A program made the translations under genes and the position numbers. The notes under the pieces are model-generated. The model was not told where the DNA came from, did not search any database, and saw only the letters and a program-made list of their open reading frames with translations. From positions 1-50,147 of the forward strand of contig JAYOTF010000024.1 in the NCBI GenBank assembly GCA_038150265.1: a DNA stretch of 50,147 bases, read 5' to 3'. Source of the stretch: Deltaproteobacteria bacterium (lineage in GTDB: Bacteria; SAR324; NAC60-12). This document shows positions 1 through 50,147 of the stretch, piece by piece. Numbering within the stretch: the first letter of the stretch is position 1; each line of letters opens with the position of its first letter.

Positions 1-2777
1 GTTAGCGTTACATCGTTCAAGGGTCGGGATCCCAAACGGACGGTGAACAGCCCCGTCGTTCCAGATTCACTGGTCGTGTTATCTGAAACATAAAAGACGA
101 CGGTAGAATTGTCGTCATCCACATTGGTCACCTCAAACTCATAAGGCGGAACAATGACAGAGTCATTGTAGAACGGGTCGGTGGTCCAAGTCTCTGAAGA
201 GGGAACGCCATCCGACTGACGGAACACCTTGACCGAAACACGGACAGTCTGGTTATCATCATCAATCGAGTCATCCTGACCAAGGAGCGTGACCGTTTGA
301 GGAACATTCCAAAATGCTCGCCCAGGGTCGTTCTGCTTCCCTGAAAAAATCAACCGTTCCGGAGAGACACGCACTTCTTCTCGAGACGGCCCAACATTGT
401 TCGGCTCAGCGCTGAACTTCAGCACCACGATTTCGCCACCGCCTGCGGTACTGTTATCAGGCTGAGAATGCAGACGGACGGTAAAGGTGCCATTATCTGC
501 GCCGGACTCATCGGTCACGTTGTCAGACACGTTCACCAACAACTTGGCGCTATCGTTGTCCGCGTTTGTGAGGGTTAGATCATTAGGTGTTTCAGGTAGG
601 TAAGCAGGTAGTGAACCCGTATCAATGGCAAAACGGACTTGATAGGTCTCCGTGCCATCAATCAGCCAATCATCCTGACCAGCAACGGTAACCGTCTGCG
701 CATTGGTCAGATCTGCTGTCACAAAAGTCAGGGACACGTTATCGGAAAAAGCTGAGCCATTATCCAGCTTCGCTTCCAACCGTTCAATCGAGGTTCCCTC
801 GTCCGTAGGCACCACCCAAGCCCATACCTTGACCAAGGTATTGGGGGGAGGTGCTGCATTCAGGGCAACGGTAAAGCTTCCGTTGTCTCCGGACTCACTG
901 GTCGTGTTGTCCGGCAAAAGAACCAGGATCCCCACAACCTCGTCATCCTGGTTCGTTACTGTCTGCGAAGAAACAGAAACAGTTGAATAATCAAATTCTT
1001 GTGAATCCGCCGTTTGGCTGGGGGTCAGGGTGATAATGGCTGTCTGGTTGTCGTCTAGAATAACATCGTCCACTCGGGAAAGAACGACTGTTTGCGGAGT
1101 GGACCAAGTCGCGTTATCAAAACTCAGGCTTGCAGGACTCACCGTAACTTCAGTGGTATCGTTGCTTGAGACCGCTACTGAGACGGGATTGATGGGCTTG
1201 GATGTCAAACGGACGGTCAGGGACCCGTTGTCTCCGCTTTCATTGGTCACCAAATCAATCGCATCGACCAACAACCCAGCAGAATCGTTATCCGTATACG
1301 TCACCGTAACCGGTCCTGCTGAGAGTCCGGCGTAATTGGCATCTCCGGATGCGGTCAGCGAGAAATCAGCGACGCGATCGGTACCATGATCAACATCATT
1401 ATCAATGCCTGTGATCGTGACGGTTTGCGGGACCTTCCAACTCGAGGAGGTGAAGCGAAGCTGATCCACACTGGAAGTTCCGAGGCTCGCATTGTCATTG
1501 GAGATGGCAATGAGTACGTCCGACTCCGGTTGGGAGTCGAGAACCACGGTAAAGGTGCCTTGGCCTCCAGCTTCTGAAACCGTCAAGAGGGTGGAGGTAA
1601 CAGTGATCCCTTTGAGATCCAAGCCATCGTCAATATTGGTTGCCTGGACATCAGGGGGGTTTACACCGTCATAACCAGTACCCGTTTTTTCAATTTTTTT
1701 GATGATGATTTTGTATGAAACATTATTGCTATCACTGAAGTCATTTTGCCCCGTAACAGTAACCGTTTTAGCGGTACTGTAGTTACTAGGGGTAAAGGTC
1801 AATCGAGTGGTGCTGGTTCTTCCTTCAGAAGGGTCATTGCTGTAAAGCCCGATGACCACATCTGCTGAAGGCTCCGTATCCAAACGAACCGTAAATGTAT
1901 CAGTCGCCCCACTTTCATCCGTCAGGAGTGATCGATTTGGGATCACAACCGTCGGATTCTCGTTATCAATGACCGTTACCGGAATGTCACTCGGGTTGAC
2001 TCCATCATAAACCTTGCTATCACTGGTTATTTTTCCCGTCAGCACCTTAAAGGTGGTCGGTCCATCAGCAATACCTTCATCTGTTGGCGTGAGCGTAACC
2101 TGGGTGTAGTTGTCCCAGCTCAAATCCGTAAAAGAAATGCTGGAGGGGGAAACCGACAATTCAGTCACATCGCTGGAACTCAGTGGGACCGTTACATTGG
2201 TGCCATTGGGTTTGGAGCGCAAGCGGACGTAGACATTTTTCGGCGTTCCCTCAGTCACACTCAGGCTGGTAACCAGATTGGCAGCGTCACTGGCAGCATC
2301 CCGGACAATGAGGTCTGCTGTTTCATCGTCATAATTCGTCAGAATCAGGTCATTGACCGCAACGTTGGCATAACCAGCATCCTGAGAAGCAACAACAAAC
2401 TGGATCTTGTAGGTCTGAGCCCCGTCGGCAATCTGGTCGTCCTGACCACTGACGGTCACGGTTTGGTAGGTGTCCCAGGTGTCTGAGCTGAAGCTCAGGG
2501 CGGTTGGAGAAACCACGCCTTCTGCGGAGTTGGTGCTGGAGAGGGTCAGGCTGACAGGAAAAAGAGGCTTGGAGCCAAGGCGAACGCGGAAGGTGGTATT
2601 TTCGGACGCCTCCGAGGTGCTGCTTGAGGCCGGGGCCAGCACCTCAACGCCTGCGCTGCGAGGAGCTTCAAAGGAGGTGGCCTCCTGCGAATTGTCAACC
2701 GTCGTCCCCGAGTCACAGCCTGCAAGAGCGACCATCCCAGCGGCAAGGAGCAAGAACCAGCGAACTATCAAAACCAA
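1..2777 (-). CDS. Large surface lipoprotein with tandem ~110-145 aa Calx-beta/cadherin-like beta-sandwich repeats (partial, C-terminus beyond window start)
   Basis: Manual translation of the minus frame: TTG start at 2777 or 2771, (L)IVRWFLLLAAGMVALAG-C lipobox, then at least 7 full repeats plus part of an 8th with motifs like TxESGxxGxFTVRLxSxP, VSPxxLxF..W..PQTVTVxGxDD..DG, TNxDxD. Same frame still open at positions 3-60 (TTGLFTVRLGSRPLNDVTL). Missing from the ORF track because there is no stop in the window. Confidence 0.85.
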   Translation of the reverse strand, partial: MVLIVRWFLLLAAGMVALAGCDSGTTVDNSQEATSFEAPRSAGVEVLAPASSSTSEASENTTFRVRLGSKPLFPVSLTLSSTNSAEGVVSPTALSFSSDTWDTYQTVTVSGQDDQIADGAQTYKIQFVVASQDAGYANVAVNDLILTNYDDETADLIVRDAASDAANLVTSLSVTEGTPKNVYVRLRSKPNGTNVTVPLSSSDVTELSVSPSSISFTDLSWDNYTQVTLTPTDEGIADGPTTFKVLTGKITSDSKVYDGVNPSDIPVTVIDNENPTVVIPNRSLLTDESGATDTFTVRLDTEPSADVVIGLYSNDPSEGRTSTTRLTFTPSNYSTAKTVTVTGQNDFSDSNNVSYKIIIKKIEKTGTGYDGVNPPDVQATNIDDGLDLKGITVTSTLLTVSEAGGQGTFTVVLDSQPESDVLIAISNDNASLGTSSVDQLRFTSSSWKVPQTVTITGIDNDVDHGTDRVADFSLTASGDANYAGLSAGPVTVTYTDNDSAGLLVDAIDLVTNESGDNGSLTVRLTSKPINPVSVAVSSNDTTEVTVSPASLSFDNATWSTPQTVVLSRVDDVILDDNQTAIITLTPSQTADSQEFDYSTVSVSSQTVTNQDDEVVGILVLLPDNTTSESGDNGSFTVALNAAPPPNTLVKVWAWVVPTDEGTSIERLEAKLDNGSAFSDNVSLTFVTADLTNAQTVTVAGQDDWLIDGTETYQVRFAIDTGSLPAYLPETPNDLTLTNADNDSAKLLVNVSDNVTDESGADNGTFTVRLHSQPDNSTAGGGEIVVLKFSAEPNNVGPSREEVRVSPERLIFSGKQNDPGRAFWNVPQTVTLLGQDDSIDDDNQTVRVSVKVFRQSDGVPSSETWTTDPFYNDSVIVPPYEFEVTNVDDDNSTVVFYVSDNTTSESGTTGLFTVRLGSRPLNDVTL

Positions 2778-2969
2778 CTCACGTCATGGTGTTGCCTGAA
2801 GCGCTTGACCTGCTTCAGAGATTATTTGGGCACTCTACTATCAACTTAATACCTACAAGATGCAAGGTATCTTCCTGTTTCCCGAGGGCCCCAACGAGCC
2901 CATTCATCTGCTCGGAAAAAGTGGGGCCACCTTCCTGCGCAAAGAATCGTTTGGCAAGCGGCCTTCCAC

Positions 2970-2998
2970 TTGAACAAGTGGAAAAATTTCAGTACAGT
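2970..2998 (+). promoter_or_regulatory. Putative sigma70 promoter of fbp
   Basis: TTGAAC-N17-TACAGT about 90 nt upstream of the fbp ATG; motif match only. Confidence 0.35.
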
Positions 2999-3085
2999 TC
3001 CGCCATCTCGCTGTCACCTTCCCAATCGGCCGACCGCATCCAGATTCAGCCTCCGCTTCTGTAGACTTCAGCCCACACCTGCTTC

Positions 3086-4102
3086 ATGAATGACCCTCAC
3101 AGCACCGTCCGTCGGCTCTCTGCTCCAGTCGGCATCACCCTCGCTCGCTTCATTGCTCAGGAACAGCGACAGTTTCCCGATGCCCGAGGAGAGCTTTCTC
3201 AGCTCCTGGCAGACCTTTCCTTTGCCGCCAAGGTCATCAACCGCGACATCAACCGCGCGGGCCTGATCCATTTTGATGGGGGCATGGGGGAATCCAACGT
3301 TCAGGGTGAGGAGCAGATGAAGCTGGATGTCATCGCCGACACCCGTTTCATGCGCTCACTGAGGCGTGGCGGACAGGCCTGCTGCATCATCTCCGAAGAG
3401 ACGGAGGGAATGGTGGACACGGGCCACCACAACGCCTCCTACATTGTGGCCATTGATCCTCTGGATGGGTCAAGCAACATTGATGTCAATGTCGCCATTG
3501 GAACCATTTTTTCGATCTACCGGCGTCAGACCCCAACCGGGACTCCCCCCAGCCTGGAAGACGCGCTGCAGCCCGGAAGCGCCCAGGTGGCCAGCGGTTA
3601 CGTGCTCTACGGGTCCTCCACTGTGCTCGTTTACACCACCGGACGAGGCGTCAATGGCTTCACTTACGAGCCCTCTCTGGGCGAGTTCATTCTTTCGCAT
3701 CCGAGCATCCGGACTCCAGAGCACGGCAAAATCTACTCGGTCAACGAAGGCAACCGCCTCGACTTCCCCCAGCCCGTTCAGCAGTACCTGGAGCGCTGTC
3801 AGGAGCGCTCCTACTCGGGTCGCTACATCGGCTCCTTTGTTGCCGACTTCCACCGGAACCTCCTCAAGGGCGGGATCTACCTCTATCCTCCCACGACCAA
3901 GGCGCCCAAGGGGAAGCTGCGCCTCCAGTACGAGTGTGGGGCCCTCGCCTTCATTGCCGAACAGGCCGGAGGCTTGGCGACCAACGGGTACCAGCGCATT
4001 CTGGACCTTCAACCCGACCAGCTGCACCAGCGTTCCCCGCTCTACATCGGCTCTCCACAAATGGTCGAGGAGGTCCAGGCGCTCTTTGCGGCTCAGGCCT
4101 GA
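3086..4102 (+). CDS. fbp: Fructose-1,6-bisphosphatase class 1
   Basis: [59 protein letters not shown] motifs of FBPase I. Confidence 0.97.
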
Positions 4103-4737
4103 ATATTGACCCGCTTGCCTTGATCCGCGACAACCTGGCTGTCTTGCGACTTCACCAGCCCGCCCATCTCGCGGATCATCTCAAACACGCCAAACATCAG
4201 CGTCTCCTTGCCGTTTTCCTCCATCATCTCGGCAAACGACCGGTGGATGCTCTCTGTCGACTCCATCAGCTGCGCAAACTCTGGTTGCTTCAGCAGCTCG
4301 AAGGCCCGCAGGTAGTGTTCCTCGTCGCCCATCAGGTCCTCCAGCTTGCCGCCGAGGTCCGACAGCTCGTCGAGCTTCAGGTTCTGATACTCCGGAAGCG
4401 CCTCAATCTGCTTGCGGGCAGCGCTGTTGAGTTCCTCAATCCGGCGATCAATTGTGGCCCCCAGCTGTTCGGCCGCCTCACCTGAGAGCCCACCACGTCG
4501 AGCCACGTTCTCGTAGCTGGAGATGACCATGCCGTAGGAACGGCGCACCGTCATCGTCGCGTGATGACTGCTCGCCGGGCGAATGTTGTTCAGTTCCGGG
4601 TTCGGCGGCATTTTTTGCTGCCCAATCTGAGGAGCCATGTCCTTCAGGTCGGGCTGCCCTCCGCCTTCCTTCGTTTTGGCCGATTCCGCCTCGTTCCGGC
4701 TAGGAGGGGCAGAGTTGGGAGAAGCTGTAATTTTCAT
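4093..4737 (-). CDS. Hypothetical protein (214 aa, helical, acidic)
   Basis: ATG preceded by GAGGA, host-like codon usage, fills the gap between fbp and pfaA; ends in GKRVNIQA. No family recognised with confidence. Confidence 0.75.
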
Positions 4738-4853
4738 GAATCCTCGTCACAAACAAAATACCAAGTACGCGTTTTGGTCTGACTCTGGCAATACAAGATC
4801 CTAGCCATCCCGAATTCAGGTCCTCCCTGAAGCCTGCGGGATCGCGGAAAAAC

Positions 4854-4881
4854 TTGCACCCCTACCGGTTTGCTTTAGCAT
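4854..4881 (+). promoter_or_regulatory. Possible sigma70 promoter of the pfa operon
   Basis: TTGCAC-N16-TAGCAT in an AT-richer patch ~75 nt upstream of ATG 4956. Confidence 0.25.
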
Positions 4882-4955
4882 AAATTGTTTTTGGCCGTCT
4901 CCTCTTTCAGACACAGGCCACAGGCATTCTGGTGCATAGGAACTGTTCCAAGCTC

Positions 4956-7900
4956 ATGAAATCAGACACAAATCGACGCCTCCACGAAACCCCAATCGCC
5001 GTTGTCGGCATCTCCGCCCTGTTTCCGGAAGCCCCCGACCTCGAAAAATACTGGGACAACATCGTCCGCAAAGTGGACGCCATCACAGAGATCCCAGCGG
5101 ACCGCTGGAACGTCGATGACTACTACGACCGTGACAAAAGCGCTCCCGACAAGACCTACAGCCGTCGCGGAGGCTTCCTCCCTGAGGTCGACTTCGACCC
5201 CATGGACTTCGGCATCCCCCCCAACCTGCTGGAACAGACGGACTCTTCCCAGCTTTTGGGACTGCTCGTGGCGCGAGATGCCCTGGAAGACGCGGGTTAC
5301 GCCGACGCCTCGGAAGCCATCCGCGACCGCACCGGCGTGATCCTCGGCGTCACCGCCGGCATGAAGCTCCTGGGCTCCCTGACGGCCCGACTCCAGTACC
5401 CCGTCTGGGAAAAGGTCCTGCGGCAGTCCGGACTGAACGAAGCCGATACTGCGACGGTTATTGAAAAGATCAAAGCCGCCTACGTCCGCTGGGAAGAAGC
5501 GTCCTTCCCCGGACTCCTGGGCAACGTCATCTCCGGACGCATCGCCAACCGCCTTGACCTCGGTGGCACCAACTGCACCGTCGATGCCGCCTGTGGCAGC
5601 TCCCTGGCCGCCGTCAAAATGGCCGTGAGCGACCTCGTTGAGGGACGTGCCGACATGATGATCACGGGAGGAGTCGACACCGACAACTCCCCCTTCATGT
5701 ACATGTGCTTCAGCAAAACCCCAGCGTTTACCACCGAAGACCGCGTCCAGCCCTTTGACGAAAACTCCAAGGGCATCATGATCGGAGAAGGCCTCGGCAT
5801 GGTCGTGCTCAAGCGCCTTGAAGATGCTGAACGCGACGGCGATCACGTCTACGCGGTCATCAAGGGGCTGGGTTCCTCCAGCGACGGACGCTTCAAGAGC
5901 ATCTACGCCCCTCGAGCGGCCGGACAGGCCAAGTGCCTGCGTCGCGCCCATGAAGACGCGGGGGTCCATGCCTCCACCGTCACCCTCGTGGAAGCCCACG
6001 GCACCGGAACCAAGGCCGGCGATGCCACCGAATTCGACGGCCTGCAAACCGTTTACAGCGAAGCAGAAACCCCGCTCCAGAGCATCGCCATCGGCAGCGT
6101 CAAGTCTCAGATTGCTCACACCAAAGCCACTGCCGGAGCGGCGGGTCTCATCAAGGTTGCGCTGGCTCTGCACCACAAGGTGCTGCCCCCCATCATCAAC
6201 CTGGAAACGCCCAACCCGAACCTGAAGGTCGAGGAAACGCCTCTTTACCTCAACTCGGAAACTCGCCCCTGGATCACGGACGGCACTCCCCGACGCGCAG
6301 GCGTCAGTGCCTTTGGTTTTGGCGGCACCAACTTCCACTTCATCCTCGAAGAGCACCAGGCCCTTCACAAGGGGCCCTACCGCCTGCACCAAACGCCTCA
6401 GACGCTCCTGTTCGCCGCCGAGACTCCGGAGGCCCTCAAGCAAAAGATTGCCGCAGCCGCAGAGGCGCTCTCAGGTGAGCAGGCCCACACCACCTTTGTG
6501 GAGCAGGTCCAGCAGTCCCGGAACCCACTTCAGCCCACTCATGCTCGCCTGGGACTCGTCGCCGAGTCGGCTGACGAAGCAAGTGCAGCCTTGAAATCGG
6601 CTCTCGAGACCTTTGAGAAGAAAGCCGATGCGACCTCCTGGAGCGTCAAGGGGGTGACCTACCGGCAGTCCGGAATGGACCCCAAGGGCAAGGTCGTTGC
6701 GCTCTTCTCCGGACAAGGCTCCCAGTACCTCAACATGGGCCGAGAGCTGTTCACCAACTTCCCGCCTCCGCTTGAGGTCTATGGTCAACTCGACCGGCTG
6801 TTCAGCGAGTCCCAACAAAAACCGCTGTCGCAGATCGTCTTCCCGCCCCCGGCGTTCACCCCAGACACCCAGGCAGCGCAAGACGCCCAGTTGCAACTGA
6901 CTCAACACGCGCAACCCGGAATCGGAGGCGTCAGCGCCGGCCTCTTCAAGATCCTGACTGACGCTGGCTTCCAGCCGGACTTCACTGCCGGACACAGCTT
7001 TGGCGAACTCACGGCCCTGTGGGCCGCCGGCGTGTTCTCTGAAGCGGATTACTGCAAGCTCGCGTTTGCCCGGGGTCAGGCCATGAAGGCTCCGGAAGAC
7101 CCGAACTTTGAAGCAGGGACCATGATGGCCGTCATGGGCAAACTGGACCAGCTTGAAGACGACCTGAAGGCGTTTCCGGAAGTCGTCATGGCCAACCTGA
7201 ACTCTCCGAAGCAGGTGGTCGTTGCCGGTCCAACAGCCGCGGTCCAGGAGGCTCACGCGGCGCTCAAGGAGAAGAAGTACAACGCCGTCCTCCTCCCGGT
7301 TTCCGCCGCTTTCCACACCAAACTGGTGGGCCACGCGCAGAAGCCGTTTGCCGAAGCCATCCGCTCCGTCAAGTTCAACAAGCCCAGGGTTCCGGTTTAC
7401 TCAAATGCCACTTCCGAGGCGTACCCGAGCGATCCCAAGGCCATCCAGAAACGCCTTGAGGAGCACATCCTCAACTCGGTCCGGTTCCGGGAAGAGATTG
7501 AAAACATTCATGCGGCCGGCGGTCGCATCTTTGTTGAGTTTGGTCCCAAGAATGTGCTGACCAAGCTTGTTGAAGCCATCCTCGGTGGCCAGGAATTTAC
7601 GGCAATTGCTCTCAACGAGAACCCCAAGAAAGACAGCGATCGCCTGTTCCGTCAGGCGGTCACGGACCTGATGGTCCTCGGGCTTCCGCTTCAGGGCTAC
7701 GACCCTTATCCCTGGGAACGCCCCAAGCCCACCCGCAAACGGTCTCCGTTGACGCTGAAAATGACCGGCGCCAACTACGTCAGTGACGCGACTCGCAAGC
7801 GCTTCCAGGATGCCCTGAATGACGGCTTCCAGCTGTCTTCCGGAGGCTCCGGATCGTCCGGAAGCAATGGGCCATCAGGCTCGTCCGGTGGAACTCGTCC

Positions 7901-9458
7901 TGCCGTTGAGGCCCCGAAGCCTCAGCCGGTGGCACCACCGCAAGCCGCCCAGCCGAAAACCACATCGACACCAGCAAAACCGGCTCAGCCGGTCACTCCA
8001 CCTCCGCAAAAAACGATGAGCAACACCACCTCCTCTACAAGTGTCTCGGACCTGTATTACCAGCAACAGGCCACCCTGGCGGTTCATCAGCAGTACCTTC
8101 AGCAACAAGGCGAGTACTCTCGGACGGTTCTGCAGTTGCTCCAGCAACAGCTTCAGCTGGCTTCACAGGGCCAGACCATTCCGGATACCGTCGCCCAAAG
8201 CATGCAGTGGTTCCACGCTCACCAGGGAGAGACCCTGAAGGTCCACGAATTGTACCTGACTCAGCAGGCCGAACAGATGCGCACCCTCGCGGGCAGCGCT
8301 CCTGTCGTGGCGGCTCCCGCACTGGCTCCCGCTCCCGTCGCGGCGCCGGTTCCTCCAGCCAGGCCAGCCCCGAGCTTCACGCCTCCCGTGGCGCCTCCGA
8401 CTCCGGTCGCACCTCCTGTTGCGGCAGCACCTGCCGTTCCTCAGGCCGCCCCTGCCCAACCGGCTCCGGCAGCCCCTCAGGCGGCTCCTGTGCAACCGGC
8501 TCCTGCTGTTTCTCAGCCGGCACCGGCAGCCCCTGCCGCCACTCCCGTTGACGCCAACGCGGTTCTGCTGGACATCGTTGCCGACAAAACCGGTTACCCC
8601 AAGGAAATGCTGGAGCCCGAAATGGACCTCGAAGCCGACCTGGGCATTGACTCCATCAAGCGCGTTGAAATCCTCGGAACCGTTCAGGATCGCCTCCCGG
8701 ACATTCCCGGAATCCGCGGTGATGAAATGGGAGAGCTGCGCACCCTCGGACAGATCCAGGAATACCTCCAGGCCAAGGCTCCGGCAGCTGCAGCCCCAAG
8801 CCCTGCCGCATCTCCGGAACCGGCGGCTCCTCAAGCGGCTCCAGCCCCCCAACCGGCTGCCGCCTCGAATGCCGCAGACCCGGCTGAAGCCCTCCTTGCG
8901 GTCATCAGCGAAAAAACCGGCTACCCGGTGAACATGCTGGAAATGAGCATGGAACTGGAAGCGGACCTCGGAGTCGACTCCATCAAGCGCGTCGAGATCA
9001 TGTGGGCCATCCAGGAAAAATTCCCGCAGCTTCCGCAGCTGGACAACCAGGCCCTCGCAGAAATGCGTAGCCTCGGACAGATTGCCGATCACCTGAGCAC
9101 CCTGCTTCCGGCCACCAATGGGCACGCTCCCGTCAGTGACGCGCCGGCTTCATCGGTCATCAGTGCTGCTACCGTTGAAGACTCCCTGCTCACGGTCATC
9201 AGTGAAAAAACCGGCTACCCCAAGGAAATGCTGGAGCTGTCCATGGACCTCGAAGCCGACCTCGGGGTCGACTCCATCAAGCGCGTCGAGATCATGTGGG
9301 CCATCCAGGAAAAGCTTCCGGGCCTTCAGGAAGTCAACACCGGCGACCTGGGCGAGCTCCGGACCTTGCAGCAAATTGCCGACAAACTGGCCGCACACCT
9401 GCCCACTGCTCCGGTCGCCACCAGTGACCCTGCATCAGAGGTAAAAAAAAACTCCTGA
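4956..9458 (+). CDS. pfaA: PUFA-synthase-type polyketide synthase PfaA, N-terminal part (KS-MAT-ACP-ACP-ACP), 1500 aa
   Basis: KS: PIAVVG, VDAACGSS, EAHGTGT, GSVKSQIAHTK, SAFGFGGTN; AT: FSGQGSQY, GHSFGE, VSAAFHT; three ACPs DLG(I/V)DSIKRVEI separated by Pro/Ala linkers. ATG 4956 preferred over GTG 4932. Ends EVKKNS* just after an A9 run. Confidence 0.95.
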   Translation: MKSDTNRRLHETPIAVVGISALFPEAPDLEKYWDNIVRKVDAITEIPADRWNVDDYYDRDKSAPDKTYSRRGGFLPEVDFDPMDFGIPPNLLEQTDSSQLLGLLVARDALEDAGYADASEAIRDRTGVILGVTAGMKLLGSLTARLQYPVWEKVLRQSGLNEADTATVIEKIKAAYVRWEEASFPGLLGNVISGRIANRLDLGGTNCTVDAACGSSLAAVKMAVSDLVEGRADMMITGGVDTDNSPFMYMCFSKTPAFTTEDRVQPFDENSKGIMIGEGLGMVVLKRLEDAERDGDHVYAVIKGLGSSSDGRFKSIYAPRAAGQAKCLRRAHEDAGVHASTVTLVEAHGTGTKAGDATEFDGLQTVYSEAETPLQSIAIGSVKSQIAHTKATAGAAGLIKVALALHHKVLPPIINLETPNPNLKVEETPLYLNSETRPWITDGTPRRAGVSAFGFGGTNFHFILEEHQALHKGPYRLHQTPQTLLFAAETPEALKQKIAAAAEALSGEQAHTTFVEQVQQSRNPLQPTHARLGLVAESADEASAALKSALETFEKKADATSWSVKGVTYRQSGMDPKGKVVALFSGQGSQYLNMGRELFTNFPPPLEVYGQLDRLFSESQQKPLSQIVFPPPAFTPDTQAAQDAQLQLTQHAQPGIGGVSAGLFKILTDAGFQPDFTAGHSFGELTALWAAGVFSEADYCKLAFARGQAMKAPEDPNFEAGTMMAVMGKLDQLEDDLKAFPEVVMANLNSPKQVVVAGPTAAVQEAHAALKEKKYNAVLLPVSAAFHTKLVGHAQKPFAEAIRSVKFNKPRVPVYSNATSEAYPSDPKAIQKRLEEHILNSVRFREEIENIHAAGGRIFVEFGPKNVLTKLVEAILGGQEFTAIALNENPKKDSDRLFRQAVTDLMVLGLPLQGYDPYPWERPKPTRKRSPLTLKMTGANYVSDATRKRFQDALNDGFQLSSGGSGSSGSNGPSGSSGGTRPAVEAPKPQPVAPPQAAQPKTTSTPAKPAQPVTPPPQKTMSNTTSSTSVSDLYYQQQATLAVHQQYLQQQGEYSRTVLQLLQQQLQLASQGQTIPDTVAQSMQWFHAHQGETLKVHELYLTQQAEQMRTLAGSAPVVAAPALAPAPVAAPVPPARPAPSFTPPVAPPTPVAPPVAAAPAVPQAAPAQPAPAAPQAAPVQPAPAVSQPAPAAPAATPVDANAVLLDIVADKTGYPKEMLEPEMDLEADLGIDSIKRVEILGTVQDRLPDIPGIRGDEMGELRTLGQIQEYLQAKAPAAAAPSPAASPEPAAPQAAPAPQPAAASNAADPAEALLAVISEKTGYPVNMLEMSMELEADLGVDSIKRVEIMWAIQEKFPQLPQLDNQALAEMRSLGQIADHLSTLLPATNGHAPVSDAPASSVISAATVEDSLLTVISEKTGYPKEMLELSMDLEADLGVDSIKRVEIMWAIQEKLPGLQEVNTGDLGELRTLQQIADKLAAHLPTAPVATSDPASEVKKNS
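8973..9313 (+). repeat. 47-bp exact direct repeat shared by ACP2 and ACP3 coding sequences
   Basis: GTCGACTCCATCAAGCGCGTCGAGATCATGTGGGCCATCCAGGAAAA at 8973-9019 and 9267-9313. Confidence 0.9.
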
Positions 9459-9479
9459 GTGAGCCGGCGCCCTACTCGG
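9443..9479 (+). other. Candidate -1 recoding signal (A9 slippery run plus 3' hairpin) joining the two pfaA parts
   Basis: GTA AAA AAA AAC TCC TGA in frame 0 (A run 9443-9451); the -1 frame is open from 9428 to 11884; stem CUGAGU(G)AG 9455-9463 / CUACUCGG 9472-9479 follows. Confidence 0.6.
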
Positions 9480-11884
9480 TTACGGTCGGTCGCCCGCAAC
9501 TTCAGCCCCTTCCGCCTCCAGATCGTCTGGAGGACGCCCTTCCTGCGTCCGGATCGTACCTGATTCTGGACAACGGTTCTGCTTGTGCCGCCCAGCTTCT
9601 GGACACCCTGACCGAGCAGGGAGGCACCCTCTTTCTGCTCCGCCTTCCCGGAGTTGCCGCCTCCCGTCGCAAATCGGCCCGGAAAGCCTCCACCGCTTCA
9701 CTGCCTGATGCCTCTGAAGCCTCCCTTCAGAACGCCCTCGCGGCCCTCAAGCTGACTCAACTGGACGGCGTCTTCCTCTTTTTGCCAGCTACCGAAGCCT
9801 CATTGCGTCTGAGCAGCGCCACCGGACAGGCGCTTCAGATCAGCTTCTTGCTGGCCAAAGCGGTCAGCCCCCTGCTCACTCAGGCTCCCCGGGCCTCATT
9901 CCTGGCGGTGACGCAACTGGATGGCGCCTTGGGAACCCGCTCTCCGCAAGGCTGGATGGACCGAGGCGTGACGGGATTGACCAAGACCCTTTCACGCGAG
10001 TGGCCGCACCGCTTCTGCCGCACCGTCGATCTTTCTCCAGAGCTGTCTCCGGAACAAGCCACCCAGCACCTCCTCGCGGAAGCACAGGACCCAGACCGAC
10101 GCCTCCTGGAAGCCGGCTGGAGCCCCTCCGGACGCGTGGGCCTGTTGCCCGGAGCCCTTGAAAGCCCACAGCCTCCACTCACGCTTCCGGAGCACCCGGT
10201 CTGGCTCGTCAGTGGTGGCGCCCGTGGAGTCACCGCGGACTGCACCCTTGCACTGGCCGAGCGAGCCCCGGGAACCTTCTTGCTGGTGGGGCGGTCTCCG
10301 CTTCAGGAGGAACCGGCCTGGGCCTCGGGACTCACCGCTGAGGCTGAACTGCGGCAAGCGGCCATGAAGGCGCTCACCGACTCCGGAGAAAAGCCTACTC
10401 CGCCCAAACTCCGGCAGATGATGGCTCGGGTTGAAGCCAACCGTGCCATCCGGAAGACGCTGGATCAGCTGCAGGCGCTCGGCAGCACGGGCCACTACCT
10501 CAGCGCTGATGCCACCAATGCCGAGCAGCTCAAGGCAGCCCTGGCTCCGGTGCTTCAGCAATCCGGACCCGTCACCGGGGTCATTCATGGCGCAGGTGTT
10601 TTGGCAGACAAGCTGATCGAGAAAAAAACCGAGGCAGACTTCCAATCCGTCGTGGGGACCAAGGTCGAAGGCCTGAACGCCCTTTTGGAAGCCGTCGAGC
10701 CGAGCCGCCTGAGCCACCTCCTCCTCTTCTCATCAGGAGCCGGATTCTACGGAAATGCCGGGCAGTCCGACTATTCCATGGGCAACGAAATCCTCAACCG
10801 CGCGGCCCTTGTCTTTCAGCAGGAGCACCCGACCTGTCAGGTCATTTCCTACAACTGGGGTCCATGGGAAGGGGGCATGGTCACTCCGGAGCTAAAGCGC
10901 ATGTTTGAAGAGCGCGGGGTCGAGGTCATTCCCGTTACAGAAGGCGCCCGCATTTTTGCCGATGCCGCCCTGCAGCAGCCTGCCGGACTGCCCATCTTGC
11001 TGGTGGGGAACGCGCTCTCCGGCGATTCGGAACCACCCGCGCCGCTTCAGCAACGCATCTGGCGTCAGGTGACTCCGGAACTCAACCCTGGGCTCAACGA
11101 CCACCGCATCGGTGCCCACAACGTGGTCCCAGCCGTCTTGGCACTGGAATGGATGGTGGACGCCGTCGCCGCCTGCATTCCGGGCTACCACCTGCAACGC
11201 TGCACCGACTTCAAGGTGCTGAAGGGCATCCTCTTCGATGAAGACCTTGCCCCCGCCTACCTGCTGGACATTCAGGAAGCAGACGCCCCTGCAGCAGGCA
11301 CCCGGACCTTCCACCTCAAGGTGTCCAGCCACACCGGCAAGCTGCCGCGCTACCACTACAGCGTCACCTGCACCTTCAGCCAGACGCCTCCGGACGTTCC
11401 ACAGGAAGCCCTTCCCCGCGTCGATCAGGCTCAACCCGGAAGCCACTTCTACGAAAATGGCACCCTCTTCCACGGGCCCCTGTTTCAAGCGGTCCAGGAC
11501 GTCACTCGGCTCACCGAGCAGCAGCTGGTTGCTCGGTGTCAGGCGCCCGCGGTGCCTCCGGAGGCTCAGGGGCAGTTCCCGGTGGGACCGGTCAACGCCT
11601 ATGCCCTCGACCCGGCGTTTCAGGTCATGCTCATCTGGGCCCGGCACTTCCAGGGTGCCGGCAGCCTGCCGTTGCAGTTTGAGCAGCTCGAGTGCTTCCG
11701 GCCCCTGCCTTTTGAAACGGAGTTCCTGATCGACCTGAAGGTCCGGAGCGCCTCCGAAACACAGCTGCAGGCCGACTTGACCCTGCTTGCGCCAGATGGA
11801 GCCGTCTATGCTCGCATGCGTGGCGCTCAGGTGACCCTGAGCCCGAACCTGAATGCGCTCTTTCAGCCCCACTCTGCCCATTAA
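9443..11884 (+). CDS. pfaA: PfaA C-terminal part (KR structural + catalytic subdomains and PKS-type DH), in the -1 frame relative to 4956..9458
   Basis: KR: LVSGGARGVT, VIHGAGVLADKLIEKK, FSSGAGFYGNAGQSDYSMGNE, WGPWEGGMVT; DH: LNDHRIGAHNVVP, FYENGTLFHGPLFQ. The frame extends 118 codons upstream of the ORF-track TTG (9782) with PfaA-like sequence and no ATG/GTG/TTG. Confidence 0.9.
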   Translation, partial: KKKLLSEPAPYSVTVGRPQLQPLPPPDRLEDALPASGSYLILDNGSACAAQLLDTLTEQGGTLFLLRLPGVAASRRKSARKASTASLPDASEASLQNALAALKLTQLDGVFLFLPATEASLRLSSATGQALQISFLLAKAVSPLLTQAPRASFLAVTQLDGALGTRSPQGWMDRGVTGLTKTLSREWPHRFCRTVDLSPELSPEQATQHLLAEAQDPDRRLLEAGWSPSGRVGLLPGALESPQPPLTLPEHPVWLVSGGARGVTADCTLALAERAPGTFLLVGRSPLQEEPAWASGLTAEAELRQAAMKALTDSGEKPTPPKLRQMMARVEANRAIRKTLDQLQALGSTGHYLSADATNAEQLKAALAPVLQQSGPVTGVIHGAGVLADKLIEKKTEADFQSVVGTKVEGLNALLEAVEPSRLSHLLLFSSGAGFYGNAGQSDYSMGNEILNRAALVFQQEHPTCQVISYNWGPWEGGMVTPELKRMFEERGVEVIPVTEGARIFADAALQQPAGLPILLVGNALSGDSEPPAPLQQRIWRQVTPELNPGLNDHRIGAHNVVPAVLALEWMVDAVAACIPGYHLQRCTDFKVLKGILFDEDLAPAYLLDIQEADAPAAGTRTFHLKVSSHTGKLPRYHYSVTCTFSQTPPDVPQEALPRVDQAQPGSHFYENGTLFHGPLFQAVQDVTRLTEQQLVARCQAPAVPPEAQGQFPVGPVNAYALDPAFQVMLIWARHFQGAGSLPLQFEQLECFRPLPFETEFLIDLKVRSASETQLQADLTLLAPDGAVYARMRGAQVTLSPNLNALFQPHSAH

Positions 11885-11909
11885 CCCCTGACGGGAGCCC
11901 GTAGTTTCA

Positions 11910-14900
11910 ATGCCTGAACCCATTGCCGTTGTTGGCCTTTCGTGCCTGTTCCCTGGAGCCCACACTCCGGAAGCCTTCTGGAAGAACCTCCTGGCTGGAG
12001 CCGACTCGCGCTCCGCGGTTACCGAACAGCAGCTTCATGTGGCGCCCTCTCGGTTCTTGACCGACCGCAAGGGCGTGGTCGATCGCTACTACTGCGCTCA
12101 GGGGGGCTACCTGCACGACTTCCACTTCAATCCGGAAGGGTTTCAGCTCCCCGCTGCCCAGCTGCAGGGCCTCGATGATGTCTATCAGTGGCCTCTGCAC
12201 GTCGCTCGTGAAGCCCTGCGGGACGCGCAGTTGCTCGACCGTCCGGAGCTGCTGAAGCACTGCGGGATCATTCTCGGGAACCTCTCCTTCCCGACCAAGT
12301 CCTCGAACCACCAGGCGCTTCCGCTCTATCAGGAAGCCTGGGAGCCGCTGCTGCAACGCCTGCTCAATCGCTCCGACTTCCACCTCCAGAACTTCGGAAC
12401 CGACCCCTCAGGGCGCCTCCAACCGGGTCCGGACGCGCTGGAAATTGCCGGGCGCCCAGCGTCTCTGATTGCTCAGGCACTCGGACTCTCCGGACGCGCC
12501 TACGCGCTTGATGCGGCGTGTGCGTCGTCGCTCTACAGCGTCGGACTGGCCTGCCACACCCTGTGGACGCATCAGACCGATGTCATGCTCGCCGGAGCAG
12601 TCAGCGCTGCCGACCCGTTCTTTGTCAACATGGGGTTTTCCATCTTTCAGGCCTATCCGGAATCCGGAGGCAGCCACCCCCTCGACAAAAATTCAGGGGG
12701 CCTCTTTGCCAGCGAAGGCGCCGGCATGTTTGTCCTGAGGCGCCTCTCGGACGCACAGCGGGAGGGCAACCCCATCCATGCCCTCATCTCTGGTGTCGGC
12801 CTCTCGAACGACGGACGCGGGCAGTTTGTCCTCAGCCCCAACCCCAAAGGCCAGCGGCTCGCTTTTGAACGCGCCTATGCCACATCCGGGATCGACCCGC
12901 AGGCGACGGATTACATCGAATGCCACGCCACTGGTACTCCGCTGGGAGACAAGGTTGAGCTCAACTCCATGGAAGCCTTTTTTGGCAACCGTGGCAGCAC
13001 TCCCCCCATCGGATCCGTCAAGTCCAACCTGGGCCACATGCTCACAGCCGCCGGAATGGGCGGGATGACCAAGGTCATCCTCTCCCTTCAGCACGGACAG
13101 ATTCCTGGCACCATCGGAGTCGACGACCCGCTGGTTTCTGAAAAGGGGCTCTTTGGCGGAGACCGAACCCTCCGGAGCCTCACCCGCTGGCCACACGAAC
13201 GCTCGCCCCGAACCGCTGCCGTCAGCGCCTTTGGCTTTGGTGGCTGCAACGCGCACCTGATTCTGCAAAACACTGCCGAAGCCCCTTCAGAGGCCCCAGC
13301 GCCCACGCCGCTGCCTCCGCTTGCGGTGCTGGGAATGGATGCCATCTTCGGCGACCGCAATGGCCTCAGCGCCATGGAACACGCCTTTCTGGAGGGCGAA
13401 ACGGCCTTCCGGAGCCTCCCGGAAACTCGGTGGCGGGGACTCGGGCATCCGGAGGCGGGGCTTTCGGGCGCCTGGCTGGAATCCTTTGAGATGGACTTCC
13501 TCCGCTTCCGGCTGCCTCCGAATCCCCAGGAACGCCTCATTCCCCAACAGCTGCTGACGCTTGAAGTCGCCGACCGCGCCATCCGGCAGACGCCCCTGAA
13601 GGAAGGCCAAAATGTCGCGGTGCTGGTCGCCATGGAAGCCGAACTGGAGCTGCACCGCTTCCGGGGACGCGTCAACCTGGCCACGCAGTTGGAAGACAGC
13701 CTGGCAGCGTCCGGAATTGTGCTTTCCGACGAGCAACGTCAGGAGCTGGAAGCCGTTGCCAAGGATGCGCTGCTGGAAGCGGTGCCGGTCAATCGCTTCA
13801 CCAGCTTCATTGGAAACATCATGGCCTCGCGCATCAGCGCGCTTTGGGACTTCACCGGCCCGGCCCTGACCGTTTCTTCAGAAGAGACCTCGGTCTTCAA
13901 GGCCCTTGAAGTGGCGCAGATGCTGCTGGGTTCCGGAAGTGTCGACGCCGTCGTGGTGGCAGCCGTCGACCTGGCCGGAAGCGCCGAGTCGGTGACCCTT
14001 CGGAGCAAGGCCTTTCCCCTGCAGTCCGGAAGCCCGCGCTGGCCTCAGGAAGCCGGTGGCGCAGGCTGGATCCCCGGAGAGGGGGCAGGCGCCCTGGTTC
14101 TCACCACACAGGAGCAGGCTCCAGACGCCACTCCGCTTGCCCTGATTGAGGCCGTCGCCTTTGCTTCCGGAACACAAGGCGATGCCGTCCGCCAAGCTGC
14201 TCAGGCAGCACTCGCAGCCGCTCAGGCTCGTCCGGAAGACATTGGCTTGCTCACCCTGCAGGCAGCAGGGCTCGATGCCCGCGATGCGGCTGAGTGGGAA
14301 GGCCTGCAGGCCCTCTATCCGGAAGCGGCGCTTGGGGGTCCGTCTGCGCACTTCGGACACAGCTTTGCCGCCTCGGGAATGGTTTCGTTGCTGGAAGCCC
14401 TGATCGCCGTCCGGTCCCGGACCCTCCCAGCCCTCCCCAACTGGGAAGCGCCCAAAGGGGACGGATCCGCTTCTGGCCTGTACGTTCCCCCTGAATCGCG
14501 TCCGTGGTTCCGGAATGCTGATGCTCCGGCTCGGCGTGCAGCCGTCAGCAGCCTGGGACAGGAGACCGCACACGCCATCATCAGTGAAGCGCCTTCTGCG
14601 GCGGCGGCTCCGGAAGCCGTCCCCTCGGCCAATACCGGGGGGCTCTTCCTCCTTCCCGTCACGGCTCCGGATGCGGCTCAACTGCTGGAGCGCCTCAAGG
14701 CTCTGCAGGAGCTGCTGCACCACCAGACCCCGCTTCCGGAGCTGGCTCGCCAGACGTTCGAGGCGCAGCAACAGGCATCCGGAGGCCTGGGGGTCGCCCT
14801 GCTGGGCAGGACCCATGAGGAGCTGCTTCAGGAGCTGACCTCCGCCCAGGCCGGCATTCCACAAGCCGTTGCGTCCGGAAAGGACTGGGTCACTCCGCGC

Positions 14901-17900
14901 GGAAGTAGCTTCTCCCCCGCCCCCCTTGGGCTGGCAGGCAAAGTGGCCTTCACCTACCCCGGAGGCTTCAACAGCTACCTCGGCAACAGCCGAACCGCCT
15001 TCCGCCTCATGCCGGAGCTGCACGAGTCCATGGCGTCGCACACCACCCGCCTGGGGGCCGCTCTGCACGACCGTCGGCTCTACCCACGGACCCAGCAACG
15101 CCTCAGTGAAGCCGAGCTGCAGCAGGCGCAGGAAGACTTCATCAACACGCCCATTGCGATGTTTGAAAGCGGCATCACCACCGGTGTCCTCCACACCAAG
15201 CTGATGCGCGAAGGCTTTGGCCTGCAACCCGACCTGGCGTTTGGGTACAGCATGGGCGAGGTGACGATGATGTTTGCCCTCGGCGTGTGGGGGTCGATGG
15301 ATCCGATGTCTGACCTGCTGGACGCCTCTCCGCTCTTCAAGGAGCGGCTCTGTGGTCCCATGAACACCGTCCGCGAGGCCTGGAAGCTGGCCCCAGAGGA
15401 ACGACGGGGCGAGCCCATCTGGCACTGGTACACCCTCCGAGCCACTCCGGAGGCAACCCGCAAGGCCCTGGAAGCCGAGGAGCGCGCCTACCTCATCCTG
15501 ATCAATACGCCTCAGGAAGTGGTCCTGGCCGGAGACGCCGAGGCCTGCGAGCGGGTGGCCCAGACGCTTGGGGTCGAGCCACACCCGATTCAGGTGACCG
15601 ACGTGGTGCACTGTGCTCCGGTCCAGGCCGACTACGACGAAGTGAAGCACGTCCACACGCACCCGGTGGTGGGACAGCCTCCTCTTGATTTCTACTCGGC
15701 CCTGAATTACCGCCCCACGGAGCTGGACTCCGACACCATCGGTCACAACATTGCGCAGATTTATGGCCGCACCGTGGACTACACGCGGCTCATTGAAAAC
15801 ACCTACGCAGATGGTGCCCGGATCTTTGTGGACCTCGGCCCACGCGTTAGCTGTGCCAAGTGGATCAGCGAAACCCTGGGGGAACGCCCGCACCTCGCCG
15901 TCGGGGTCAGCCGCCGAGGCGTCGATGACCGCACCCAGGTGCTCCGGACGCTGGCACGTCTGTTCAGCCACCGGGTCCCGCTCAATCTGGAACGCCTCGC
16001 GCCGCCGGTTCCGGAACGTCCAACCCGAGAGCTGCGCCAGACCATCGTCTTGGGAGGTGCGCCGCTCCAGAGCATCGACACCCCTGAAAACCGAGCCCGC
16101 TTTGCGGCACCAGCTGCTGTTGCAGCCGCTCCTGTTTCCCCGGAACCCCCGGCTTCTCCGGAACCTCAACCCCCTGTAATGCCCATGCCTCCGGCTGCTG
16201 ACACTCCGGCGCCCCCGACTTCTGTTCCTGCTGCTTCTCCAGCCCCGGTTCCGGATGGCTGGTGGGGAGATTACCCAGGCCGTCTGGGTCAGGCCCACGC
16301 CGCGTTTCTGCAATTCCGACAAGAGGGCATGCGGCAAATGGCCTCCCTGATTCTGCAGCAAATGGGGGGTGTCTTCTCGGCACCAGAACCCGTCCTCACG
16401 CGGGTGCCTCCGCAGCCAGCAGCATCAGGCCCCGTGGCGTTCGACAGCCAGGCGCTGCAGCAACAGGCCGCCGCTCAACCAGCCCCCCCGGAGGCAAACG
16501 GTCCGAAGCCTCCGGGCGTGCTCTTCGATCATCAGGACCTGCTGGAGTTTGCTGGCGGACAGATTGCCAATGTCTTTGGGCTCGAGTATGCGGAGATTGA
16601 CACCTTCCGGCGCTGCGTCCGGTTGCCGCTGGATCCGTACCTGCTGGTCAGTCGGGTCACCAAGCTGGATGCCAAGCTCGGGGAGTTCAAGCCCTCCACG
16701 ATTACCACCGAATACGACATTCCGCAAAAGGCCTGGTACTGCACGGATGGACAGATTCCGTGGGCCGTTGCCGTTGAGTCCGGGCAGTGCGACCTGATGC
16801 TCATCAGCTTCCTCGGGATTGATTTCGAATGCCGGGGCGACCGGGTGTATCGGCTGCTCGACTGCACCCTGACTTACCTCGAAGACATGCCTCGCGAAGG
16901 GGAAACCCTCCGCTATGACATCTTCATTGATTCCTTTGCCCGGAATGGTGGAACGCTCCTGTTCTTCTTCCACTACGAATGCTTTGTTGGCGACCGCATG
17001 GTGATGCGCATGGATGGGGGCTGTGCCGGTTTCTTCACCGATGAAGAGCTGGCGGTCGGCAACGGCGTCATCCGGACCCAGAAGGAGCTGGACGCCCGGC
17101 ATGAAGCAACCAAGCTCTACTTTGAGCCCCTGCTGCACTGCTCCAAGACGCAGTTCCGGCGCGAAGAGCTCCTCGCGCTCTCCACCGGGCATCCGGAGGT
17201 GTGCTTTGGACCGCATTACGCGCAGCCCGGAAGGAACCCTTCGCTGAAGACCGCTCCGGAGCAGTTCCTCATGCACGATCGCATCACGCTGGTGGATCGC
17301 ACCGGTGGCGACTGGGGCTGTGGACTCGTGCTCTCGGAAAAGGACCTGGCGCCCGACCACTGGTACTTCCCCTGCCACTTCAAGGATGACCCTGTGCTCG
17401 CAGGCTCGCTCATGGCAGAAGGCTGTGTGCAGCTCATGCAGTTCTTCATGCTCGACCTTGGCCTGCAGACCCGGACTCAGGATGCGACCTTCCAGCCGAT
17501 CCACGGCATGTCCCAGATCGTCCGCTGCCGGGGCCAGGTCATCCCCGGAGACACACTCCTGACCTACCGCATGGAGGTCCGGGAAATTGGCCTCGACCCA
17601 ATCCCGTATGCGATTGCGGATGTTGACATTTTGCTGGGAGACAAGATCGTGGTGGACTTCCGGAACCTCGGGGTGCAGCTGGTCGAAAAGGGCAGCACCT
17701 TCCGCCTGACGCAGGAGTGGTTTGACACGCATCCGGAACGCCCGGCGCTTCAGTCCACTCAGGCGAATGCTCCTCAGGTGCCCCAACCCTCAGCCGAGGA
17801 GACCGGTTGGGTCGCTGATGATCAGCAGATGTGGGAGTTTGCCCTGGGGGAGGTGGCCAAGTGCATGGGGCCCGATTACGCGGTTTATCACAACCGCCCC

Positions 17901-18935
17901 GTACAGCGAAACCCCAACGGCGACCTGCAGCTGCTCTCCCGCGTCCGGAGCTTCTCGGGCACACGCTTCAAGTACGATGAGCCGATGCGCATCGTCGGTG
18001 AATACGATGTCCCTGCAGACGCCTGGTACTTCCGAGACAACGCCCACCCGGCCCAGATGCCCTACTCGGTGCTGATGGAAATTGCGCTTCAGCCCTGCGG
18101 CTTCATCTCCGCATACTCGGGCGCCATGTTCCACTACCAGAGCCAGGACCTGCACTACCGGAACCTGGACGGCAACGGGACCCTCCTCGCGCTTCCCGAC
18201 CTGAGGGGCAAGACCATTGTCTCCGAAATCACGCTGAAGAGCACCGTCGCTTCCGGAAACACCGTGATCCAGACCCACGACTTCGCCCTCTCTGTTGACG
18301 GCGAGCGCTTCTATGAAGGCGACACGGTTTTCGGATACTTCACCGATGAAGCCCTCGCCAATCAGGTGGGGCTGGATGCAGGCGAAAAGAAGGCGCCCTG
18401 GGTGGAGGCTCATGCGCCAGAGGTGACTCTGGACCTCACGAAGGATGGCTCGTGGTTTCATGGAAAAGACGGGCGCCCCTTCCAGCGCCTCGGGTCCGGA
18501 CAGCTCAGCCTGCTGGATGAGCTCCGGATCAGTGCCAAGGGAGGGCTTCACGAGCAGGGCTACGTCTATGGCGTCCGGGAGGTCGACTCGGAAGACTGGT
18601 TCTTCCCCTACCACTTCCATCAGGACCCGGTGATGCCGGGCTCGCTGGGGGTGGAGGCAACCCTCGAGGCGATCCAGGGCTTTGCCCTCCAGCAGGGGCT
18701 GGCGGATCGTTTCCAGAACCCGCGCTTCAGCTGGAACCTCTCCCGAACGGCCTGGCGGTACCGTGGGCAGATCATTCCGGAAACCGGGAAGATGCAGCTG
18801 GAAGCCCACCTCAAGGAAATCCGGGAAGAGCTGGGCCAGACCGTTATCGTTGCCGACGGCTCTCTGTGGCGCGACGACCTGAGGATCTATGCCCTCACGG
18901 ACCTCGTCATCGAAATCCGGGAGTGCGGCCAGTAA
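11910..18935 (+). CDS. pfaBC: Fused PfaB/PfaC-type synthase subunit (KS-CLF-AT-pseudoDH/FabA-like DH x2)
   Basis: KS with LDAACASS, ECHATGT, SAFGFGGCN; second KS-fold lacking the catalytic Cys (SSEETS; chain-length factor); PfaB-type AT with GYSMGE; two FabA-like DH sites WYFPCHFKDDPVLAGSLMAEG and WFFPYHFHQDPVMPGSLGVEA. Confidence 0.93.
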   Translation: MPEPIAVVGLSCLFPGAHTPEAFWKNLLAGADSRSAVTEQQLHVAPSRFLTDRKGVVDRYYCAQGGYLHDFHFNPEGFQLPAAQLQGLDDVYQWPLHVAREALRDAQLLDRPELLKHCGIILGNLSFPTKSSNHQALPLYQEAWEPLLQRLLNRSDFHLQNFGTDPSGRLQPGPDALEIAGRPASLIAQALGLSGRAYALDAACASSLYSVGLACHTLWTHQTDVMLAGAVSAADPFFVNMGFSIFQAYPESGGSHPLDKNSGGLFASEGAGMFVLRRLSDAQREGNPIHALISGVGLSNDGRGQFVLSPNPKGQRLAFERAYATSGIDPQATDYIECHATGTPLGDKVELNSMEAFFGNRGSTPPIGSVKSNLGHMLTAAGMGGMTKVILSLQHGQIPGTIGVDDPLVSEKGLFGGDRTLRSLTRWPHERSPRTAAVSAFGFGGCNAHLILQNTAEAPSEAPAPTPLPPLAVLGMDAIFGDRNGLSAMEHAFLEGETAFRSLPETRWRGLGHPEAGLSGAWLESFEMDFLRFRLPPNPQERLIPQQLLTLEVADRAIRQTPLKEGQNVAVLVAMEAELELHRFRGRVNLATQLEDSLAASGIVLSDEQRQELEAVAKDALLEAVPVNRFTSFIGNIMASRISALWDFTGPALTVSSEETSVFKALEVAQMLLGSGSVDAVVVAAVDLAGSAESVTLRSKAFPLQSGSPRWPQEAGGAGWIPGEGAGALVLTTQEQAPDATPLALIEAVAFASGTQGDAVRQAAQAALAAAQARPEDIGLLTLQAAGLDARDAAEWEGLQALYPEAALGGPSAHFGHSFAASGMVSLLEALIAVRSRTLPALPNWEAPKGDGSASGLYVPPESRPWFRNADAPARRAAVSSLGQETAHAIISEAPSAAAAPEAVPSANTGGLFLLPVTAPDAAQLLERLKALQELLHHQTPLPELARQTFEAQQQASGGLGVALLGRTHEELLQELTSAQAGIPQAVASGKDWVTPRGSSFSPAPLGLAGKVAFTYPGGFNSYLGNSRTAFRLMPELHESMASHTTRLGAALHDRRLYPRTQQRLSEAELQQAQEDFINTPIAMFESGITTGVLHTKLMREGFGLQPDLAFGYSMGEVTMMFALGVWGSMDPMSDLLDASPLFKERLCGPMNTVREAWKLAPEERRGEPIWHWYTLRATPEATRKALEAEERAYLILINTPQEVVLAGDAEACERVAQTLGVEPHPIQVTDVVHCAPVQADYDEVKHVHTHPVVGQPPLDFYSALNYRPTELDSDTIGHNIAQIYGRTVDYTRLIENTYADGARIFVDLGPRVSCAKWISETLGERPHLAVGVSRRGVDDRTQVLRTLARLFSHRVPLNLERLAPPVPERPTRELRQTIVLGGAPLQSIDTPENRARFAAPAAVAAAPVSPEPPASPEPQPPVMPMPPAADTPAPPTSVPAASPAPVPDGWWGDYPGRLGQAHAAFLQFRQEGMRQMASLILQQMGGVFSAPEPVLTRVPPQPAASGPVAFDSQALQQQAAAQPAPPEANGPKPPGVLFDHQDLLEFAGGQIANVFGLEYAEIDTFRRCVRLPLDPYLLVSRVTKLDAKLGEFKPSTITTEYDIPQKAWYCTDGQIPWAVAVESGQCDLMLISFLGIDFECRGDRVYRLLDCTLTYLEDMPREGETLRYDIFIDSFARNGGTLLFFFHYECFVGDRMVMRMDGGCAGFFTDEELAVGNGVIRTQKELDARHEATKLYFEPLLHCSKTQFRREELLALSTGHPEVCFGPHYAQPGRNPSLKTAPEQFLMHDRITLVDRTGGDWGCGLVLSEKDLAPDHWYFPCHFKDDPVLAGSLMAEGCVQLMQFFMLDLGLQTRTQDATFQPIHGMSQIVRCRGQVIPGDTLLTYRMEVREIGLDPIPYAIADVDILLGDKIVVDFRNLGVQLVEKGSTFRLTQEWFDTHPERPALQSTQANAPQVPQPSAEETGWVADDQQMWEFALGEVAKCMGPDYAVYHNRPVQRNPNGDLQLLSRVRSFSGTRFKYDEPMRIVGEYDVPADAWYFRDNAHPAQMPYSVLMEIALQPCGFISAYSGAMFHYQSQDLHYRNLDGNGTLLALPDLRGKTIVSEITLKSTVASGNTVIQTHDFALSVDGERFYEGDTVFGYFTDEALANQVGLDAGEKKAPWVEAHAPEVTLDLTKDGSWFHGKDGRPFQRLGSGQLSLLDELRISAKGGLHEQGYVYGVREVDSEDWFFPYHFHQDPVMPGSLGVEATLEAIQGFALQQGLADRFQNPRFSWNLSRTAWRYRGQIIPETGKMQLEAHLKEIREELGQTVIVADGSLWRDDLRIYALTDLVIEIRECGQ

Positions 18936-18941
18936 CCCGGC

Positions 18942-19913
18942 TCATCCGGGGGTGTACACGCGTTTCGCCTCCGGATCATCCAGGTCGGCCGGAATCAGGC
19001 GCAGCTCCTCCCACAGCGCCTCGGGAATCTCCTGAGACGCCCATTCCAGAGTCGACTCGATGTGCCGGGTTGAGCCGACGCCACAGATCGTCGACCCGAC
19101 CCGCTCATCGCGCATGGAAAACTGCAGCGCCGCCGCGCCCAGCGGAACGCCGTAGCGCTCACACACGGCCTCTCGGGCCACCAGCCCTTCCCGGAGCTCA
19201 TCGGTCATTTCCATGTAGGTGTAGCGCGATGCGGCCTGCGAGCCCTTTGCCAACGCGCCACTGCTGAAGGGGGCGGCGTTGAGGACCACGGTTCCCTTGC
19301 TCACCGCCAGGTCGATCATCTCCTCCGCATTCCGGTTCATCAGGGTGAAGCGGTTGTGGGTGATGAGCGCGTCGAAGTCCCACTCCTTCAAAATGGGGAT
19401 CATCACCTCAACCTTCCCCGCTGCCAGTCCCACCGCCTGAATCAGCCCGTCGGCCTTGAGCTGAAACAGCGTCTCCAGCGCCCCGCCCGATCCGGTGACA
19501 TCGCTCAGGTCGGATGCGTACTCCGGATCATGGAGGTGAACCAGCTGGAGGGTTTCCAGTCCCAGCGCCTCTCGGCTTTCCTCAAACGAAGCTCGCGCCC
19601 GCTCTCCGTCAAACCGGTTGGTGTCCATGTCGCGGTCCAGCTTGGTCGAAATCACAAACCCTTCTGGCAGGCCGCCGAGTTCCTGAAGCGCCTTGCCAAT
19701 CCGAGCCTCGCTCTCTCCCATCCCGTAGTTCCGGGAAGTGTCCAGGAAGTTGACCGGCCCCGTCATGATCTGCTTGAGCGTCTCAATCGCATCTGCCTCT
19801 GCGACCGAGTACCCGTAGGTTCCGGGCATGTTCCCCAGCGCCGTGGTGCCAAAGCACAGGGGGGTGACTTCCAGTCCCGTCTGGCGGATGGTGATTTTTT
19901 GCTTCCAGTTCAT
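18942..19913 (-). CDS. Aldo/keto reductase, D-threo-aldose (L-fucose/L-galactose) 1-dehydrogenase-like
   Basis: TGLEVTPLCFGT, FLDTSRNYG, ISTK, VHLHDPE, PLGAAALQF; start likely ATG 19913 (or 19940) rather than 19991. Confidence 0.85.
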   Translation of the reverse strand: MNWKQKITIRQTGLEVTPLCFGTTALGNMPGTYGYSVAEADAIETLKQIMTGPVNFLDTSRNYGMGESEARIGKALQELGGLPEGFVISTKLDRDMDTNRFDGERARASFEESREALGLETLQLVHLHDPEYASDLSDVTGSGGALETLFQLKADGLIQAVGLAAGKVEVMIPILKEWDFDALITHNRFTLMNRNAEEMIDLAVSKGTVVLNAAPFSSGALAKGSQAASRYTYMEMTDELREGLVAREAVCERYGVPLGAAALQFSMRDERVGSTICGVGSTRHIESTLEWASQEIPEALWEELRLIPADLDDPEAKRVYTPG

Positions 19914-20118
19914 TCCGTACTCCACGAGTTCAGGTTGCATCAAGTGCCCAAATCGTAGCGGGAAAAAGGGGGGATTCCAATTTTTTTCCAAGCCAATTCA
20001 CCCGTTTTTTCATTTTGAGTTTGATCTTGAGGCCAAACCGCTGCACAAATTTTTGACAAATGATCCTTGCCGCTGGCAATGGTCAACTCGTTCACTTGTC
20101 CATCATTGGGGGAAAATC

Positions 20119-21624
20119 ATGGCAGCCACCTACCTGATCGGAGTCGACGGAGGAACCGAGGGCTTGCGGGCCGGAGTCTTTGACCTTCAGGGGAAGCCCC
20201 TTGCCTTTGCCGCGACGCCGTACGCCACTCAGTTTCCGCAGCCCAGCTGGGCGGAGCAGAACCCGCAGGACTGGTGGAACGCCCTCGGACAGTCGGTGCG
20301 TCAGGCTGTTCAAGAAGCCGGCATCACGCCTGAGCAGGTCTCCGGGATTGCCGTGGACACCACCTGCTGCAGCGTGGTGGCGCTTGACGAAGCAGGCCAA
20401 CCGCTCCGTCCGGCCCTGATCTGGATGGACGTCCGGAGCGCCCCGCAGACCCGGACCATCCTGGCGACACAGGACCCGGCGCTGCGCATCAACGGCAACG
20501 GCCAGGGTCCGGTTTCTGCCGAGTGGATGATCCCGAAAGCCCTGTGGCTCCAGGAGAATGAGCCGGAGGTCTTTGAGCAGGCAGCGACCGTCTGTGAATA
20601 CCAGGACTACCTCAACCTGCACCTCACCGGTCGGCGGGTGGCCAGCATCAACAACGTCTCCGCTCGCTGGCATTACGACTCCACCCGCGGGGGCTACCAG
20701 GCGTCTCTGCTGAAGGCACTTGGGCTCGACGCCCTCCTCGAAAAGTGGCCCCAGGAAGTGGTGGCCCTCGGCGAGGTCATCGGGGGCCTGACCGCTTCTG
20801 CCGCGAGTCACCTGGGACTTCCGGAAGGGCTCCCTGTCATTCAGGCGGGCGCCGATGCGTTCATTGGCATGGTCGGACTCGGTGTGGTGCGGCCCGGAAG
20901 CCTGGCCTTCATCACGGGCTCCTCGCACCTGCACCTCGGGCTCAGCCCAACGGAGTTCAATGGCGAAGGCATCTGGGGCACGTATCCGGACAACCTCATC
21001 CCCGGCCTCTTCACCGTTGAGGGAGGCCAGACCTCCACAGGCTCCGTCATCAACTGGCTCAAGAAGCTCTTCGGCGAAGGGGTCACCTACGACCAGCTCA
21101 ACGAAGCCGCCCGGAAGCTTCCTCCTGGCTCGGAGGGAGTGGTGGTGCAAGAGCACTTTCAGGGCAACCGGACCCCGCACACCGATCCGCTCTCTCGGGG
21201 TGCCGTCACGGGTCTGACGCTCAAGCACGAGCCCGCTCACCTCTTCCGGGCCGCCATTGAAGGCGTCGCGTTTGGCAGTGAGCTGATCCTCGAGACCATG
21301 CGGCACAACGGCTTCCAGCCTGAGACCCTCGTGGTGGCCGGAGGAGCCACGCGTTCCGAGTTGTGGCTGCAAATTCACGCGGATGTGTCCAACCTCCCCT
21401 TCACGCTGACAGAGGTCGCCGACGCGCCTGCGCTGGGCTGCGCGATTCTCGCGGCTGTTGGAGCCGGACACTACCCGGACATCCCGACCGCCGCTGAGGC
21501 GATGGTCCACATCACACGGGTGGTCGAGCCCAACCCTGAGACCCATGAGGCGTACCGTCCGTTTTATGAGGCCTACCGGAACCTCTACCGTCCACTCCGG
21601 GAAGCCCGGGAAGCCCTGGACTGA
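20119..21624 (+). CDS. FGGY-family pentulose/carbohydrate kinase (ribulokinase-like)
   Basis: IGVDGGTEG, WAEQNPQDWW, DTTCCSVV, WMDVRS, EGGQTSTG, FQGNRTP, GGATRSELWLQIHADV; SD GGGGGA before ATG 20119. Confidence 0.92.
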   Translation: MAATYLIGVDGGTEGLRAGVFDLQGKPLAFAATPYATQFPQPSWAEQNPQDWWNALGQSVRQAVQEAGITPEQVSGIAVDTTCCSVVALDEAGQPLRPALIWMDVRSAPQTRTILATQDPALRINGNGQGPVSAEWMIPKALWLQENEPEVFEQAATVCEYQDYLNLHLTGRRVASINNVSARWHYDSTRGGYQASLLKALGLDALLEKWPQEVVALGEVIGGLTASAASHLGLPEGLPVIQAGADAFIGMVGLGVVRPGSLAFITGSSHLHLGLSPTEFNGEGIWGTYPDNLIPGLFTVEGGQTSTGSVINWLKKLFGEGVTYDQLNEAARKLPPGSEGVVVQEHFQGNRTPHTDPLSRGAVTGLTLKHEPAHLFRAAIEGVAFGSELILETMRHNGFQPETLVVAGGATRSELWLQIHADVSNLPFTLTEVADAPALGCAILAAVGAGHYPDIPTAAEAMVHITRVVEPNPETHEAYRPFYEAYRNLYRPLREAREALD

Positions 21625-21678
21625 AGCGCCGGACGCCTGAACTTCCGCATCCACTTTTTGACTGAAGGAATCACGAAC

Positions 21679-22638
21679 ATGCCGTTACCCTGCCCTGCAT
21701 TTGCCTCTCGCCTGAACTCCATGAAGGCCCGCCCCGAACTCTGGGAAGGCGACTCCTCGGTCCTTGGCTGGGTGGCTCGTCAGGGAACCATCCAGGGGCT
21801 GGAGTTGGTGGACTTCAACTGTCCGGAACACCTGGGAGGCCTGGAGGTCGCGGCAGTGCGAGAAGCCCTGGAGCAGGCCCAGCTTGGGGCCGGGGCCGTC
21901 TGCCTGCGCTATCCTGCGACGTTTGGGCTGGGCGCGTTCACGCATCCGGAAGCCTCCATGCGTCGTGACGCCATTGACCTGACCCTTGAAGCAGGAGAAT
22001 GGGCCCGTGCCCTTGGAGCATCGGAGCTGGTCATCTGGTCTGCGCACGACGGCTACGACTACAGCCTGCAGGTCGATTACCCGCGCATCTGGAAAAACGT
22101 CGTGGACGCCTTCCAGGAGATCTGTGACGCCTTCCCGGACCTGAAGGTTTCCCTTGAGCCCAAGCCCACGGAACCGCGACGGTTCTTCATCCACAACACC
22201 ACCGGCGCCGCGATGCTGATGGTTCAGCAGATTGAGCGCGACAACATGGGCCTGACCCTTGACTTTGGGCACTGCCTGATGGCCGCAGAGAACCCCGCTC
22301 AATCGGCCGCCCTCGTGGGCGCTCACGGCAAGCTGTTCGGGGTCCAGATGAACGACGGCTTCGTCCGCCCGGGTTGTGAAGACGGCCTCATGCTGGGCTC
22401 CGTTCACCCGCTCATGACGCTCGAGTTCATCGTCTGGCTCCAGCGCACTCAGTACCAGGGGCACATCTACTTCGACACCTTTCCCAAAAACGAGGACCCG
22501 GTTCGCGAGGCCGAGTACAACATCCGGCGCTTCCGGAAGCTCTGGGAGCAAGCGGAGAAGCTCCAGGCTGCCGGACTGGAGGAGCTGCTGGCTCAGCATG
22601 ACGTCCTCCGGGTGTTGGAAACGCTGGAGACCCTATGA
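21679..22638 (+). CDS. Xylose-isomerase-like TIM-barrel sugar isomerase, resembling D-apiose isomerase (ApsI)
   Basis: FASRLNS N-terminus, GAFTHP, DGYDY, EPKPTEPR, LDFGH, NDG, DGLMLGS, YFDTFP, DPVREAE; ApsI resemblance is from recall of that family. Confidence 0.8.
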   Translation: MPLPCPAFASRLNSMKARPELWEGDSSVLGWVARQGTIQGLELVDFNCPEHLGGLEVAAVREALEQAQLGAGAVCLRYPATFGLGAFTHPEASMRRDAIDLTLEAGEWARALGASELVIWSAHDGYDYSLQVDYPRIWKNVVDAFQEICDAFPDLKVSLEPKPTEPRRFFIHNTTGAAMLMVQQIERDNMGLTLDFGHCLMAAENPAQSAALVGAHGKLFGVQMNDGFVRPGCEDGLMLGSVHPLMTLEFIVWLQRTQYQGHIYFDTFPKNEDPVREAEYNIRRFRKLWEQAEKLQAAGLEELLAQHDVLRVLETLETL

Positions 22639-23543
22639 GCCGAAAGGGCGTGCTGGTGGTGGGCGCTGCCAACCTCGACCGCATGGCCTACCTGGAGCAG
22701 CTCCCGGAAGTCGGCGCCACCTTGCTGGCCGACCGGTACGAGGAGCATCCCGGTGGGAAGGGGTCGAACCAGGCGGTCGCTGCAGCCCTGTGGGAGGCCC
22801 CCACCTGGTTTGTCGGACGCATTGGGCCGGATGAGCCTGGAGCCGTGATGCGGCAGGCCATGGAACACGCCGGCGTGCGGCTGGAGTTCCTGCAGGAAGA
22901 CCCGGCGGGAACCGGACTGGCCATGGACTTTGTGGACCAACACGGGCAGTATCAGGCGGTTGTTGCCCTCCGGGCCAACGCTTGCCTGAGCCCGGAAGAC
23001 ATCCCACAGGCCCCCGAGTTCTGGGAGCAGATCGGCATGCTGGTCCTGCAGCTGGAGTCTCCTCTTGAGGCCATTGAGGCGGCAGGACGGCAGGCGCAGG
23101 CGCAGGGAGTCCCGGTGCTGCTGAACGCGGCTCCCGTCCAGTCCATTCCGGATTCGTGGTGGCCGTGGATCGACTTCCTGGTGGTCAACGAAACAGAGGC
23201 CTCGGTGCTCTCCGGGGTGTCGGTTCAGGATGCCGCCACGGCCGAGCAAGCACTGGAGGTGCTTCAAAGCCAAGCCCGCACCGTGTTGCTCACCCTGGGA
23301 GCAGCAGGCGTTCTCATTGCGCAGGGACCCGAACGCCACGCCCTCCCCGGACACGCCGTGGAGGTTGTGAGCACCCTCGGAGCCGGAGATGCCTTTGTCG
23401 GCGTCTTTGCGGCCGAATGGTCGGAGCACCAGCACCTTCTCCATGCCGCCCAGGTGGCCAACCGTGCCGCCGCAGCGAGCGTCCGTCGTTCGGGCGCTCA
23501 GGTTTCCTACATCCGTCGCCATGAACTGACAGGAGGATCATGA
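22635..23543 (+). CDS. rbsK: PfkB-family ribokinase-like kinase
   Basis: PGGKGSNQAVAA, LQLESP, LNAAP, VNETEA, TLGAAG, GAGDAF; ATGA overlaps on both sides. Confidence 0.85.
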   Translation: MSRKGVLVVGAANLDRMAYLEQLPEVGATLLADRYEEHPGGKGSNQAVAAALWEAPTWFVGRIGPDEPGAVMRQAMEHAGVRLEFLQEDPAGTGLAMDFVDQHGQYQAVVALRANACLSPEDIPQAPEFWEQIGMLVLQLESPLEAIEAAGRQAQAQGVPVLLNAAPVQSIPDSWWPWIDFLVVNETEASVLSGVSVQDAATAEQALEVLQSQARTVLLTLGAAGVLIAQGPERHALPGHAVEVVSTLGAGDAFVGVFAAEWSEHQHLLHAAQVANRAAAASVRRSGAQVSYIRRHELTGGS

Positions 23544-24568
23544 GCCTAGAGACCCACCAGCACTTCTTTCGGCAGCTGCTGCGCATCCGGACGTTCGAGG
23601 AACGCGTCGGCGAGCTGTTTGTCCGAGGCGGCACCGCCGGCTCCATGCTCCACCTCTCCATTGGAGAAGAGTCCGGAGCCGTTGGCGTCGGGGAGGCGAT
23701 GCAGCCCGGAGACAGCTTCACGACTCACCACCGGGGGCACGGCATCTTCCTCGCCCGGGGCGCCGACCCCAGGCGCATGATGGCGGAAATTGGAGGCAAG
23801 CTGACGGGCTACTGCCGCGGCAAGGGTGGGTCCATGCACATCGCGGACATGGGCCTCGGGCACCTCGGAGCCAATGCCATTGTTGGTGGCGGCATCACCC
23901 ATGTGGTCGGAGCCGGGCTTTCGTACCGGAATCTTCAAACCGGAGGCGTCGCCGTGGCGTTCTTTGGAGACGGCGCCATGCAGCAGGGGGGCTTCTATGA
24001 GAGCATGAACCTCACCGCCCTCTGGAAGCTTCCGGTGCTGTTTGTCTGCATCAATAACGAATACGGCATGGGCACCCGTCTGGACCGAGCCAGCGCGTCC
24101 CTTGAGTTTGTCAAGCGGGCCGAAACCTTCGGGCTCGTCGCCTCGGAGGTCGATGGACTCGATGCGGAAGTGGTCCATGACCGCGCTCAGGAGCTGCTGG
24201 AGCAGGTCCGGAAGGGGCAACCCGCGTTTCTCAAGGTGAACTGCTACCGCTTCCACGGCCATGCCCGCATGGACAAAAGCCCCTACCGTGACGACGCGGA
24301 AGAAGCCGCCGGACGGCAGAAGGACTGCCTCGCCTTTCAGCGCAAGCGCCTGATCGACACCGGAATGACAGAGGCCGACTGCGACCAGATCGTCACCGAG
24401 GTGAATCAGGAAATGGACGCGGCGCTGCAGTACGCCCTCGACGCGCCGCCGCCGCCGCTTGATACGATTTATGAAGACGTCTACGCCCCCGGGCAGCCCC
24501 AGCCTGAGCCTGTGGATCAGCGCCTCCGGGACGCCCTGCATTCGCCCATTTTGTCTGGGAGAGCCTAA
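23540..24568 (+). CDS. acoA: TPP-dependent dehydrogenase E1 alpha subunit (acetoin dehydrogenase AcoA-like)
   Basis: IRTFEE, HLSIGEE, HRGHG, GKGGSMH, GANAIVG, FFGDGA..NN TPP motif, YRFHGH. Confidence 0.88.
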   Translation: MSLETHQHFFRQLLRIRTFEERVGELFVRGGTAGSMLHLSIGEESGAVGVGEAMQPGDSFTTHHRGHGIFLARGADPRRMMAEIGGKLTGYCRGKGGSMHIADMGLGHLGANAIVGGGITHVVGAGLSYRNLQTGGVAVAFFGDGAMQQGGFYESMNLTALWKLPVLFVCINNEYGMGTRLDRASASLEFVKRAETFGLVASEVDGLDAEVVHDRAQELLEQVRKGQPAFLKVNCYRFHGHARMDKSPYRDDAEEAAGRQKDCLAFQRKRLIDTGMTEADCDQIVTEVNQEMDAALQYALDAPPPPLDTIYEDVYAPGQPQPEPVDQRLRDALHSPILSGRA

Positions 24569-25539
24569 TGGAAACCACGTACCGCGAAGCCCTGCGACTG
24601 GCTCTGCAGGAGTCGATGCAAGCCGACCCCTCCATCATCCTCATGGGAGAAGAGGTCGGTCGTTACGGAGGAGCCTATGGCGTCTCCAAGGGGCTGCTGG
24701 AAGAGTTCGGCGAGGCCCGGGTGATTGACACGCCCATTTCGGAAGAAGCCATTGTCGGCACCGCTGTGGGCGCCGCCATGACCGGACTCCGCCCTGTTGC
24801 CGAGCTGATGTATGTGGACTTCGTCACCCTCTCCATGGACCAGGTGGTGAACCAGGCGGCCAAGATCCGCTACATGTTTGGCGGCCAGATCGGCGTCCCC
24901 ATGATCCTCCGCTCTCAGGGAGGAACCGGACGGTCGGGCGCAGCCCAGCATTCCCAGAGCCTCGAAGCGTGGTTCCTGCACACCCCCGGACTGCACGTGG
25001 CCATGCCCGCCACCGTGACCGACGCCTATGTGCTGCTCAAGCACGCCCTGACGCTTCCAGATCCGGTGGTGTTCCTGGAGCACAAGTCGCTCTACGTTCA
25101 GAAGGGAGAACTGACCCCAGACCAGGCCCCACCGTGGGGCAAGGCGCAGGTGCTGCGCTCCGGAACCGACTTCACCCTGGTCACTTACTCCCGGATGGTC
25201 CATCGGGCGCTGGAAGCCGCCGAGCAGCTTGCGGCCGCAGGCATCTCTACTGAGGTCATTGACCTCCGGACCCTGCATCCGCTCGACATGGAGACCGTCA
25301 ACGCCTCCGTTTCCCGAACCGGCCGCGCCTTGATTGTCACCGAAGACTGCCTCACCGGAGGCGTCAGCGCCGAACTCGCGGCACGCATCACAGAGGGCTC
25401 CTTCGACTTCCTCGAAGAACCCGTGCTGCGCCTCGCCGGAGAAGACATCCCCATTCCAGTCGCTGCCGAACTGGAAGCCGCCTCCGTTCCCAGCACCGAA
25501 CGGATTGTCAAAGCCGGACACCTCCTCCTGCGTCGGTAA
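24568..25539 (+). CDS. acoB: TPP-dependent dehydrogenase E1 beta subunit (AcoB-like)
   Basis: DTPISE, GLRPVAE, NQAAKIRYMFGGQ, AAQHSQSLE, DPVVFLEHK, EVIDLRTL. Confidence 0.9.
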   Translation: METTYREALRLALQESMQADPSIILMGEEVGRYGGAYGVSKGLLEEFGEARVIDTPISEEAIVGTAVGAAMTGLRPVAELMYVDFVTLSMDQVVNQAAKIRYMFGGQIGVPMILRSQGGTGRSGAAQHSQSLEAWFLHTPGLHVAMPATVTDAYVLLKHALTLPDPVVFLEHKSLYVQKGELTPDQAPPWGKAQVLRSGTDFTLVTYSRMVHRALEAAEQLAAAGISTEVIDLRTLHPLDMETVNASVSRTGRALIVTEDCLTGGVSAELAARITEGSFDFLEEPVLRLAGEDIPIPVAAELEAASVPSTERIVKAGHLLLRR

Positions 25540-25542
25540 GCC

Positions 25543-26820
25543 ATGGAAAAGATCCTCACCCTCCCGCGGATGGGAGAAACCATGGAGCAGGGCACCGTGA
25601 TTTCATGGAACCTGAAACCGGGCGAGTCTTATGCTCGAGGCGACACGCTGCTGGAGTTGGAGACCGACAAGATGATCGCCGAGGTGCCTGCGCTCGAAGA
25701 GGGGACCCTGCTGGAGATCCTGGCACCGGAACACAGCGAGGTGGCGATTGGCGAACCCCTCGCCCGGGTTGAGGTCGCTGGAGACGCGGCTGCGGAAGAA
25801 GCCCCTCCTGCGGCCGTTCCGGAGCCCTCCTCGGCGTCGGTTTCCAGCACTCCTGCCCCACCGGCTCCGGAAGCTCCGGCGCCCCTCGCTGCTCCGGGAA
25901 GGGTCCGGGCCACCCCTGCCGCCCGGCGCCTGGCCCAGCAACAGGGGCTGGACCTGACCACGCTCACCGGCTCCGGACCGCTCGGGCGCATTGAAAAACG
26001 TGACCTCTCCGCAGCAGTCCCAGCAGCGACCAGCAGCGAGTTGACGTTTTGGCTTCCGGTTGGGTCGAGTCGGATCCGGGTCTTCCGACGAGGCCACGGC
26101 GCTGTGCCCGTGCTCTTTCTGCATGGGTTTGCCGGAGACCTGTTTGCCTTCCGGTACCAACTGGTGCAGTTGGCCCGGGAAACCGAGGTCATTGCCGTGG
26201 ACTTGCCCGGACACGGTGGCTCACCAGCGCTCCCCGGAGCCCCGGGCGTGGAGGCCTTTTCCCGGTTTCTCGACCAGGTGCTTCCCGCACTGGACGTGGG
26301 GCGTGTGCACCTCGTTGGGCACTCCATGGGAGGAGGCATCGCCCTCGACTTTGCTGCCCGGAACCCGGCGCTCGTTGCCAGCCTCACGCTCGTTGCTCCG
26401 TTGGGGCTCGGTCCGGAGGTGAACGAAGAATTTGTCCAGCAGATCTCCACGGCGACCGAAGTCCGCACCCTCACTCCGGCGCTGCATCAGCTGTTTTACC
26501 AAGCGGCTCAGGTCAATGACACCCTCCTGAACCCCTTGCTCGAACAGCGTCGGCGTCCGGACGCCACAGCTCCTCTGCAAGCGATTGCCCCGGCCCTTCA
26601 GGAAGGCGGTCGGCAGCGCTGGCAAGGACGGCACTTGCTGGATGGACTCCCGATGCCCACCAAGCTGATCTGGGGGCGCGAGGATCAAATCCTTCCCGTG
26701 ACACACGCCACCCAGGTTCCGGGGCTGGTGGGCACTCACCTCTTCTCGCGCTGTGGGCACCTCCCACAGGTGGAGGCGGCGCTTCCGGTGCTGCGCCTGC
26801 TCCGCGAGTTCACCTGCTAA
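25543..26820 (+). CDS. acoC: AcoC-type E2: lipoyl domain, E3-binding domain, alpha/beta-hydrolase domain
   Basis: Lipoyl site ETDKM, PSBD ATPAARRLA..GSGPLGRI, hydrolase LHGFAGD, DLPGHG, GHSMGG, WGREDQ, CGHLPQ. Confidence 0.85.
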   Translation: MEKILTLPRMGETMEQGTVISWNLKPGESYARGDTLLELETDKMIAEVPALEEGTLLEILAPEHSEVAIGEPLARVEVAGDAAAEEAPPAAVPEPSSASVSSTPAPPAPEAPAPLAAPGRVRATPAARRLAQQQGLDLTTLTGSGPLGRIEKRDLSAAVPAATSSELTFWLPVGSSRIRVFRRGHGAVPVLFLHGFAGDLFAFRYQLVQLARETEVIAVDLPGHGGSPALPGAPGVEAFSRFLDQVLPALDVGRVHLVGHSMGGGIALDFAARNPALVASLTLVAPLGLGPEVNEEFVQQISTATEVRTLTPALHQLFYQAAQVNDTLLNPLLEQRRRPDATAPLQAIAPALQEGGRQRWQGRHLLDGLPMPTKLIWGREDQILPVTHATQVPGLVGTHLFSRCGHLPQVEAALPVLRLLREFTC

Positions 26821-26828
26821 CGGAAATC

Positions 26829-27533
26829 ATGAGCTTACGCTACCTGAGCCACGTCCTGGGTCCGGACACCCCGCGTTACGGAAATGCCGGACTCTTTGAC
26901 CTGAAACGCGTTCGGTGCCTCGACTGCGGAGACACGTCCAACAACACGGACCTCTCCCTGGGCGCCCACACGGGCACTCACATTGACGCGCCCCTGCACT
27001 TTGATGCCTCCGGACGGTCGCTCGAGAGCTACCCTGCGGAGTTCTGGTGCTGCTCCAACCCGTGGCTGATCCGGAAGGCCGCTGCACCGGGCGAGATCCT
27101 CTCCCTGGAAAACTGGCAGCCTGAGTTGGAACAGATCCCCGAGGAGACGGACCTCCTGCTGGTCCAGACGGGATTCGAACAATTCCGCACCGATCCCCCG
27201 GAGGCGTCGCGGTACATCTTTGAAGGCCCAGGGTTCTCTCCGGAAATCGGCCTCTGGCTCCGGACACACCGACACCTGAAGATGATCGGGTTTGATTTCA
27301 TCTCATTGACCAGCTACACCAACCGGCCCCTCGGACGCCTTGCCCACCGGGCGTTTCTTGCAGAAGCTCCCGACGGCGCCTCGGCCAAACTGGCAGACCC
27401 CATCCTGATCATTGAAGACATGCACCTCGCCTCCTTGACGCAGGCCCCCCAGACGGTTTGGGTGGCGCCTGTGCGGTATGCACAAGCGGATGGCGCTCCG
27501 GTAACCGTTTTTGCTGACCTCCCAGACGCCTAA
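26829..27533 (+). CDS. Cyclase-family (kynurenine formamidase-like) metal hydrolase
   Basis: HTGTHIDAPLHF signature, GFDFIS, IIED, DGAPV. Confidence 0.88.
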   Translation: MSLRYLSHVLGPDTPRYGNAGLFDLKRVRCLDCGDTSNNTDLSLGAHTGTHIDAPLHFDASGRSLESYPAEFWCCSNPWLIRKAAAPGEILSLENWQPELEQIPEETDLLLVQTGFEQFRTDPPEASRYIFEGPGFSPEIGLWLRTHRHLKMIGFDFISLTSYTNRPLGRLAHRAFLAEAPDGASAKLADPILIIEDMHLASLTQAPQTVWVAPVRYAQADGAPVTVFADLPDA

Positions 27534-27774
27534 ACCATCGCCAAACGGTACTCAATCTGAAAAAATAAAAGCACCCATCTGCAACTATAGTTTTCATTCG
27601 CAGGGTTCAGAAAAAAACCGTTCGCAAACGCTCCTCACTTGGTCTATGCTTTCTGTGTTTTGGCAGGCCTCAGAGGCTTATCGGAAAATTCGGACTCTGA
27701 TCCAAACCGACTCCTGAGCTTTTTATTTATTGACCACAGGCTACTGATTTTTAAAAACTCCTTTGTCATATCTG

Positions 27775-28167
27775 ATGAACTTAAAGGCATTTGAGACACG
27801 TCTACGCGACCAAGGTGTTCCGCAGGCGTGCAAAGAAATTGGCTTGGATTTTCAAATCTTCCTGCAGGAGGAAGTCGCTCAAAGGTACGCGGATCATGAC
27901 TGGATTGTGCAACCGAATCCACAAGTCGGAACCGTCATCAATGCGGTCCCGCCATTGGACTTGACAGACGAGGTTCCCTGGGAAGAATGGTTCCACGCCA
28001 CAGATGGTTTTCATCATCATGTGCTGTACACCCGCTCCCATCCGGAGAGCACGGAAACGTGGCAAGGCCTCCCAGATGACCAGGACCATCCACCCGCCGT
28101 TTTGGGTCCGGTTTGGCATGTTTACAATGATACCGACCGCACCCCCATTTTGGTCCGGAACCGTTAA
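27775..28167 (+). CDS. Hypothetical protein (~130 aa)
   Basis: Longest ORF in the gap, co-oriented with neighbours, lower GC; His/Trp-rich C-terminal half (WEEWFH..GFHHHVLY). Confidence 0.6.
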   Translation: MNLKAFETRLRDQGVPQACKEIGLDFQIFLQEEVAQRYADHDWIVQPNPQVGTVINAVPPLDLTDEVPWEEWFHATDGFHHHVLYTRSHPESTETWQGLPDDQDHPPAVLGPVWHVYNDTDRTPILVRNR

Positions 28168-28209
28168 GGAACGGGCCCTTTATTTAGTCGAAATTCCAAG
28201 GAGGATCAC

Positions 28210-28674
28210 ATGCTGAAGAACATCAACCCCCTGCTGAGTCCAGACCTGCTCCAGGTGCTTCGAGCCATGGGCCATGGGGATGAACTGGTCATTTCCGACT
28301 GCAACTTCCCGTCAGACTCCGTGGCCGCTCACACGGTCACGGGCAAGCTCATTCGCCTGGAAGGGGTGGACATTCCTCAGGCGGCAGACGCGATCCTGTC
28401 CGTTTTTCCGCTGGACAGCTTTGTGGACGAGCCGGTGCTTCGGATGGAAGTCGTGGGCGCGCCTGACGAGTGGGTGGGCTGCCATGAGGACATGCAGCAG
28501 GCCATGAAGCAGCACGGTGACCGCGAGTGGAAGATGGGCCAGATTGAGCGCCATGCCTTCTACGAGCGGGCCCGGAATGCCTACGCGGTGGTCTGTGCGG
28601 CTGGAGAGCGTCGCCCCTATGGCTGCTTTGTGCTGGTGAAGGGCGTGCTGGACCCGGACGGCAACGTCGTCTGA
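28210..28674 (+). CDS. fucU: RbsD/FucU family sugar mutarotase/pyranase
   Basis: MLKNINPLLSPDLL..L..MGHGDELVISDCNFP, ERHAFYERA, GERRPYGCF..KGV; SD GGAGG. Confidence 0.9.
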   Translation: MLKNINPLLSPDLLQVLRAMGHGDELVISDCNFPSDSVAAHTVTGKLIRLEGVDIPQAADAILSVFPLDSFVDEPVLRMEVVGAPDEWVGCHEDMQQAMKQHGDREWKMGQIERHAFYERARNAYAVVCAAGERRPYGCFVLVKGVLDPDGNVV

Positions 28675-28707
28675 TCTCGCCTGCCTTCACGTCTAGAGGA
28701 GAACACC

Positions 28708-29631
28708 ATGAGCACGATTACCATTCTTGGGGTCTTTGTCGCCGACCTCACCTTCCGGAGCGACCGGCTTCCGAAAATTGGAGAAACCCTGATTGGCTCC
28801 ACCTTCAAGCTGGGTCCCGGTGGCAAGGGGTCGAACCAGGCTGTGGCCGCGCGGCGCGCAGGCGCAGAGGTTCGCTTCATCACCATGCTCGGCAAGGATC
28901 CGTTTGCGCAGATGGCCCTCGACCTTTATGAGGCGGAGGGGATCGAGACCACCTACGTTTATCAAACCGACGCTCAGGATACCGGCGCTGCAGACATCAT
29001 GGTCAACGACCAGACCGGAGACAACTCCATCATCGTGGTGCCCGGCTCCGCCGACCTGCTGACCATCGATGACGTCCGCAAGGCCGAGCCGGCAATTGCC
29101 AGCTCCCAGGTTTTCATGACGAACCTCGAAGTGCCCGTCCCGGTGATGCAGCACAGCCTCGAGTTGGCCTGCAAGCACGGCGTCACCACCGTCTTCAACC
29201 CAGCACCCGCCGTTCCGATTCCAGACTCCGTTTACTCGCTCTGCGACTACTTCACGCCCAACGAGTCGGAAGCCGCCATGCTGGCCGACCTTCCGGTCAC
29301 GACTCCGGAAGAGGCTCAGGCGGCGGCCAAGGTCTTCCGGCGCCGAGGCGTCAAGACCGTCGTCATCACGCTTGGAGAGATGGGCTGCTACGTGCTCAAC
29401 GACGAGATCGACGAGCACCTGCCTGCCTTTGACATGAAAGGGAAGGTGGTGGAGACCACTGGAGCGGGAGATGCCTTCAATGGAGGATTTGCCCAGGCCC
29501 TGGCTTCCGGAGCCTCGGTGCGCGAGGCCGCCCGGGTTGGCTCAGCCACTGCGGCCATTTCGGTCACCCGACCCGGCACAGCTCCGGCGATGCCCACGGT
29601 TGCAGAAATCCAGGCCTTGCTCCAAAGCTGA
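28708..29631 (+). CDS. rbsK: Ribokinase (PfkB family)
   Basis: PKIGET, GPGGKGSNQAVAA, FNPAPA, TPNESEA, TLGEMG, TTGAGDAFNGGF. Confidence 0.9.
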   Translation: MSTITILGVFVADLTFRSDRLPKIGETLIGSTFKLGPGGKGSNQAVAARRAGAEVRFITMLGKDPFAQMALDLYEAEGIETTYVYQTDAQDTGAADIMVNDQTGDNSIIVVPGSADLLTIDDVRKAEPAIASSQVFMTNLEVPVPVMQHSLELACKHGVTTVFNPAPAVPIPDSVYSLCDYFTPNESEAAMLADLPVTTPEEAQAAAKVFRRRGVKTVVITLGEMGCYVLNDEIDEHLPAFDMKGKVVETTGAGDAFNGGFAQALASGASVREAARVGSATAAISVTRPGTAPAMPTVAEIQALLQS

Positions 29632-29654
29632 ACTCTGTCCCGCGAGAAAAGACT

Positions 29655-30524
29655 GTGAAGGATCGTTCCAAGTACCTCTTCATCTGGCCGGCGGTGCTGG
29701 TGGTGTTGCTGGTCACCCTGTTTCCCCTGGTGTACACGCTCAACCTCAGCTTCCAGTACGTCCGCCTCATTCCCCCGCTGCCTCCTCGGTACGTGGGAGT
29801 GGACAACTACGCCAAGCTGCTGGAGCAGGCCCGCTTCTGGGGCGTCATTGGCAACACCTCAACACTGGTGTTCATTTCGGTGGGGCTGCAGTACATCCTG
29901 GGCCTCGGCATTGCCATGGCCTTGCACAGCAAGGTCCCGGGCGAGCGCCTCTTCCGGGTGACCTTTCTGCTGCCGATGCTGCTCACGCCCATCGCCGTGG
30001 CGTTGGTCTGGAAGCAGATCTTCAACTCCCAGTTTGGTCCGCTCAATGAGCTCTTCACCGCCTTTGGGTACCCGAACCCGCCCTTTCTGACGCAGATCAA
30101 CTGGACCTATGGGTCCTTGATCACCGTCGAGATCTGGCAGTGGACGCCGTTTGTGATCCTGATGATGCTTGCCGGCCTGCAGTCGTTGCCGCAGGACATC
30201 TATGAAGCGGCCCGGCTGGAAAATGCCAGCAACTGGCAGATCTTCTGGACGATCACGTTCCCGATGCTGCTGCCGGTCTCCGTTGCGGTCATCTTCATCC
30301 GCATTGTTGAGGCCTTCAAGATCATCGACACCGTCTTCATCATGACAGGAGGCGGCCCTGGAATTGCGACCGAGACGCTGACGCTGTTTGCCTATCAGGA
30401 GGGGCTGAAAAAGTTCAACCTGGGGTACACCTCGGCAATCAGCTTCCTCTTCCTCATCTTCATCATCGTTTTCGGGACCCTCTACATGGCGTTACTGAAG
30501 CCGCAACTGGAAAAACGTCACTAA
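29655..30524 (+). CDS. Carbohydrate ABC transporter permease (MalF/UgpA-like)
   Basis: Six TM segments, WQWTPF, LAGLQSLPQDIYEAARLENA EAA loop, TGGGPG. Confidence 0.92.
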   Translation: MKDRSKYLFIWPAVLVVLLVTLFPLVYTLNLSFQYVRLIPPLPPRYVGVDNYAKLLEQARFWGVIGNTSTLVFISVGLQYILGLGIAMALHSKVPGERLFRVTFLLPMLLTPIAVALVWKQIFNSQFGPLNELFTAFGYPNPPFLTQINWTYGSLITVEIWQWTPFVILMMLAGLQSLPQDIYEAARLENASNWQIFWTITFPMLLPVSVAVIFIRIVEAFKIIDTVFIMTGGGPGIATETLTLFAYQEGLKKFNLGYTSAISFLFLIFIIVFGTLYMALLKPQLEKRH

Positions 30525-30536
30525 CGGGAGATCGAC

Positions 30537-31553
30537 ATGCAACAGAGCAAGTGGGGGAAATGGGGGGTCTTTGCCTTCTGTGCCGTCTGGTTTGTGCTCA
30601 CCCTGTTTCCGCTGTACTGGACCCTGGTGACCTCGTTCAAGCCCGTTCTCTTTGTCACCAGTGGCCCCACCTACATTCCGTGGGTGGACTTTGAGCCCAC
30701 CCTGAAGCCGTGGCTGGACGCCTTCTCGGGAGACCGGGGAGACTTTGTGGCCACGTTTCTCAACTCCGTCTGGATCTCCGTCTCGGCAAGCGTGATTGCG
30801 ATGATCTTTGGCTCCATGGCAGCGTACGCGCTGGTCCGGTTCGAGTTCCGGGTCCGGGTCCTGGCGGGGGTCATCTTTGCGCTGGTTGCCGTTGGCACCT
30901 ACGTGGGCCTGACCCAGATCAAGGTCGGCGAGGTGTATGCCATGGCGGTGGCCTTCCCCGCCGCCTTGCTGGTCAGCATCCTCGTCAATCGGCTCCCCCT
31001 TCCGGGTCCGGTGATGAAGAACAATGACGTGGTCTTCTGGTTCATCTCGAACCGGATGATGCCGCCGATTGTGAGTGCCTTTGCGCTCTACATGCTGTAC
31101 TCCAAAATTGGCCGAGAGGGCTTCAAGCTGCTCGACACGTACTGGGGCCTGACGATCTGCTACACCGCTTTTTCGCTGCCGTTGGTCGTTTGGCTGATGC
31201 GCGATTTCTTCCAATCCCTCCCCGTTGAGGTGGAAGAAGCGGCGTTGGTGGATGACGTCCCCCGGTTCCGGATCTTCCTGGAGATCGTCATTCCCATGGC
31301 GCGTCCGGGGCTGATTGCCGTCAGCCTGATCACCCTCGGATTTGTGTGGAACGAGTTCCTCTTTGCGCTCATCCTCACAACCGGCGACTGGCAGACGCTG
31401 CCCATTCTGCTGTCTGGTCAAAATTCCTATCGTGGTGATGAATGGTGGGCTATTGCGGTAGCCGTCATGATTGCCATGACACCGATGGTGGTCATCACCA
31501 TCTTCTTGGGTCGCATGATGCGGTCTGGCTTGATGCTGGGCTCCATTCGCTAA
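30537..31553 (+). CDS. Carbohydrate ABC transporter permease (MalG/UgpE-like)
   Basis: FPLYW..TSFK, AAYAL.RF, FFQSLPVEVEEAALVD, WNEFLFALILT; contains an extra hydrophobic hairpin insertion. Confidence 0.92.
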   Translation: MQQSKWGKWGVFAFCAVWFVLTLFPLYWTLVTSFKPVLFVTSGPTYIPWVDFEPTLKPWLDAFSGDRGDFVATFLNSVWISVSASVIAMIFGSMAAYALVRFEFRVRVLAGVIFALVAVGTYVGLTQIKVGEVYAMAVAFPAALLVSILVNRLPLPGPVMKNNDVVFWFISNRMMPPIVSAFALYMLYSKIGREGFKLLDTYWGLTICYTAFSLPLVVWLMRDFFQSLPVEVEEAALVDDVPRFRIFLEIVIPMARPGLIAVSLITLGFVWNEFLFALILTTGDWQTLPILLSGQNSYRGDEWWAIAVAVMIAMTPMVVITIFLGRMMRSGLMLGSIR

Positions 31554-31590
31554 CCCGGGTTTCTCTCGTCAAACCTTCTCAGGAGGAAAA

Positions 31591-33048
31591 ATGCGTAAAT
31601 TGTTTACGGGATTTGCCGTAGCAACCACGCTGGCGCTCGCGTCCACGAGTGCCTATGCCCAATGTAAGCCTCAGGCAGGCATGCCGGACTACTCTGGTGT
31701 GACCCTGACGGTCGGTTCCCAGGTGGGACCGTTCATCGCCAGTGCCATGAAAATGGGAGGTGATGACTGGTCCAAGATGACCTGTGGCAAGGTCAACATC
31801 GTCGAGTTCCCCTTCGGAGAGCTGTATCCGAAGTACGTCACCGCCTTCGCTGCTGGCGAGGATGCGTTTGACGTGATCACCTTTGCTCCGGCCTGGACCC
31901 CGGACCTGGCGCCCTTCCTGTCGGACATGCCCGCCAAGATGCGCCAGACGGAAGCCTGGATGGACATCCACCCCACCTACCGGGACCGGTTGATGATGTG
32001 GGAAGGCAAGCACAAGTCTCAGACCATCGACGGGGACCTCCATACCCTGCACTACCGCATCGACCTCTTTGAGGACCCGAAGGAGCAAGCGGCCTTCAAG
32101 CAGAAGTACGGACGTGAGCTGCTCGTGCCACGCACCTGGGAAGAGTACTACCAGGTCGCCGAGTTCTTCCACCGCCCCGATCAGGGCCTGTATGGCGTCA
32201 CGGAAGCCTTTGCTCGCGGAGGTCAGCAGTTCTGGTTCTTCTTCACGCACGCGGCAGCGTACACGAACCACCCGGACAACCCGGGCGCCATGTTCTTCGA
32301 TCCGGAGACCATGGATGCTCAGGTCAACAACCCCGGCTGGGTCCGTGCCCTTGAGAACTACAAGCGCTCCCTCGCCCTGGCACCTCCGGGCGCTCTGAAC
32401 TTCAGCTCGGGCGACACCCGCCAGCAGTTCGCTGGTGGCAAGACCTCGATGAACTTCGACTGGGGAGACACGGGCACCGTGGGCACCGATCCGGAGCAGA
32501 GCCAAATCGCAGGCAGCGTTGGCTCCGACCTGACCCCGGGCTCTTATGAGATCTGGAACCACAAGACCAAGAAGTGGGACCGCTTCACCCGTGTGGTCTA
32601 CTCGCCGTTCATGGCGTTCAATGGCTGGCAGGCCGCTGTGCCCAGCACCAGCAAGAACACCGATGCTGCGTGGCACTACATTGAGACCACCACCAACATC
32701 AAGAACAGCGGCATCCAGGTCATCACCGGCGGTTCCGGGGTGAACCCCTACCGCTACTCCCACTTCGACAGCGCCGTCTGGGAGAAGAAGATGACCCCAC
32801 GGGAAGCCCAGGAGTACCTGGTCGCTCAGCGTGACTCCCTCGGAGCCGACAACGTCGCGCTCGACATGCGCCTGCCCTTCTACTTCGACTACACCGAAGT
32901 GCTGGAGATTGAACTCACCAAGGCCCTCGCTGGCCAGGTTTCCGCTCAGGAAGCCCTGGATGCCGTCGCAGAGCAGTGGAATGAGCTGACCGACCAGTTC
33001 GGACGTGAGAAGCAGCTGGCCGCTTACCGTGCCTCCATGGGCCTGTAA
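31591..33048 (+). CDS. Carbohydrate ABC transporter substrate-binding protein
   Basis: Sec signal (..STSAYA-Q), YRIDLF, PRTWEEY, C-terminal SAQEALD..A..W; strong SD AGGAGG. Confidence 0.92.
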   Translation: MRKLFTGFAVATTLALASTSAYAQCKPQAGMPDYSGVTLTVGSQVGPFIASAMKMGGDDWSKMTCGKVNIVEFPFGELYPKYVTAFAAGEDAFDVITFAPAWTPDLAPFLSDMPAKMRQTEAWMDIHPTYRDRLMMWEGKHKSQTIDGDLHTLHYRIDLFEDPKEQAAFKQKYGRELLVPRTWEEYYQVAEFFHRPDQGLYGVTEAFARGGQQFWFFFTHAAAYTNHPDNPGAMFFDPETMDAQVNNPGWVRALENYKRSLALAPPGALNFSSGDTRQQFAGGKTSMNFDWGDTGTVGTDPEQSQIAGSVGSDLTPGSYEIWNHKTKKWDRFTRVVYSPFMAFNGWQAAVPSTSKNTDAAWHYIETTTNIKNSGIQVITGGSGVNPYRYSHFDSAVWEKKMTPREAQEYLVAQRDSLGADNVALDMRLPFYFDYTEVLEIELTKALAGQVSAQEALDAVAEQWNELTDQFGREKQLAAYRASMGL

Positions 33049-33083
33049 GCCATCGGCTCTGATCTGAAGATCTGAGTTTCGTC

Positions 33084-33108
33084 AAGGGGGTGGGTGCGCC
33101 CACCCCTT
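33084..33108 (+). terminator. GC-rich hairpin downstream of the SBP gene (terminator or mRNA-stabilising stem)
   Basis: GGGGTGGG-TGCG-CCCACCCC followed by TTCTT. Confidence 0.6.
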
Positions 33109-33203
33109 CTTCAGCAGGTTCTGTGGCAAGTCCTGCCCTGAGGGCCACCACGGGTGTTCGTCATGGCATCACTTTCCTTGTAACGCATCATTGAGAAGTC
33201 ACA

Positions 33204-34292
33204 ATGGCAGGAGTCCGGCTCACCAACATCATCAAGAAGTATGACGCCACCACCGTCATCCCTCAGCTGAACCTGGAGATTGAGGACAAGGAGTTTGTCG
33301 TCCTCGTGGGCCCCTCCGGATGCGGCAAGACCACCACGCTCCGGATGATCGCGGGGCTGGAAGAAGCCACAGCAGGGTCCATCTTCGTGGGGGACCGAGA
33401 GGTCACGAACCTGCGACCGGGCCTCCGCAACTGCTCCATGGTGTTCCAGAACTACGCCCTCTACCCGCACATGTCTGTCCGGGAAAACATCGCCTACGGC
33501 CTCAAGGTCCGGAAGACCCCTCCGGGCGAAATCACCGAGCTCGTTCAGAACGCCGCCCGAGTCCTGGGCCTCACGGAATTCCTGGACCGCCGCCCCAAGC
33601 ACCTCTCCGGAGGACAGCGCCAGCGGGTGGCCATCGGCCGAGCGATTGTCCGGAACCCCGATGTGTTCCTCTTCGATGAGCCCCTCTCGAACCTGGACGC
33701 CAAGCTCCGGGTTGAGATGCGAGCAGAGATCAAAAACCTCCATCACCGCCTCAACGTCACCATGGTGTACGTGACCCATGACCAGGTGGAGGCCATGACC
33801 CTTGCCGACCGTGTTGTCGTCATGAAGGACGGCATCATTGAGCAAATGGCCGATCCGATCACGCTCTATGAGCAACCCGCCAATACCTTTGTCGCGGGCT
33901 TCATTGGCGCCCCCAGCATGAATTTCCTGCCCGCCCAATTGGAGCAGGGAGGAGACGGGCTGGTGGTCGTGCTGGAAGACGGCAGCCGCCTGCCGGTTCC
34001 CGCCTCGCGCCAGGAACGCTACGCCCGCCACGCAGGCCAATCCGTTATCTTTGGCATCCGCCCAGAACACGTCTCCGAACTGACGGGAGAGTCTCAGTCG
34101 GTGACTTCCGTCCTGACCGATGTTGTGGAGCCCCTGGGGTCCCACGCGTTGCTGATGGGACGCATCGGAGCCACGAAGTTCACGGCGCAGGTAGATGCCC
34201 ACCTCAAGCTCAAGCCCAAGGACCGGTGTCCGATTCACCTCAATATGAACTCCATGCACCTCTTTGAAAAAGACTCCGGGAAGGTCATCTAG
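33204..34292 (+). CDS. Carbohydrate ABC transporter ATP-binding protein (MalK/UgpC-like)
   Basis: GPSGCGKTT, VFQNYALYPHM, LSGGQRQR, LFDEPLSNLDAKLR, YVTHDQVEAM, GIRPEH. Confidence 0.95.
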   Translation: MAGVRLTNIIKKYDATTVIPQLNLEIEDKEFVVLVGPSGCGKTTTLRMIAGLEEATAGSIFVGDREVTNLRPGLRNCSMVFQNYALYPHMSVRENIAYGLKVRKTPPGEITELVQNAARVLGLTEFLDRRPKHLSGGQRQRVAIGRAIVRNPDVFLFDEPLSNLDAKLRVEMRAEIKNLHHRLNVTMVYVTHDQVEAMTLADRVVVMKDGIIEQMADPITLYEQPANTFVAGFIGAPSMNFLPAQLEQGGDGLVVVLEDGSRLPVPASRQERYARHAGQSVIFGIRPEHVSELTGESQSVTSVLTDVVEPLGSHALLMGRIGATKFTAQVDAHLKLKPKDRCPIHLNMNSMHLFEKDSGKVI

Positions 34293-34301
34293 GGGCCACG
34301 C

Positions 34302-35231
34302 ATGAACGCCGCTTCAGCAGCACCCCAGCGGTTTGGCTTCATCGGAGTCACCACCAGGGGGTCGCTCATCAATCAGGTTTTCCCGCTCTGGAACGACTGC
34401 CTGGGCCTGAATGCCCGGCTGGAAGGCATTGATGTGCCCGTCGGAGCCGACCGGGAGACCCTCCGGAACGCCGTGCAGCGCCTCCAGCAAGAACCCGGCT
34501 GGGCAGGAGCCCTCGTGACCACCCACAAGGTCGCCGTCTGGGAACACGCCCGGGACCTGCTGGCCGAGGCCGACCCACACGCCACTCAGCTTGGAGAAGT
34601 CAGCTGCCTCTCCCGCAACCCGTCCGGACAGTGGGTGGGACACGCCAAGGACGTCTTCACGGCCCAGCAGGCCTTTGACCAACTGGTCCCCCTCTCGCAC
34701 TGGAAGGAGCATCCGGAAGCCGAGCTGTGCATCCTCGGAGCCGGAGGAGCCGGCGTTGCGCTCGGGTGGGGCGTCCGACAGCGGGAACACGCCCCCGCTC
34801 GCCTGACCTTCACGGAGCGGGCTCCGGAGCGCCTGGACCAGGTGGCTCACCACCTGCAGGCTCCAGCCAATCAGCTCCACCTCGTCCACGCGACCGACGC
34901 CTCGGTTGCCGACACGCTGGTCTCCACCCTCCCGGAACACAGCGTGATCGTGAACGCCACCGGACTCGGCAAGGACCGTCCGGGCTCCCCACTCAGCGCC
35001 GGCGCCCGCTTTCCCCGCCACAGCCTTGCCTGGGAACTCAACTACCGCGGAGACCTCCTCTTTCTGCAGCAGGCCCGGGCGCAGCAGGGTCCTCAGTCCC
35101 TTCAGGTCTCCGACGGCTGGAACTACTTCCTGCTGGGGTGGGCCTATGTCACGGCAGAGGTCTTTCACTTCGAACTGACGCCAGAGCGCCTGCAGACCCT
35201 GCTGGAGGTCGCCGCGCCGCTGCGTCCCTGA
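34302..35231 (+). CDS. Shikimate-dehydrogenase-like NAD(P) oxidoreductase
   Basis: FIGVTT.GS, GALVTTHK, LGAGGAG, VNATGLG, WELNYRG; SDH fold but non-AroE motifs. Confidence 0.75.
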   Translation: MNAASAAPQRFGFIGVTTRGSLINQVFPLWNDCLGLNARLEGIDVPVGADRETLRNAVQRLQQEPGWAGALVTTHKVAVWEHARDLLAEADPHATQLGEVSCLSRNPSGQWVGHAKDVFTAQQAFDQLVPLSHWKEHPEAELCILGAGGAGVALGWGVRQREHAPARLTFTERAPERLDQVAHHLQAPANQLHLVHATDASVADTLVSTLPEHSVIVNATGLGKDRPGSPLSAGARFPRHSLAWELNYRGDLLFLQQARAQQGPQSLQVSDGWNYFLLGWAYVTAEVFHFELTPERLQTLLEVAAPLRP

Positions 35232-35243
35232 CTCCTGGACCGC

Positions 35244-36152
35244 ATGATTCCGCTCCTTGACACCCATCAGCACCTTTGGGACCTCACCCGCCTCCGCCTC
35301 GACTGGCCTCAGGGGGCTCCGGCCCTGAACCGCTCCTTTCGGATGTCCGACTACCTCGAGGCTGCGGCAGGCTGCGGCATCGCCGGCACCCTGTACATGG
35401 AGGTGGACACCCACCCGGATTCACGTGATCAGGAAGTCGCCGACATGACCGCCCACTGCGCCGATCCGGACACACCGATGCTGGGGCTGGTTGCTGCGGC
35501 AGACCCGGATGCCCCCGGGTTCTCCGATTGGCTGGAGCAGGCGCCGACCAACTCCTTCCTCAAGGGCATCCGACGGGTGCTGCATGGCCCCGGCACCCCG
35601 CCAGGCCACTGCCTGACGCCTGAGTTCGTGTCCGGAGTCCAGGCGCTTGGTCAGCAGGGGCTCCTCTTCGACCTCTGCATCCGGCCGGCTGAATTGGCTG
35701 ATGCTGCCGAGCTCGCTCGGCGCTGTCCGGAGACCACCTTCATCCTCGACCACTGCGGAAATGCCGACCCCTACGTGGTGGCCGGACTGCGCGGTGGCGA
35801 AGAGGGGCCGGATCCGGTTTACTTCCACACCGAAAAAAGCTGGCGAGCCGGACTGGAACAGGTCGCTGCCCAGCCCAACACCGTCTGCAAGATCTCTGGC
35901 ATCATCGCCCGGGCCGAAGCAGGCTGGAGCGCAGAAACCCTGGCTCCGACACTGGAAGCCTGCCTCCAGACCTTCGGAGAAGACCGCGTCACATTTGGCG
36001 GCGACTGGCCCGTCTGCACCCTCGGCGCCCCTCTTCAGGACTGGGTCACCACGCTCCGGACGCACCTCGACCGCTACCCGGAAGCCTTCCGGCAGAAGCT
36101 GTTTCATCAAAACGCGGAACGCCTCTACGGCGTCTCCCTTTCCACCGTTTGA
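35244..36152 (+). CDS. Amidohydrolase-family sugar lactonase (L-fuconolactonase-like)
   Basis: DTHQHLWD, KGIRRVL, FILDHCG, CKISG, FGGDWPV, NAERLY. Confidence 0.88.
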   Translation: MIPLLDTHQHLWDLTRLRLDWPQGAPALNRSFRMSDYLEAAAGCGIAGTLYMEVDTHPDSRDQEVADMTAHCADPDTPMLGLVAAADPDAPGFSDWLEQAPTNSFLKGIRRVLHGPGTPPGHCLTPEFVSGVQALGQQGLLFDLCIRPAELADAAELARRCPETTFILDHCGNADPYVVAGLRGGEEGPDPVYFHTEKSWRAGLEQVAAQPNTVCKISGIIARAEAGWSAETLAPTLEACLQTFGEDRVTFGGDWPVCTLGAPLQDWVTTLRTHLDRYPEAFRQKLFHQNAERLYGVSLSTV

Positions 36153-36159
36153 GGAGTTC

Positions 36160-36903
36160 ATGAACCGTCTTCAAGGACGCACCGCCCTGATCACCGCAGC
36201 AGGACAAGGCATTGGCCGGACCTCGGCCCTGCGCTTTGCTGCAGAAGGTGCCACGGTCTGGGCCACCGATCTCAACCCCGACCTGCTCGCGGCTCTGAAG
36301 GCGGAGCATCCGGACCTGATCACCCGGCCCCTTGATGTCACCAACCCGGAGGCCATTCAGGCCCTGGCCACTGAAGCCGGCCCGCTGGACATCCTCTTCA
36401 ACTGCGCGGGCTTCGTGCATCACGGCAGCATCCTCGAGTGCGAGGAAGCCGACTGGGATTTTTCCTTTGATCTCAACGTTCGGTCGATGTACCGTCTCAT
36501 CCGGGCGGTGCTGCCGGGCATGCTCCAGCGACCTGCTGGCAGCATCGTCAACATGGCGTCGGTCGCCTCCAGCGTGAAGGGGTTGCCCAACCGCTTCGTC
36601 TATGGCGCCAGCAAAGCCGCTGTCATTGGCCTCACCAAGGCGGTTGCTGCAGACTTCGTGGGCCAGGGCATTCGCTGCAACGCCATCTGTCCCGGAACCG
36701 TTCAGTCGCCCTCGCTTGATGAACGCATCGCGTCCCAGGGGGGAGACCCTGAGGCGGTCCGAGCCGCCTTCATTGCCCGGCAGCCGATGGGGCGCATTGG
36801 CACCACCGACGAGATTGCGGCCCTGGCTGCGTACCTGGCCTCTGATGAATCCTCCTACACCACCGGCGCCGTCTTCAGCATTGACGGTGGCATGACCATT
36901 TGA
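36160..36903 (+). CDS. SDR, BDH2 / 2-keto-3-deoxy-L-fuconate dehydrogenase-like
   Basis: ITAAGQGIG, LFNCAGFVHHG, NMASVASS, YGASKAAVIGLTK, CPGTVQSPSL, RQPMGR; SD GAGGAG before ATG 36160. Confidence 0.9.
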   Translation: MNRLQGRTALITAAGQGIGRTSALRFAAEGATVWATDLNPDLLAALKAEHPDLITRPLDVTNPEAIQALATEAGPLDILFNCAGFVHHGSILECEEADWDFSFDLNVRSMYRLIRAVLPGMLQRPAGSIVNMASVASSVKGLPNRFVYGASKAAVIGLTKAVAADFVGQGIRCNAICPGTVQSPSLDERIASQGGDPEAVRAAFIARQPMGRIGTTDEIAALAAYLASDESSYTTGAVFSIDGGMTI

Positions 36904-36906
36904 GCC

Positions 36907-37506
36907 ATGACTCCCGACCGCCTTTCCCCGGTTGCTGCGGCCATTGAGCGGCCCTCCGGACGCATCCCCGAGGCAACCCGGCACTACCAGAAGCACTTTC
37001 AGGACCTGCAGGGCCTCTACCAGGACGAAGCCGCTTTTGCCGCCATGCTTCCGGAGTGGCAGGATCAGGTCGTCTATGAAGTCTGGGAGCACAAAGCGTC
37101 CACGGCCACAGGAGACCTGATCTTCGGAACCAGCGTGATGCGTCCCGGACGCGTTGGTGAGGAGTTCTTCATGACGTCTGGACACCAGCATCAGCTGGCT
37201 GACCGCGCCGAAACCTACTACTGCCTCGCCGGAACCGGTGTGATGCTGATGGAGCATCCGGACGGCACGCTGGAGACGCGCGAGTGGGTTCCCGGCACCC
37301 TGGTCTATGTGCCCCCCTACTGGATCCACCGGAGCGTCAACACCGGCTCCTCTGACCTCGTGACCCTCTTCACCTACAGTTCCGACGCCGGCCAGAACTA
37401 CGACCTGCTCCGCCAAAACGGTGGCCTGCAGCAGTGTGTCGTCCGCGACGATGCCCCTCCGGGATGGCGGCTTCGGCCCAACCCCCGTTACCAAGCCTCC
37501 TTCTGA
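36907..37506 (+). CDS. Cupin-type (archaeal-like) glucose-6-phosphate isomerase family protein
   Basis: PGRVGEEFFMTSGHQH, E.YY, YVPPYWIHRSVNTG, DAGQNY. Confidence 0.85.
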   Translation: MTPDRLSPVAAAIERPSGRIPEATRHYQKHFQDLQGLYQDEAAFAAMLPEWQDQVVYEVWEHKASTATGDLIFGTSVMRPGRVGEEFFMTSGHQHQLADRAETYYCLAGTGVMLMEHPDGTLETREWVPGTLVYVPPYWIHRSVNTGSSDLVTLFTYSSDAGQNYDLLRQNGGLQQCVVRDDAPPGWRLRPNPRYQASF

Positions 37507-37509
37507 GTC

Positions 37510-38985
37510 ATGGCACAGAAGCAGTTCATTGCCGTGGACCTCGGCAGTTCCAGCGGCAGCATCCAGCTCGGCACCTTCAACGGCACGCACCTCCGCATTG
37601 AGGAGTGCCATGAGTTTGTCAACACTCCCGTCCGCTACGCCACCTCCTGGCACTGGAACGTGCACACCCTCTGGAACAACCTCCTCGAGGGCCTGCAGAA
37701 GGCCTGCGCCCAGGGCACTCCGGAGGCGCTCGGCATTGCCACCTGGGGCGTGGACTTTGGCCTGCTGGACCGCACCGGCGAGTTGCTCGGAGGCCTCCGG
37801 ACGCACCGTGATCCTCGTACCGAAGGCGCCTACGACTGGGTCTTTGAACGCGTCTCTCCGGAAGCCCTCTACGACCAGACCGGCATCCTCTTCCTGCCCA
37901 TCAACACCCTCCCGCAACTGGCCACCGACCTCCGGGACCGTCCCGAAGTGGTCGAAGCCGCCGATGCCCTGCTGATGCTTCCGGACCTGTTCAACTACTT
38001 TCTGACCGGTGAGCAGGTGAACGAGCGCACCTCCGCCTGCACCACGCAGCTGCTGGACGTCCGCAAGCAGGTGTTTGCGGAAGAGCTGATGACGCAGCTG
38101 GGGCTGCCGCCTCGCCTGACGCGTCCGCTGGTTGACCCCGGCTCTCGCATCGGCCCCCTGCAGGCGTCGCTGCGACAGCGCCTGGAGCTTCCGGACCTGA
38201 GTGTGCTGGCCACGGCCAGTCACGATACCGCCGCCGCAGTGGCTGCTGCACCAGTCGCGTCCGGACAGTCCCTGGCCTTCATCAGTGCTGGAACGTGGTC
38301 GCTGCTTGGGGTGGAACGCGACACGCCGGACCTCAGTGCTGCGTCACGGCAGGGGAACTTTTCCAACGAAACCGGGGTCAACCGCAAGATCCTCTACCAG
38401 AAGATCCTCTGTGGCCTCTGGCTCGTTCAGGAATGCCGCCGGAGCTTTGCCCGCAACGGAGAGACCTTCAGCTTTCCGGAGTTGATGGCCCTTGCCGAAA
38501 CCGGAACCCCGCACACCTTCTGGTTTGATCCGGACCATCCGGACTTCCTCAACCCCGATGACATGCCCACGGCCATCCGGAGCCACCTGCAGGCTCAGGG
38601 GCGTCCGGTTCCGGAAAACAAGGCGGACCTGCTCCGAGGCGTGTATGAAAGCCTGGCCCTCAACCACGCCTTCACGTTGCAGCACATCGAGTCCCTCCTC
38701 GGCGAGCGCAATGAGGCGCTGCACATCGTCTCCGGAGGCTCGCAAGCGGCCTTGCTCTGCCAGCTGACCGCCGATGCCCTGGGGCGTCTGGTGGTGGCGG
38801 GTCCGGGGGAGGCCACCATCTGCGGCAACCTGCTGGTTCAGCTGATGGCTGCCGGAGAGCTTGGCAGCCTCGAAGACGGCCGGGCGCTGATCCGGACCTC
38901 CTTTCCGCCCGTGCATTACGAGCCTCGGCCCAGCGCCGCCTGGCAAGACGCCCTGCACGCCTTCACGCAGCAGCGCTCCGCCTGA
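37510..38985 (+). CDS. rhaB: Rhamnulokinase/fuculokinase-like FGGY kinase
   Basis: AVDLGSSSG, TWGVDFGLLD, TGI.F.PINTL.QL, SHDTAAAV, SAGTWSLLG, FSNE.G, GLWLVQE, ESLAL, GPGEAT..GN. Confidence 0.88.
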   Translation: MAQKQFIAVDLGSSSGSIQLGTFNGTHLRIEECHEFVNTPVRYATSWHWNVHTLWNNLLEGLQKACAQGTPEALGIATWGVDFGLLDRTGELLGGLRTHRDPRTEGAYDWVFERVSPEALYDQTGILFLPINTLPQLATDLRDRPEVVEAADALLMLPDLFNYFLTGEQVNERTSACTTQLLDVRKQVFAEELMTQLGLPPRLTRPLVDPGSRIGPLQASLRQRLELPDLSVLATASHDTAAAVAAAPVASGQSLAFISAGTWSLLGVERDTPDLSAASRQGNFSNETGVNRKILYQKILCGLWLVQECRRSFARNGETFSFPELMALAETGTPHTFWFDPDHPDFLNPDDMPTAIRSHLQAQGRPVPENKADLLRGVYESLALNHAFTLQHIESLLGERNEALHIVSGGSQAALLCQLTADALGRLVVAGPGEATICGNLLVQLMAAGELGSLEDGRALIRTSFPPVHYEPRPSAAWQDALHAFTQQRSA

Positions 38986-39134
38986 CCTCTCCGAATCGCG
39001 CTTGTGGTTTATGGCGCTCCCACCCACTCTATCAAGAGGACAGGAGCCCGCCTGCTGTCCCCCCGCGTTTCACAACCCATCTTCACCCGACTTGACTGGC
39101 GCCTCCGCCTCCGCTCTACGTCTTAGAACACCAC

Positions 39135-39974
39135 ATGCTCACCTCCAGCCTGGGAAAGTACCTTGCGCCCACGTCTTTGGGAGCGGCGTATGCCGTGGCC
39201 AAAGCCCTTGCGCTCCGTCTGGTCAATGAAGAGTGGGCCCTGCAGTCGGACTTCACGATGCAGTTCCTCGCTGGGGTGCTGATTGGTTTCTCGGTGCGTC
39301 CGCTGGTGAAGAATGTCTACTGGCGCTGGTCCTCGGCCTTCCTCGTCTTCAGCACCCTCTTGCTGCTGCTGGGGCCTGTGGGCAAGTTTTGGGACTGGGT
39401 CACCTTTCGGAGTTGGCCAGATGATGAGGCGTTGCTGCGCCTGGGCATCGAGACCGTCGCCCTGCTCTTTGTGGCCCTGGTGGCTCCGGTGCTCATTCCG
39501 CCGCCACAGAGCGTGGTGACAGTCCGGATCCTCCGCAAGCGCATGCTCCGGGACCGCAGCTGGGGCGACGTGGTGCGGTTTCTTGGGGCGGGATTGATCT
39601 TTGCGCTCCTCACCGTGTTGGTCCGTGAGGCGTTTCAGGAAACGGGCGCGACCCTTGGTTTTCAGGAACGGCTGGAGCTGGTCCTGAACACGGCCCCGTG
39701 GACCCCTTGGGAAAAGCTGGGGCTGCTCTGGTTGGAAGGCCTGGCCGTGACGCTGGTGCTCCTTGCCCTCATCAGCGTCTACCTGCGGGGCCTGGTTGAA
39801 CTGACGGTGGTGGTGGGCTCCCTCGTTTTTGTCGCCTCCGACTTTGCCCCCGCCTTTGCGAATTTCAACGACATCTCCCCCCTTCTGCTGACGGAGCAGG
39901 TGTTTGAGGGCATGCTCCGGAGCTTCGGACACGTCCTCGCCGTGCTCTTCCTGCTCAAGCAAGCTGAGGATTGA
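39135..39974 (+). CDS. Hypothetical integral membrane protein (~8 TM)
   Basis: Hydrophobic 279-aa ORF with host-like codon usage; no family recognised. Confidence 0.7.
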   Translation: MLTSSLGKYLAPTSLGAAYAVAKALALRLVNEEWALQSDFTMQFLAGVLIGFSVRPLVKNVYWRWSSAFLVFSTLLLLLGPVGKFWDWVTFRSWPDDEALLRLGIETVALLFVALVAPVLIPPPQSVVTVRILRKRMLRDRSWGDVVRFLGAGLIFALLTVLVREAFQETGATLGFQERLELVLNTAPWTPWEKLGLLWLEGLAVTLVLLALISVYLRGLVELTVVVGSLVFVASDFAPAFANFNDISPLLLTEQVFEGMLRSFGHVLAVLFLLKQAED

Positions 39975-40091
39975 GCCCCTCATGACGCTCTCCTCCCTCA
40001 AGCGCCCGGGCGCAGCAACGGGGAGCACGTTGCCAATTGATGGAGAGGCTCATGGGAGGCATGACGGATTTTCCCTCTAGACGCGCGAGGC

Positions 40092-40985
40092 TTACCGCTG
40101 CTGGAAGCCCTCGTCTTCCCAGGTGAGGAAGCGGGTGCCGATCACCTCGGCCGTGTCGTTGACCACCACAAACGCGTTCGGATCGGTCTCAAAGAGGTAC
40201 TGCTTCAGCCGTCCCAGTTCCAGCAGGTTGATGACGGTGTAGATCACGCGTTTCGGCAGATGCGAGTGCGCTCCTTCTGCCAAAAAGAACGTGGCCCCGC
40301 GGTCAATCTTCCGGATCGCTCCCTCCAGCACCTCCTCAGGCTTCTCCGTGATGATGAACACGGATTTGCGCTGCGAGAACCCCGTCAGCACGCGCTGCAT
40401 CGTCCATGAAAACACGTACATGTAAATGCCGGTGTAGAGGGCAATGTCGAGGTTGTAGAGAACAGCGTTCGTGACAATGATGAGGAAGTTGACCAGGTTG
40501 AAGGTGGTGCCAATCGGAATCGCAAAGCGCTTCTTCAGCACGGTCCCCAGAATGTCCATGCCTCCAAGTGAGCCTCCGACGCGCAGGTACAGTCCGGAAC
40601 CCACCCCACTCAGCACGCCTCCCAAAATGGCTGCCAGCAGCGGGTCCTTGGTGTCGATCGGCACCTGGACCCACTCCAGGGTGACGGAATAGATCACCAT
40701 GCCCAGGGTGCTGATCACGATGTACCGGAGGGAAAACTCCCGGTAACCGATGATGAAGATGGGGATGTTGATGAGGGTGTAAAGCATCCCCAGCGAAAAC
40801 TGGGGCGAGAAGGCATAGATCAGCAGGGCCAAACCGGTGGCGCCTCCGGCAAAGAAATTCTGTGGCACCAGGATGCCGTTCACAATTGCGCTCACCAACG
40901 AACACCCGAGCCCCATCATCAGGGTGATGTTCCAAAATTTCCAGGTCCGCATATCGGCCATCAGCCGCTGAAACTCACTCTTCAT
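40092..40985 (-). CDS. YitT/DUF2179 family membrane protein
   Basis: GGATGLA, INIPIF, GGSLGGMD, RGATF..EG, DPNAFVVV. Confidence 0.9.
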   Translation of the reverse strand: MKSEFQRLMADMRTWKFWNITLMMGLGCSLVSAIVNGILVPQNFFAGGATGLALLIYAFSPQFSLGMLYTLINIPIFIIGYREFSLRYIVISTLGMVIYSVTLEWVQVPIDTKDPLLAAILGGVLSGVGSGLYLRVGGSLGGMDILGTVLKKRFAIPIGTTFNLVNFLIIVTNAVLYNLDIALYTGIYMYVFSWTMQRVLTGFSQRKSVFIITEKPEEVLEGAIRKIDRGATFFLAEGAHSHLPKRVIYTVINLLELGRLKQYLFETDPNAFVVVNDTAEVIGTRFLTWEDEGFQQR

Positions 40986-41147
40986 GCCTCATCCATCTCC
41001 ATGGCGAAACAGGGAGGTTCCTCCCCTGACGTTTTGATTCGATCTGGCCATGATACGACATGCGGCACCAATCACCAGTGGCGAAATGACTTCCGGAAAC
41101 CGTCCTCTGCTTTCCGAGCCAGCCGGCTCACTGAACGCCTCCGCTCC

Positions 41148-41843
41148 TCAGGCCCGCCCCGTGCGTTGCCTCCAGCGTTGCAGCGCCTGACGCACCAGCC
41201 ACGGAACGAGTCCCAGCAGCACAAACGCGCCAATCAGAGTGGGGGACAGGATGTCGCCAAGGCTCTCGATTTTCGCCAGCTCCACCCCCGCGTTGACGTA
41301 CACCACGGTTCCCGGAAGCATGCCCACCTGGCTGACCCAGTAAAACGTCCGGGCTGGAATTCCAGTCAGGCCCATTCCGAGGTTGATGAGAAAAAATGGA
41401 AAGGCGGGCACCAGCCTGAGGGTAAACAGGTAGAAGCCTCCCTCGCGTGCCATGCCCTCATTGAAGCGCGCCAGCGCCTGCCCCCACCGACGCTGCACCC
41501 CGTCTCGGAAGAGGAACCGCGCACTGAGCATGGCCACCGTGGCCCCGAGGCTGCTGGCAAACGACACCAGCAGCACCCCCCAGCCCAGCCCAAACAGCGC
41601 TCCCCCCGCAAGCGTCAGAATGACCGCCCCCGGAAACGAGAACGCCGTGACCACCGTGTAAAGGACGAAGTAGGCGCCCAGGCTGCCCCACGGATGCCGT
41701 TGCTGCCACTGCTCCAGGGCACTCCGAGACGCCTGCAGCGCCTCCAGCGTCAGCCAGTGGTGGAAGCCTCCAGCAAAGAAAGCGGCAAACGCTCCCGCGA
41801 TTCCCAGCACCAGTACCAGACGACGAACCCAGAATGAAGACAT
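41148..41843 (-). CDS. DedA/TVP38 (SNARE-associated, VTT) membrane protein
   Basis: PGAVILTLAGGALFG, GATVAML.ARFLFRD, LRLVPAFPFFLINL.MGLT, SQVGMLPGT. Confidence 0.92.
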   Translation of the reverse strand: MSSFWVRRLVLVLGIAGAFAAFFAGGFHHWLTLEALQASRSALEQWQQRHPWGSLGAYFVLYTVVTAFSFPGAVILTLAGGALFGLGWGVLLVSFASSLGATVAMLSARFLFRDGVQRRWGQALARFNEGMAREGGFYLFTLRLVPAFPFFLINLGMGLTGIPARTFYWVSQVGMLPGTVVYVNAGVELAKIESLGDILSPTLIGAFVLLGLVPWLVRQALQRWRQRTGRA

Positions 41844-41861
41844 GTGATGGAGCTCCCAAAA

Positions 41862-43304
41862 TTAGCGGCGACGCCACGTGTGAAACCACTTGAGGAGGGG
41901 GAGCACGCCAGACGGCACATGGCGCTGCCGCCACCGCCCAGCCGCCAGCTTGCTCGACTCCGCCAGAGTGGGATAAGGATGAATCGTCCCCAGAATTCGG
42001 TTCAGCCCCAGCCCATGTTTCATGGCCAGGACGTATTCGGCCAGCAGGTCCCCCGCGTGTGCTCCGACGAGGGTCACCCCCAGCAGCCGATCCTTTCCCG
42101 GAGGCGTCAGGATCTTGAGGAAGCCCTGGTCCACCCGATCCGTAATGGCACGGTCCAGCTCAGCCAGGTCGAACCGGGTGACCTCATACGGCACCTGCTG
42201 GGTTTGGGCTTCCTGTTCGTTCAGGCCGACCCGTGCCACCTCCGGATCGGTGTAGGTGCACCACGGAACCGTCCGGTAGTCCACACGAAAGGCTTTCAGC
42301 GGTGAAAAGAGCGCATTGACGGCCGCGTACCACGCCTGATGCCCCGCGAGGTGCGTGAACTGGTACGGCCCCGCCACATCACCGCAGGCGTAGAGGCTGG
42401 GAATGCTGGAGCGCATCGTCGCATCCACCTGAATCGTCCCGTCGGCATTCAGGGCCACCCCGAGTTCCTCCAGCCCAAATCCGGTGGTGTTGGGCTGACG
42501 TCCAGTTGCGACCAGCAGGTGATCCCCTTCCCACACGGTCGGCTCGGCGTGTCCCGGTTCCTGAAGGGTCAGGCGCGTCCGGGTTCCCGCTGCTTGAGCG
42601 GCTTCAACCGTGCAGGCGTTGCGAACCGAAATGCCTTCGGCGTCAAATCGCTGCTCCATCCAGGCGCTCACCTCCGGATCCTCGCGGGACAGCAGGCGCG
42701 GGGCGGCATTGAACACCACCACCTCAGATCCCAGCCGGGCAAAGGCCTGGGCCAATTCGCAGCCGATGGGCCCTCCCCCGATCACCCCCAGCTTGCGGGG
42801 AAGGGTGCGCAGGTTCCAGAGGGTGTCCGAGGTGGAATACGCACACTCCGACAGTCCCGGAATTTCCGGAACCCGCGGACGGGCCCCGGTTGCGATCACG
42901 AGGGTCCGGGCGCTCAAGCGCTTGCCCTCCACCTCAACTTCGTGTGGCGACCGCACCTGAGCGGCTCCGGAGAAGCATTCCACCCCCAGGGAGGTGAAGC
43001 GTTCCACACTGTCGTTGGGAGCAATGCGGGCAATCGTGTCCTGCACCTGCTCCATGACACGCGCAAAGTCCACCGTCCCGGAGGCCTGGAGGCCAAAGCG
43101 ATCAGCGTTTTGCACCAGGTGCGCAACCTTTGCGCTGGCAATCAGCGCCTTGCTTGGCACACAGCCGGTGTTCAGGCAGTCGCCTCCCATGAGGTGCTTC
43201 TCAATGAGGGCCACCCGAGCCTGAGCCTTGGCGCCGACCAACGAGGTCACCAGTCCTGCTGCTCCGGCGCCAATGGCAATGAGGTTGTAGTCGTAGCGAC
43301 TCAT
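41862..43304 (-). CDS. Pyridine nucleotide-disulfide oxidoreductase (mercuric reductase/lipoamide dehydrogenase-like, DedA-associated type)
   Basis: IGAGAAG, GGDCLNTGCVPSK, GGGPIGCE, GDVAG, HPYPTLAE; no C-terminal Cys pair; start likely ATG 43304. Confidence 0.9.
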   Translation of the reverse strand: MSRYDYNLIAIGAGAAGLVTSLVGAKAQARVALIEKHLMGGDCLNTGCVPSKALIASAKVAHLVQNADRFGLQASGTVDFARVMEQVQDTIARIAPNDSVERFTSLGVECFSGAAQVRSPHEVEVEGKRLSARTLVIATGARPRVPEIPGLSECAYSTSDTLWNLRTLPRKLGVIGGGPIGCELAQAFARLGSEVVVFNAAPRLLSREDPEVSAWMEQRFDAEGISVRNACTVEAAQAAGTRTRLTLQEPGHAEPTVWEGDHLLVATGRQPNTTGFGLEELGVALNADGTIQVDATMRSSIPSLYACGDVAGPYQFTHLAGHQAWYAAVNALFSPLKAFRVDYRTVPWCTYTDPEVARVGLNEQEAQTQQVPYEVTRFDLAELDRAITDRVDQGFLKILTPPGKDRLLGVTLVGAHAGDLLAEYVLAMKHGLGLNRILGTIHPYPTLAESSKLAAGRWRQRHVPSGVLPLLKWFHTWRRR

Positions 43305-43461
43305 GCGGGCCTTCCTGTTTTGTCGATTCCTGAGCATCCTAACGGTATTCTAAGCCGATCCCGGGGCATTCCATGTTACCTTTCTGGTGAAAAAGTGTAT
43401 CGCGTTCTCCCATCCGGAGAAACGCCTCCTCTTTTTGGGCTCATCCCCGAAAGCGACCCGT

Positions 43462-44805
43462 ATGCCTGCATCCTCCTTGGCGCCTCCCCCCGTTCCCCTC
43501 CGCACGGCGCTCCGTTACTGGTTCCAGCTGGGCTTCATCAGCTTCGGAGGTCCGGCCGGTCAGATCAGCCTGATGCACGATGAGTTGGTGGTGCGTCGAC
43601 GCTGGATCTCGGAAAACCGCTTCCTGCATGCCCTCAACTACACCATGCTTCTGCCCGGTCCGGAAGCCCAGCAGCTCGCCACCTACCTCGGCTGGCTGAT
43701 GCACGGAGTCCGAGGGGGACTGGCCGCAGGGCTGCTGTTCATCCTCCCCTCGTTGCTGATCCTGATGGCTCTGACGTGGACCTACCTCGCGCTCGGGCAC
43801 CTTTCCGGAGTCGCAGGCCTCCTTTATGGAATCAAGCCTGCCGTGACCGCGCTGGTCGGTTTTGCCGCCTATCGACTGGGCTTCCGGACCTTAACCAGCC
43901 CCGCCCTGCAGGCCCTTGCGCTGGGAGCCTTCGTTGGGCTCTTTCTGTTCCAGCTACCGTTTCCGGCAATTGTCCTCACAGCCGGCTTACTGGGGTTGCT
44001 GGGGGCCCACGTGCTTCCGGAACAGTTTCAACGCTCGTCTTCGCCCTCACGTGCCGTTTCTGCTTCACCTTCCGCGTGGATTGACGATGCCACCCCGATT
44101 CCCGAGCACCTGCGTTTTCAACCGGCTCGCCTGATGCGCTGGGCGGTCCTGGGGTTCGGACTCTGGGGGGCCAGCCTGGGAGCCCTCCACACCCTCCTGG
44201 GTCCCGAACACCCACTGGCTCAGATGGGCGCCTTCTTCAGTAAAGCGGCGATGGTCACCTTTGGCGGAGCCTACGCGGTGCTGCCGTACGTCCATCAGGG
44301 GGGAGTCGAATCCTACGGGTGGCTCACCACTTCTCAAATGATGGACGGCCTCGCCCTCGGAGAGACCACTCCCGGCCCCTTGATCATGGTTGTGACCTTT
44401 GTGGGCTTTGTGGGTGGGTGGACCCGGGAGGTTTTCGGTCCCGGAGCGCTCGTCTGGAGCGGAATAGCGGGGGCCGGCGTGGCCACCTTCTTCACCTTCC
44501 TGCCTTCCTTTCTGCTGATTCTGCTCGGCGGCCCCTTTGTCGAGGCGACCCGTCAGGATCTCAAACTGGCAGGGCCCCTGACCGCCATCACGGCAGCGGT
44601 GGTTGGTGTCATCGTCAACCTTGCCGTCTTCTTTGCCACTCAGGTGTTCTGGCCCCAGGGCTTCTCCGGAGCGGTGGAGTGGCCGGCTTTGCTGCTGAGC
44701 GCCGGCGCCTTCCTGGCCCTCTCTCGCTTCTCCATCGGTGTCGTTCCCGTTGTGATCAGCTGTGCGGGGGCCGGATTCGGACTGGCAGCCGCTGGCTGGA
44801 TTTAG
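43462..44805 (+). CDS. chrA: Chromate efflux transporter (long-chain CHR)
   Basis: LGFISFGGPAGQI, LPGPEAQQLA, TFGGAYAVL, GETTPGPLI; two CHR halves. Confidence 0.93.
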   Translation: MPASSLAPPPVPLRTALRYWFQLGFISFGGPAGQISLMHDELVVRRRWISENRFLHALNYTMLLPGPEAQQLATYLGWLMHGVRGGLAAGLLFILPSLLILMALTWTYLALGHLSGVAGLLYGIKPAVTALVGFAAYRLGFRTLTSPALQALALGAFVGLFLFQLPFPAIVLTAGLLGLLGAHVLPEQFQRSSSPSRAVSASPSAWIDDATPIPEHLRFQPARLMRWAVLGFGLWGASLGALHTLLGPEHPLAQMGAFFSKAAMVTFGGAYAVLPYVHQGGVESYGWLTTSQMMDGLALGETTPGPLIMVVTFVGFVGGWTREVFGPGALVWSGIAGAGVATFFTFLPSFLLILLGGPFVEATRQDLKLAGPLTAITAAVVGVIVNLAVFFATQVFWPQGFSGAVEWPALLLSAGAFLALSRFSIGVVPVVISCAGAGFGLAAAGWI

Positions 44806-44974
44806 CCCCCTCCGTTTGCCCCCTCCAGCCTGCCTCGCTTCTTCCTCATCCAGCATCTCCCTCTAAGGAACTTTTGGATGAACTGATACAGGTGAAGGTT
44901 TTTAACAGGGCAATCGCATGAAACAACTGGCTAGCAGAATGGGCTTAGCGGTTGGTGGGGACTCTCGCTTGGGG

Positions 44975-45191
44975 GTCCTCCCAGCGCAGGCTGGGATCCA
45001 GCAAGAAGCCTTCGACAAGTCAGACACCAAAACTGAGTCATCCCAGCGCAGGCTGGAATCCAGCAAGAAGCCTTCGACAAGTCAGACACCAAACTGAGTC
45101 ATCCCAGCGCAGGCTGGGATCCAGTCCTTGACAGATACCGAACCGATGGCCTTCACTTCCTTGACGGGGTTCCCGCCTTCACGAGAAGGAC
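44975..45191. repeat. REP/dRS3-like palindrome cluster: three 27-bp copies at a 61-62 bp period plus a degenerate inverted copy
   Basis: GTC(A/C)TCCCAGCGCAGGCTGG(G/A)ATCCAG at 44975, 45037 and 45098, separated by near-identical 34/35-bp linkers; GGGGTTCCCGCCTTCACGAGAAGGAC at 45166-45191 looks like a decayed inverted partner. Confidence 0.85.
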
Positions 45192-45300
45192 GGACCTTTC
45201 GATCCATTCATGACTCCAGCGAGGAAACCTCTCCCACGAGTCACGACTGTTTTTTCAGGCTTAGCAGGGCTCTTTTCCTCGTGCGAAGTCTTTGGTTTTT

Positions 45301-45321
45301 AAATTTACATAATATAAATTT
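45301..45321. promoter_or_regulatory. AT-rich inverted repeat upstream of the ynjBCD-like operon (possible operator)
   Basis: AAATTTACAT-A-ATATAAATTT, 9 of 10 positions symmetric, inside a ~55-bp very AT-rich patch. Confidence 0.35.
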
Positions 45322-45489
45322 GAAAATTAAAATATTACTAAAATCCATCCCCCAGCAAAACGGGAGGCGCGCCCCTCGGCCTCCGGGTCCACCTTGCCTT
45401 GCAGTTCCTGAAGGGAGTGCCATCGTGTTCTCATGCGTCTGAAATCCGGGGCCTGCCCCTTTGCCTCATCCTTTTCCCAAGTTCTGCGG

Positions 45490-46716
45490 ATGCCTAACCT
45501 GATGCTTCTTCGCCGTGGCAAGCGGCTCGCGCTGGGGCTGATCACCAGCCTCCTTCTCCTCCTGACGGCCTCCCCCGTCCCTGCCGCTTGGCCAGACGTG
45601 GTGCAGGCCGCTCGGGGACAAACCGTGTACTTCAACGCGTGGGGCGGTTCCGAAGAAATCAATGCCTACCTCGAGTGGGTTGCGGAGCAGGTCGATGCCC
45701 GCTACGGCGTGACCCTGGAACACGTCAAGCTGGCCAACACCACAGATGCCGTCTCCCGGATTCTTGCGGAAAAAGCAGCGGGCCGGACCACCGGAGGCTC
45801 AGTGGACCTGATCTGGATCAACGGGGAGAACTTTGCCACCATGAAGGAAAACGGTTTGCTGCATGGCCCCTTCGTCGAGCAGCTTCCGAACTTTGCCCTC
45901 GTTGATGTCACGGGGAAGCCGACCACGGTTCTCGATTTTCATGTGCCGGTGGACGGCCTGGAAGCGCCCTGGGGCATGGCGCAGTTCAACTTCGTCTATG
46001 ACTCCACGCGCCTCACCACGCCTCCCACGAGCATGGCAGAGCTGCTGCGCTGGGCCCAGGCGCACCCCGGACGTCTGAGCTACCCACACGTCTCGGATTT
46101 CCTCGGGTCTACCTTTTTGCTGCAGGCCTTGCTGGAGCTGACTCCGGATCCGTCGGTACTGAGCGCGCCGGTGCAATCGGATGAGCAATTGGCCCAGCTC
46201 ACGGCGCCGCTCTGGGCGTACCTCGACCAGCTGCACCCGGCTCTGTGGCGCAACGGACAGGACTTCCCCGCCAACAACGCCCTCCAGCGTCAGATGCTGG
46301 ACAACGGCGAGCTCGACATCAGCCTCTCCTTCAACCCCGCCGACACCTCTGCCGCCATTGCCAGTGGCGCCCTTCCGGAAACGGCACGGACCTTTGTCCT
46401 CAGGCAAGGGACCATCGGCAACACGCATTTTGTCGCCATCCCCTTCAACTCGTCCGCCACAGAAGCGGCTCAGGTCGTCGCCAACTTCCTGATGAGTCCG
46501 GAAGCTCAAGCGCACAAGCAGGATCCACGCGTGTGGGGAGATGGCACCGTTCTGGACCTGAAGCAGCTGACGCCAGAAGACCGGGCCCGCTTTGACGCCC
46601 TTCCACGAGGCGTGGCCACCCTCTCTCCTGAAGAACTGGGCACCGTCCGCCCCAATCCCCACCCGGATTGGAAGAACCGCATTGATGCCGAATGGCTGCA
46701 GCGCTACGGGCAGTGA
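45490..46716 (+). CDS. ynjB: ABC transporter substrate-binding protein, YnjB-like
   Basis: ARGQTVYFNAWGG, GSVDLIWINGENF, DFHVPVDGLEAPWG, DFLGSTFL, GTIGNTHFVAIPFN; signal peptide; start uncertain (45433 or 45490). Confidence 0.88.
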   Translation: MPNLMLLRRGKRLALGLITSLLLLLTASPVPAAWPDVVQAARGQTVYFNAWGGSEEINAYLEWVAEQVDARYGVTLEHVKLANTTDAVSRILAEKAAGRTTGGSVDLIWINGENFATMKENGLLHGPFVEQLPNFALVDVTGKPTTVLDFHVPVDGLEAPWGMAQFNFVYDSTRLTTPPTSMAELLRWAQAHPGRLSYPHVSDFLGSTFLLQALLELTPDPSVLSAPVQSDEQLAQLTAPLWAYLDQLHPALWRNGQDFPANNALQRQMLDNGELDISLSFNPADTSAAIASGALPETARTFVLRQGTIGNTHFVAIPFNSSATEAAQVVANFLMSPEAQAHKQDPRVWGDGTVLDLKQLTPEDRARFDALPRGVATLSPEELGTVRPNPHPDWKNRIDAEWLQRYGQ

Positions 46717-48401
46717 CCCGCTGGTCGCCCCTGGCCCTCTTTCCCGGAGTGCTCCTGACCGGGCTGGTGCTTCCCATCCTCGTTGGGGTGCTGGGCGCGC
46801 TGCTTCCTGCGTTGGGCTACCTTCCGGCATTGGGACAGACCACCTGGGGGGTTCATGTCATGGCCGAGCTTCTTGCGCACCCGAGCGTGTTCCCCGCGCT
46901 TGGGCTGACGCTCCTGACGGGCCTGGGCTCCACGCTGCTGTCTCTCGGGCTGGCCCTGGGACTGGTGGGAGCCAGCTGGCGCACTCCCTGGCTCCGGAAG
47001 CTCTCCACCGGGCTGACGGCCCTGCTGGCGCTGCCTCATGCCGCCCTGGCGTTTGGACTCGCCTTCCTGCTCGCTCCCGGAGGGTGGATCGCACGAATGC
47101 TGGGAACCGTGCTGGCCTGGGAAACGCCTCCGGACTGGATCACCATTGGCGACCCCTGGGGCATCAGCCTCCTGCTCGGCCTGACCCTGAAGGAAACACC
47201 CTACCTCATCCTCATGACCCTGGCCGTGCTGCCTCAGGTTCAGGCGTCTTCCAGCTTTCGAGTGGCCACTGCGCTGGGGCACTCCCCCCAAAGCGCCTGG
47301 TGGCGTGCGGTGGTTCCACAGTTGCTGCCCCGCCTGCACCTCCCGCTGGGGGCCGTCCTCGCCTACTCGATCTCGAATGTGGACATGGCCCTGATTCTGG
47401 GTCCGGGAACGCCGCCGCCACTCGCGATGCTCCTCCTGCGCTTTCTGGATGCTCCGGACCTGAGCCAGCGACTCGTTGCAGCCGCCTGTGGCCTGCTCCT
47501 GCTCGTCCTCACCCTGGCCGCTGCTGTGTTCCTCCTTGCCCTGGAGGGGCTGCTGCTCCGAGGCTTCCGGAAGTGGATGACTCCGGGGCCCAGCGCCTCA
47601 CCGGGTTGGTCGTTTCCGGGAGCCAGCCTTTTGGGAAATGGGCTGGTCGTCGCATCCGGACTCTCGGTGCTGACCCTGGCGGTTCATTCCGTCGCACGAC
47701 GCTGGAGCTGGCCCCACGTCTGGCCCACGCAGTGGAGCCTGCGCTACTGGGAACGGCACCTTCACGGAGTCCTCGAGCTTGCTGGAGAAACCCTGCTCCT
47801 CGGCGTTGCAGCGACGCTGCTGGCGCTTCTGCTCTCCCTCGGCACCCTGGAGTTCCTCGCCGCTTCCGGACGCTCTGAGCTTTCGCACCCAGGCCTGGTT
47901 GCCCTTTACCTGCCGCTGCTGATTCCGCAGCCCGTCTTTCTGCTGGGAATCCAGACGCTGGCCGTCCGCTGGCACCTCGATGGCACCTGGGGGCTGGTGC
48001 TGTGGAGCCACCTGCTCTTTGTCGTCCCCTACCTCTTTCTCTCGCTTTCCGACGCCTGGCGGCAACTGGAGCCCCGCTACCTGGTCATTGCCCGATGCCT
48101 GGGCCTGAACCGCTGGCAGGTGTTCTGGCGCGTCAAGCTGCCGATGCTGGTCCAACCGATCCTGATCGCTGGAGCCCTGGGATTTTCTGTCAGCGTGGCC
48201 CTCTACCTCCCCACGCTGTTTGCCGGAGCCGGACGGGTCAGCACCCTCACCACGGAAGCGGTCAGCCGTGCTTCCGGAGCCGATCCTCGGCTCATCGGAG
48301 TGTACGCCCTGGTCCAGGCATTGCTTCCCCTTCTCATCCTCACCGGGGCCCTTGGGGGCAGTCGCGGGTGGCTTCGTCATCGCAGGGGATTGGCCGCATG
48401 A
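46713..48401 (+). CDS. ynjC: ABC transporter permease with two TM domains, YnjC-like
   Basis: PHAALAFGL, KETPY, VDMALILGP.TPP, YLPTLFAGAGR..TLTTEAV; GTGA overlap with ynjB. Confidence 0.88.
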   Translation: MTRWSPLALFPGVLLTGLVLPILVGVLGALLPALGYLPALGQTTWGVHVMAELLAHPSVFPALGLTLLTGLGSTLLSLGLALGLVGASWRTPWLRKLSTGLTALLALPHAALAFGLAFLLAPGGWIARMLGTVLAWETPPDWITIGDPWGISLLLGLTLKETPYLILMTLAVLPQVQASSSFRVATALGHSPQSAWWRAVVPQLLPRLHLPLGAVLAYSISNVDMALILGPGTPPPLAMLLLRFLDAPDLSQRLVAAACGLLLLVLTLAAAVFLLALEGLLLRGFRKWMTPGPSASPGWSFPGASLLGNGLVVASGLSVLTLAVHSVARRWSWPHVWPTQWSLRYWERHLHGVLELAGETLLLGVAATLLALLLSLGTLEFLAASGRSELSHPGLVALYLPLLIPQPVFLLGIQTLAVRWHLDGTWGLVLWSHLLFVVPYLFLSLSDAWRQLEPRYLVIARCLGLNRWQVFWRVKLPMLVQPILIAGALGFSVSVALYLPTLFAGAGRVSTLTTEAVSRASGADPRLIGVYALVQALLPLLILTGALGGSRGWLRHRRGLAA

Positions 48402-49045
48402 GCCTGGAACTGCATCAGCTGGAGCTGCGCTGGCAGGAGCCTCCGGGACGCCTGCTTGTGCCCCCGCTCACCTGCACCATTTCCCCCGGGCAACCCGTGA
48501 CGCTGATGGGGCCCAGTGGGTCGGGGAAGTCCACCTTGCTGGCCGCCCTCTGCGGAACCCTGCCGCCCGCCTTCTCCCTGCAGGGGCGCATCCGGCTGAA
48601 CGGACGGGAACTCACGGCGCTGGCTCCGGAAGCGCGCCGGGTCGGGATTCTCTTTCAGGACGACCTCCTGTTCCCGCACCTCAGCGTTGGGGAAAATCTG
48701 GCGTTTGGGCTGCCCCGAACCTTCCGGGGGAGCATCCGCCAGCAGAAGATCCAGGAGGCTCTTGAGCAACTGGAGCTGCCAGAGGCCGCCTCTCGAGACC
48801 CGGCCACCCTCTCCGGGGGTCAGCGTGCTCGGGTTTCACTGATGCGGACCCTGCTGGCCGAGCCTGAGGCCCTGCTGCTCGATGAGCCCTTTTCCAAGCT
48901 CGATCAGGCCCTCCGGCAGCGGTTCCGGTCCTTTGTCTTTGCTCATGCCGCCTCTCGGAAACTTCCGGTGCTGCTGGTGACTCATGACCCAGAGGATGCT
49001 CAGGCGGCAGGAGGTCCGGTGATCCACCTGTCGCTTCCGGAATGA
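48398..49045 (+). CDS. ynjD: ABC transporter ATP-binding protein, YnjD-like
   Basis: MGPSGSGKSTLL, LFQDDLLFPHLSVGENL, LSGGQRAR, LLDEPFSKLD, VTHD; ATGA overlap with ynjC. Confidence 0.9.
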   Translation: MSLELHQLELRWQEPPGRLLVPPLTCTISPGQPVTLMGPSGSGKSTLLAALCGTLPPAFSLQGRIRLNGRELTALAPEARRVGILFQDDLLFPHLSVGENLAFGLPRTFRGSIRQQKIQEALEQLELPEAASRDPATLSGGQRARVSLMRTLLAEPEALLLDEPFSKLDQALRQRFRSFVFAHAASRKLPVLLVTHDPEDAQAAGGPVIHLSLPE

Positions 49046-49147
49046 AGGGTCGTGGCCACTGGGCCCCGCCTGCTCGGAGGCCCTTGCGTTTTCCGGGGCG
49101 GCTCTTTAAAATTTTGAACCTTTGCACCCTTACAATAAGGTTTGTTT

Positions 49148-49624
49148 ATGAGTGATTCGTTTCCAATGACGAAAGCAGGTTACGAAAGCCTGAAAGCGGA
49201 ACTCAAGCACCTGACCTCTGTTGAACGTCCTGCCGTGGTCCAGGCCATTGCAGAAGCGCGGGAACATGGGGATTTGAAGGAAAATGCGGAATACCATGCC
49301 GCCAAGGAGCAGCAAGGCTTTATCGAGGGGCGCATTCAGGAACTGAACGGCAAGCTTGCCCGGGCCCAGGTCATTGATGTGGCCTCGCTTTCCGGGGGAA
49401 AGGTCATCTTTGGGGCAACGGTCAGCTTTGTGGACGTTGACACCGATGAGGAGCGCCAGTACCAGATTGTTGGCGAAGATGAAGCCGACCTGGAGCAGGG
49501 CAAGATTTCCGTTGGCTCTCCCATCGCCCGAGCGCTGATTGGGAAGCAGGTGGGCGACACCGTCGTCATCCCCATTCCAAAAGGAAAAATGGAAGTGGAA
49601 GTCCTGGAAGTGGAGTTTGCATGA
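49148..49624 (+). CDS. greA: Transcription elongation factor GreA
   Basis: [53 protein letters not shown]. Confidence 0.97.
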
Positions 49625-50040
49625 AGACCCCACCGTTTCATTTGGCCTTCCCGATTCGGGACCTGGAGGCCACCCGGCAGTTTTATGTGGAGGTCCTCGG
49701 CTGCACCGTTGGACGCAGCGCTGAGCGCTGGATTGACTTCAACTTCTTTGGGCACCAACTCTCCGCCCATGTGAAGCCGGAGGAGACGCAACCGGTTCAG
49801 GCCAACGGGGTCGACGGCAAGTCGGTTCCGGTTCGGCACTTTGGAGCGGTGCTGGAGTGGGAGCACTGGCATGAGCTCGCCGAGCAGCTCCAGGCCCAGA
49901 AGGTGCGTTTCATCATTGAGCCCTACATTCGCTTCAAGGGAGAAGTGGGCGAGCAAGCCACCATGTTCTTCCTCGACCCCTCGGACAATGCCATTGAGCT
50001 GAAGTCCTTTCAGCATCCGGAACAGCTCTTTGCCACCTGA
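49621..50040 (+). CDS. VOC/glyoxalase family protein
   Basis: [48 protein letters not shown]. Confidence 0.92.
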
Positions 50041-50147
50041 ACGACTGGAGCGGATGGAGGCTCGCCAGCGGTTCCCCTCTTTGCCCTGCTCTTTGCCCTG
50101 TGCCCATGAGTTTTCTGGGAATGACTGAGTACGAGAAGGAATACCTG

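Follow-up and report, generated by a model that had tools for sequence, protein, structure and literature searches.

For three decades cyanobacteria have been known to carry highly iterated palindromes (HIPs), which, to our knowledge, have no agreed function; a 2024 preprint reportedly deals with HIP1 and transformation efficiency. GATC in Escherichia coli (Dam, SeqA, MutH) is a short methylatable palindrome that is read genome-wide and occurs near chance frequency, and SeqA prefers pairs of sites on the same helix face. The DUS of Neisseria and the USS of Pasteurellaceae are over-represented, evenly spread, lineage-specific words within genes, but they are 9–12-mers and not palindromes, and we know of no report of their helical phasing. 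Prokaryotic genomes in addition carry a helical-scale AA/TT periodicity of 10–11 nt that is written through codon choice. In the consulted portions of Elhai 2015 (PMC4390886), HIP1 is GCGATCGC, the alternate cyanobacterial HIPs are GGCGCC, GCsGC and rCCGGy, and HIPs are accompanied by a methyltransferase that recognizes the word or its core. The consulted text of Xu et al. 2018 (PMC5861425) describes HIP1 sites conserved between genomes beyond comparable sequence and a HIP1 periodicity of 18–94 kb, and the word "helical" is absent from it. A 2026 paper (PMC13756078), in the part consulted, connects the abundance of HIP1 with proteins of type IV secretion systems and refers to findings of enhanced transformation by HIP1.

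We analyzed a window of 50,147 nt on one contig from the genome of an uncultured SAR324-group bacterium (G000; 97.8% complete, 87 contigs), in which an initial annotation had noticed recurrent copies of TCCGGA. Genes were called with our own crude caller; Pfam matches in the window include a pfa-type PUFA synthase, sugar kinases, ABC transporters and greA. The features of the window are as follows, "permitted places" being those at which the encoded protein allows the word.

1 to 4390, no strand assigned: low-density flank with 4 sites in the site list
3 to 2777, minus strand: atypical gene, G+C 52%, GC3 0.56, 3 of 14 permitted places used
4391 to 50021, no strand assigned: 154 of the 158 window sites in the site list, distributed over some 30 ordinary genes of the chromosome, on both strands, and over their intervening spacers
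7839 to 7862, plus strand: three sites 9 nt apart (7839, 7848, 7857), PfaA-like protein
11966 to 14879, no strand assigned: densest stretch, 22 sites, inside a PfaC-like gene (11910–18935)

TCCGGA occurs 158 times in the window, 154 of them within 4390–50021. Dinucleotide-preserving shuffles of the window gave a mean of 19.05 (sd 4.31, maximum 30), and 0 of 100 reached 158. This corresponds to an expectation of about 1 per 2.6 kb, close to the 1 per 3 kb first estimated from base composition. The counts made by eye were likewise borne out: exactly 22 sites lie in 11881–15000, and 26 in 5000–11800, where about 23 had been reported. The 9-nt triplet is present as described; its members are TCC-GGA codon pairs in phase 0 that encode the Ser/Gly-rich linker SSGGSGSSGS of the PfaA-like protein. 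The PfaC-like gene uses 37 of its 67 permitted places. Genome-wide, TCCGGA is the most frequent of all hexamers (n=9,711, about 1 per 350 nt), and TCCGG and CCGGA are the most frequent pentamers. Its dinucleotide observed/expected ratio (O/E) is 7.57, against 3.65 for the runner-up palindromic hexamer and 0.78–2.28 for the remaining fifteen NCCGGN words, none of which has a comparable enrichment. The sequence flanking the sites holds at most 0.08 bit, which rules out a longer repeat element. These results confirm the hyper-abundance of TCCGGA.

The excess was not explained by base composition, codon use or amino acid usage. All three codon phases are used, as had been claimed (2001, 2337 and 4190 sites genome-wide; O/E by phase 3.9, 3.3 and 5.1). 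Coding DNA holds 8,528 copies, compared with 2,040 ± 47 over 20 synonymous shuffles (z = 142, the highest of all hexamers), and these copies fill 41% of the 20,580 permitted places. Non-coding DNA is also enriched (O/E 6.14, rank 1), with 254 sites in the spacers of up to 300 nt (122.6 kb in total). Loss of the excess under an order-4 Markov model or a dicodon null had been named as a refutation, and it did not occur: a residual O/E of 1.22 (z ~35) was left by the former, and of 1.34 (z ~14) in phase 1 and 1.61 (z ~31) in phase 2 by a codon-pair Markov model. TCCGGA is thus written through synonymous codon choice and in spacers, a DNA-level signal able to dictate about four in ten of the codon choices open to it.

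The order-4 and dicodon models soak up most of the excess, and both take the overlapping pentamers TCCGG and CCGGA as given. That absorption, which leaves an O/E of 1.22–1.61, is what favors a neutral origin of the word as a side effect of mutation bias, of codon usage or of codon-pair bias. We regard such an origin as very improbable. It is already contradicted by enrichment in every phase and in spacers and at 45–61% G+C, and, as described below, by site conservation beyond neutral expectation, by helical phasing that resides in synonymous choice and by sister lineages that avoid the word.

Conservation of sites was measured for the window against one relative, G002 (78% nucleotide identity). 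At sites encoding the same residues, 46 of 91 were also TCCGGA in G002, whereas 23.8% was expected from the same codons elsewhere; 18 of the 97 unused permitted places in the window were used in G002. Existing copies persist for roughly double the time expected under neutral turnover of codons, and fresh copies appear at other permitted places. The trait extends through the clade: across 88 genomes of the phylum, TCCGGA is enriched up to 32-fold at one extreme and avoided about 100-fold at the other, with no dependence on G+C content. The TCCGGA/AGGCCT ratio is 4–32 in most of genera g11, g19, g1 and g4, enriched stretches occur at 45%, 51%, 57%, 60% and 61% G+C, and the avoiding sister lineages hold 15–76 copies per 3.1–3.4 Mb. 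The proposal of a highly iterated palindrome outside the cyanobacteria that acts at the DNA level is upheld by its outlying frequency, by its presence in all frames and in non-coding DNA, and by its conserved sites.

The distances between TCCGGA sites in this genome follow the helical repeat. Their spectrum peaks at 10.5 nt with a power/mean of 43, compared with 1.0–6.3 for 14 control words. Permitted places gave a power of only 3.1, at 11.5 nt, and occupied places 40.1 at 10.45 nt; in 20 local shuffles of occupancy the power was 0.2–4.1 against 40.6 observed. The peak persists within every class of distance modulo 3 and in 1,609 pairs drawn from different genes or non-coding DNA (11.2). The phasing thus sits in synonymous choice and not in protein sequence, and the use of a permitted place depends on the helical position of its neighbors out to about 300 nt. 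Among the functions initially suggested, this phasing of copies by the helical repeat speaks most for a chromosome-organizing role.

Phasing of this kind might arise from DNA mechanics without a dedicated reader, if TCCGGA were anisotropically bendable and selection built curvature from copies in phase or cancelled it with copies out of phase. The period of 10.45–10.5 nt coincides with the repeat of B-DNA in solution and is distinct from that of AA/TT in this genome (11.15 nt), and adding or cancelling bends would naturally explain why both signs of phasing occur among relatives (below). However, the other NCCGGN words share the CCGG core and are neither enriched nor phased (no phasing was found in this genome for CCGG outside TCCGGA), which suggests that the outer T and A are read base-specifically. 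A/T content likewise showed no phasing relative to the sites in this genome, and mechanics gives no reason for the abundance. We consider this explanation improbable.

Phase was compared among relatives from whole-genome counts of pairs at 41–43 plus 51–53 nt versus 46–48 plus 56–58 nt. The first class is in excess in G000 (246 vs 128), G002 (139 vs 84) and G005 (61 vs 13), and in every one of the 13 g11 genomes in which such pairs number 20 or more. The order is reversed in G061 (22 vs 97), G062 (32 vs 145), G063 (1 vs 66) and G001 (68 vs 112); for the sample of G001 alone, phasing was not significant (5.5 vs a shuffle maximum of 5.5). Samples of G062 and G063 gave a period of 10.45–10.55 nt with a phase of −160 to 179 degrees. 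Genome-wide, G063 has 0 and 1 pairs at 41–43 and 51–53 nt and 33 and 33 at 46–48 and 56–58 nt, and its sample contained no pairs at 35 "forbidden" distances where about 63 were expected. Permitted places in G063 were used at 8 of 409 in empty windows and 142 of 568 in filled ones, a contrast that is partly circular because the 800 kb sample in which use was counted had also served to define these windows; the whole-genome pair counts at 41–58 nt are spared this circularity. One genus therefore keeps the period but flips the phase, and in G063 same-face neighbors are almost forbidden.

The near absence of same-face pairs in G063 (0 and 1 vs 33 and 33; 0 vs about 63 in the sample) is what would be left by a nuclease or recombinase that acts on two copies only in a particular helical arrangement and so eliminates pairs of this kind; the abundance itself would then have another cause. 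Since sister lineages purge TCCGGA (15–76 sites per 3.1–3.4 Mb), enzymes acting on the word plausibly circulate in the phylum. Against this, the genome studied here favors the same-face geometry rather than removing it, and no restriction enzyme was identified; orf311, which adjoins the methylase-like gene MT1 described below, was assigned no family, and its predicted model (mean pLDDT 46) was unusable. Such a hazard therefore seems to us a poor candidate.

At very short range the sites exclude one another: occupancy 12–17 nt from another TCCGGA is 0.12–0.16, compared with 0.41 overall. Avoidance of hairpins could be an alternative cause of this dead zone, as one copy of a palindrome can base-pair with another. 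We found no clusters of at least 5 sites within 120 nt and no arrays resembling operators that could point to a gene under autoregulation. Above 100 nt the site counts are almost Poisson (Fano 1.0–1.15, seen up to 10 kb, the contigs being too short for kb-scale periodicity) and nearest-neighbor distances are exponential, which gives no hint of a regular lattice. The suggestion that site density marks acquired DNA was weakly supported, in that the 15 genes lowest in GC3 have an occupancy of 0.26 (0.41 overall) and the atypical gene at 3–2777, which is conserved in G002 at 64% identity, uses 3 of 14 permitted places. No gap between sites exceeds 3.6 kb.

This even, lineage-specific distribution, somewhat thinner in atypical genes, would suit a self-recognition tag for DNA uptake or recombination, like DUS/USS and the recent HIP1 uptake hypothesis. 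The tie between HIP1 abundance and type IV secretion system proteins in the consulted part of PMC13756078 points the same way. ComEC and DprA are present in this genome, but this says little, as they were found in 10 and 11 of 14 control genomes, respectively. A 6-mer moreover offers little specificity, and a tag acting on a single site or strand predicts neither the 10.45-nt phasing nor the dead zone nor the phase flip. We doubt that uptake is the explanation.

The initial annotation had also proposed that the word is generated by an orphan methyltransferase together with methyl-directed or very-short-patch repair. This is Elhai's HIP1 model, in which a methyltransferase would mark TCCGGA or CCGG and strand-directed or short-patch repair would convert near-sites to the full word until a high density is reached. 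Two N6_N4 methylases with an SPPY motif, MT1 (G000:C45) and MT2 (G000:C51), match PADLOC type II methylase models. As in HIP1, the outer-position variants CCCGGA (O/E 1.57) and ACCGGA (1.39) are commoner than most inner ones, and a CCGG-centered HIP, rCCGGy, is known from one cyanobacterium (PMC4390886, consulted portions). In other respects the proposal was not supported. In this 97.8% complete genome there was no match to PF00145 (C5 methylase), Vsr, PF02384, Eco57I-type enzymes, MutH or SeqA, and no full-length D12-class Dam-like gene was found. Neither methylase follows enrichment among relatives: a full-length MT1 orthologue occurs in 1 of 20 (G001), while MT2 is in 7 of 9 genomes of a non-enriched genus and in one TCCGGA-avoiding genome, was not found in 12 genomes of family f7 that are enriched, and carries an in-frame stop in six g11 copies. 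A conversion ratchet should deplete one-off variants, yet their O/E is 0.63–1.57. The model expects roughly 1 per kb (PMC4390886, consulted portions), about a third of the density of TCCGGA, and the ratchet predicts neither helical phasing nor its inversion. We judge it unlikely, though less so than the other alternatives. Nor does TCCGGA resemble a restriction-modification target, as it is enriched rather than avoided and no restriction endonuclease was recognized in this genome.

The reading that we prefer, with confidence about evenly balanced, is that TCCGGA is a selected DNA-level word, most likely recognized by a dimeric protein of two-fold symmetry that binds to double-stranded DNA all along the chromosome. 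The bound proteins, or the bends they cause, would interact along the helix. Such a protein might serve compaction, self-marking, repair or replication control. The favored geometry would place neighbors on the same face, at whole turns, in G000, G002 and genera g11 and g4, and on opposite faces in genus g19 and, weakly, G001. A search of this genome for candidate readers gave no histone fold, SeqA or MutH. The phase flip among close relatives, some of them in the same genus, sits uneasily with one conserved reader. More tentatively, TCCGGA might be the address of a chromosome-coating protein of the SAR324 group, its lattice encoded in synonymous codons, its geometry flipped between lineages from same-face to opposite-face neighbors, and the word purged in other lineages of the phylum. 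If true, this would amount to a bacterial "chromatin code" that is written in sequence and evolves under conflict.

TCCGGA provides a second and denser case of a highly iterated palindrome, in an unrelated and ecologically widespread phylum. It adds the clue that copies sense one another through double-helix geometry and that the preferred geometry is lineage-dependent. The search is narrowed to proteins that read double-stranded DNA, and enriched, neutral and avoiding genomes, as well as same-face and opposite-face genomes, offer comparative contrasts for finding the reader. The word is also relevant to models of codon usage, to the detection of horizontal transfer, and to how metagenomic DNA is binned and assigned to hosts.

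Among known systems, AA/TT periodicity is also present in this genome, but at 11.15 nt and unphased with TCCGGA. DUS and USS resemble TCCGGA in being over-represented, even and lineage-specific and differ in being non-palindromic 9–12-mers. GATC with SeqA shares the short palindrome and the preference for same-face pairs; GATC, however, is near chance frequency whereas TCCGGA is enriched, and SeqA, MutH and a full-length D12-class Dam-like gene were not found in this genome. As far as the consulted portions of the HIP papers go, HIP1 and the alternate HIPs are, like TCCGGA, short G+C-rich palindromes that are hyper-abundant in genes, in every frame, and between them; HIP1 is similarly conserved above neutral expectation and lineage-specific with exceptions inside the clade, and rCCGGy shares the CCGG core. 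For TCCGGA, no methyltransferase linked to the trait was found among the genomes compared. HIP1 is an 8-mer at about 1 per kb in cyanobacteria and TCCGGA a 6-mer at about 1 per 350 nt in the SAR324 group, and the period of 18–94 kb described for HIP1 contrasts with one of 10.45 nt, with lineage-dependent phase, for TCCGGA.

The hexamer TCCGGA occurs 158 times in the window, against 19.05 ± 4.31 in 100 dinucleotide-preserving shuffles, the largest of which held 30, so that none of the 100 reached the observed number. An exact recount gave the same 22 copies in 11881-15000 that the initial annotation had counted by eye, 26 where it had reported about 23 (5000-11800), and confirmed its triplet with a 9-nt period. 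Thirty-two window proteins, 31 of them from our own gene calls, were searched against Pfam and 27 matched a family. The window is ordinary chromosome, with a pfa-type polyunsaturated-fatty-acid synthase, sugar kinases, ABC transporters and greA.

Features of the window.
3-2777, minus strand: internally repetitive 925-residue protein, no Pfam family; G+C 52%, GC3 0.56
4932-18935: pfa-type polyunsaturated-fatty-acid or polyketide synthase cluster with KS-AT-ACP repeats, KR-DH, and KS-CLF with two FabA domains
7839-7862: three TCCGGA copies 9 nt apart, as TCC-GGA codon pairs in a Ser/Gly-rich linker of a PfaA-like protein

The pfa-type cluster is kept in four relatives (G001, G002, G005 and G012). 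The gene for the repetitive protein, which has a counterpart of 64% identity in G002, carries TCCGGA at only 3 of its 14 permitted places, that is, positions where the protein sequence allows the hexamer through synonymous codons.

The source genome, G000 (3.39 Mb in 87 contigs, 61.2% G+C, 97.8% complete), contains 9,711 TCCGGA sites, about one per 349 nt. No other hexamer of this genome is as common, the both-strand counts being 19,422 vs 10,913 for the runner-up. For TCCGGA the observed/expected ratio (O/E) was 7.57, 3.95, 2.39 and 1.22 under Markov models of order 1 to 4, the excess at order 4 having a z of about 35; the second-highest O/E among the 64 palindromic hexamers was 3.65, for AGTACT (415 sites). 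The remaining NCCGGN words had O/E values of 0.78-2.28, and one-off variants of TCCGGA, at 0.63-1.57, were not depleted. Genes were called with a simple codon-likelihood caller (2,591 genes, 85.7% coding; G+C by codon position 0.66, 0.43 and 0.77). Coding DNA held 8,528 sites (2.95 per kb; 2001, 2337 and 4190 by codon phase), while 20 within-gene synonymous codon shuffles yielded 2,040 ± 47, an O/E of 4.18 overall and of 3.9, 3.3 and 5.1 by phase. The earlier claim that the hexamer occurs in all codon phases beyond what amino-acid usage explains thus stands. In the table of all hexamers against these shuffles TCCGGA ranked first (z = 142), and a codon-pair Markov model left an O/E of 1.34 (z ~14) in phase 1 and 1.61 (z ~31) in phase 2. 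TCCGGA is permitted by the protein sequences at 20,580 places and used at 41.4% of them, and Ser-Gly is encoded as TCC-GGA in 2,001 of 5,901 cases. Outside called genes there were 1,139 sites (2.34 per kb); TCCGGA ranked first in non-coding segments (O/E 6.14) and also in spacers of at most 300 nt (254 sites in 1,036 spacers, 122.6 kb). A longer repeat element as the source was rejected, since the flanks hold no more than 0.08 bit per position. We exclude that the excess stems from composition, codon usage, protein sequence or repeat elements. Other words of G000 also deviate: GTAGTA/TACTAC (O/E 9.65) and TAGTAG/CTACTA (4.84; 1.81 at order 4) are over-represented, and CTAG-containing palindromes and CATATG have O/E values of 0.09-0.17.

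Along the chromosome TCCGGA is spread evenly. Counts per bin of 0.25-10 kb were near Poisson (Fano factor 0.96-1.15), six control words being more clumped (0.97-2.11), and the largest gap without a site was 3.6 kb. Occupancy of permitted places was independent of GC3 (r = 0.04) and was 0.26 in the 15 lowest-GC3 genes; every gene with at least 10 permitted places used some of them, and density dropped near start codons. Operator-like arrays that might flag the gene of a protein recognizing TCCGGA were sought in G000, and there were no clusters of five or more sites in 120 nt. That the hexamer is an uptake tag is possible, at lower odds than the protein reader proposed below. Nearest-neighbour distances were exponential, except that 12-17 nt was under-represented (47 vs 161 expected) and 51-100 nt over-represented (1,401 vs 1,127). 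A hazard arising from two sites together could shape the spacing of copies, and this too we regard as possible but less probable than the reader.

The entire window is syntenic with one contig of G002, at 78% nucleotide identity. At 36 of the 141 aligned sites the G002 protein no longer permits TCCGGA. Where the residues are unchanged, G002 has the hexamer at 46 of 91 sites (50.5%), vs 23.8% expected from same-codon retention elsewhere, and it uses 18 of 97 places that are permitted but unused in the window. Because of this retention and these gains, the sites are judged to be kept above neutrality yet turning over. The view that TCCGGA is a neutral by-product is effectively excluded.

In G000 the spectrum of TCCGGA pair distances peaks at 10.5 nt, with a power/mean of 43.0. 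This value was 1.0-6.3 for 14 control words and 14.3 for CCGG when TCCGGA was included; CCGG outside TCCGGA showed no phasing. The TCCGGA peak was strongest below 100 nt and had faded by about 300 nt. Permitted places were unphased (3.1 at 11.5 nt) and occupied places phased (40.1 at 10.45 nt), and therefore periodicity of protein alpha-helices was rejected as the source. Twenty trials in which occupancy was shuffled between nearby permitted places that share a codon phase gave 0.2-4.1 vs 40.6 observed. Phasing held in every distance-modulo-3 class, and the 1,609 pairs in different genes or non-coding DNA were still phased (11.2 at 10.50 nt). Relative to a baseline of 0.41, the probability that a permitted place is used near an occupied one fell to 0.12-0.16 at 12-17 nt and to 0.32 at 57-59 nt, and rose to 0.48 at 30-32 nt and 0.53 at 51-53 nt. 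A 10.45-nt phase that is indifferent to reading frame and gene borders is explained by the helical repeat alone, and we conclude from this that the reading takes place on double-stranded DNA. A link to A-tract curvature was rejected, as the AA/TT periodicity of G000 is 11.15 nt and A/T content around the sites showed no phasing.

The preferred phase differs between lineages. Pairs at 41-43 and 51-53 nt were counted as whole turns and those at 46-48 and 56-58 nt as half turns, as defined on G000, in whole genomes.

TCCGGA pairs at whole and half turns of the helix.
G000, source genome: 246 whole, 128 half
G001, relative in the same genus: 68 whole, 112 half
G002, relative: 139 whole, 84 half
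G005, relative: 61 whole, 13 half
G061, relative: 22 whole, 97 half
G062, relative: 32 whole, 145 half
G063, relative: 1 whole, 66 half

In genus g11, whole turns exceeded half turns in each of the 13 genomes that had 20 or more of these pairs (132 vs 35 in G032, for example). Same-face neighbours are accordingly preferred in G000, G002, G005 and g11, and opposite-face neighbours in genus g19 and, weakly, in G001. A 770-kb sample of G062 had a period of 10.45-10.55 nt at a phase of -167 to 179 degrees, with 15.7 for occupied vs 2.0 for permitted pairs and at most 5.2 in 40 shuffles. An 800-kb sample of G063 had its peak of 32.6 at 10.45 nt (phase -160 degrees). At 35 distances (12-16, 19-25, 28-35, 39-45, 51-54 and 61-64 nt) this sample had no pairs, vs about 63 expected; distances of 9-10 nt were allowed. 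Permitted places in G063 were used at 8 of 409 in the empty windows and 142 of 568 in the filled ones, the windows being defined on the same sample. The sample of G001 was not significant by itself, and its whole-genome counts lean toward the inverted phase. With opposite preferences in one genus (68 vs 112 and 246 vs 128), G001 and G000 are a close pair for tracing the cause.

The outer T and A are base-specific, and for this reason a protein reader is favoured over bare DNA mechanics, which are a possible account of the pattern at lower odds. A symmetric DNA-binding protein would recognize TCCGGA on double-stranded DNA, and bound copies would interact along the helix. We put the chances that such a candidate reader explains TCCGGA at about even. 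Histone-fold families had no match in the 97.8%-complete genome.

The nearest named records are metagenome-assembled genomes of the SAR324 cluster or 'Deltaproteobacteria'. As an outside control, 80 loci with a homologue of a window gene were examined, and only the three closest (L019-L021) were enriched (O/E 4.7-6.1). Counts of TCCGGA were compared with those of its reversal, AGGCCT, in 88 genomes of the phylum.

TCCGGA/AGGCCT ratios in the phylum survey.
Genus g1, that of the source genome: 3.9-5.9
Genus g2, 9 genomes: about 1
Genus g4: 3.0-8.4
Genus g11, 18 genomes: 1.6-32
Genus g19: 14-30
Family f2: 0.13-2.0
Family f7, enriched genomes: 2.4-8.2
Family f7, six other genomes: 0.01-0.14 (15-267 TCCGGA in 2.7-3.7 Mb)

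Enrichment in the pfa region persisted at 45% (G012) and 51% G+C (G005), and enrichment was likewise seen at 57% (G062) and 60% (G063). Nine genomes (G083-G087, G081, G017, G067 and G068) are nearly without TCCGGA, having 11-267 copies per 1.5-3.7 Mb vs 143-1,882 of AGGCCT, a scarcity that far exceeds the usual avoidance of restriction sites. G066 (family f4, 1.6 Mb), with 357 TCCGGA vs 10 AGGCCT, may represent an enriched lineage of its own in which the sites are sparse.

The initial annotation had proposed an orphan methyltransferase with methyl-directed or very-short-patch repair as the generator. C5 methylase (PF00145), Vsr, MutH and SeqA had no family match in G000, nor had PF02384, Eco57I-type and type I/IIG methylases, so the families searched gave this proposal no footing, although missing matches in a 97.8%-complete genome do not prove that such genes are absent. 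Two N6_N4-type genes with an SPPY motif were found.

Methylase-like genes of G000.
G000:C45: MT1, 258 aa
G000:C45:1404-5096 (L001): block of retron-type reverse transcriptase, MT1, orf311 and orf169
G000:C51: MT2, core gene of the order, 379 aa or longer

The MT1 block carries native TCCGGA density and is shared with G001 (reverse transcriptase 62, MT1 71, orf311 45 and orf169 70% identity). Of 20 relatives, G001 alone has a full-length MT1 orthologue, while G002 has a fragment. The product of orf311, which lies downstream of MT1, might act with MT1 as its endonuclease; it had no Pfam, NCBIfam or PADLOC family, no PDB sequence match and only two homologues in a search of 5.8 billion proteins, and its AlphaFold model from three sequences had a mean pLDDT of 46.1. 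MT2 was found in 32 of 44 f1 and 18 of 19 f2 genomes, including seven of the nine g2 genomes and G017, which avoids TCCGGA, and in none of 24 genomes of families f3-f7, although 12 f7 genomes are enriched. Its identity to the G000 copy tracks relatedness and not the TCCGGA trait. The presence of MT1 or of MT2 did not follow the enrichment. Six of 12 MT2 copies in g11 (G033, G034, G039, G041, G046 and G048) have one in-frame stop inside the match, five TGA and one TAA, and these genomes are still strongly enriched. A methylation ratchet that generates TCCGGA is possible, and is again given lower odds than the reader.

No earlier report of genome-wide TCCGGA abundance was found by searches of literature outside subscription journals; nothing relevant appeared among the matches listed for SAR324 palindromes, or in a search on over-represented palindromic hexamers generally. 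Among known systems, HIP1, the highly iterated palindrome of cyanobacteria, comes nearest. In contrast to HIP1, as far as described in the portions consulted of three accounts (Elhai 2015, PMC4390886; Xu 2018, PMC5861425; Rodriguez-Cruz 2026, PMC13756078), TCCGGA is helically phased, inverts its phase between lineages, and is enriched in some lineages and purged in others within one phylum.

What the first reader, a model, noticed from the sequence alone, without database searches (positions are those of the whole stretch)
9428..9782. Candidate programmed -1 frameshift (or transcriptional slippage) splitting PfaA exactly at the ACP/KR boundary
Seen: frame 0 reads GAG GTA AAA AAA AAC TCC TGA (A9 at 9443-9451, containing heptamers A_AAA_AAA and A_AAA_AAC). 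The -1 frame has a stop at 9425-9427 and is then open to 11884, so the crossover is confined to 9428-9458. It has no ATG/GTG/TTG for 118 codons, yet these encode ..LQPLPPPDRLEDAL..YLILDNG..LLRLP..ASEASL..LDGVFLFLP, which matches my recollection of the KR structural subdomain following the ACPs in single-chain PfaA. A hairpin (9455-9463/9472-9479) follows the run, and its loop could pair with 9483-9494 (possible pseudoknot). An A9 run with a GTA codon is atypical for this GC-rich gene. Known: X_XXY_YYZ plus 3' structure drives -1 PRF (dnaX, IS3 family); A9+ runs allow RNA polymerase slippage; cyanobacterial hglE and hglG encode KS-AT-ACP and KR-DH separately. Inference: one gene yields a 1500-aa KS-AT-ACP3 protein and a 2309-aa full PfaA at a set ratio, tuning ACP/KS to KR-DH stoichiometry. 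Alternatives: homopolymer sequencing error (true A10), phase variation, or re-initiation at CUG 9455 (CTGA overlap analogous to ATGA).
Basis: partly seen in the sequence, partly recalled or inferred. Interest (0 to 1): 0.88.

Follow-up and report, generated by a model that had tools for sequence, protein, structure and literature searches.

The report
Conserved poly-A recoding site in PfaA
A run of nine A's that splits a large lipid-synthase gene in a SAR324-type marine bacterium is kept at the same spot in dozens of related genomes, so it is very probably a deliberate slippage site that lets one gene make both a short and a full-length enzyme.

Summary
An A9 run (9443-9451) ends a KS-AT-3xACP reading frame. 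The KR-DH half of PfaA continues in the -1 frame, with no ATG/GTG/TTG for 118 codons.

It is not an assembly error. Contigs from three other DNA runs and one RNA run span the run without an indel.

It is conserved. Of 50 genomes of the phylum with a homologue, the junction could be read in 46:
- 37 (10 genera, 2 families) have an A9-A11 run with KR-DH in the -1 frame.
- 7 keep an A10-A12 run in frame.
- 2 are fused without a run.

Cyanobacterial homologues carry the same run in frame, at -1 or at +1. None of the 53 frame breaks lacks a run.

The run is the only fully conserved DNA at the junction, although synonymous sites are saturated. No downstream RNA structure is conserved. Both non-KR frames close within 1-13 codons of the run.

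Best reading: a programmed recoding site that yields a carrier-only protein and a full-length PfaA. RNA-polymerase slippage is the most likely mechanism (0.55); a ribosomal -1 shift or sliding is not excluded (0.3). No experiment was possible.

I found no publication of this.

The parts
4932..9458 (+). 0-frame ORF: KS, AT and three ACP domains (N-terminal 'half' of PfaA). It is the default translation product, ending ...EVKKNS. The start is GTG 4932 or ATG 4956.
   Evidence: TIGR02813 positions 1-1495, 1819 bits
9443..9451 (+). A9 slippery run (holds A_AAA_AAA and A_AAA_AAC in the 0 frame). This is the proposed site of RNA-polymerase slippage or ribosomal -1 shift.
   Evidence: An A9-A12 run sits at the same linker in 44 of 46 readable genomes of the phylum. 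It is the only 100% conserved block in the 20-sequence alignment.
9425..9427 (+). Stop (TGA) closing the -1 frame just upstream. It confines the crossover to 9428-9458.
9456..9458 (+). 0-frame stop TGA, two codons after the run.
   Evidence: The ACP frame closes 1-5 codons after the run in all 32 distinct -1 junctions.
9460..9462 (+). Stop (TGA) in the third frame, three codons after the run. Any non-productive slip therefore also ends at once.
   Evidence: the third frame closes within 2-6 codons in all -1 junctions.
9452..9781 (+). Start-less but conserved coding stretch of the -1 frame (N-terminal, structural part of the KR region).
   Evidence: dN/dS 0.15 against the closest relative, differences at codon positions 1, 2, 3 = 26, 18, 66; invariant P26, L40, G60; the PfaA model match starts at residue 40.
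9428..11884 (+). -1 frame ORF: KR plus PS-DH (C-terminal 'half' of PfaA).
   Evidence: TIGR02813 positions 1754-2581
11910..18935 (+). Next gene of the cluster: KS, second KS-like region, PfaB-family acyltransferase region and two FabA dehydratase domains (PfaC/PfaB-like).

Best explanation
The A9 run is a programmed recoding site inside a single pfaA-type gene. Standard expression ends two codons after the run and gives a carrier-only protein (KS-AT-ACP3, about 1500 aa). In a fraction of transcripts RNA polymerase slips on the A/T homopolymer and adds one A. The -1 frame then becomes continuous and a full-length KS-AT-ACP3-KR-DH protein is made (2317 aa from GTG 4932, 2309 from ATG 4956), with the junction ...EVKKK-LLSEPAPY.... 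Any other slip meets a stop within three codons. The tract thus sets a ratio between carrier-only and complete subunits. Shown here: the anatomy, its conservation, and purifying selection on the start-less stretch. Inferred: that slippage occurs, that it occurs at transcription, and that both products are used.
For: (1) The split is real. Contigs of three other DNA runs (726, 829 and 366 nt, each with base differences from the window) and one RNA-run contig (151 nt) cross the run with 0 gaps.
(2) Conservation. 88 genomes of the phylum were searched and 50 have a KR-DH match at E<=1e-60. The junction is readable in 46. Of these, 37 have A9 (20), A10 (13) or A11 (4) with KR-DH in the -1 frame, 7 have an in-frame A10-A12, and 2 are fused without a run.
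(3) Run lengths differ through flanking substitutions (GTA/GAA/CAA before the run, AAC/AAA at its end), while the -1 relation is kept down to 33% KR-DH identity.
(4) All 43 frame-broken loci counted (duplicates included) and the 10 further ones have a run of at least 9.
(5) The run is never shorter than 9. That is the length at which selection against slippage-prone runs appears in many bacterial genomes (PMC1088944, abstract; 'An, n>7' for transcriptional realignment in PMC3711429, passage). A heptamer would suffice for a ribosomal -1 shift.
(6) No conserved RNA structure: RNAalifold gives 0 pairs on 20 sequences, and only the A columns are invariant.
(7) The same run occurs in frame (26 distinct junctions) and in the +1 frame (2 junctions). 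Both other frames close within 1-13 codons in all 60 distinct run-bearing junctions. This fits a device that makes a truncated and a complete form in any frame state.
(8) The start-less 104-107 codons are under purifying selection (dN/dS 0.15-0.8; dS 1.7 against the closest relative).
(9) The in-frame homologue L015 reads V-K-K-K-A-L across its A10 run, matching the predicted junction V-K-K-K-L-L.
(10) The codons of the run are disfavoured in this genome.
(11) Precedent: tssM1 of Citrobacter rodentium, where an A11 run before a premature stop gives two length variants, both needed (PMC4256274, abstract).
Against: There is no direct evidence of heterogeneous mRNA or of a full-length protein. 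The only RNA-run record is one 151-nt contig with A9, and contigs drop rare variants. The comparative data do not separate RNA-polymerase slippage from ribosomal events on the same run: every run of 9 or more also holds A_AAA_AAA in phase, and IS1 frameshifts on A_AAA_AAC without a known stimulator (PMC4066793, passage). If slippage is inefficient, the KR-DH part would be strongly sub-stoichiometric, which is odd for an enzyme needed in every elongation cycle. One genome (G056, L114; 75% complete) has an extra in-frame TAA ten codons before the run, which would block a fusion there. Genomes are related, so the counts overstate independence.
Confidence: 0.55

Rival explanations
1. The same two products arise at translation. 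Either the ribosome makes a -1 shift on A_AAA_AAA / A_AAA_AAC, or it slides on the lysine-encoding poly-A stretch. The mRNA itself stays A9.
For: In-phase heptamers are present. IS1 uses A_AAA_AAC without an established stimulator (PMC4066793, passage). Ribosomes slide on homopolymeric A stretches (PMC4363877; title and start of abstract only). Conservation of the run, the close stops and the junction match fit this reading as well as they fit slippage at transcription.
Against: A heptamer would be enough, yet no run shorter than 9 is seen in any of the 53 frame-broken loci. There is no conserved downstream structure or upstream SD-like element. The base after the run is mostly C or T, not the G of the efficient bacterial A_AAA_AAG. 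Two Nostoc genes need the opposite (+1) shift on the same kind of run.
Confidence: 0.3
2. These are two separate genes. KR-DH is translated on its own by termination-reinitiation at a non-canonical codon (CUG overlapping the UGA, CTGA), perhaps helped by the A-rich stretch.
For: A CTG overlapping the 0-frame stop is present in 19 of 32 distinct -1 junctions, including the window. The two ORFs overlap by only 31 nt.
Against: 13 of 32 junctions have no such CTG, among them the closest relative (TTA in L004). Only 3 of 32 have any ATG/GTG/TTG between the upstream stop and 15 codons past the run; the first canonical start lies 8-110 codons downstream (median 38), inside conserved sequence. This reading does not explain why the run is kept in in-frame genes.
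Confidence: 0.07
3. It is not a programmed feature: a homopolymer assembly error, a decaying pseudogene, or DNA-level phase variation of the A tract switching full-length PfaA on and off.
For: Homopolymers are error- and mutation-prone. The genome is an 87-contig draft. Both in-frame and -1 states occur within one family, so switches have happened over evolutionary time. One relative carries an extra stop (L114).
Against: Four independent contig sets keep A9 without an indel. 37 species-level genomes from many assemblies share the -1 state, and their run-length differences are due to substitutions. The downstream frame is under purifying selection and intact over about 800 codons in all of them.
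Confidence: 0.05

Closest known systems
tssM1 of Citrobacter rodentium (and tssM3 of Yersinia pseudotuberculosis): transcriptional frameshifting on a poly-A tract (PMC4256274, abstract read)
   Same: A long A run (A11 there, A9-A11 here) lies just before a premature stop in a multidomain protein gene. The missing C-terminal domains lie in another frame. A short and a full-length variant would come from one gene.
   Different: A different protein family and cell process. There, slippage, both products and the need for their ratio were shown by experiment; here all three are inferred. The site here is conserved across two phyla and in three frame states.
dnaX of Thermus thermophilus and other bacteria with poly-A runs (named in PMC3711429, passage read; details of the Thermus case are recalled)
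   Same: A homopolymeric A run of 9-10 inside a gene yields a full-length and a C-terminally truncated product. Both split and continuous ORF arrangements with the same run occur among species.
   Different: dnaX encodes replication clamp-loader subunits. In E. coli the same outcome is reached by ribosomal -1 frameshifting on A_AAA_AAG with a stem-loop (recalled), for which no counterpart is seen here.
IS1 insA-insB' -1 ribosomal frameshift on A_AAA_AAC (PMC4066793, passage read)
   Same: The same heptamer as at 9446-9452, with no established stimulatory structure and a fusion protein made from two overlapping frames.
   Different: A short motif (six A's; recalled) in a mobile element. The runs here are always 9 or longer and sit in a chromosomal biosynthetic gene.
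   Same: The same domain boundary, the same kind of run, the same -1 relation and the same proposed reading. That note also says cyanobacterial heterocyst-glycolipid genes share it.
   Different: Another phylum and genome. I did not see the Microcystis locus itself. The cyanobacterial loci I examined agree with it, and the present work adds the SAR324-type lineages.
Single-chain PfaA of marine Gammaproteobacteria (Colwellia, Psychromonas, Pseudoalteromonas loci)
   Same: The same domain order. The KR-DH part is 36-38% identical. The TIGR02813 model is matched collinearly.
   Different: These genes have one continuous ORF and no A run at the ACP/KR linker. 33 loci (duplicates included) are fused without a run, among them all 20 gammaproteobacterial PfaA loci of Colwellia, Psychromonas, Pseudoalteromonas and their allies where the linker was read.

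Membership tests
PfaA-type (polyketide-like) secondary-lipid / PUFA synthase subunit | Domain order KS-AT-ACP(n)-KR-DH, matching the PfaA family model | tested here: met
   Pfam. TIGR02813: ORF0 matches positions 1-1495 at 1819 bits (cut-off 1010); the -1 ORF matches positions 1754-2581 at 552 bits.
PfaA-type (polyketide-like) secondary-lipid / PUFA synthase subunit | One continuous reading frame for the whole subunit | tested here: not met
   The frame breaks at 9443-9458. It is continuous only after a -1 shift or one added A.
PfaA-type (polyketide-like) secondary-lipid / PUFA synthase subunit | Clustered with the other pfa genes (PfaC-type KS/CLF with FabA dehydratases, PfaB acyltransferase, PfaD enoyl reductase) | tested here: inconclusive
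   A PfaC/PfaB-like gene follows at 11910-18935. No enoyl-reductase gene is adjacent. NMO-family matches lie on other contigs and were not examined further.
PfaA-type (polyketide-like) secondary-lipid / PUFA synthase subunit | Makes a long-chain polyunsaturated fatty acid | not testable with these tools
   The product is unknown. The nearest relatives include cyanobacterial genes whose assignment to heterocyst-glycolipid synthesis is recalled, not tested.
Programmed transcriptional slippage (realignment) site | Homopolymeric A or T run of about 9 or more within the coding sequence | tested here: met
   A9 at 9443-9451. The threshold comes from PMC1088944 (abstract).
Programmed transcriptional slippage (realignment) site | The run is conserved at the nucleotide level among diverged homologues, and adding or removing one base restores the ORF | tested here: met
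   44 of 46 readable genomes of the phylum keep a run. Only the A columns are invariant, at dS about 1.7.
Programmed transcriptional slippage (realignment) site | An mRNA population with extra or missing A's that is absent from the DNA | not testable with these tools
   Only assembled contigs were available. One RNA-run contig shows A9, and contigs hide minor variants.
Programmed -1 ribosomal frameshift site | X_XXY_YYZ heptamer in the 0 frame within the overlap of the two ORFs | tested here: met
   A_AAA_AAA (9443-9449) and A_AAA_AAC (9446-9452).
Programmed -1 ribosomal frameshift site | A conserved stimulator: a downstream stem-loop or pseudoknot, or an upstream SD-like sequence | tested here: not met
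   RNAalifold gives 0 pairs on 20 sequences. Single-sequence z-scores run from -4.1 to +1.0, and 5 of 20 are below -2. The GAGG before the run is not conserved. A stimulator is not obligatory (IS1).
Phase-variable (contingency) locus | Run length varies by indels between close strains or populations, giving on and off alleles | tested here: not met
   Three other DNA runs with strain-level base differences keep A9. The -1 state is stable across 37 species-level genomes, and their length differences are due to substitutions.

The most novel reading that the evidence does not exclude
The poly-A tract is an old isoform switch, shared across phyla, that belongs to this whole clade of PfaA/HglE-like synthases. 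Whatever the frame state (-1, in frame, +1), it makes the cell produce both a carrier-only KS-AT-ACPn protein and a complete KS-AT-ACPn-KR-DH protein in a ratio fixed by run length. Both isoforms would be needed for the synthase to work, as with the two TssM forms.
Probability: 0.45. Interest if true: 0.8.

Novelty: new member of a known kind. Interest (0 to 1): 0.7.

Why it matters
Recoding by slippage on homopolymers is known mainly from mobile elements, dnaX and a few secretion genes. Here it would sit at a domain boundary of a large lipid megasynthase, and it is kept in two families of an abundant marine phylum and in cyanobacteria.

There are three practical consequences:
- Gene callers will start the KR-DH protein at an internal TTG/GTG, losing 8-110 conserved residues, or will flag a pseudogene.
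- Heterologous expression of such clusters from annotated ORFs would lack a correct KR.
- The stoichiometry of carrier modules to reductase/dehydratase modules becomes an experimentally tunable variable through run length.

The site also offers a natural series of frame states (-1, 0, +1) for asking why two isoforms are kept.

Tried and rejected
1. Hairpin/pseudoknot stimulator. Folding of the 70 nt after the run in 20 homologues, the alignment fold and the window fold (z -2.65, largely from a distal hairpin near 9513-9536) give no shared structure.

2. Rfam scan of 9200-9800: one chance-level match only (E 0.77).

3. CUG re-initiation is not conserved.

4. Sequencing error was rejected and on the comparative data.

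5. Literature.
- No paper holds 'transcriptional slippage' together with 'polyunsaturated fatty acid synthase' (0 papers).
- For 'programmed frameshift' / 'polyketide synthase' / 'transcriptional slippage', I judged the 20 papers listed (of the 55 that hold at least two of the terms) by title and start of abstract. Of these I searched PMC3711429, PMC5009743 and PMC4066793 for terms; none reports this case.
- 'hglE' + 'frameshift' returned only unrelated human GLE1 papers.
- 'pfaA' + 'frameshift' returned nothing relevant. One paper names pfaA1A2 in Psychroflexus without comment on a frameshift.
- The heterocyst glycolipid / hglF / hglG search found 1 paper, which I did not open.
- The 'transcriptional realignment' + cyanobacteria search was uninformative.
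- PMC5009743 has no mention of polyketide, polyunsaturated, acyl carrier or ketoreductase in the 300,000 of its 449,034 characters that are held.
- PMC3711429's main text has only a 'polyketide cyclase' cluster. Two of its supplementary files hold none of my terms, and file 1 could not be searched. A listing among its 146 clusters therefore cannot be excluded.

6. A third phylum. A search of 201 genomes of the order of the Crocinitomicaceae locus L099 found the gene only in that genome itself, and its contig ends before the junction.

7. Read laying gave contigs only, so it tests neither RNA heterogeneity nor expression level.

9. A look-up of earlier scan notes for look-alike stretches of 7800-11300 returned nothing.
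Full report
**What is in the window.**

The sequence reads GTA AAA AAA AAC TCC TGA, with nine A's at 9443-9451 and the stop at 9456-9458. The frame that ends there runs from 4932 (GTG; an ATG lies at 4956) and encodes KS, AT and three ACP domains.

The -1 frame is closed by TGA at 9425-9427 and is then open for 818 codons, to 11884. It encodes a KR and a polyketide-type DH. Its first ATG, GTG or TTG is TTG at 9782, 118 codons in.

Against the NCBIfam model of single-chain PfaA (TIGR02813, 2582 positions), the first ORF covers positions 1-1495 and the second covers 1754-2581. The two are halves of one PfaA-type subunit, broken exactly between the last ACP and the KR region.

The next gene (11910-18935) is PfaC/PfaB-like.

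**Is the run a chance event or an error?**

The genome is an 87-contig draft of 3.39 Mb with 61% G+C. It holds five A9/T9 runs and none longer. The other four lie where no frame is open for more than 208 codons.

In nine ORFs of the window, AAA is 46 of 187 lysine codons and GTA 2 of 464 valine codons. The run is therefore built from disfavoured codons.

Contigs from three other DNA runs cross the run without any gap: 726 nt, 829 nt and 366 nt, with 5, 4 and 1 base differences from the window. A 151-nt contig of an RNA library does the same. One of these DNA runs is from the same study as the run marked as a possible source; the other two are from two other studies. A9 is therefore the real DNA sequence in several samples.

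**Relatives.**

Record titles of close loci name 'SAR324 cluster bacterium', 'Deltaproteobacteria bacterium' and 'Candidatus Lambdaproteobacteria' MAGs.

In the tool's phylum group, 88 genomes were searched and 50 have a KR-DH match at E<=1e-60:

| Family | Genomes with a match |
|---|---|
| f1 (including the window's genome) | 34 of 45 |
| f7 | 16 of 19 |
| five other families | 0 of 24 |

I read the junction in 46 of the 50. In the other four (G003, G020, G058, G059) the contig ends first.

- **-1 state, 37 genomes.** The ACP frame ends 1-12 codons after an A run and the KR-DH frame is the -1 frame. Twenty-seven are in f1 and 10 in f7, in ten genera, with KR-DH identity to the window down to 33-35%. 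The run lengths are A9 in 20, A10 in 13 and A11 in 4.
- **In-frame state, 7 genomes.** The gene is continuous but the run is still there: A10 in G011, G081, G085 and G087, A11 in G083 and G084, and A12 in G082.
- **No run, 2 genomes.** G009 and G010 (two copies) are continuous without a run.
- **Not examined.** Two distant second copies (31% identity, in G076 and G080).
- **Exception.** G056 (75% complete) has the run and the -1 relation, but also an in-frame TAA ten codons before the run.

**Beyond the phylum.**

The best 80 of 576 confirmed relatives in the species-genome collection were classified by script. The classification covered 113 loci with a KR-DH match (the 80 plus the G-handle loci, duplicates included) and gave:

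| State | Loci |
|---|---|
| Fused, no run | 33 |
| A10, in frame | 27 |
| A9, -1 frame | 30 |
| A10, -1 frame | 8 |
| A11, -1 frame | 3 |
| A9, +1 frame | 2 |
| Junction not in the locus | 10 |

No frame break occurs without a run.

- Cyanobacterial loci with the -1 state: Calothrix sp. PCC 7103, and Xenococcus, Symploca, Rivularia and Nostoc sp. NMS4 MAGs.
- Cyanobacterial loci with the +1 state: Nostoc mirabile CHAB5784 and Nostoc sp. CHAB 5836.
- About two dozen Nostoc, Calothrix, Tolypothrix, Stigonema and related loci have GGT GAA AAA AAA AAG in frame.
- The gammaproteobacterial PfaA genes (Colwellia, Psychromonas, Pseudoalteromonas) have no run.

On a tree of the KR catalytic region (103 distinct rows, quick search, SH-aLRT only), run-bearing genes fall in several deep groups and the run-less ones mostly in two groups. 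I draw no order of events from it.

My cyanobacterial loci agree, but I did not see the Microcystis locus.

**What is conserved, and what is not.**

In an alignment of 20 junctions (15 nt before to 75 nt after the run), the only columns identical in all sequences are eight A's. RNAalifold predicts no pair at all.

Single-sequence folds of the 70 nt after the run give z-scores from -4.1 to +1.0; five of 20 are below -2, the window's is -0.7, and the shapes are unrelated. The window's 98 nt from the run fold with z -2.65, largely through a hairpin 60 nt downstream.

The 104-107 codons between the run and the window's first canonical start are under purifying selection in the -1 frame. Against the closest relative the figures are dN/dS 0.15, dS 1.7, and 26, 18 and 66 differences at codon positions 1, 2 and 3. 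Across fifteen pairs dN/dS is 0.15-0.80. Synonymous sites are therefore saturated, yet the run is untouched.

Run length differs through substitutions at the edges (GTA, GAA, CAA or CCA before the run; AAC or AAA at its end), not through indels, so the frame relation is preserved.

In all 60 distinct run-bearing junctions, both frames other than the KR frame close within 1-13 codons after the run. In the window these stops are TGA 9456-9458 and TGA 9460-9462.

The continuous homologue L015 reads V-K-K-K-A-L over its A10 run. The window with one added A would read V-K-K-K-L-L.

**Mechanism.**

The data show a site under strong nucleotide-level selection whose only evident property is slipperiness. 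It is placed so that a -1 change of frame fuses the two halves, and any other change ends translation at once.

I take it as a programmed recoding site giving two products: a carrier-only KS-AT-ACP3 protein by default, and a full-length PfaA in a fraction of events.

*For slippage of RNA polymerase:*
- The run is never shorter than 9 in 53 frame-broken loci, although a heptamer suffices for the ribosome. Nine is the length at which selection against such runs appears in many bacteria (PMC1088944, abstract; see also the passage of PMC3711429).
- No stimulator is conserved.
- The base after the run is not the G of the efficient bacterial heptamer.
- The same run serves genes that need +1, 0 or -1.

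*For the ribosome:*
- The heptamers are in phase.
- IS1 shifts on A_AAA_AAC without a known stimulator (PMC4066793, passage).
- Ribosomes can slide on poly-A (PMC4363877; listing and start of abstract only).

These cannot be separated in silico. I put 0.55 on transcription and 0.3 on translation.

**Rivals.**

Independent initiation at the CUG that overlaps the stop fits 19 of 32 distinct -1 junctions but not the other 13, among them the closest relative. Only 3 of 32 have any canonical start near the junction. It also leaves the in-frame runs unexplained.

Error, decay or phase variation are contradicted, by the stability of the -1 state across 37 species-level genomes, and by the intact, constrained downstream frame. 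Changes between frame states have nevertheless happened over long times within family f7 and in cyanobacteria.

**Comparison with what is known.**

- The closest described case is tssM1 of Citrobacter rodentium. There an A11 run before a premature stop makes RNA polymerase add A's, two length variants result, and both, and their ratio, are needed (PMC4256274, abstract).
- dnaX genes with A9-A10 runs are the other close parallel (passage of PMC3711429; details of the Thermus case are recalled).
- The gene itself is a PfaA-type synthase subunit by domain order and family model. Its product is unknown, and an enoyl-reductase gene is not adjacent.

**Novelty.**

I found no paper describing slippage or frameshifting in pfaA, hglE or PUFA-type synthases. 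Two limits apply: one supplementary file of PMC3711429 could not be searched, and only two thirds of the large review PMC5009743 is held.

One paper names pfaA1 and pfaA2 as separate genes in Psychroflexus (figure legend). I could not check whether that split is the same site.

The mechanism is a known kind. Its use at a domain boundary of a lipid megasynthase, conserved across phyla and in three frame states, appears new. The scan itself had already met it once on other DNA.

**Verdict.**

Nothing here shows that the long protein is made; that needs RNA reads, proteomics or reporters.

Noticed in passing
G000 contigs C2:80191-80199 (T9), C2:93121-93129 (A9), C13:18591-18599 (T9), C40:29703-29711 (A9): These are the only other 9-nt A/T runs of the genome. 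None lies between or inside long open frames (longest open stretch 208 codons), so they look intergenic. The pfaA run is the only one inside long ORFs.
   Followed up: partly
L114 (G056), about 1469-1471 in the gene's orientation: This relative has the A9 run and the -1 relation, but also an in-frame TAA (GAA in its congeners L019/L020) ten codons before the run. It is a real nonsense change or an error in a 75%-complete, 650-contig genome.
   Followed up: no
L066 (Tolypothrix tenuis PCC 7101) 2424-2433, 3205, 3395-5128: In Nostocales-type loci the ORF with the in-frame A10 goes on for about 257 codons (KR N-terminal region) and stops. The KR-catalytic plus DH part is a separate gene with its own ATG 190 nt later. 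The KR region is thus split at a second, ordinary gene boundary there.
   Followed up: partly
L075 (Nostoc mirabile CHAB5784) and L094 (Nostoc sp. CHAB 5836), run at 2428-2436: An A9 run with the downstream part in the +1 frame (GCT AAA AAA AAA TGC ... TGA). The same N. mirabile genome also holds a paralogue with an in-frame A10 (L096).
   Followed up: partly
window 11910-18935 (+): The 2341-aa downstream protein joins KS, a second KS-like region, a PfaB-family region (TIGR02816, residues 989-1362; 128.8 bits, below the family's 144.3-bit cut-off) and two FabA domains. It looks like PfaC with a PfaB-like acyltransferase fused in.
   Followed up: no
window 3-2777 (-): A 925-codon open frame running off the window's start has no Pfam or NCBIfam match at E<=1e-5.
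   Followed up: no
L102 (contig titled 'uncultured Acetobacteraceae bacterium' MAG): Its KR region sits inside a tight Nostoc group on the tree and has the Nostoc-type in-frame A10 junction. The contig is probably a cyanobacterial one binned into the wrong MAG.
   Followed up: no
PMC3914696, legend of figure 7; L099/L140 (Crocinitomicaceae MAG): Psychroflexus torquis and two other Flavobacteriia are drawn with pfaA1 and pfaA2 as separate genes. Whether that split carries the same A run is open. The one Bacteroidota locus I had ends before the junction, and 200 further genomes of its order gave no match.
   Followed up: partly
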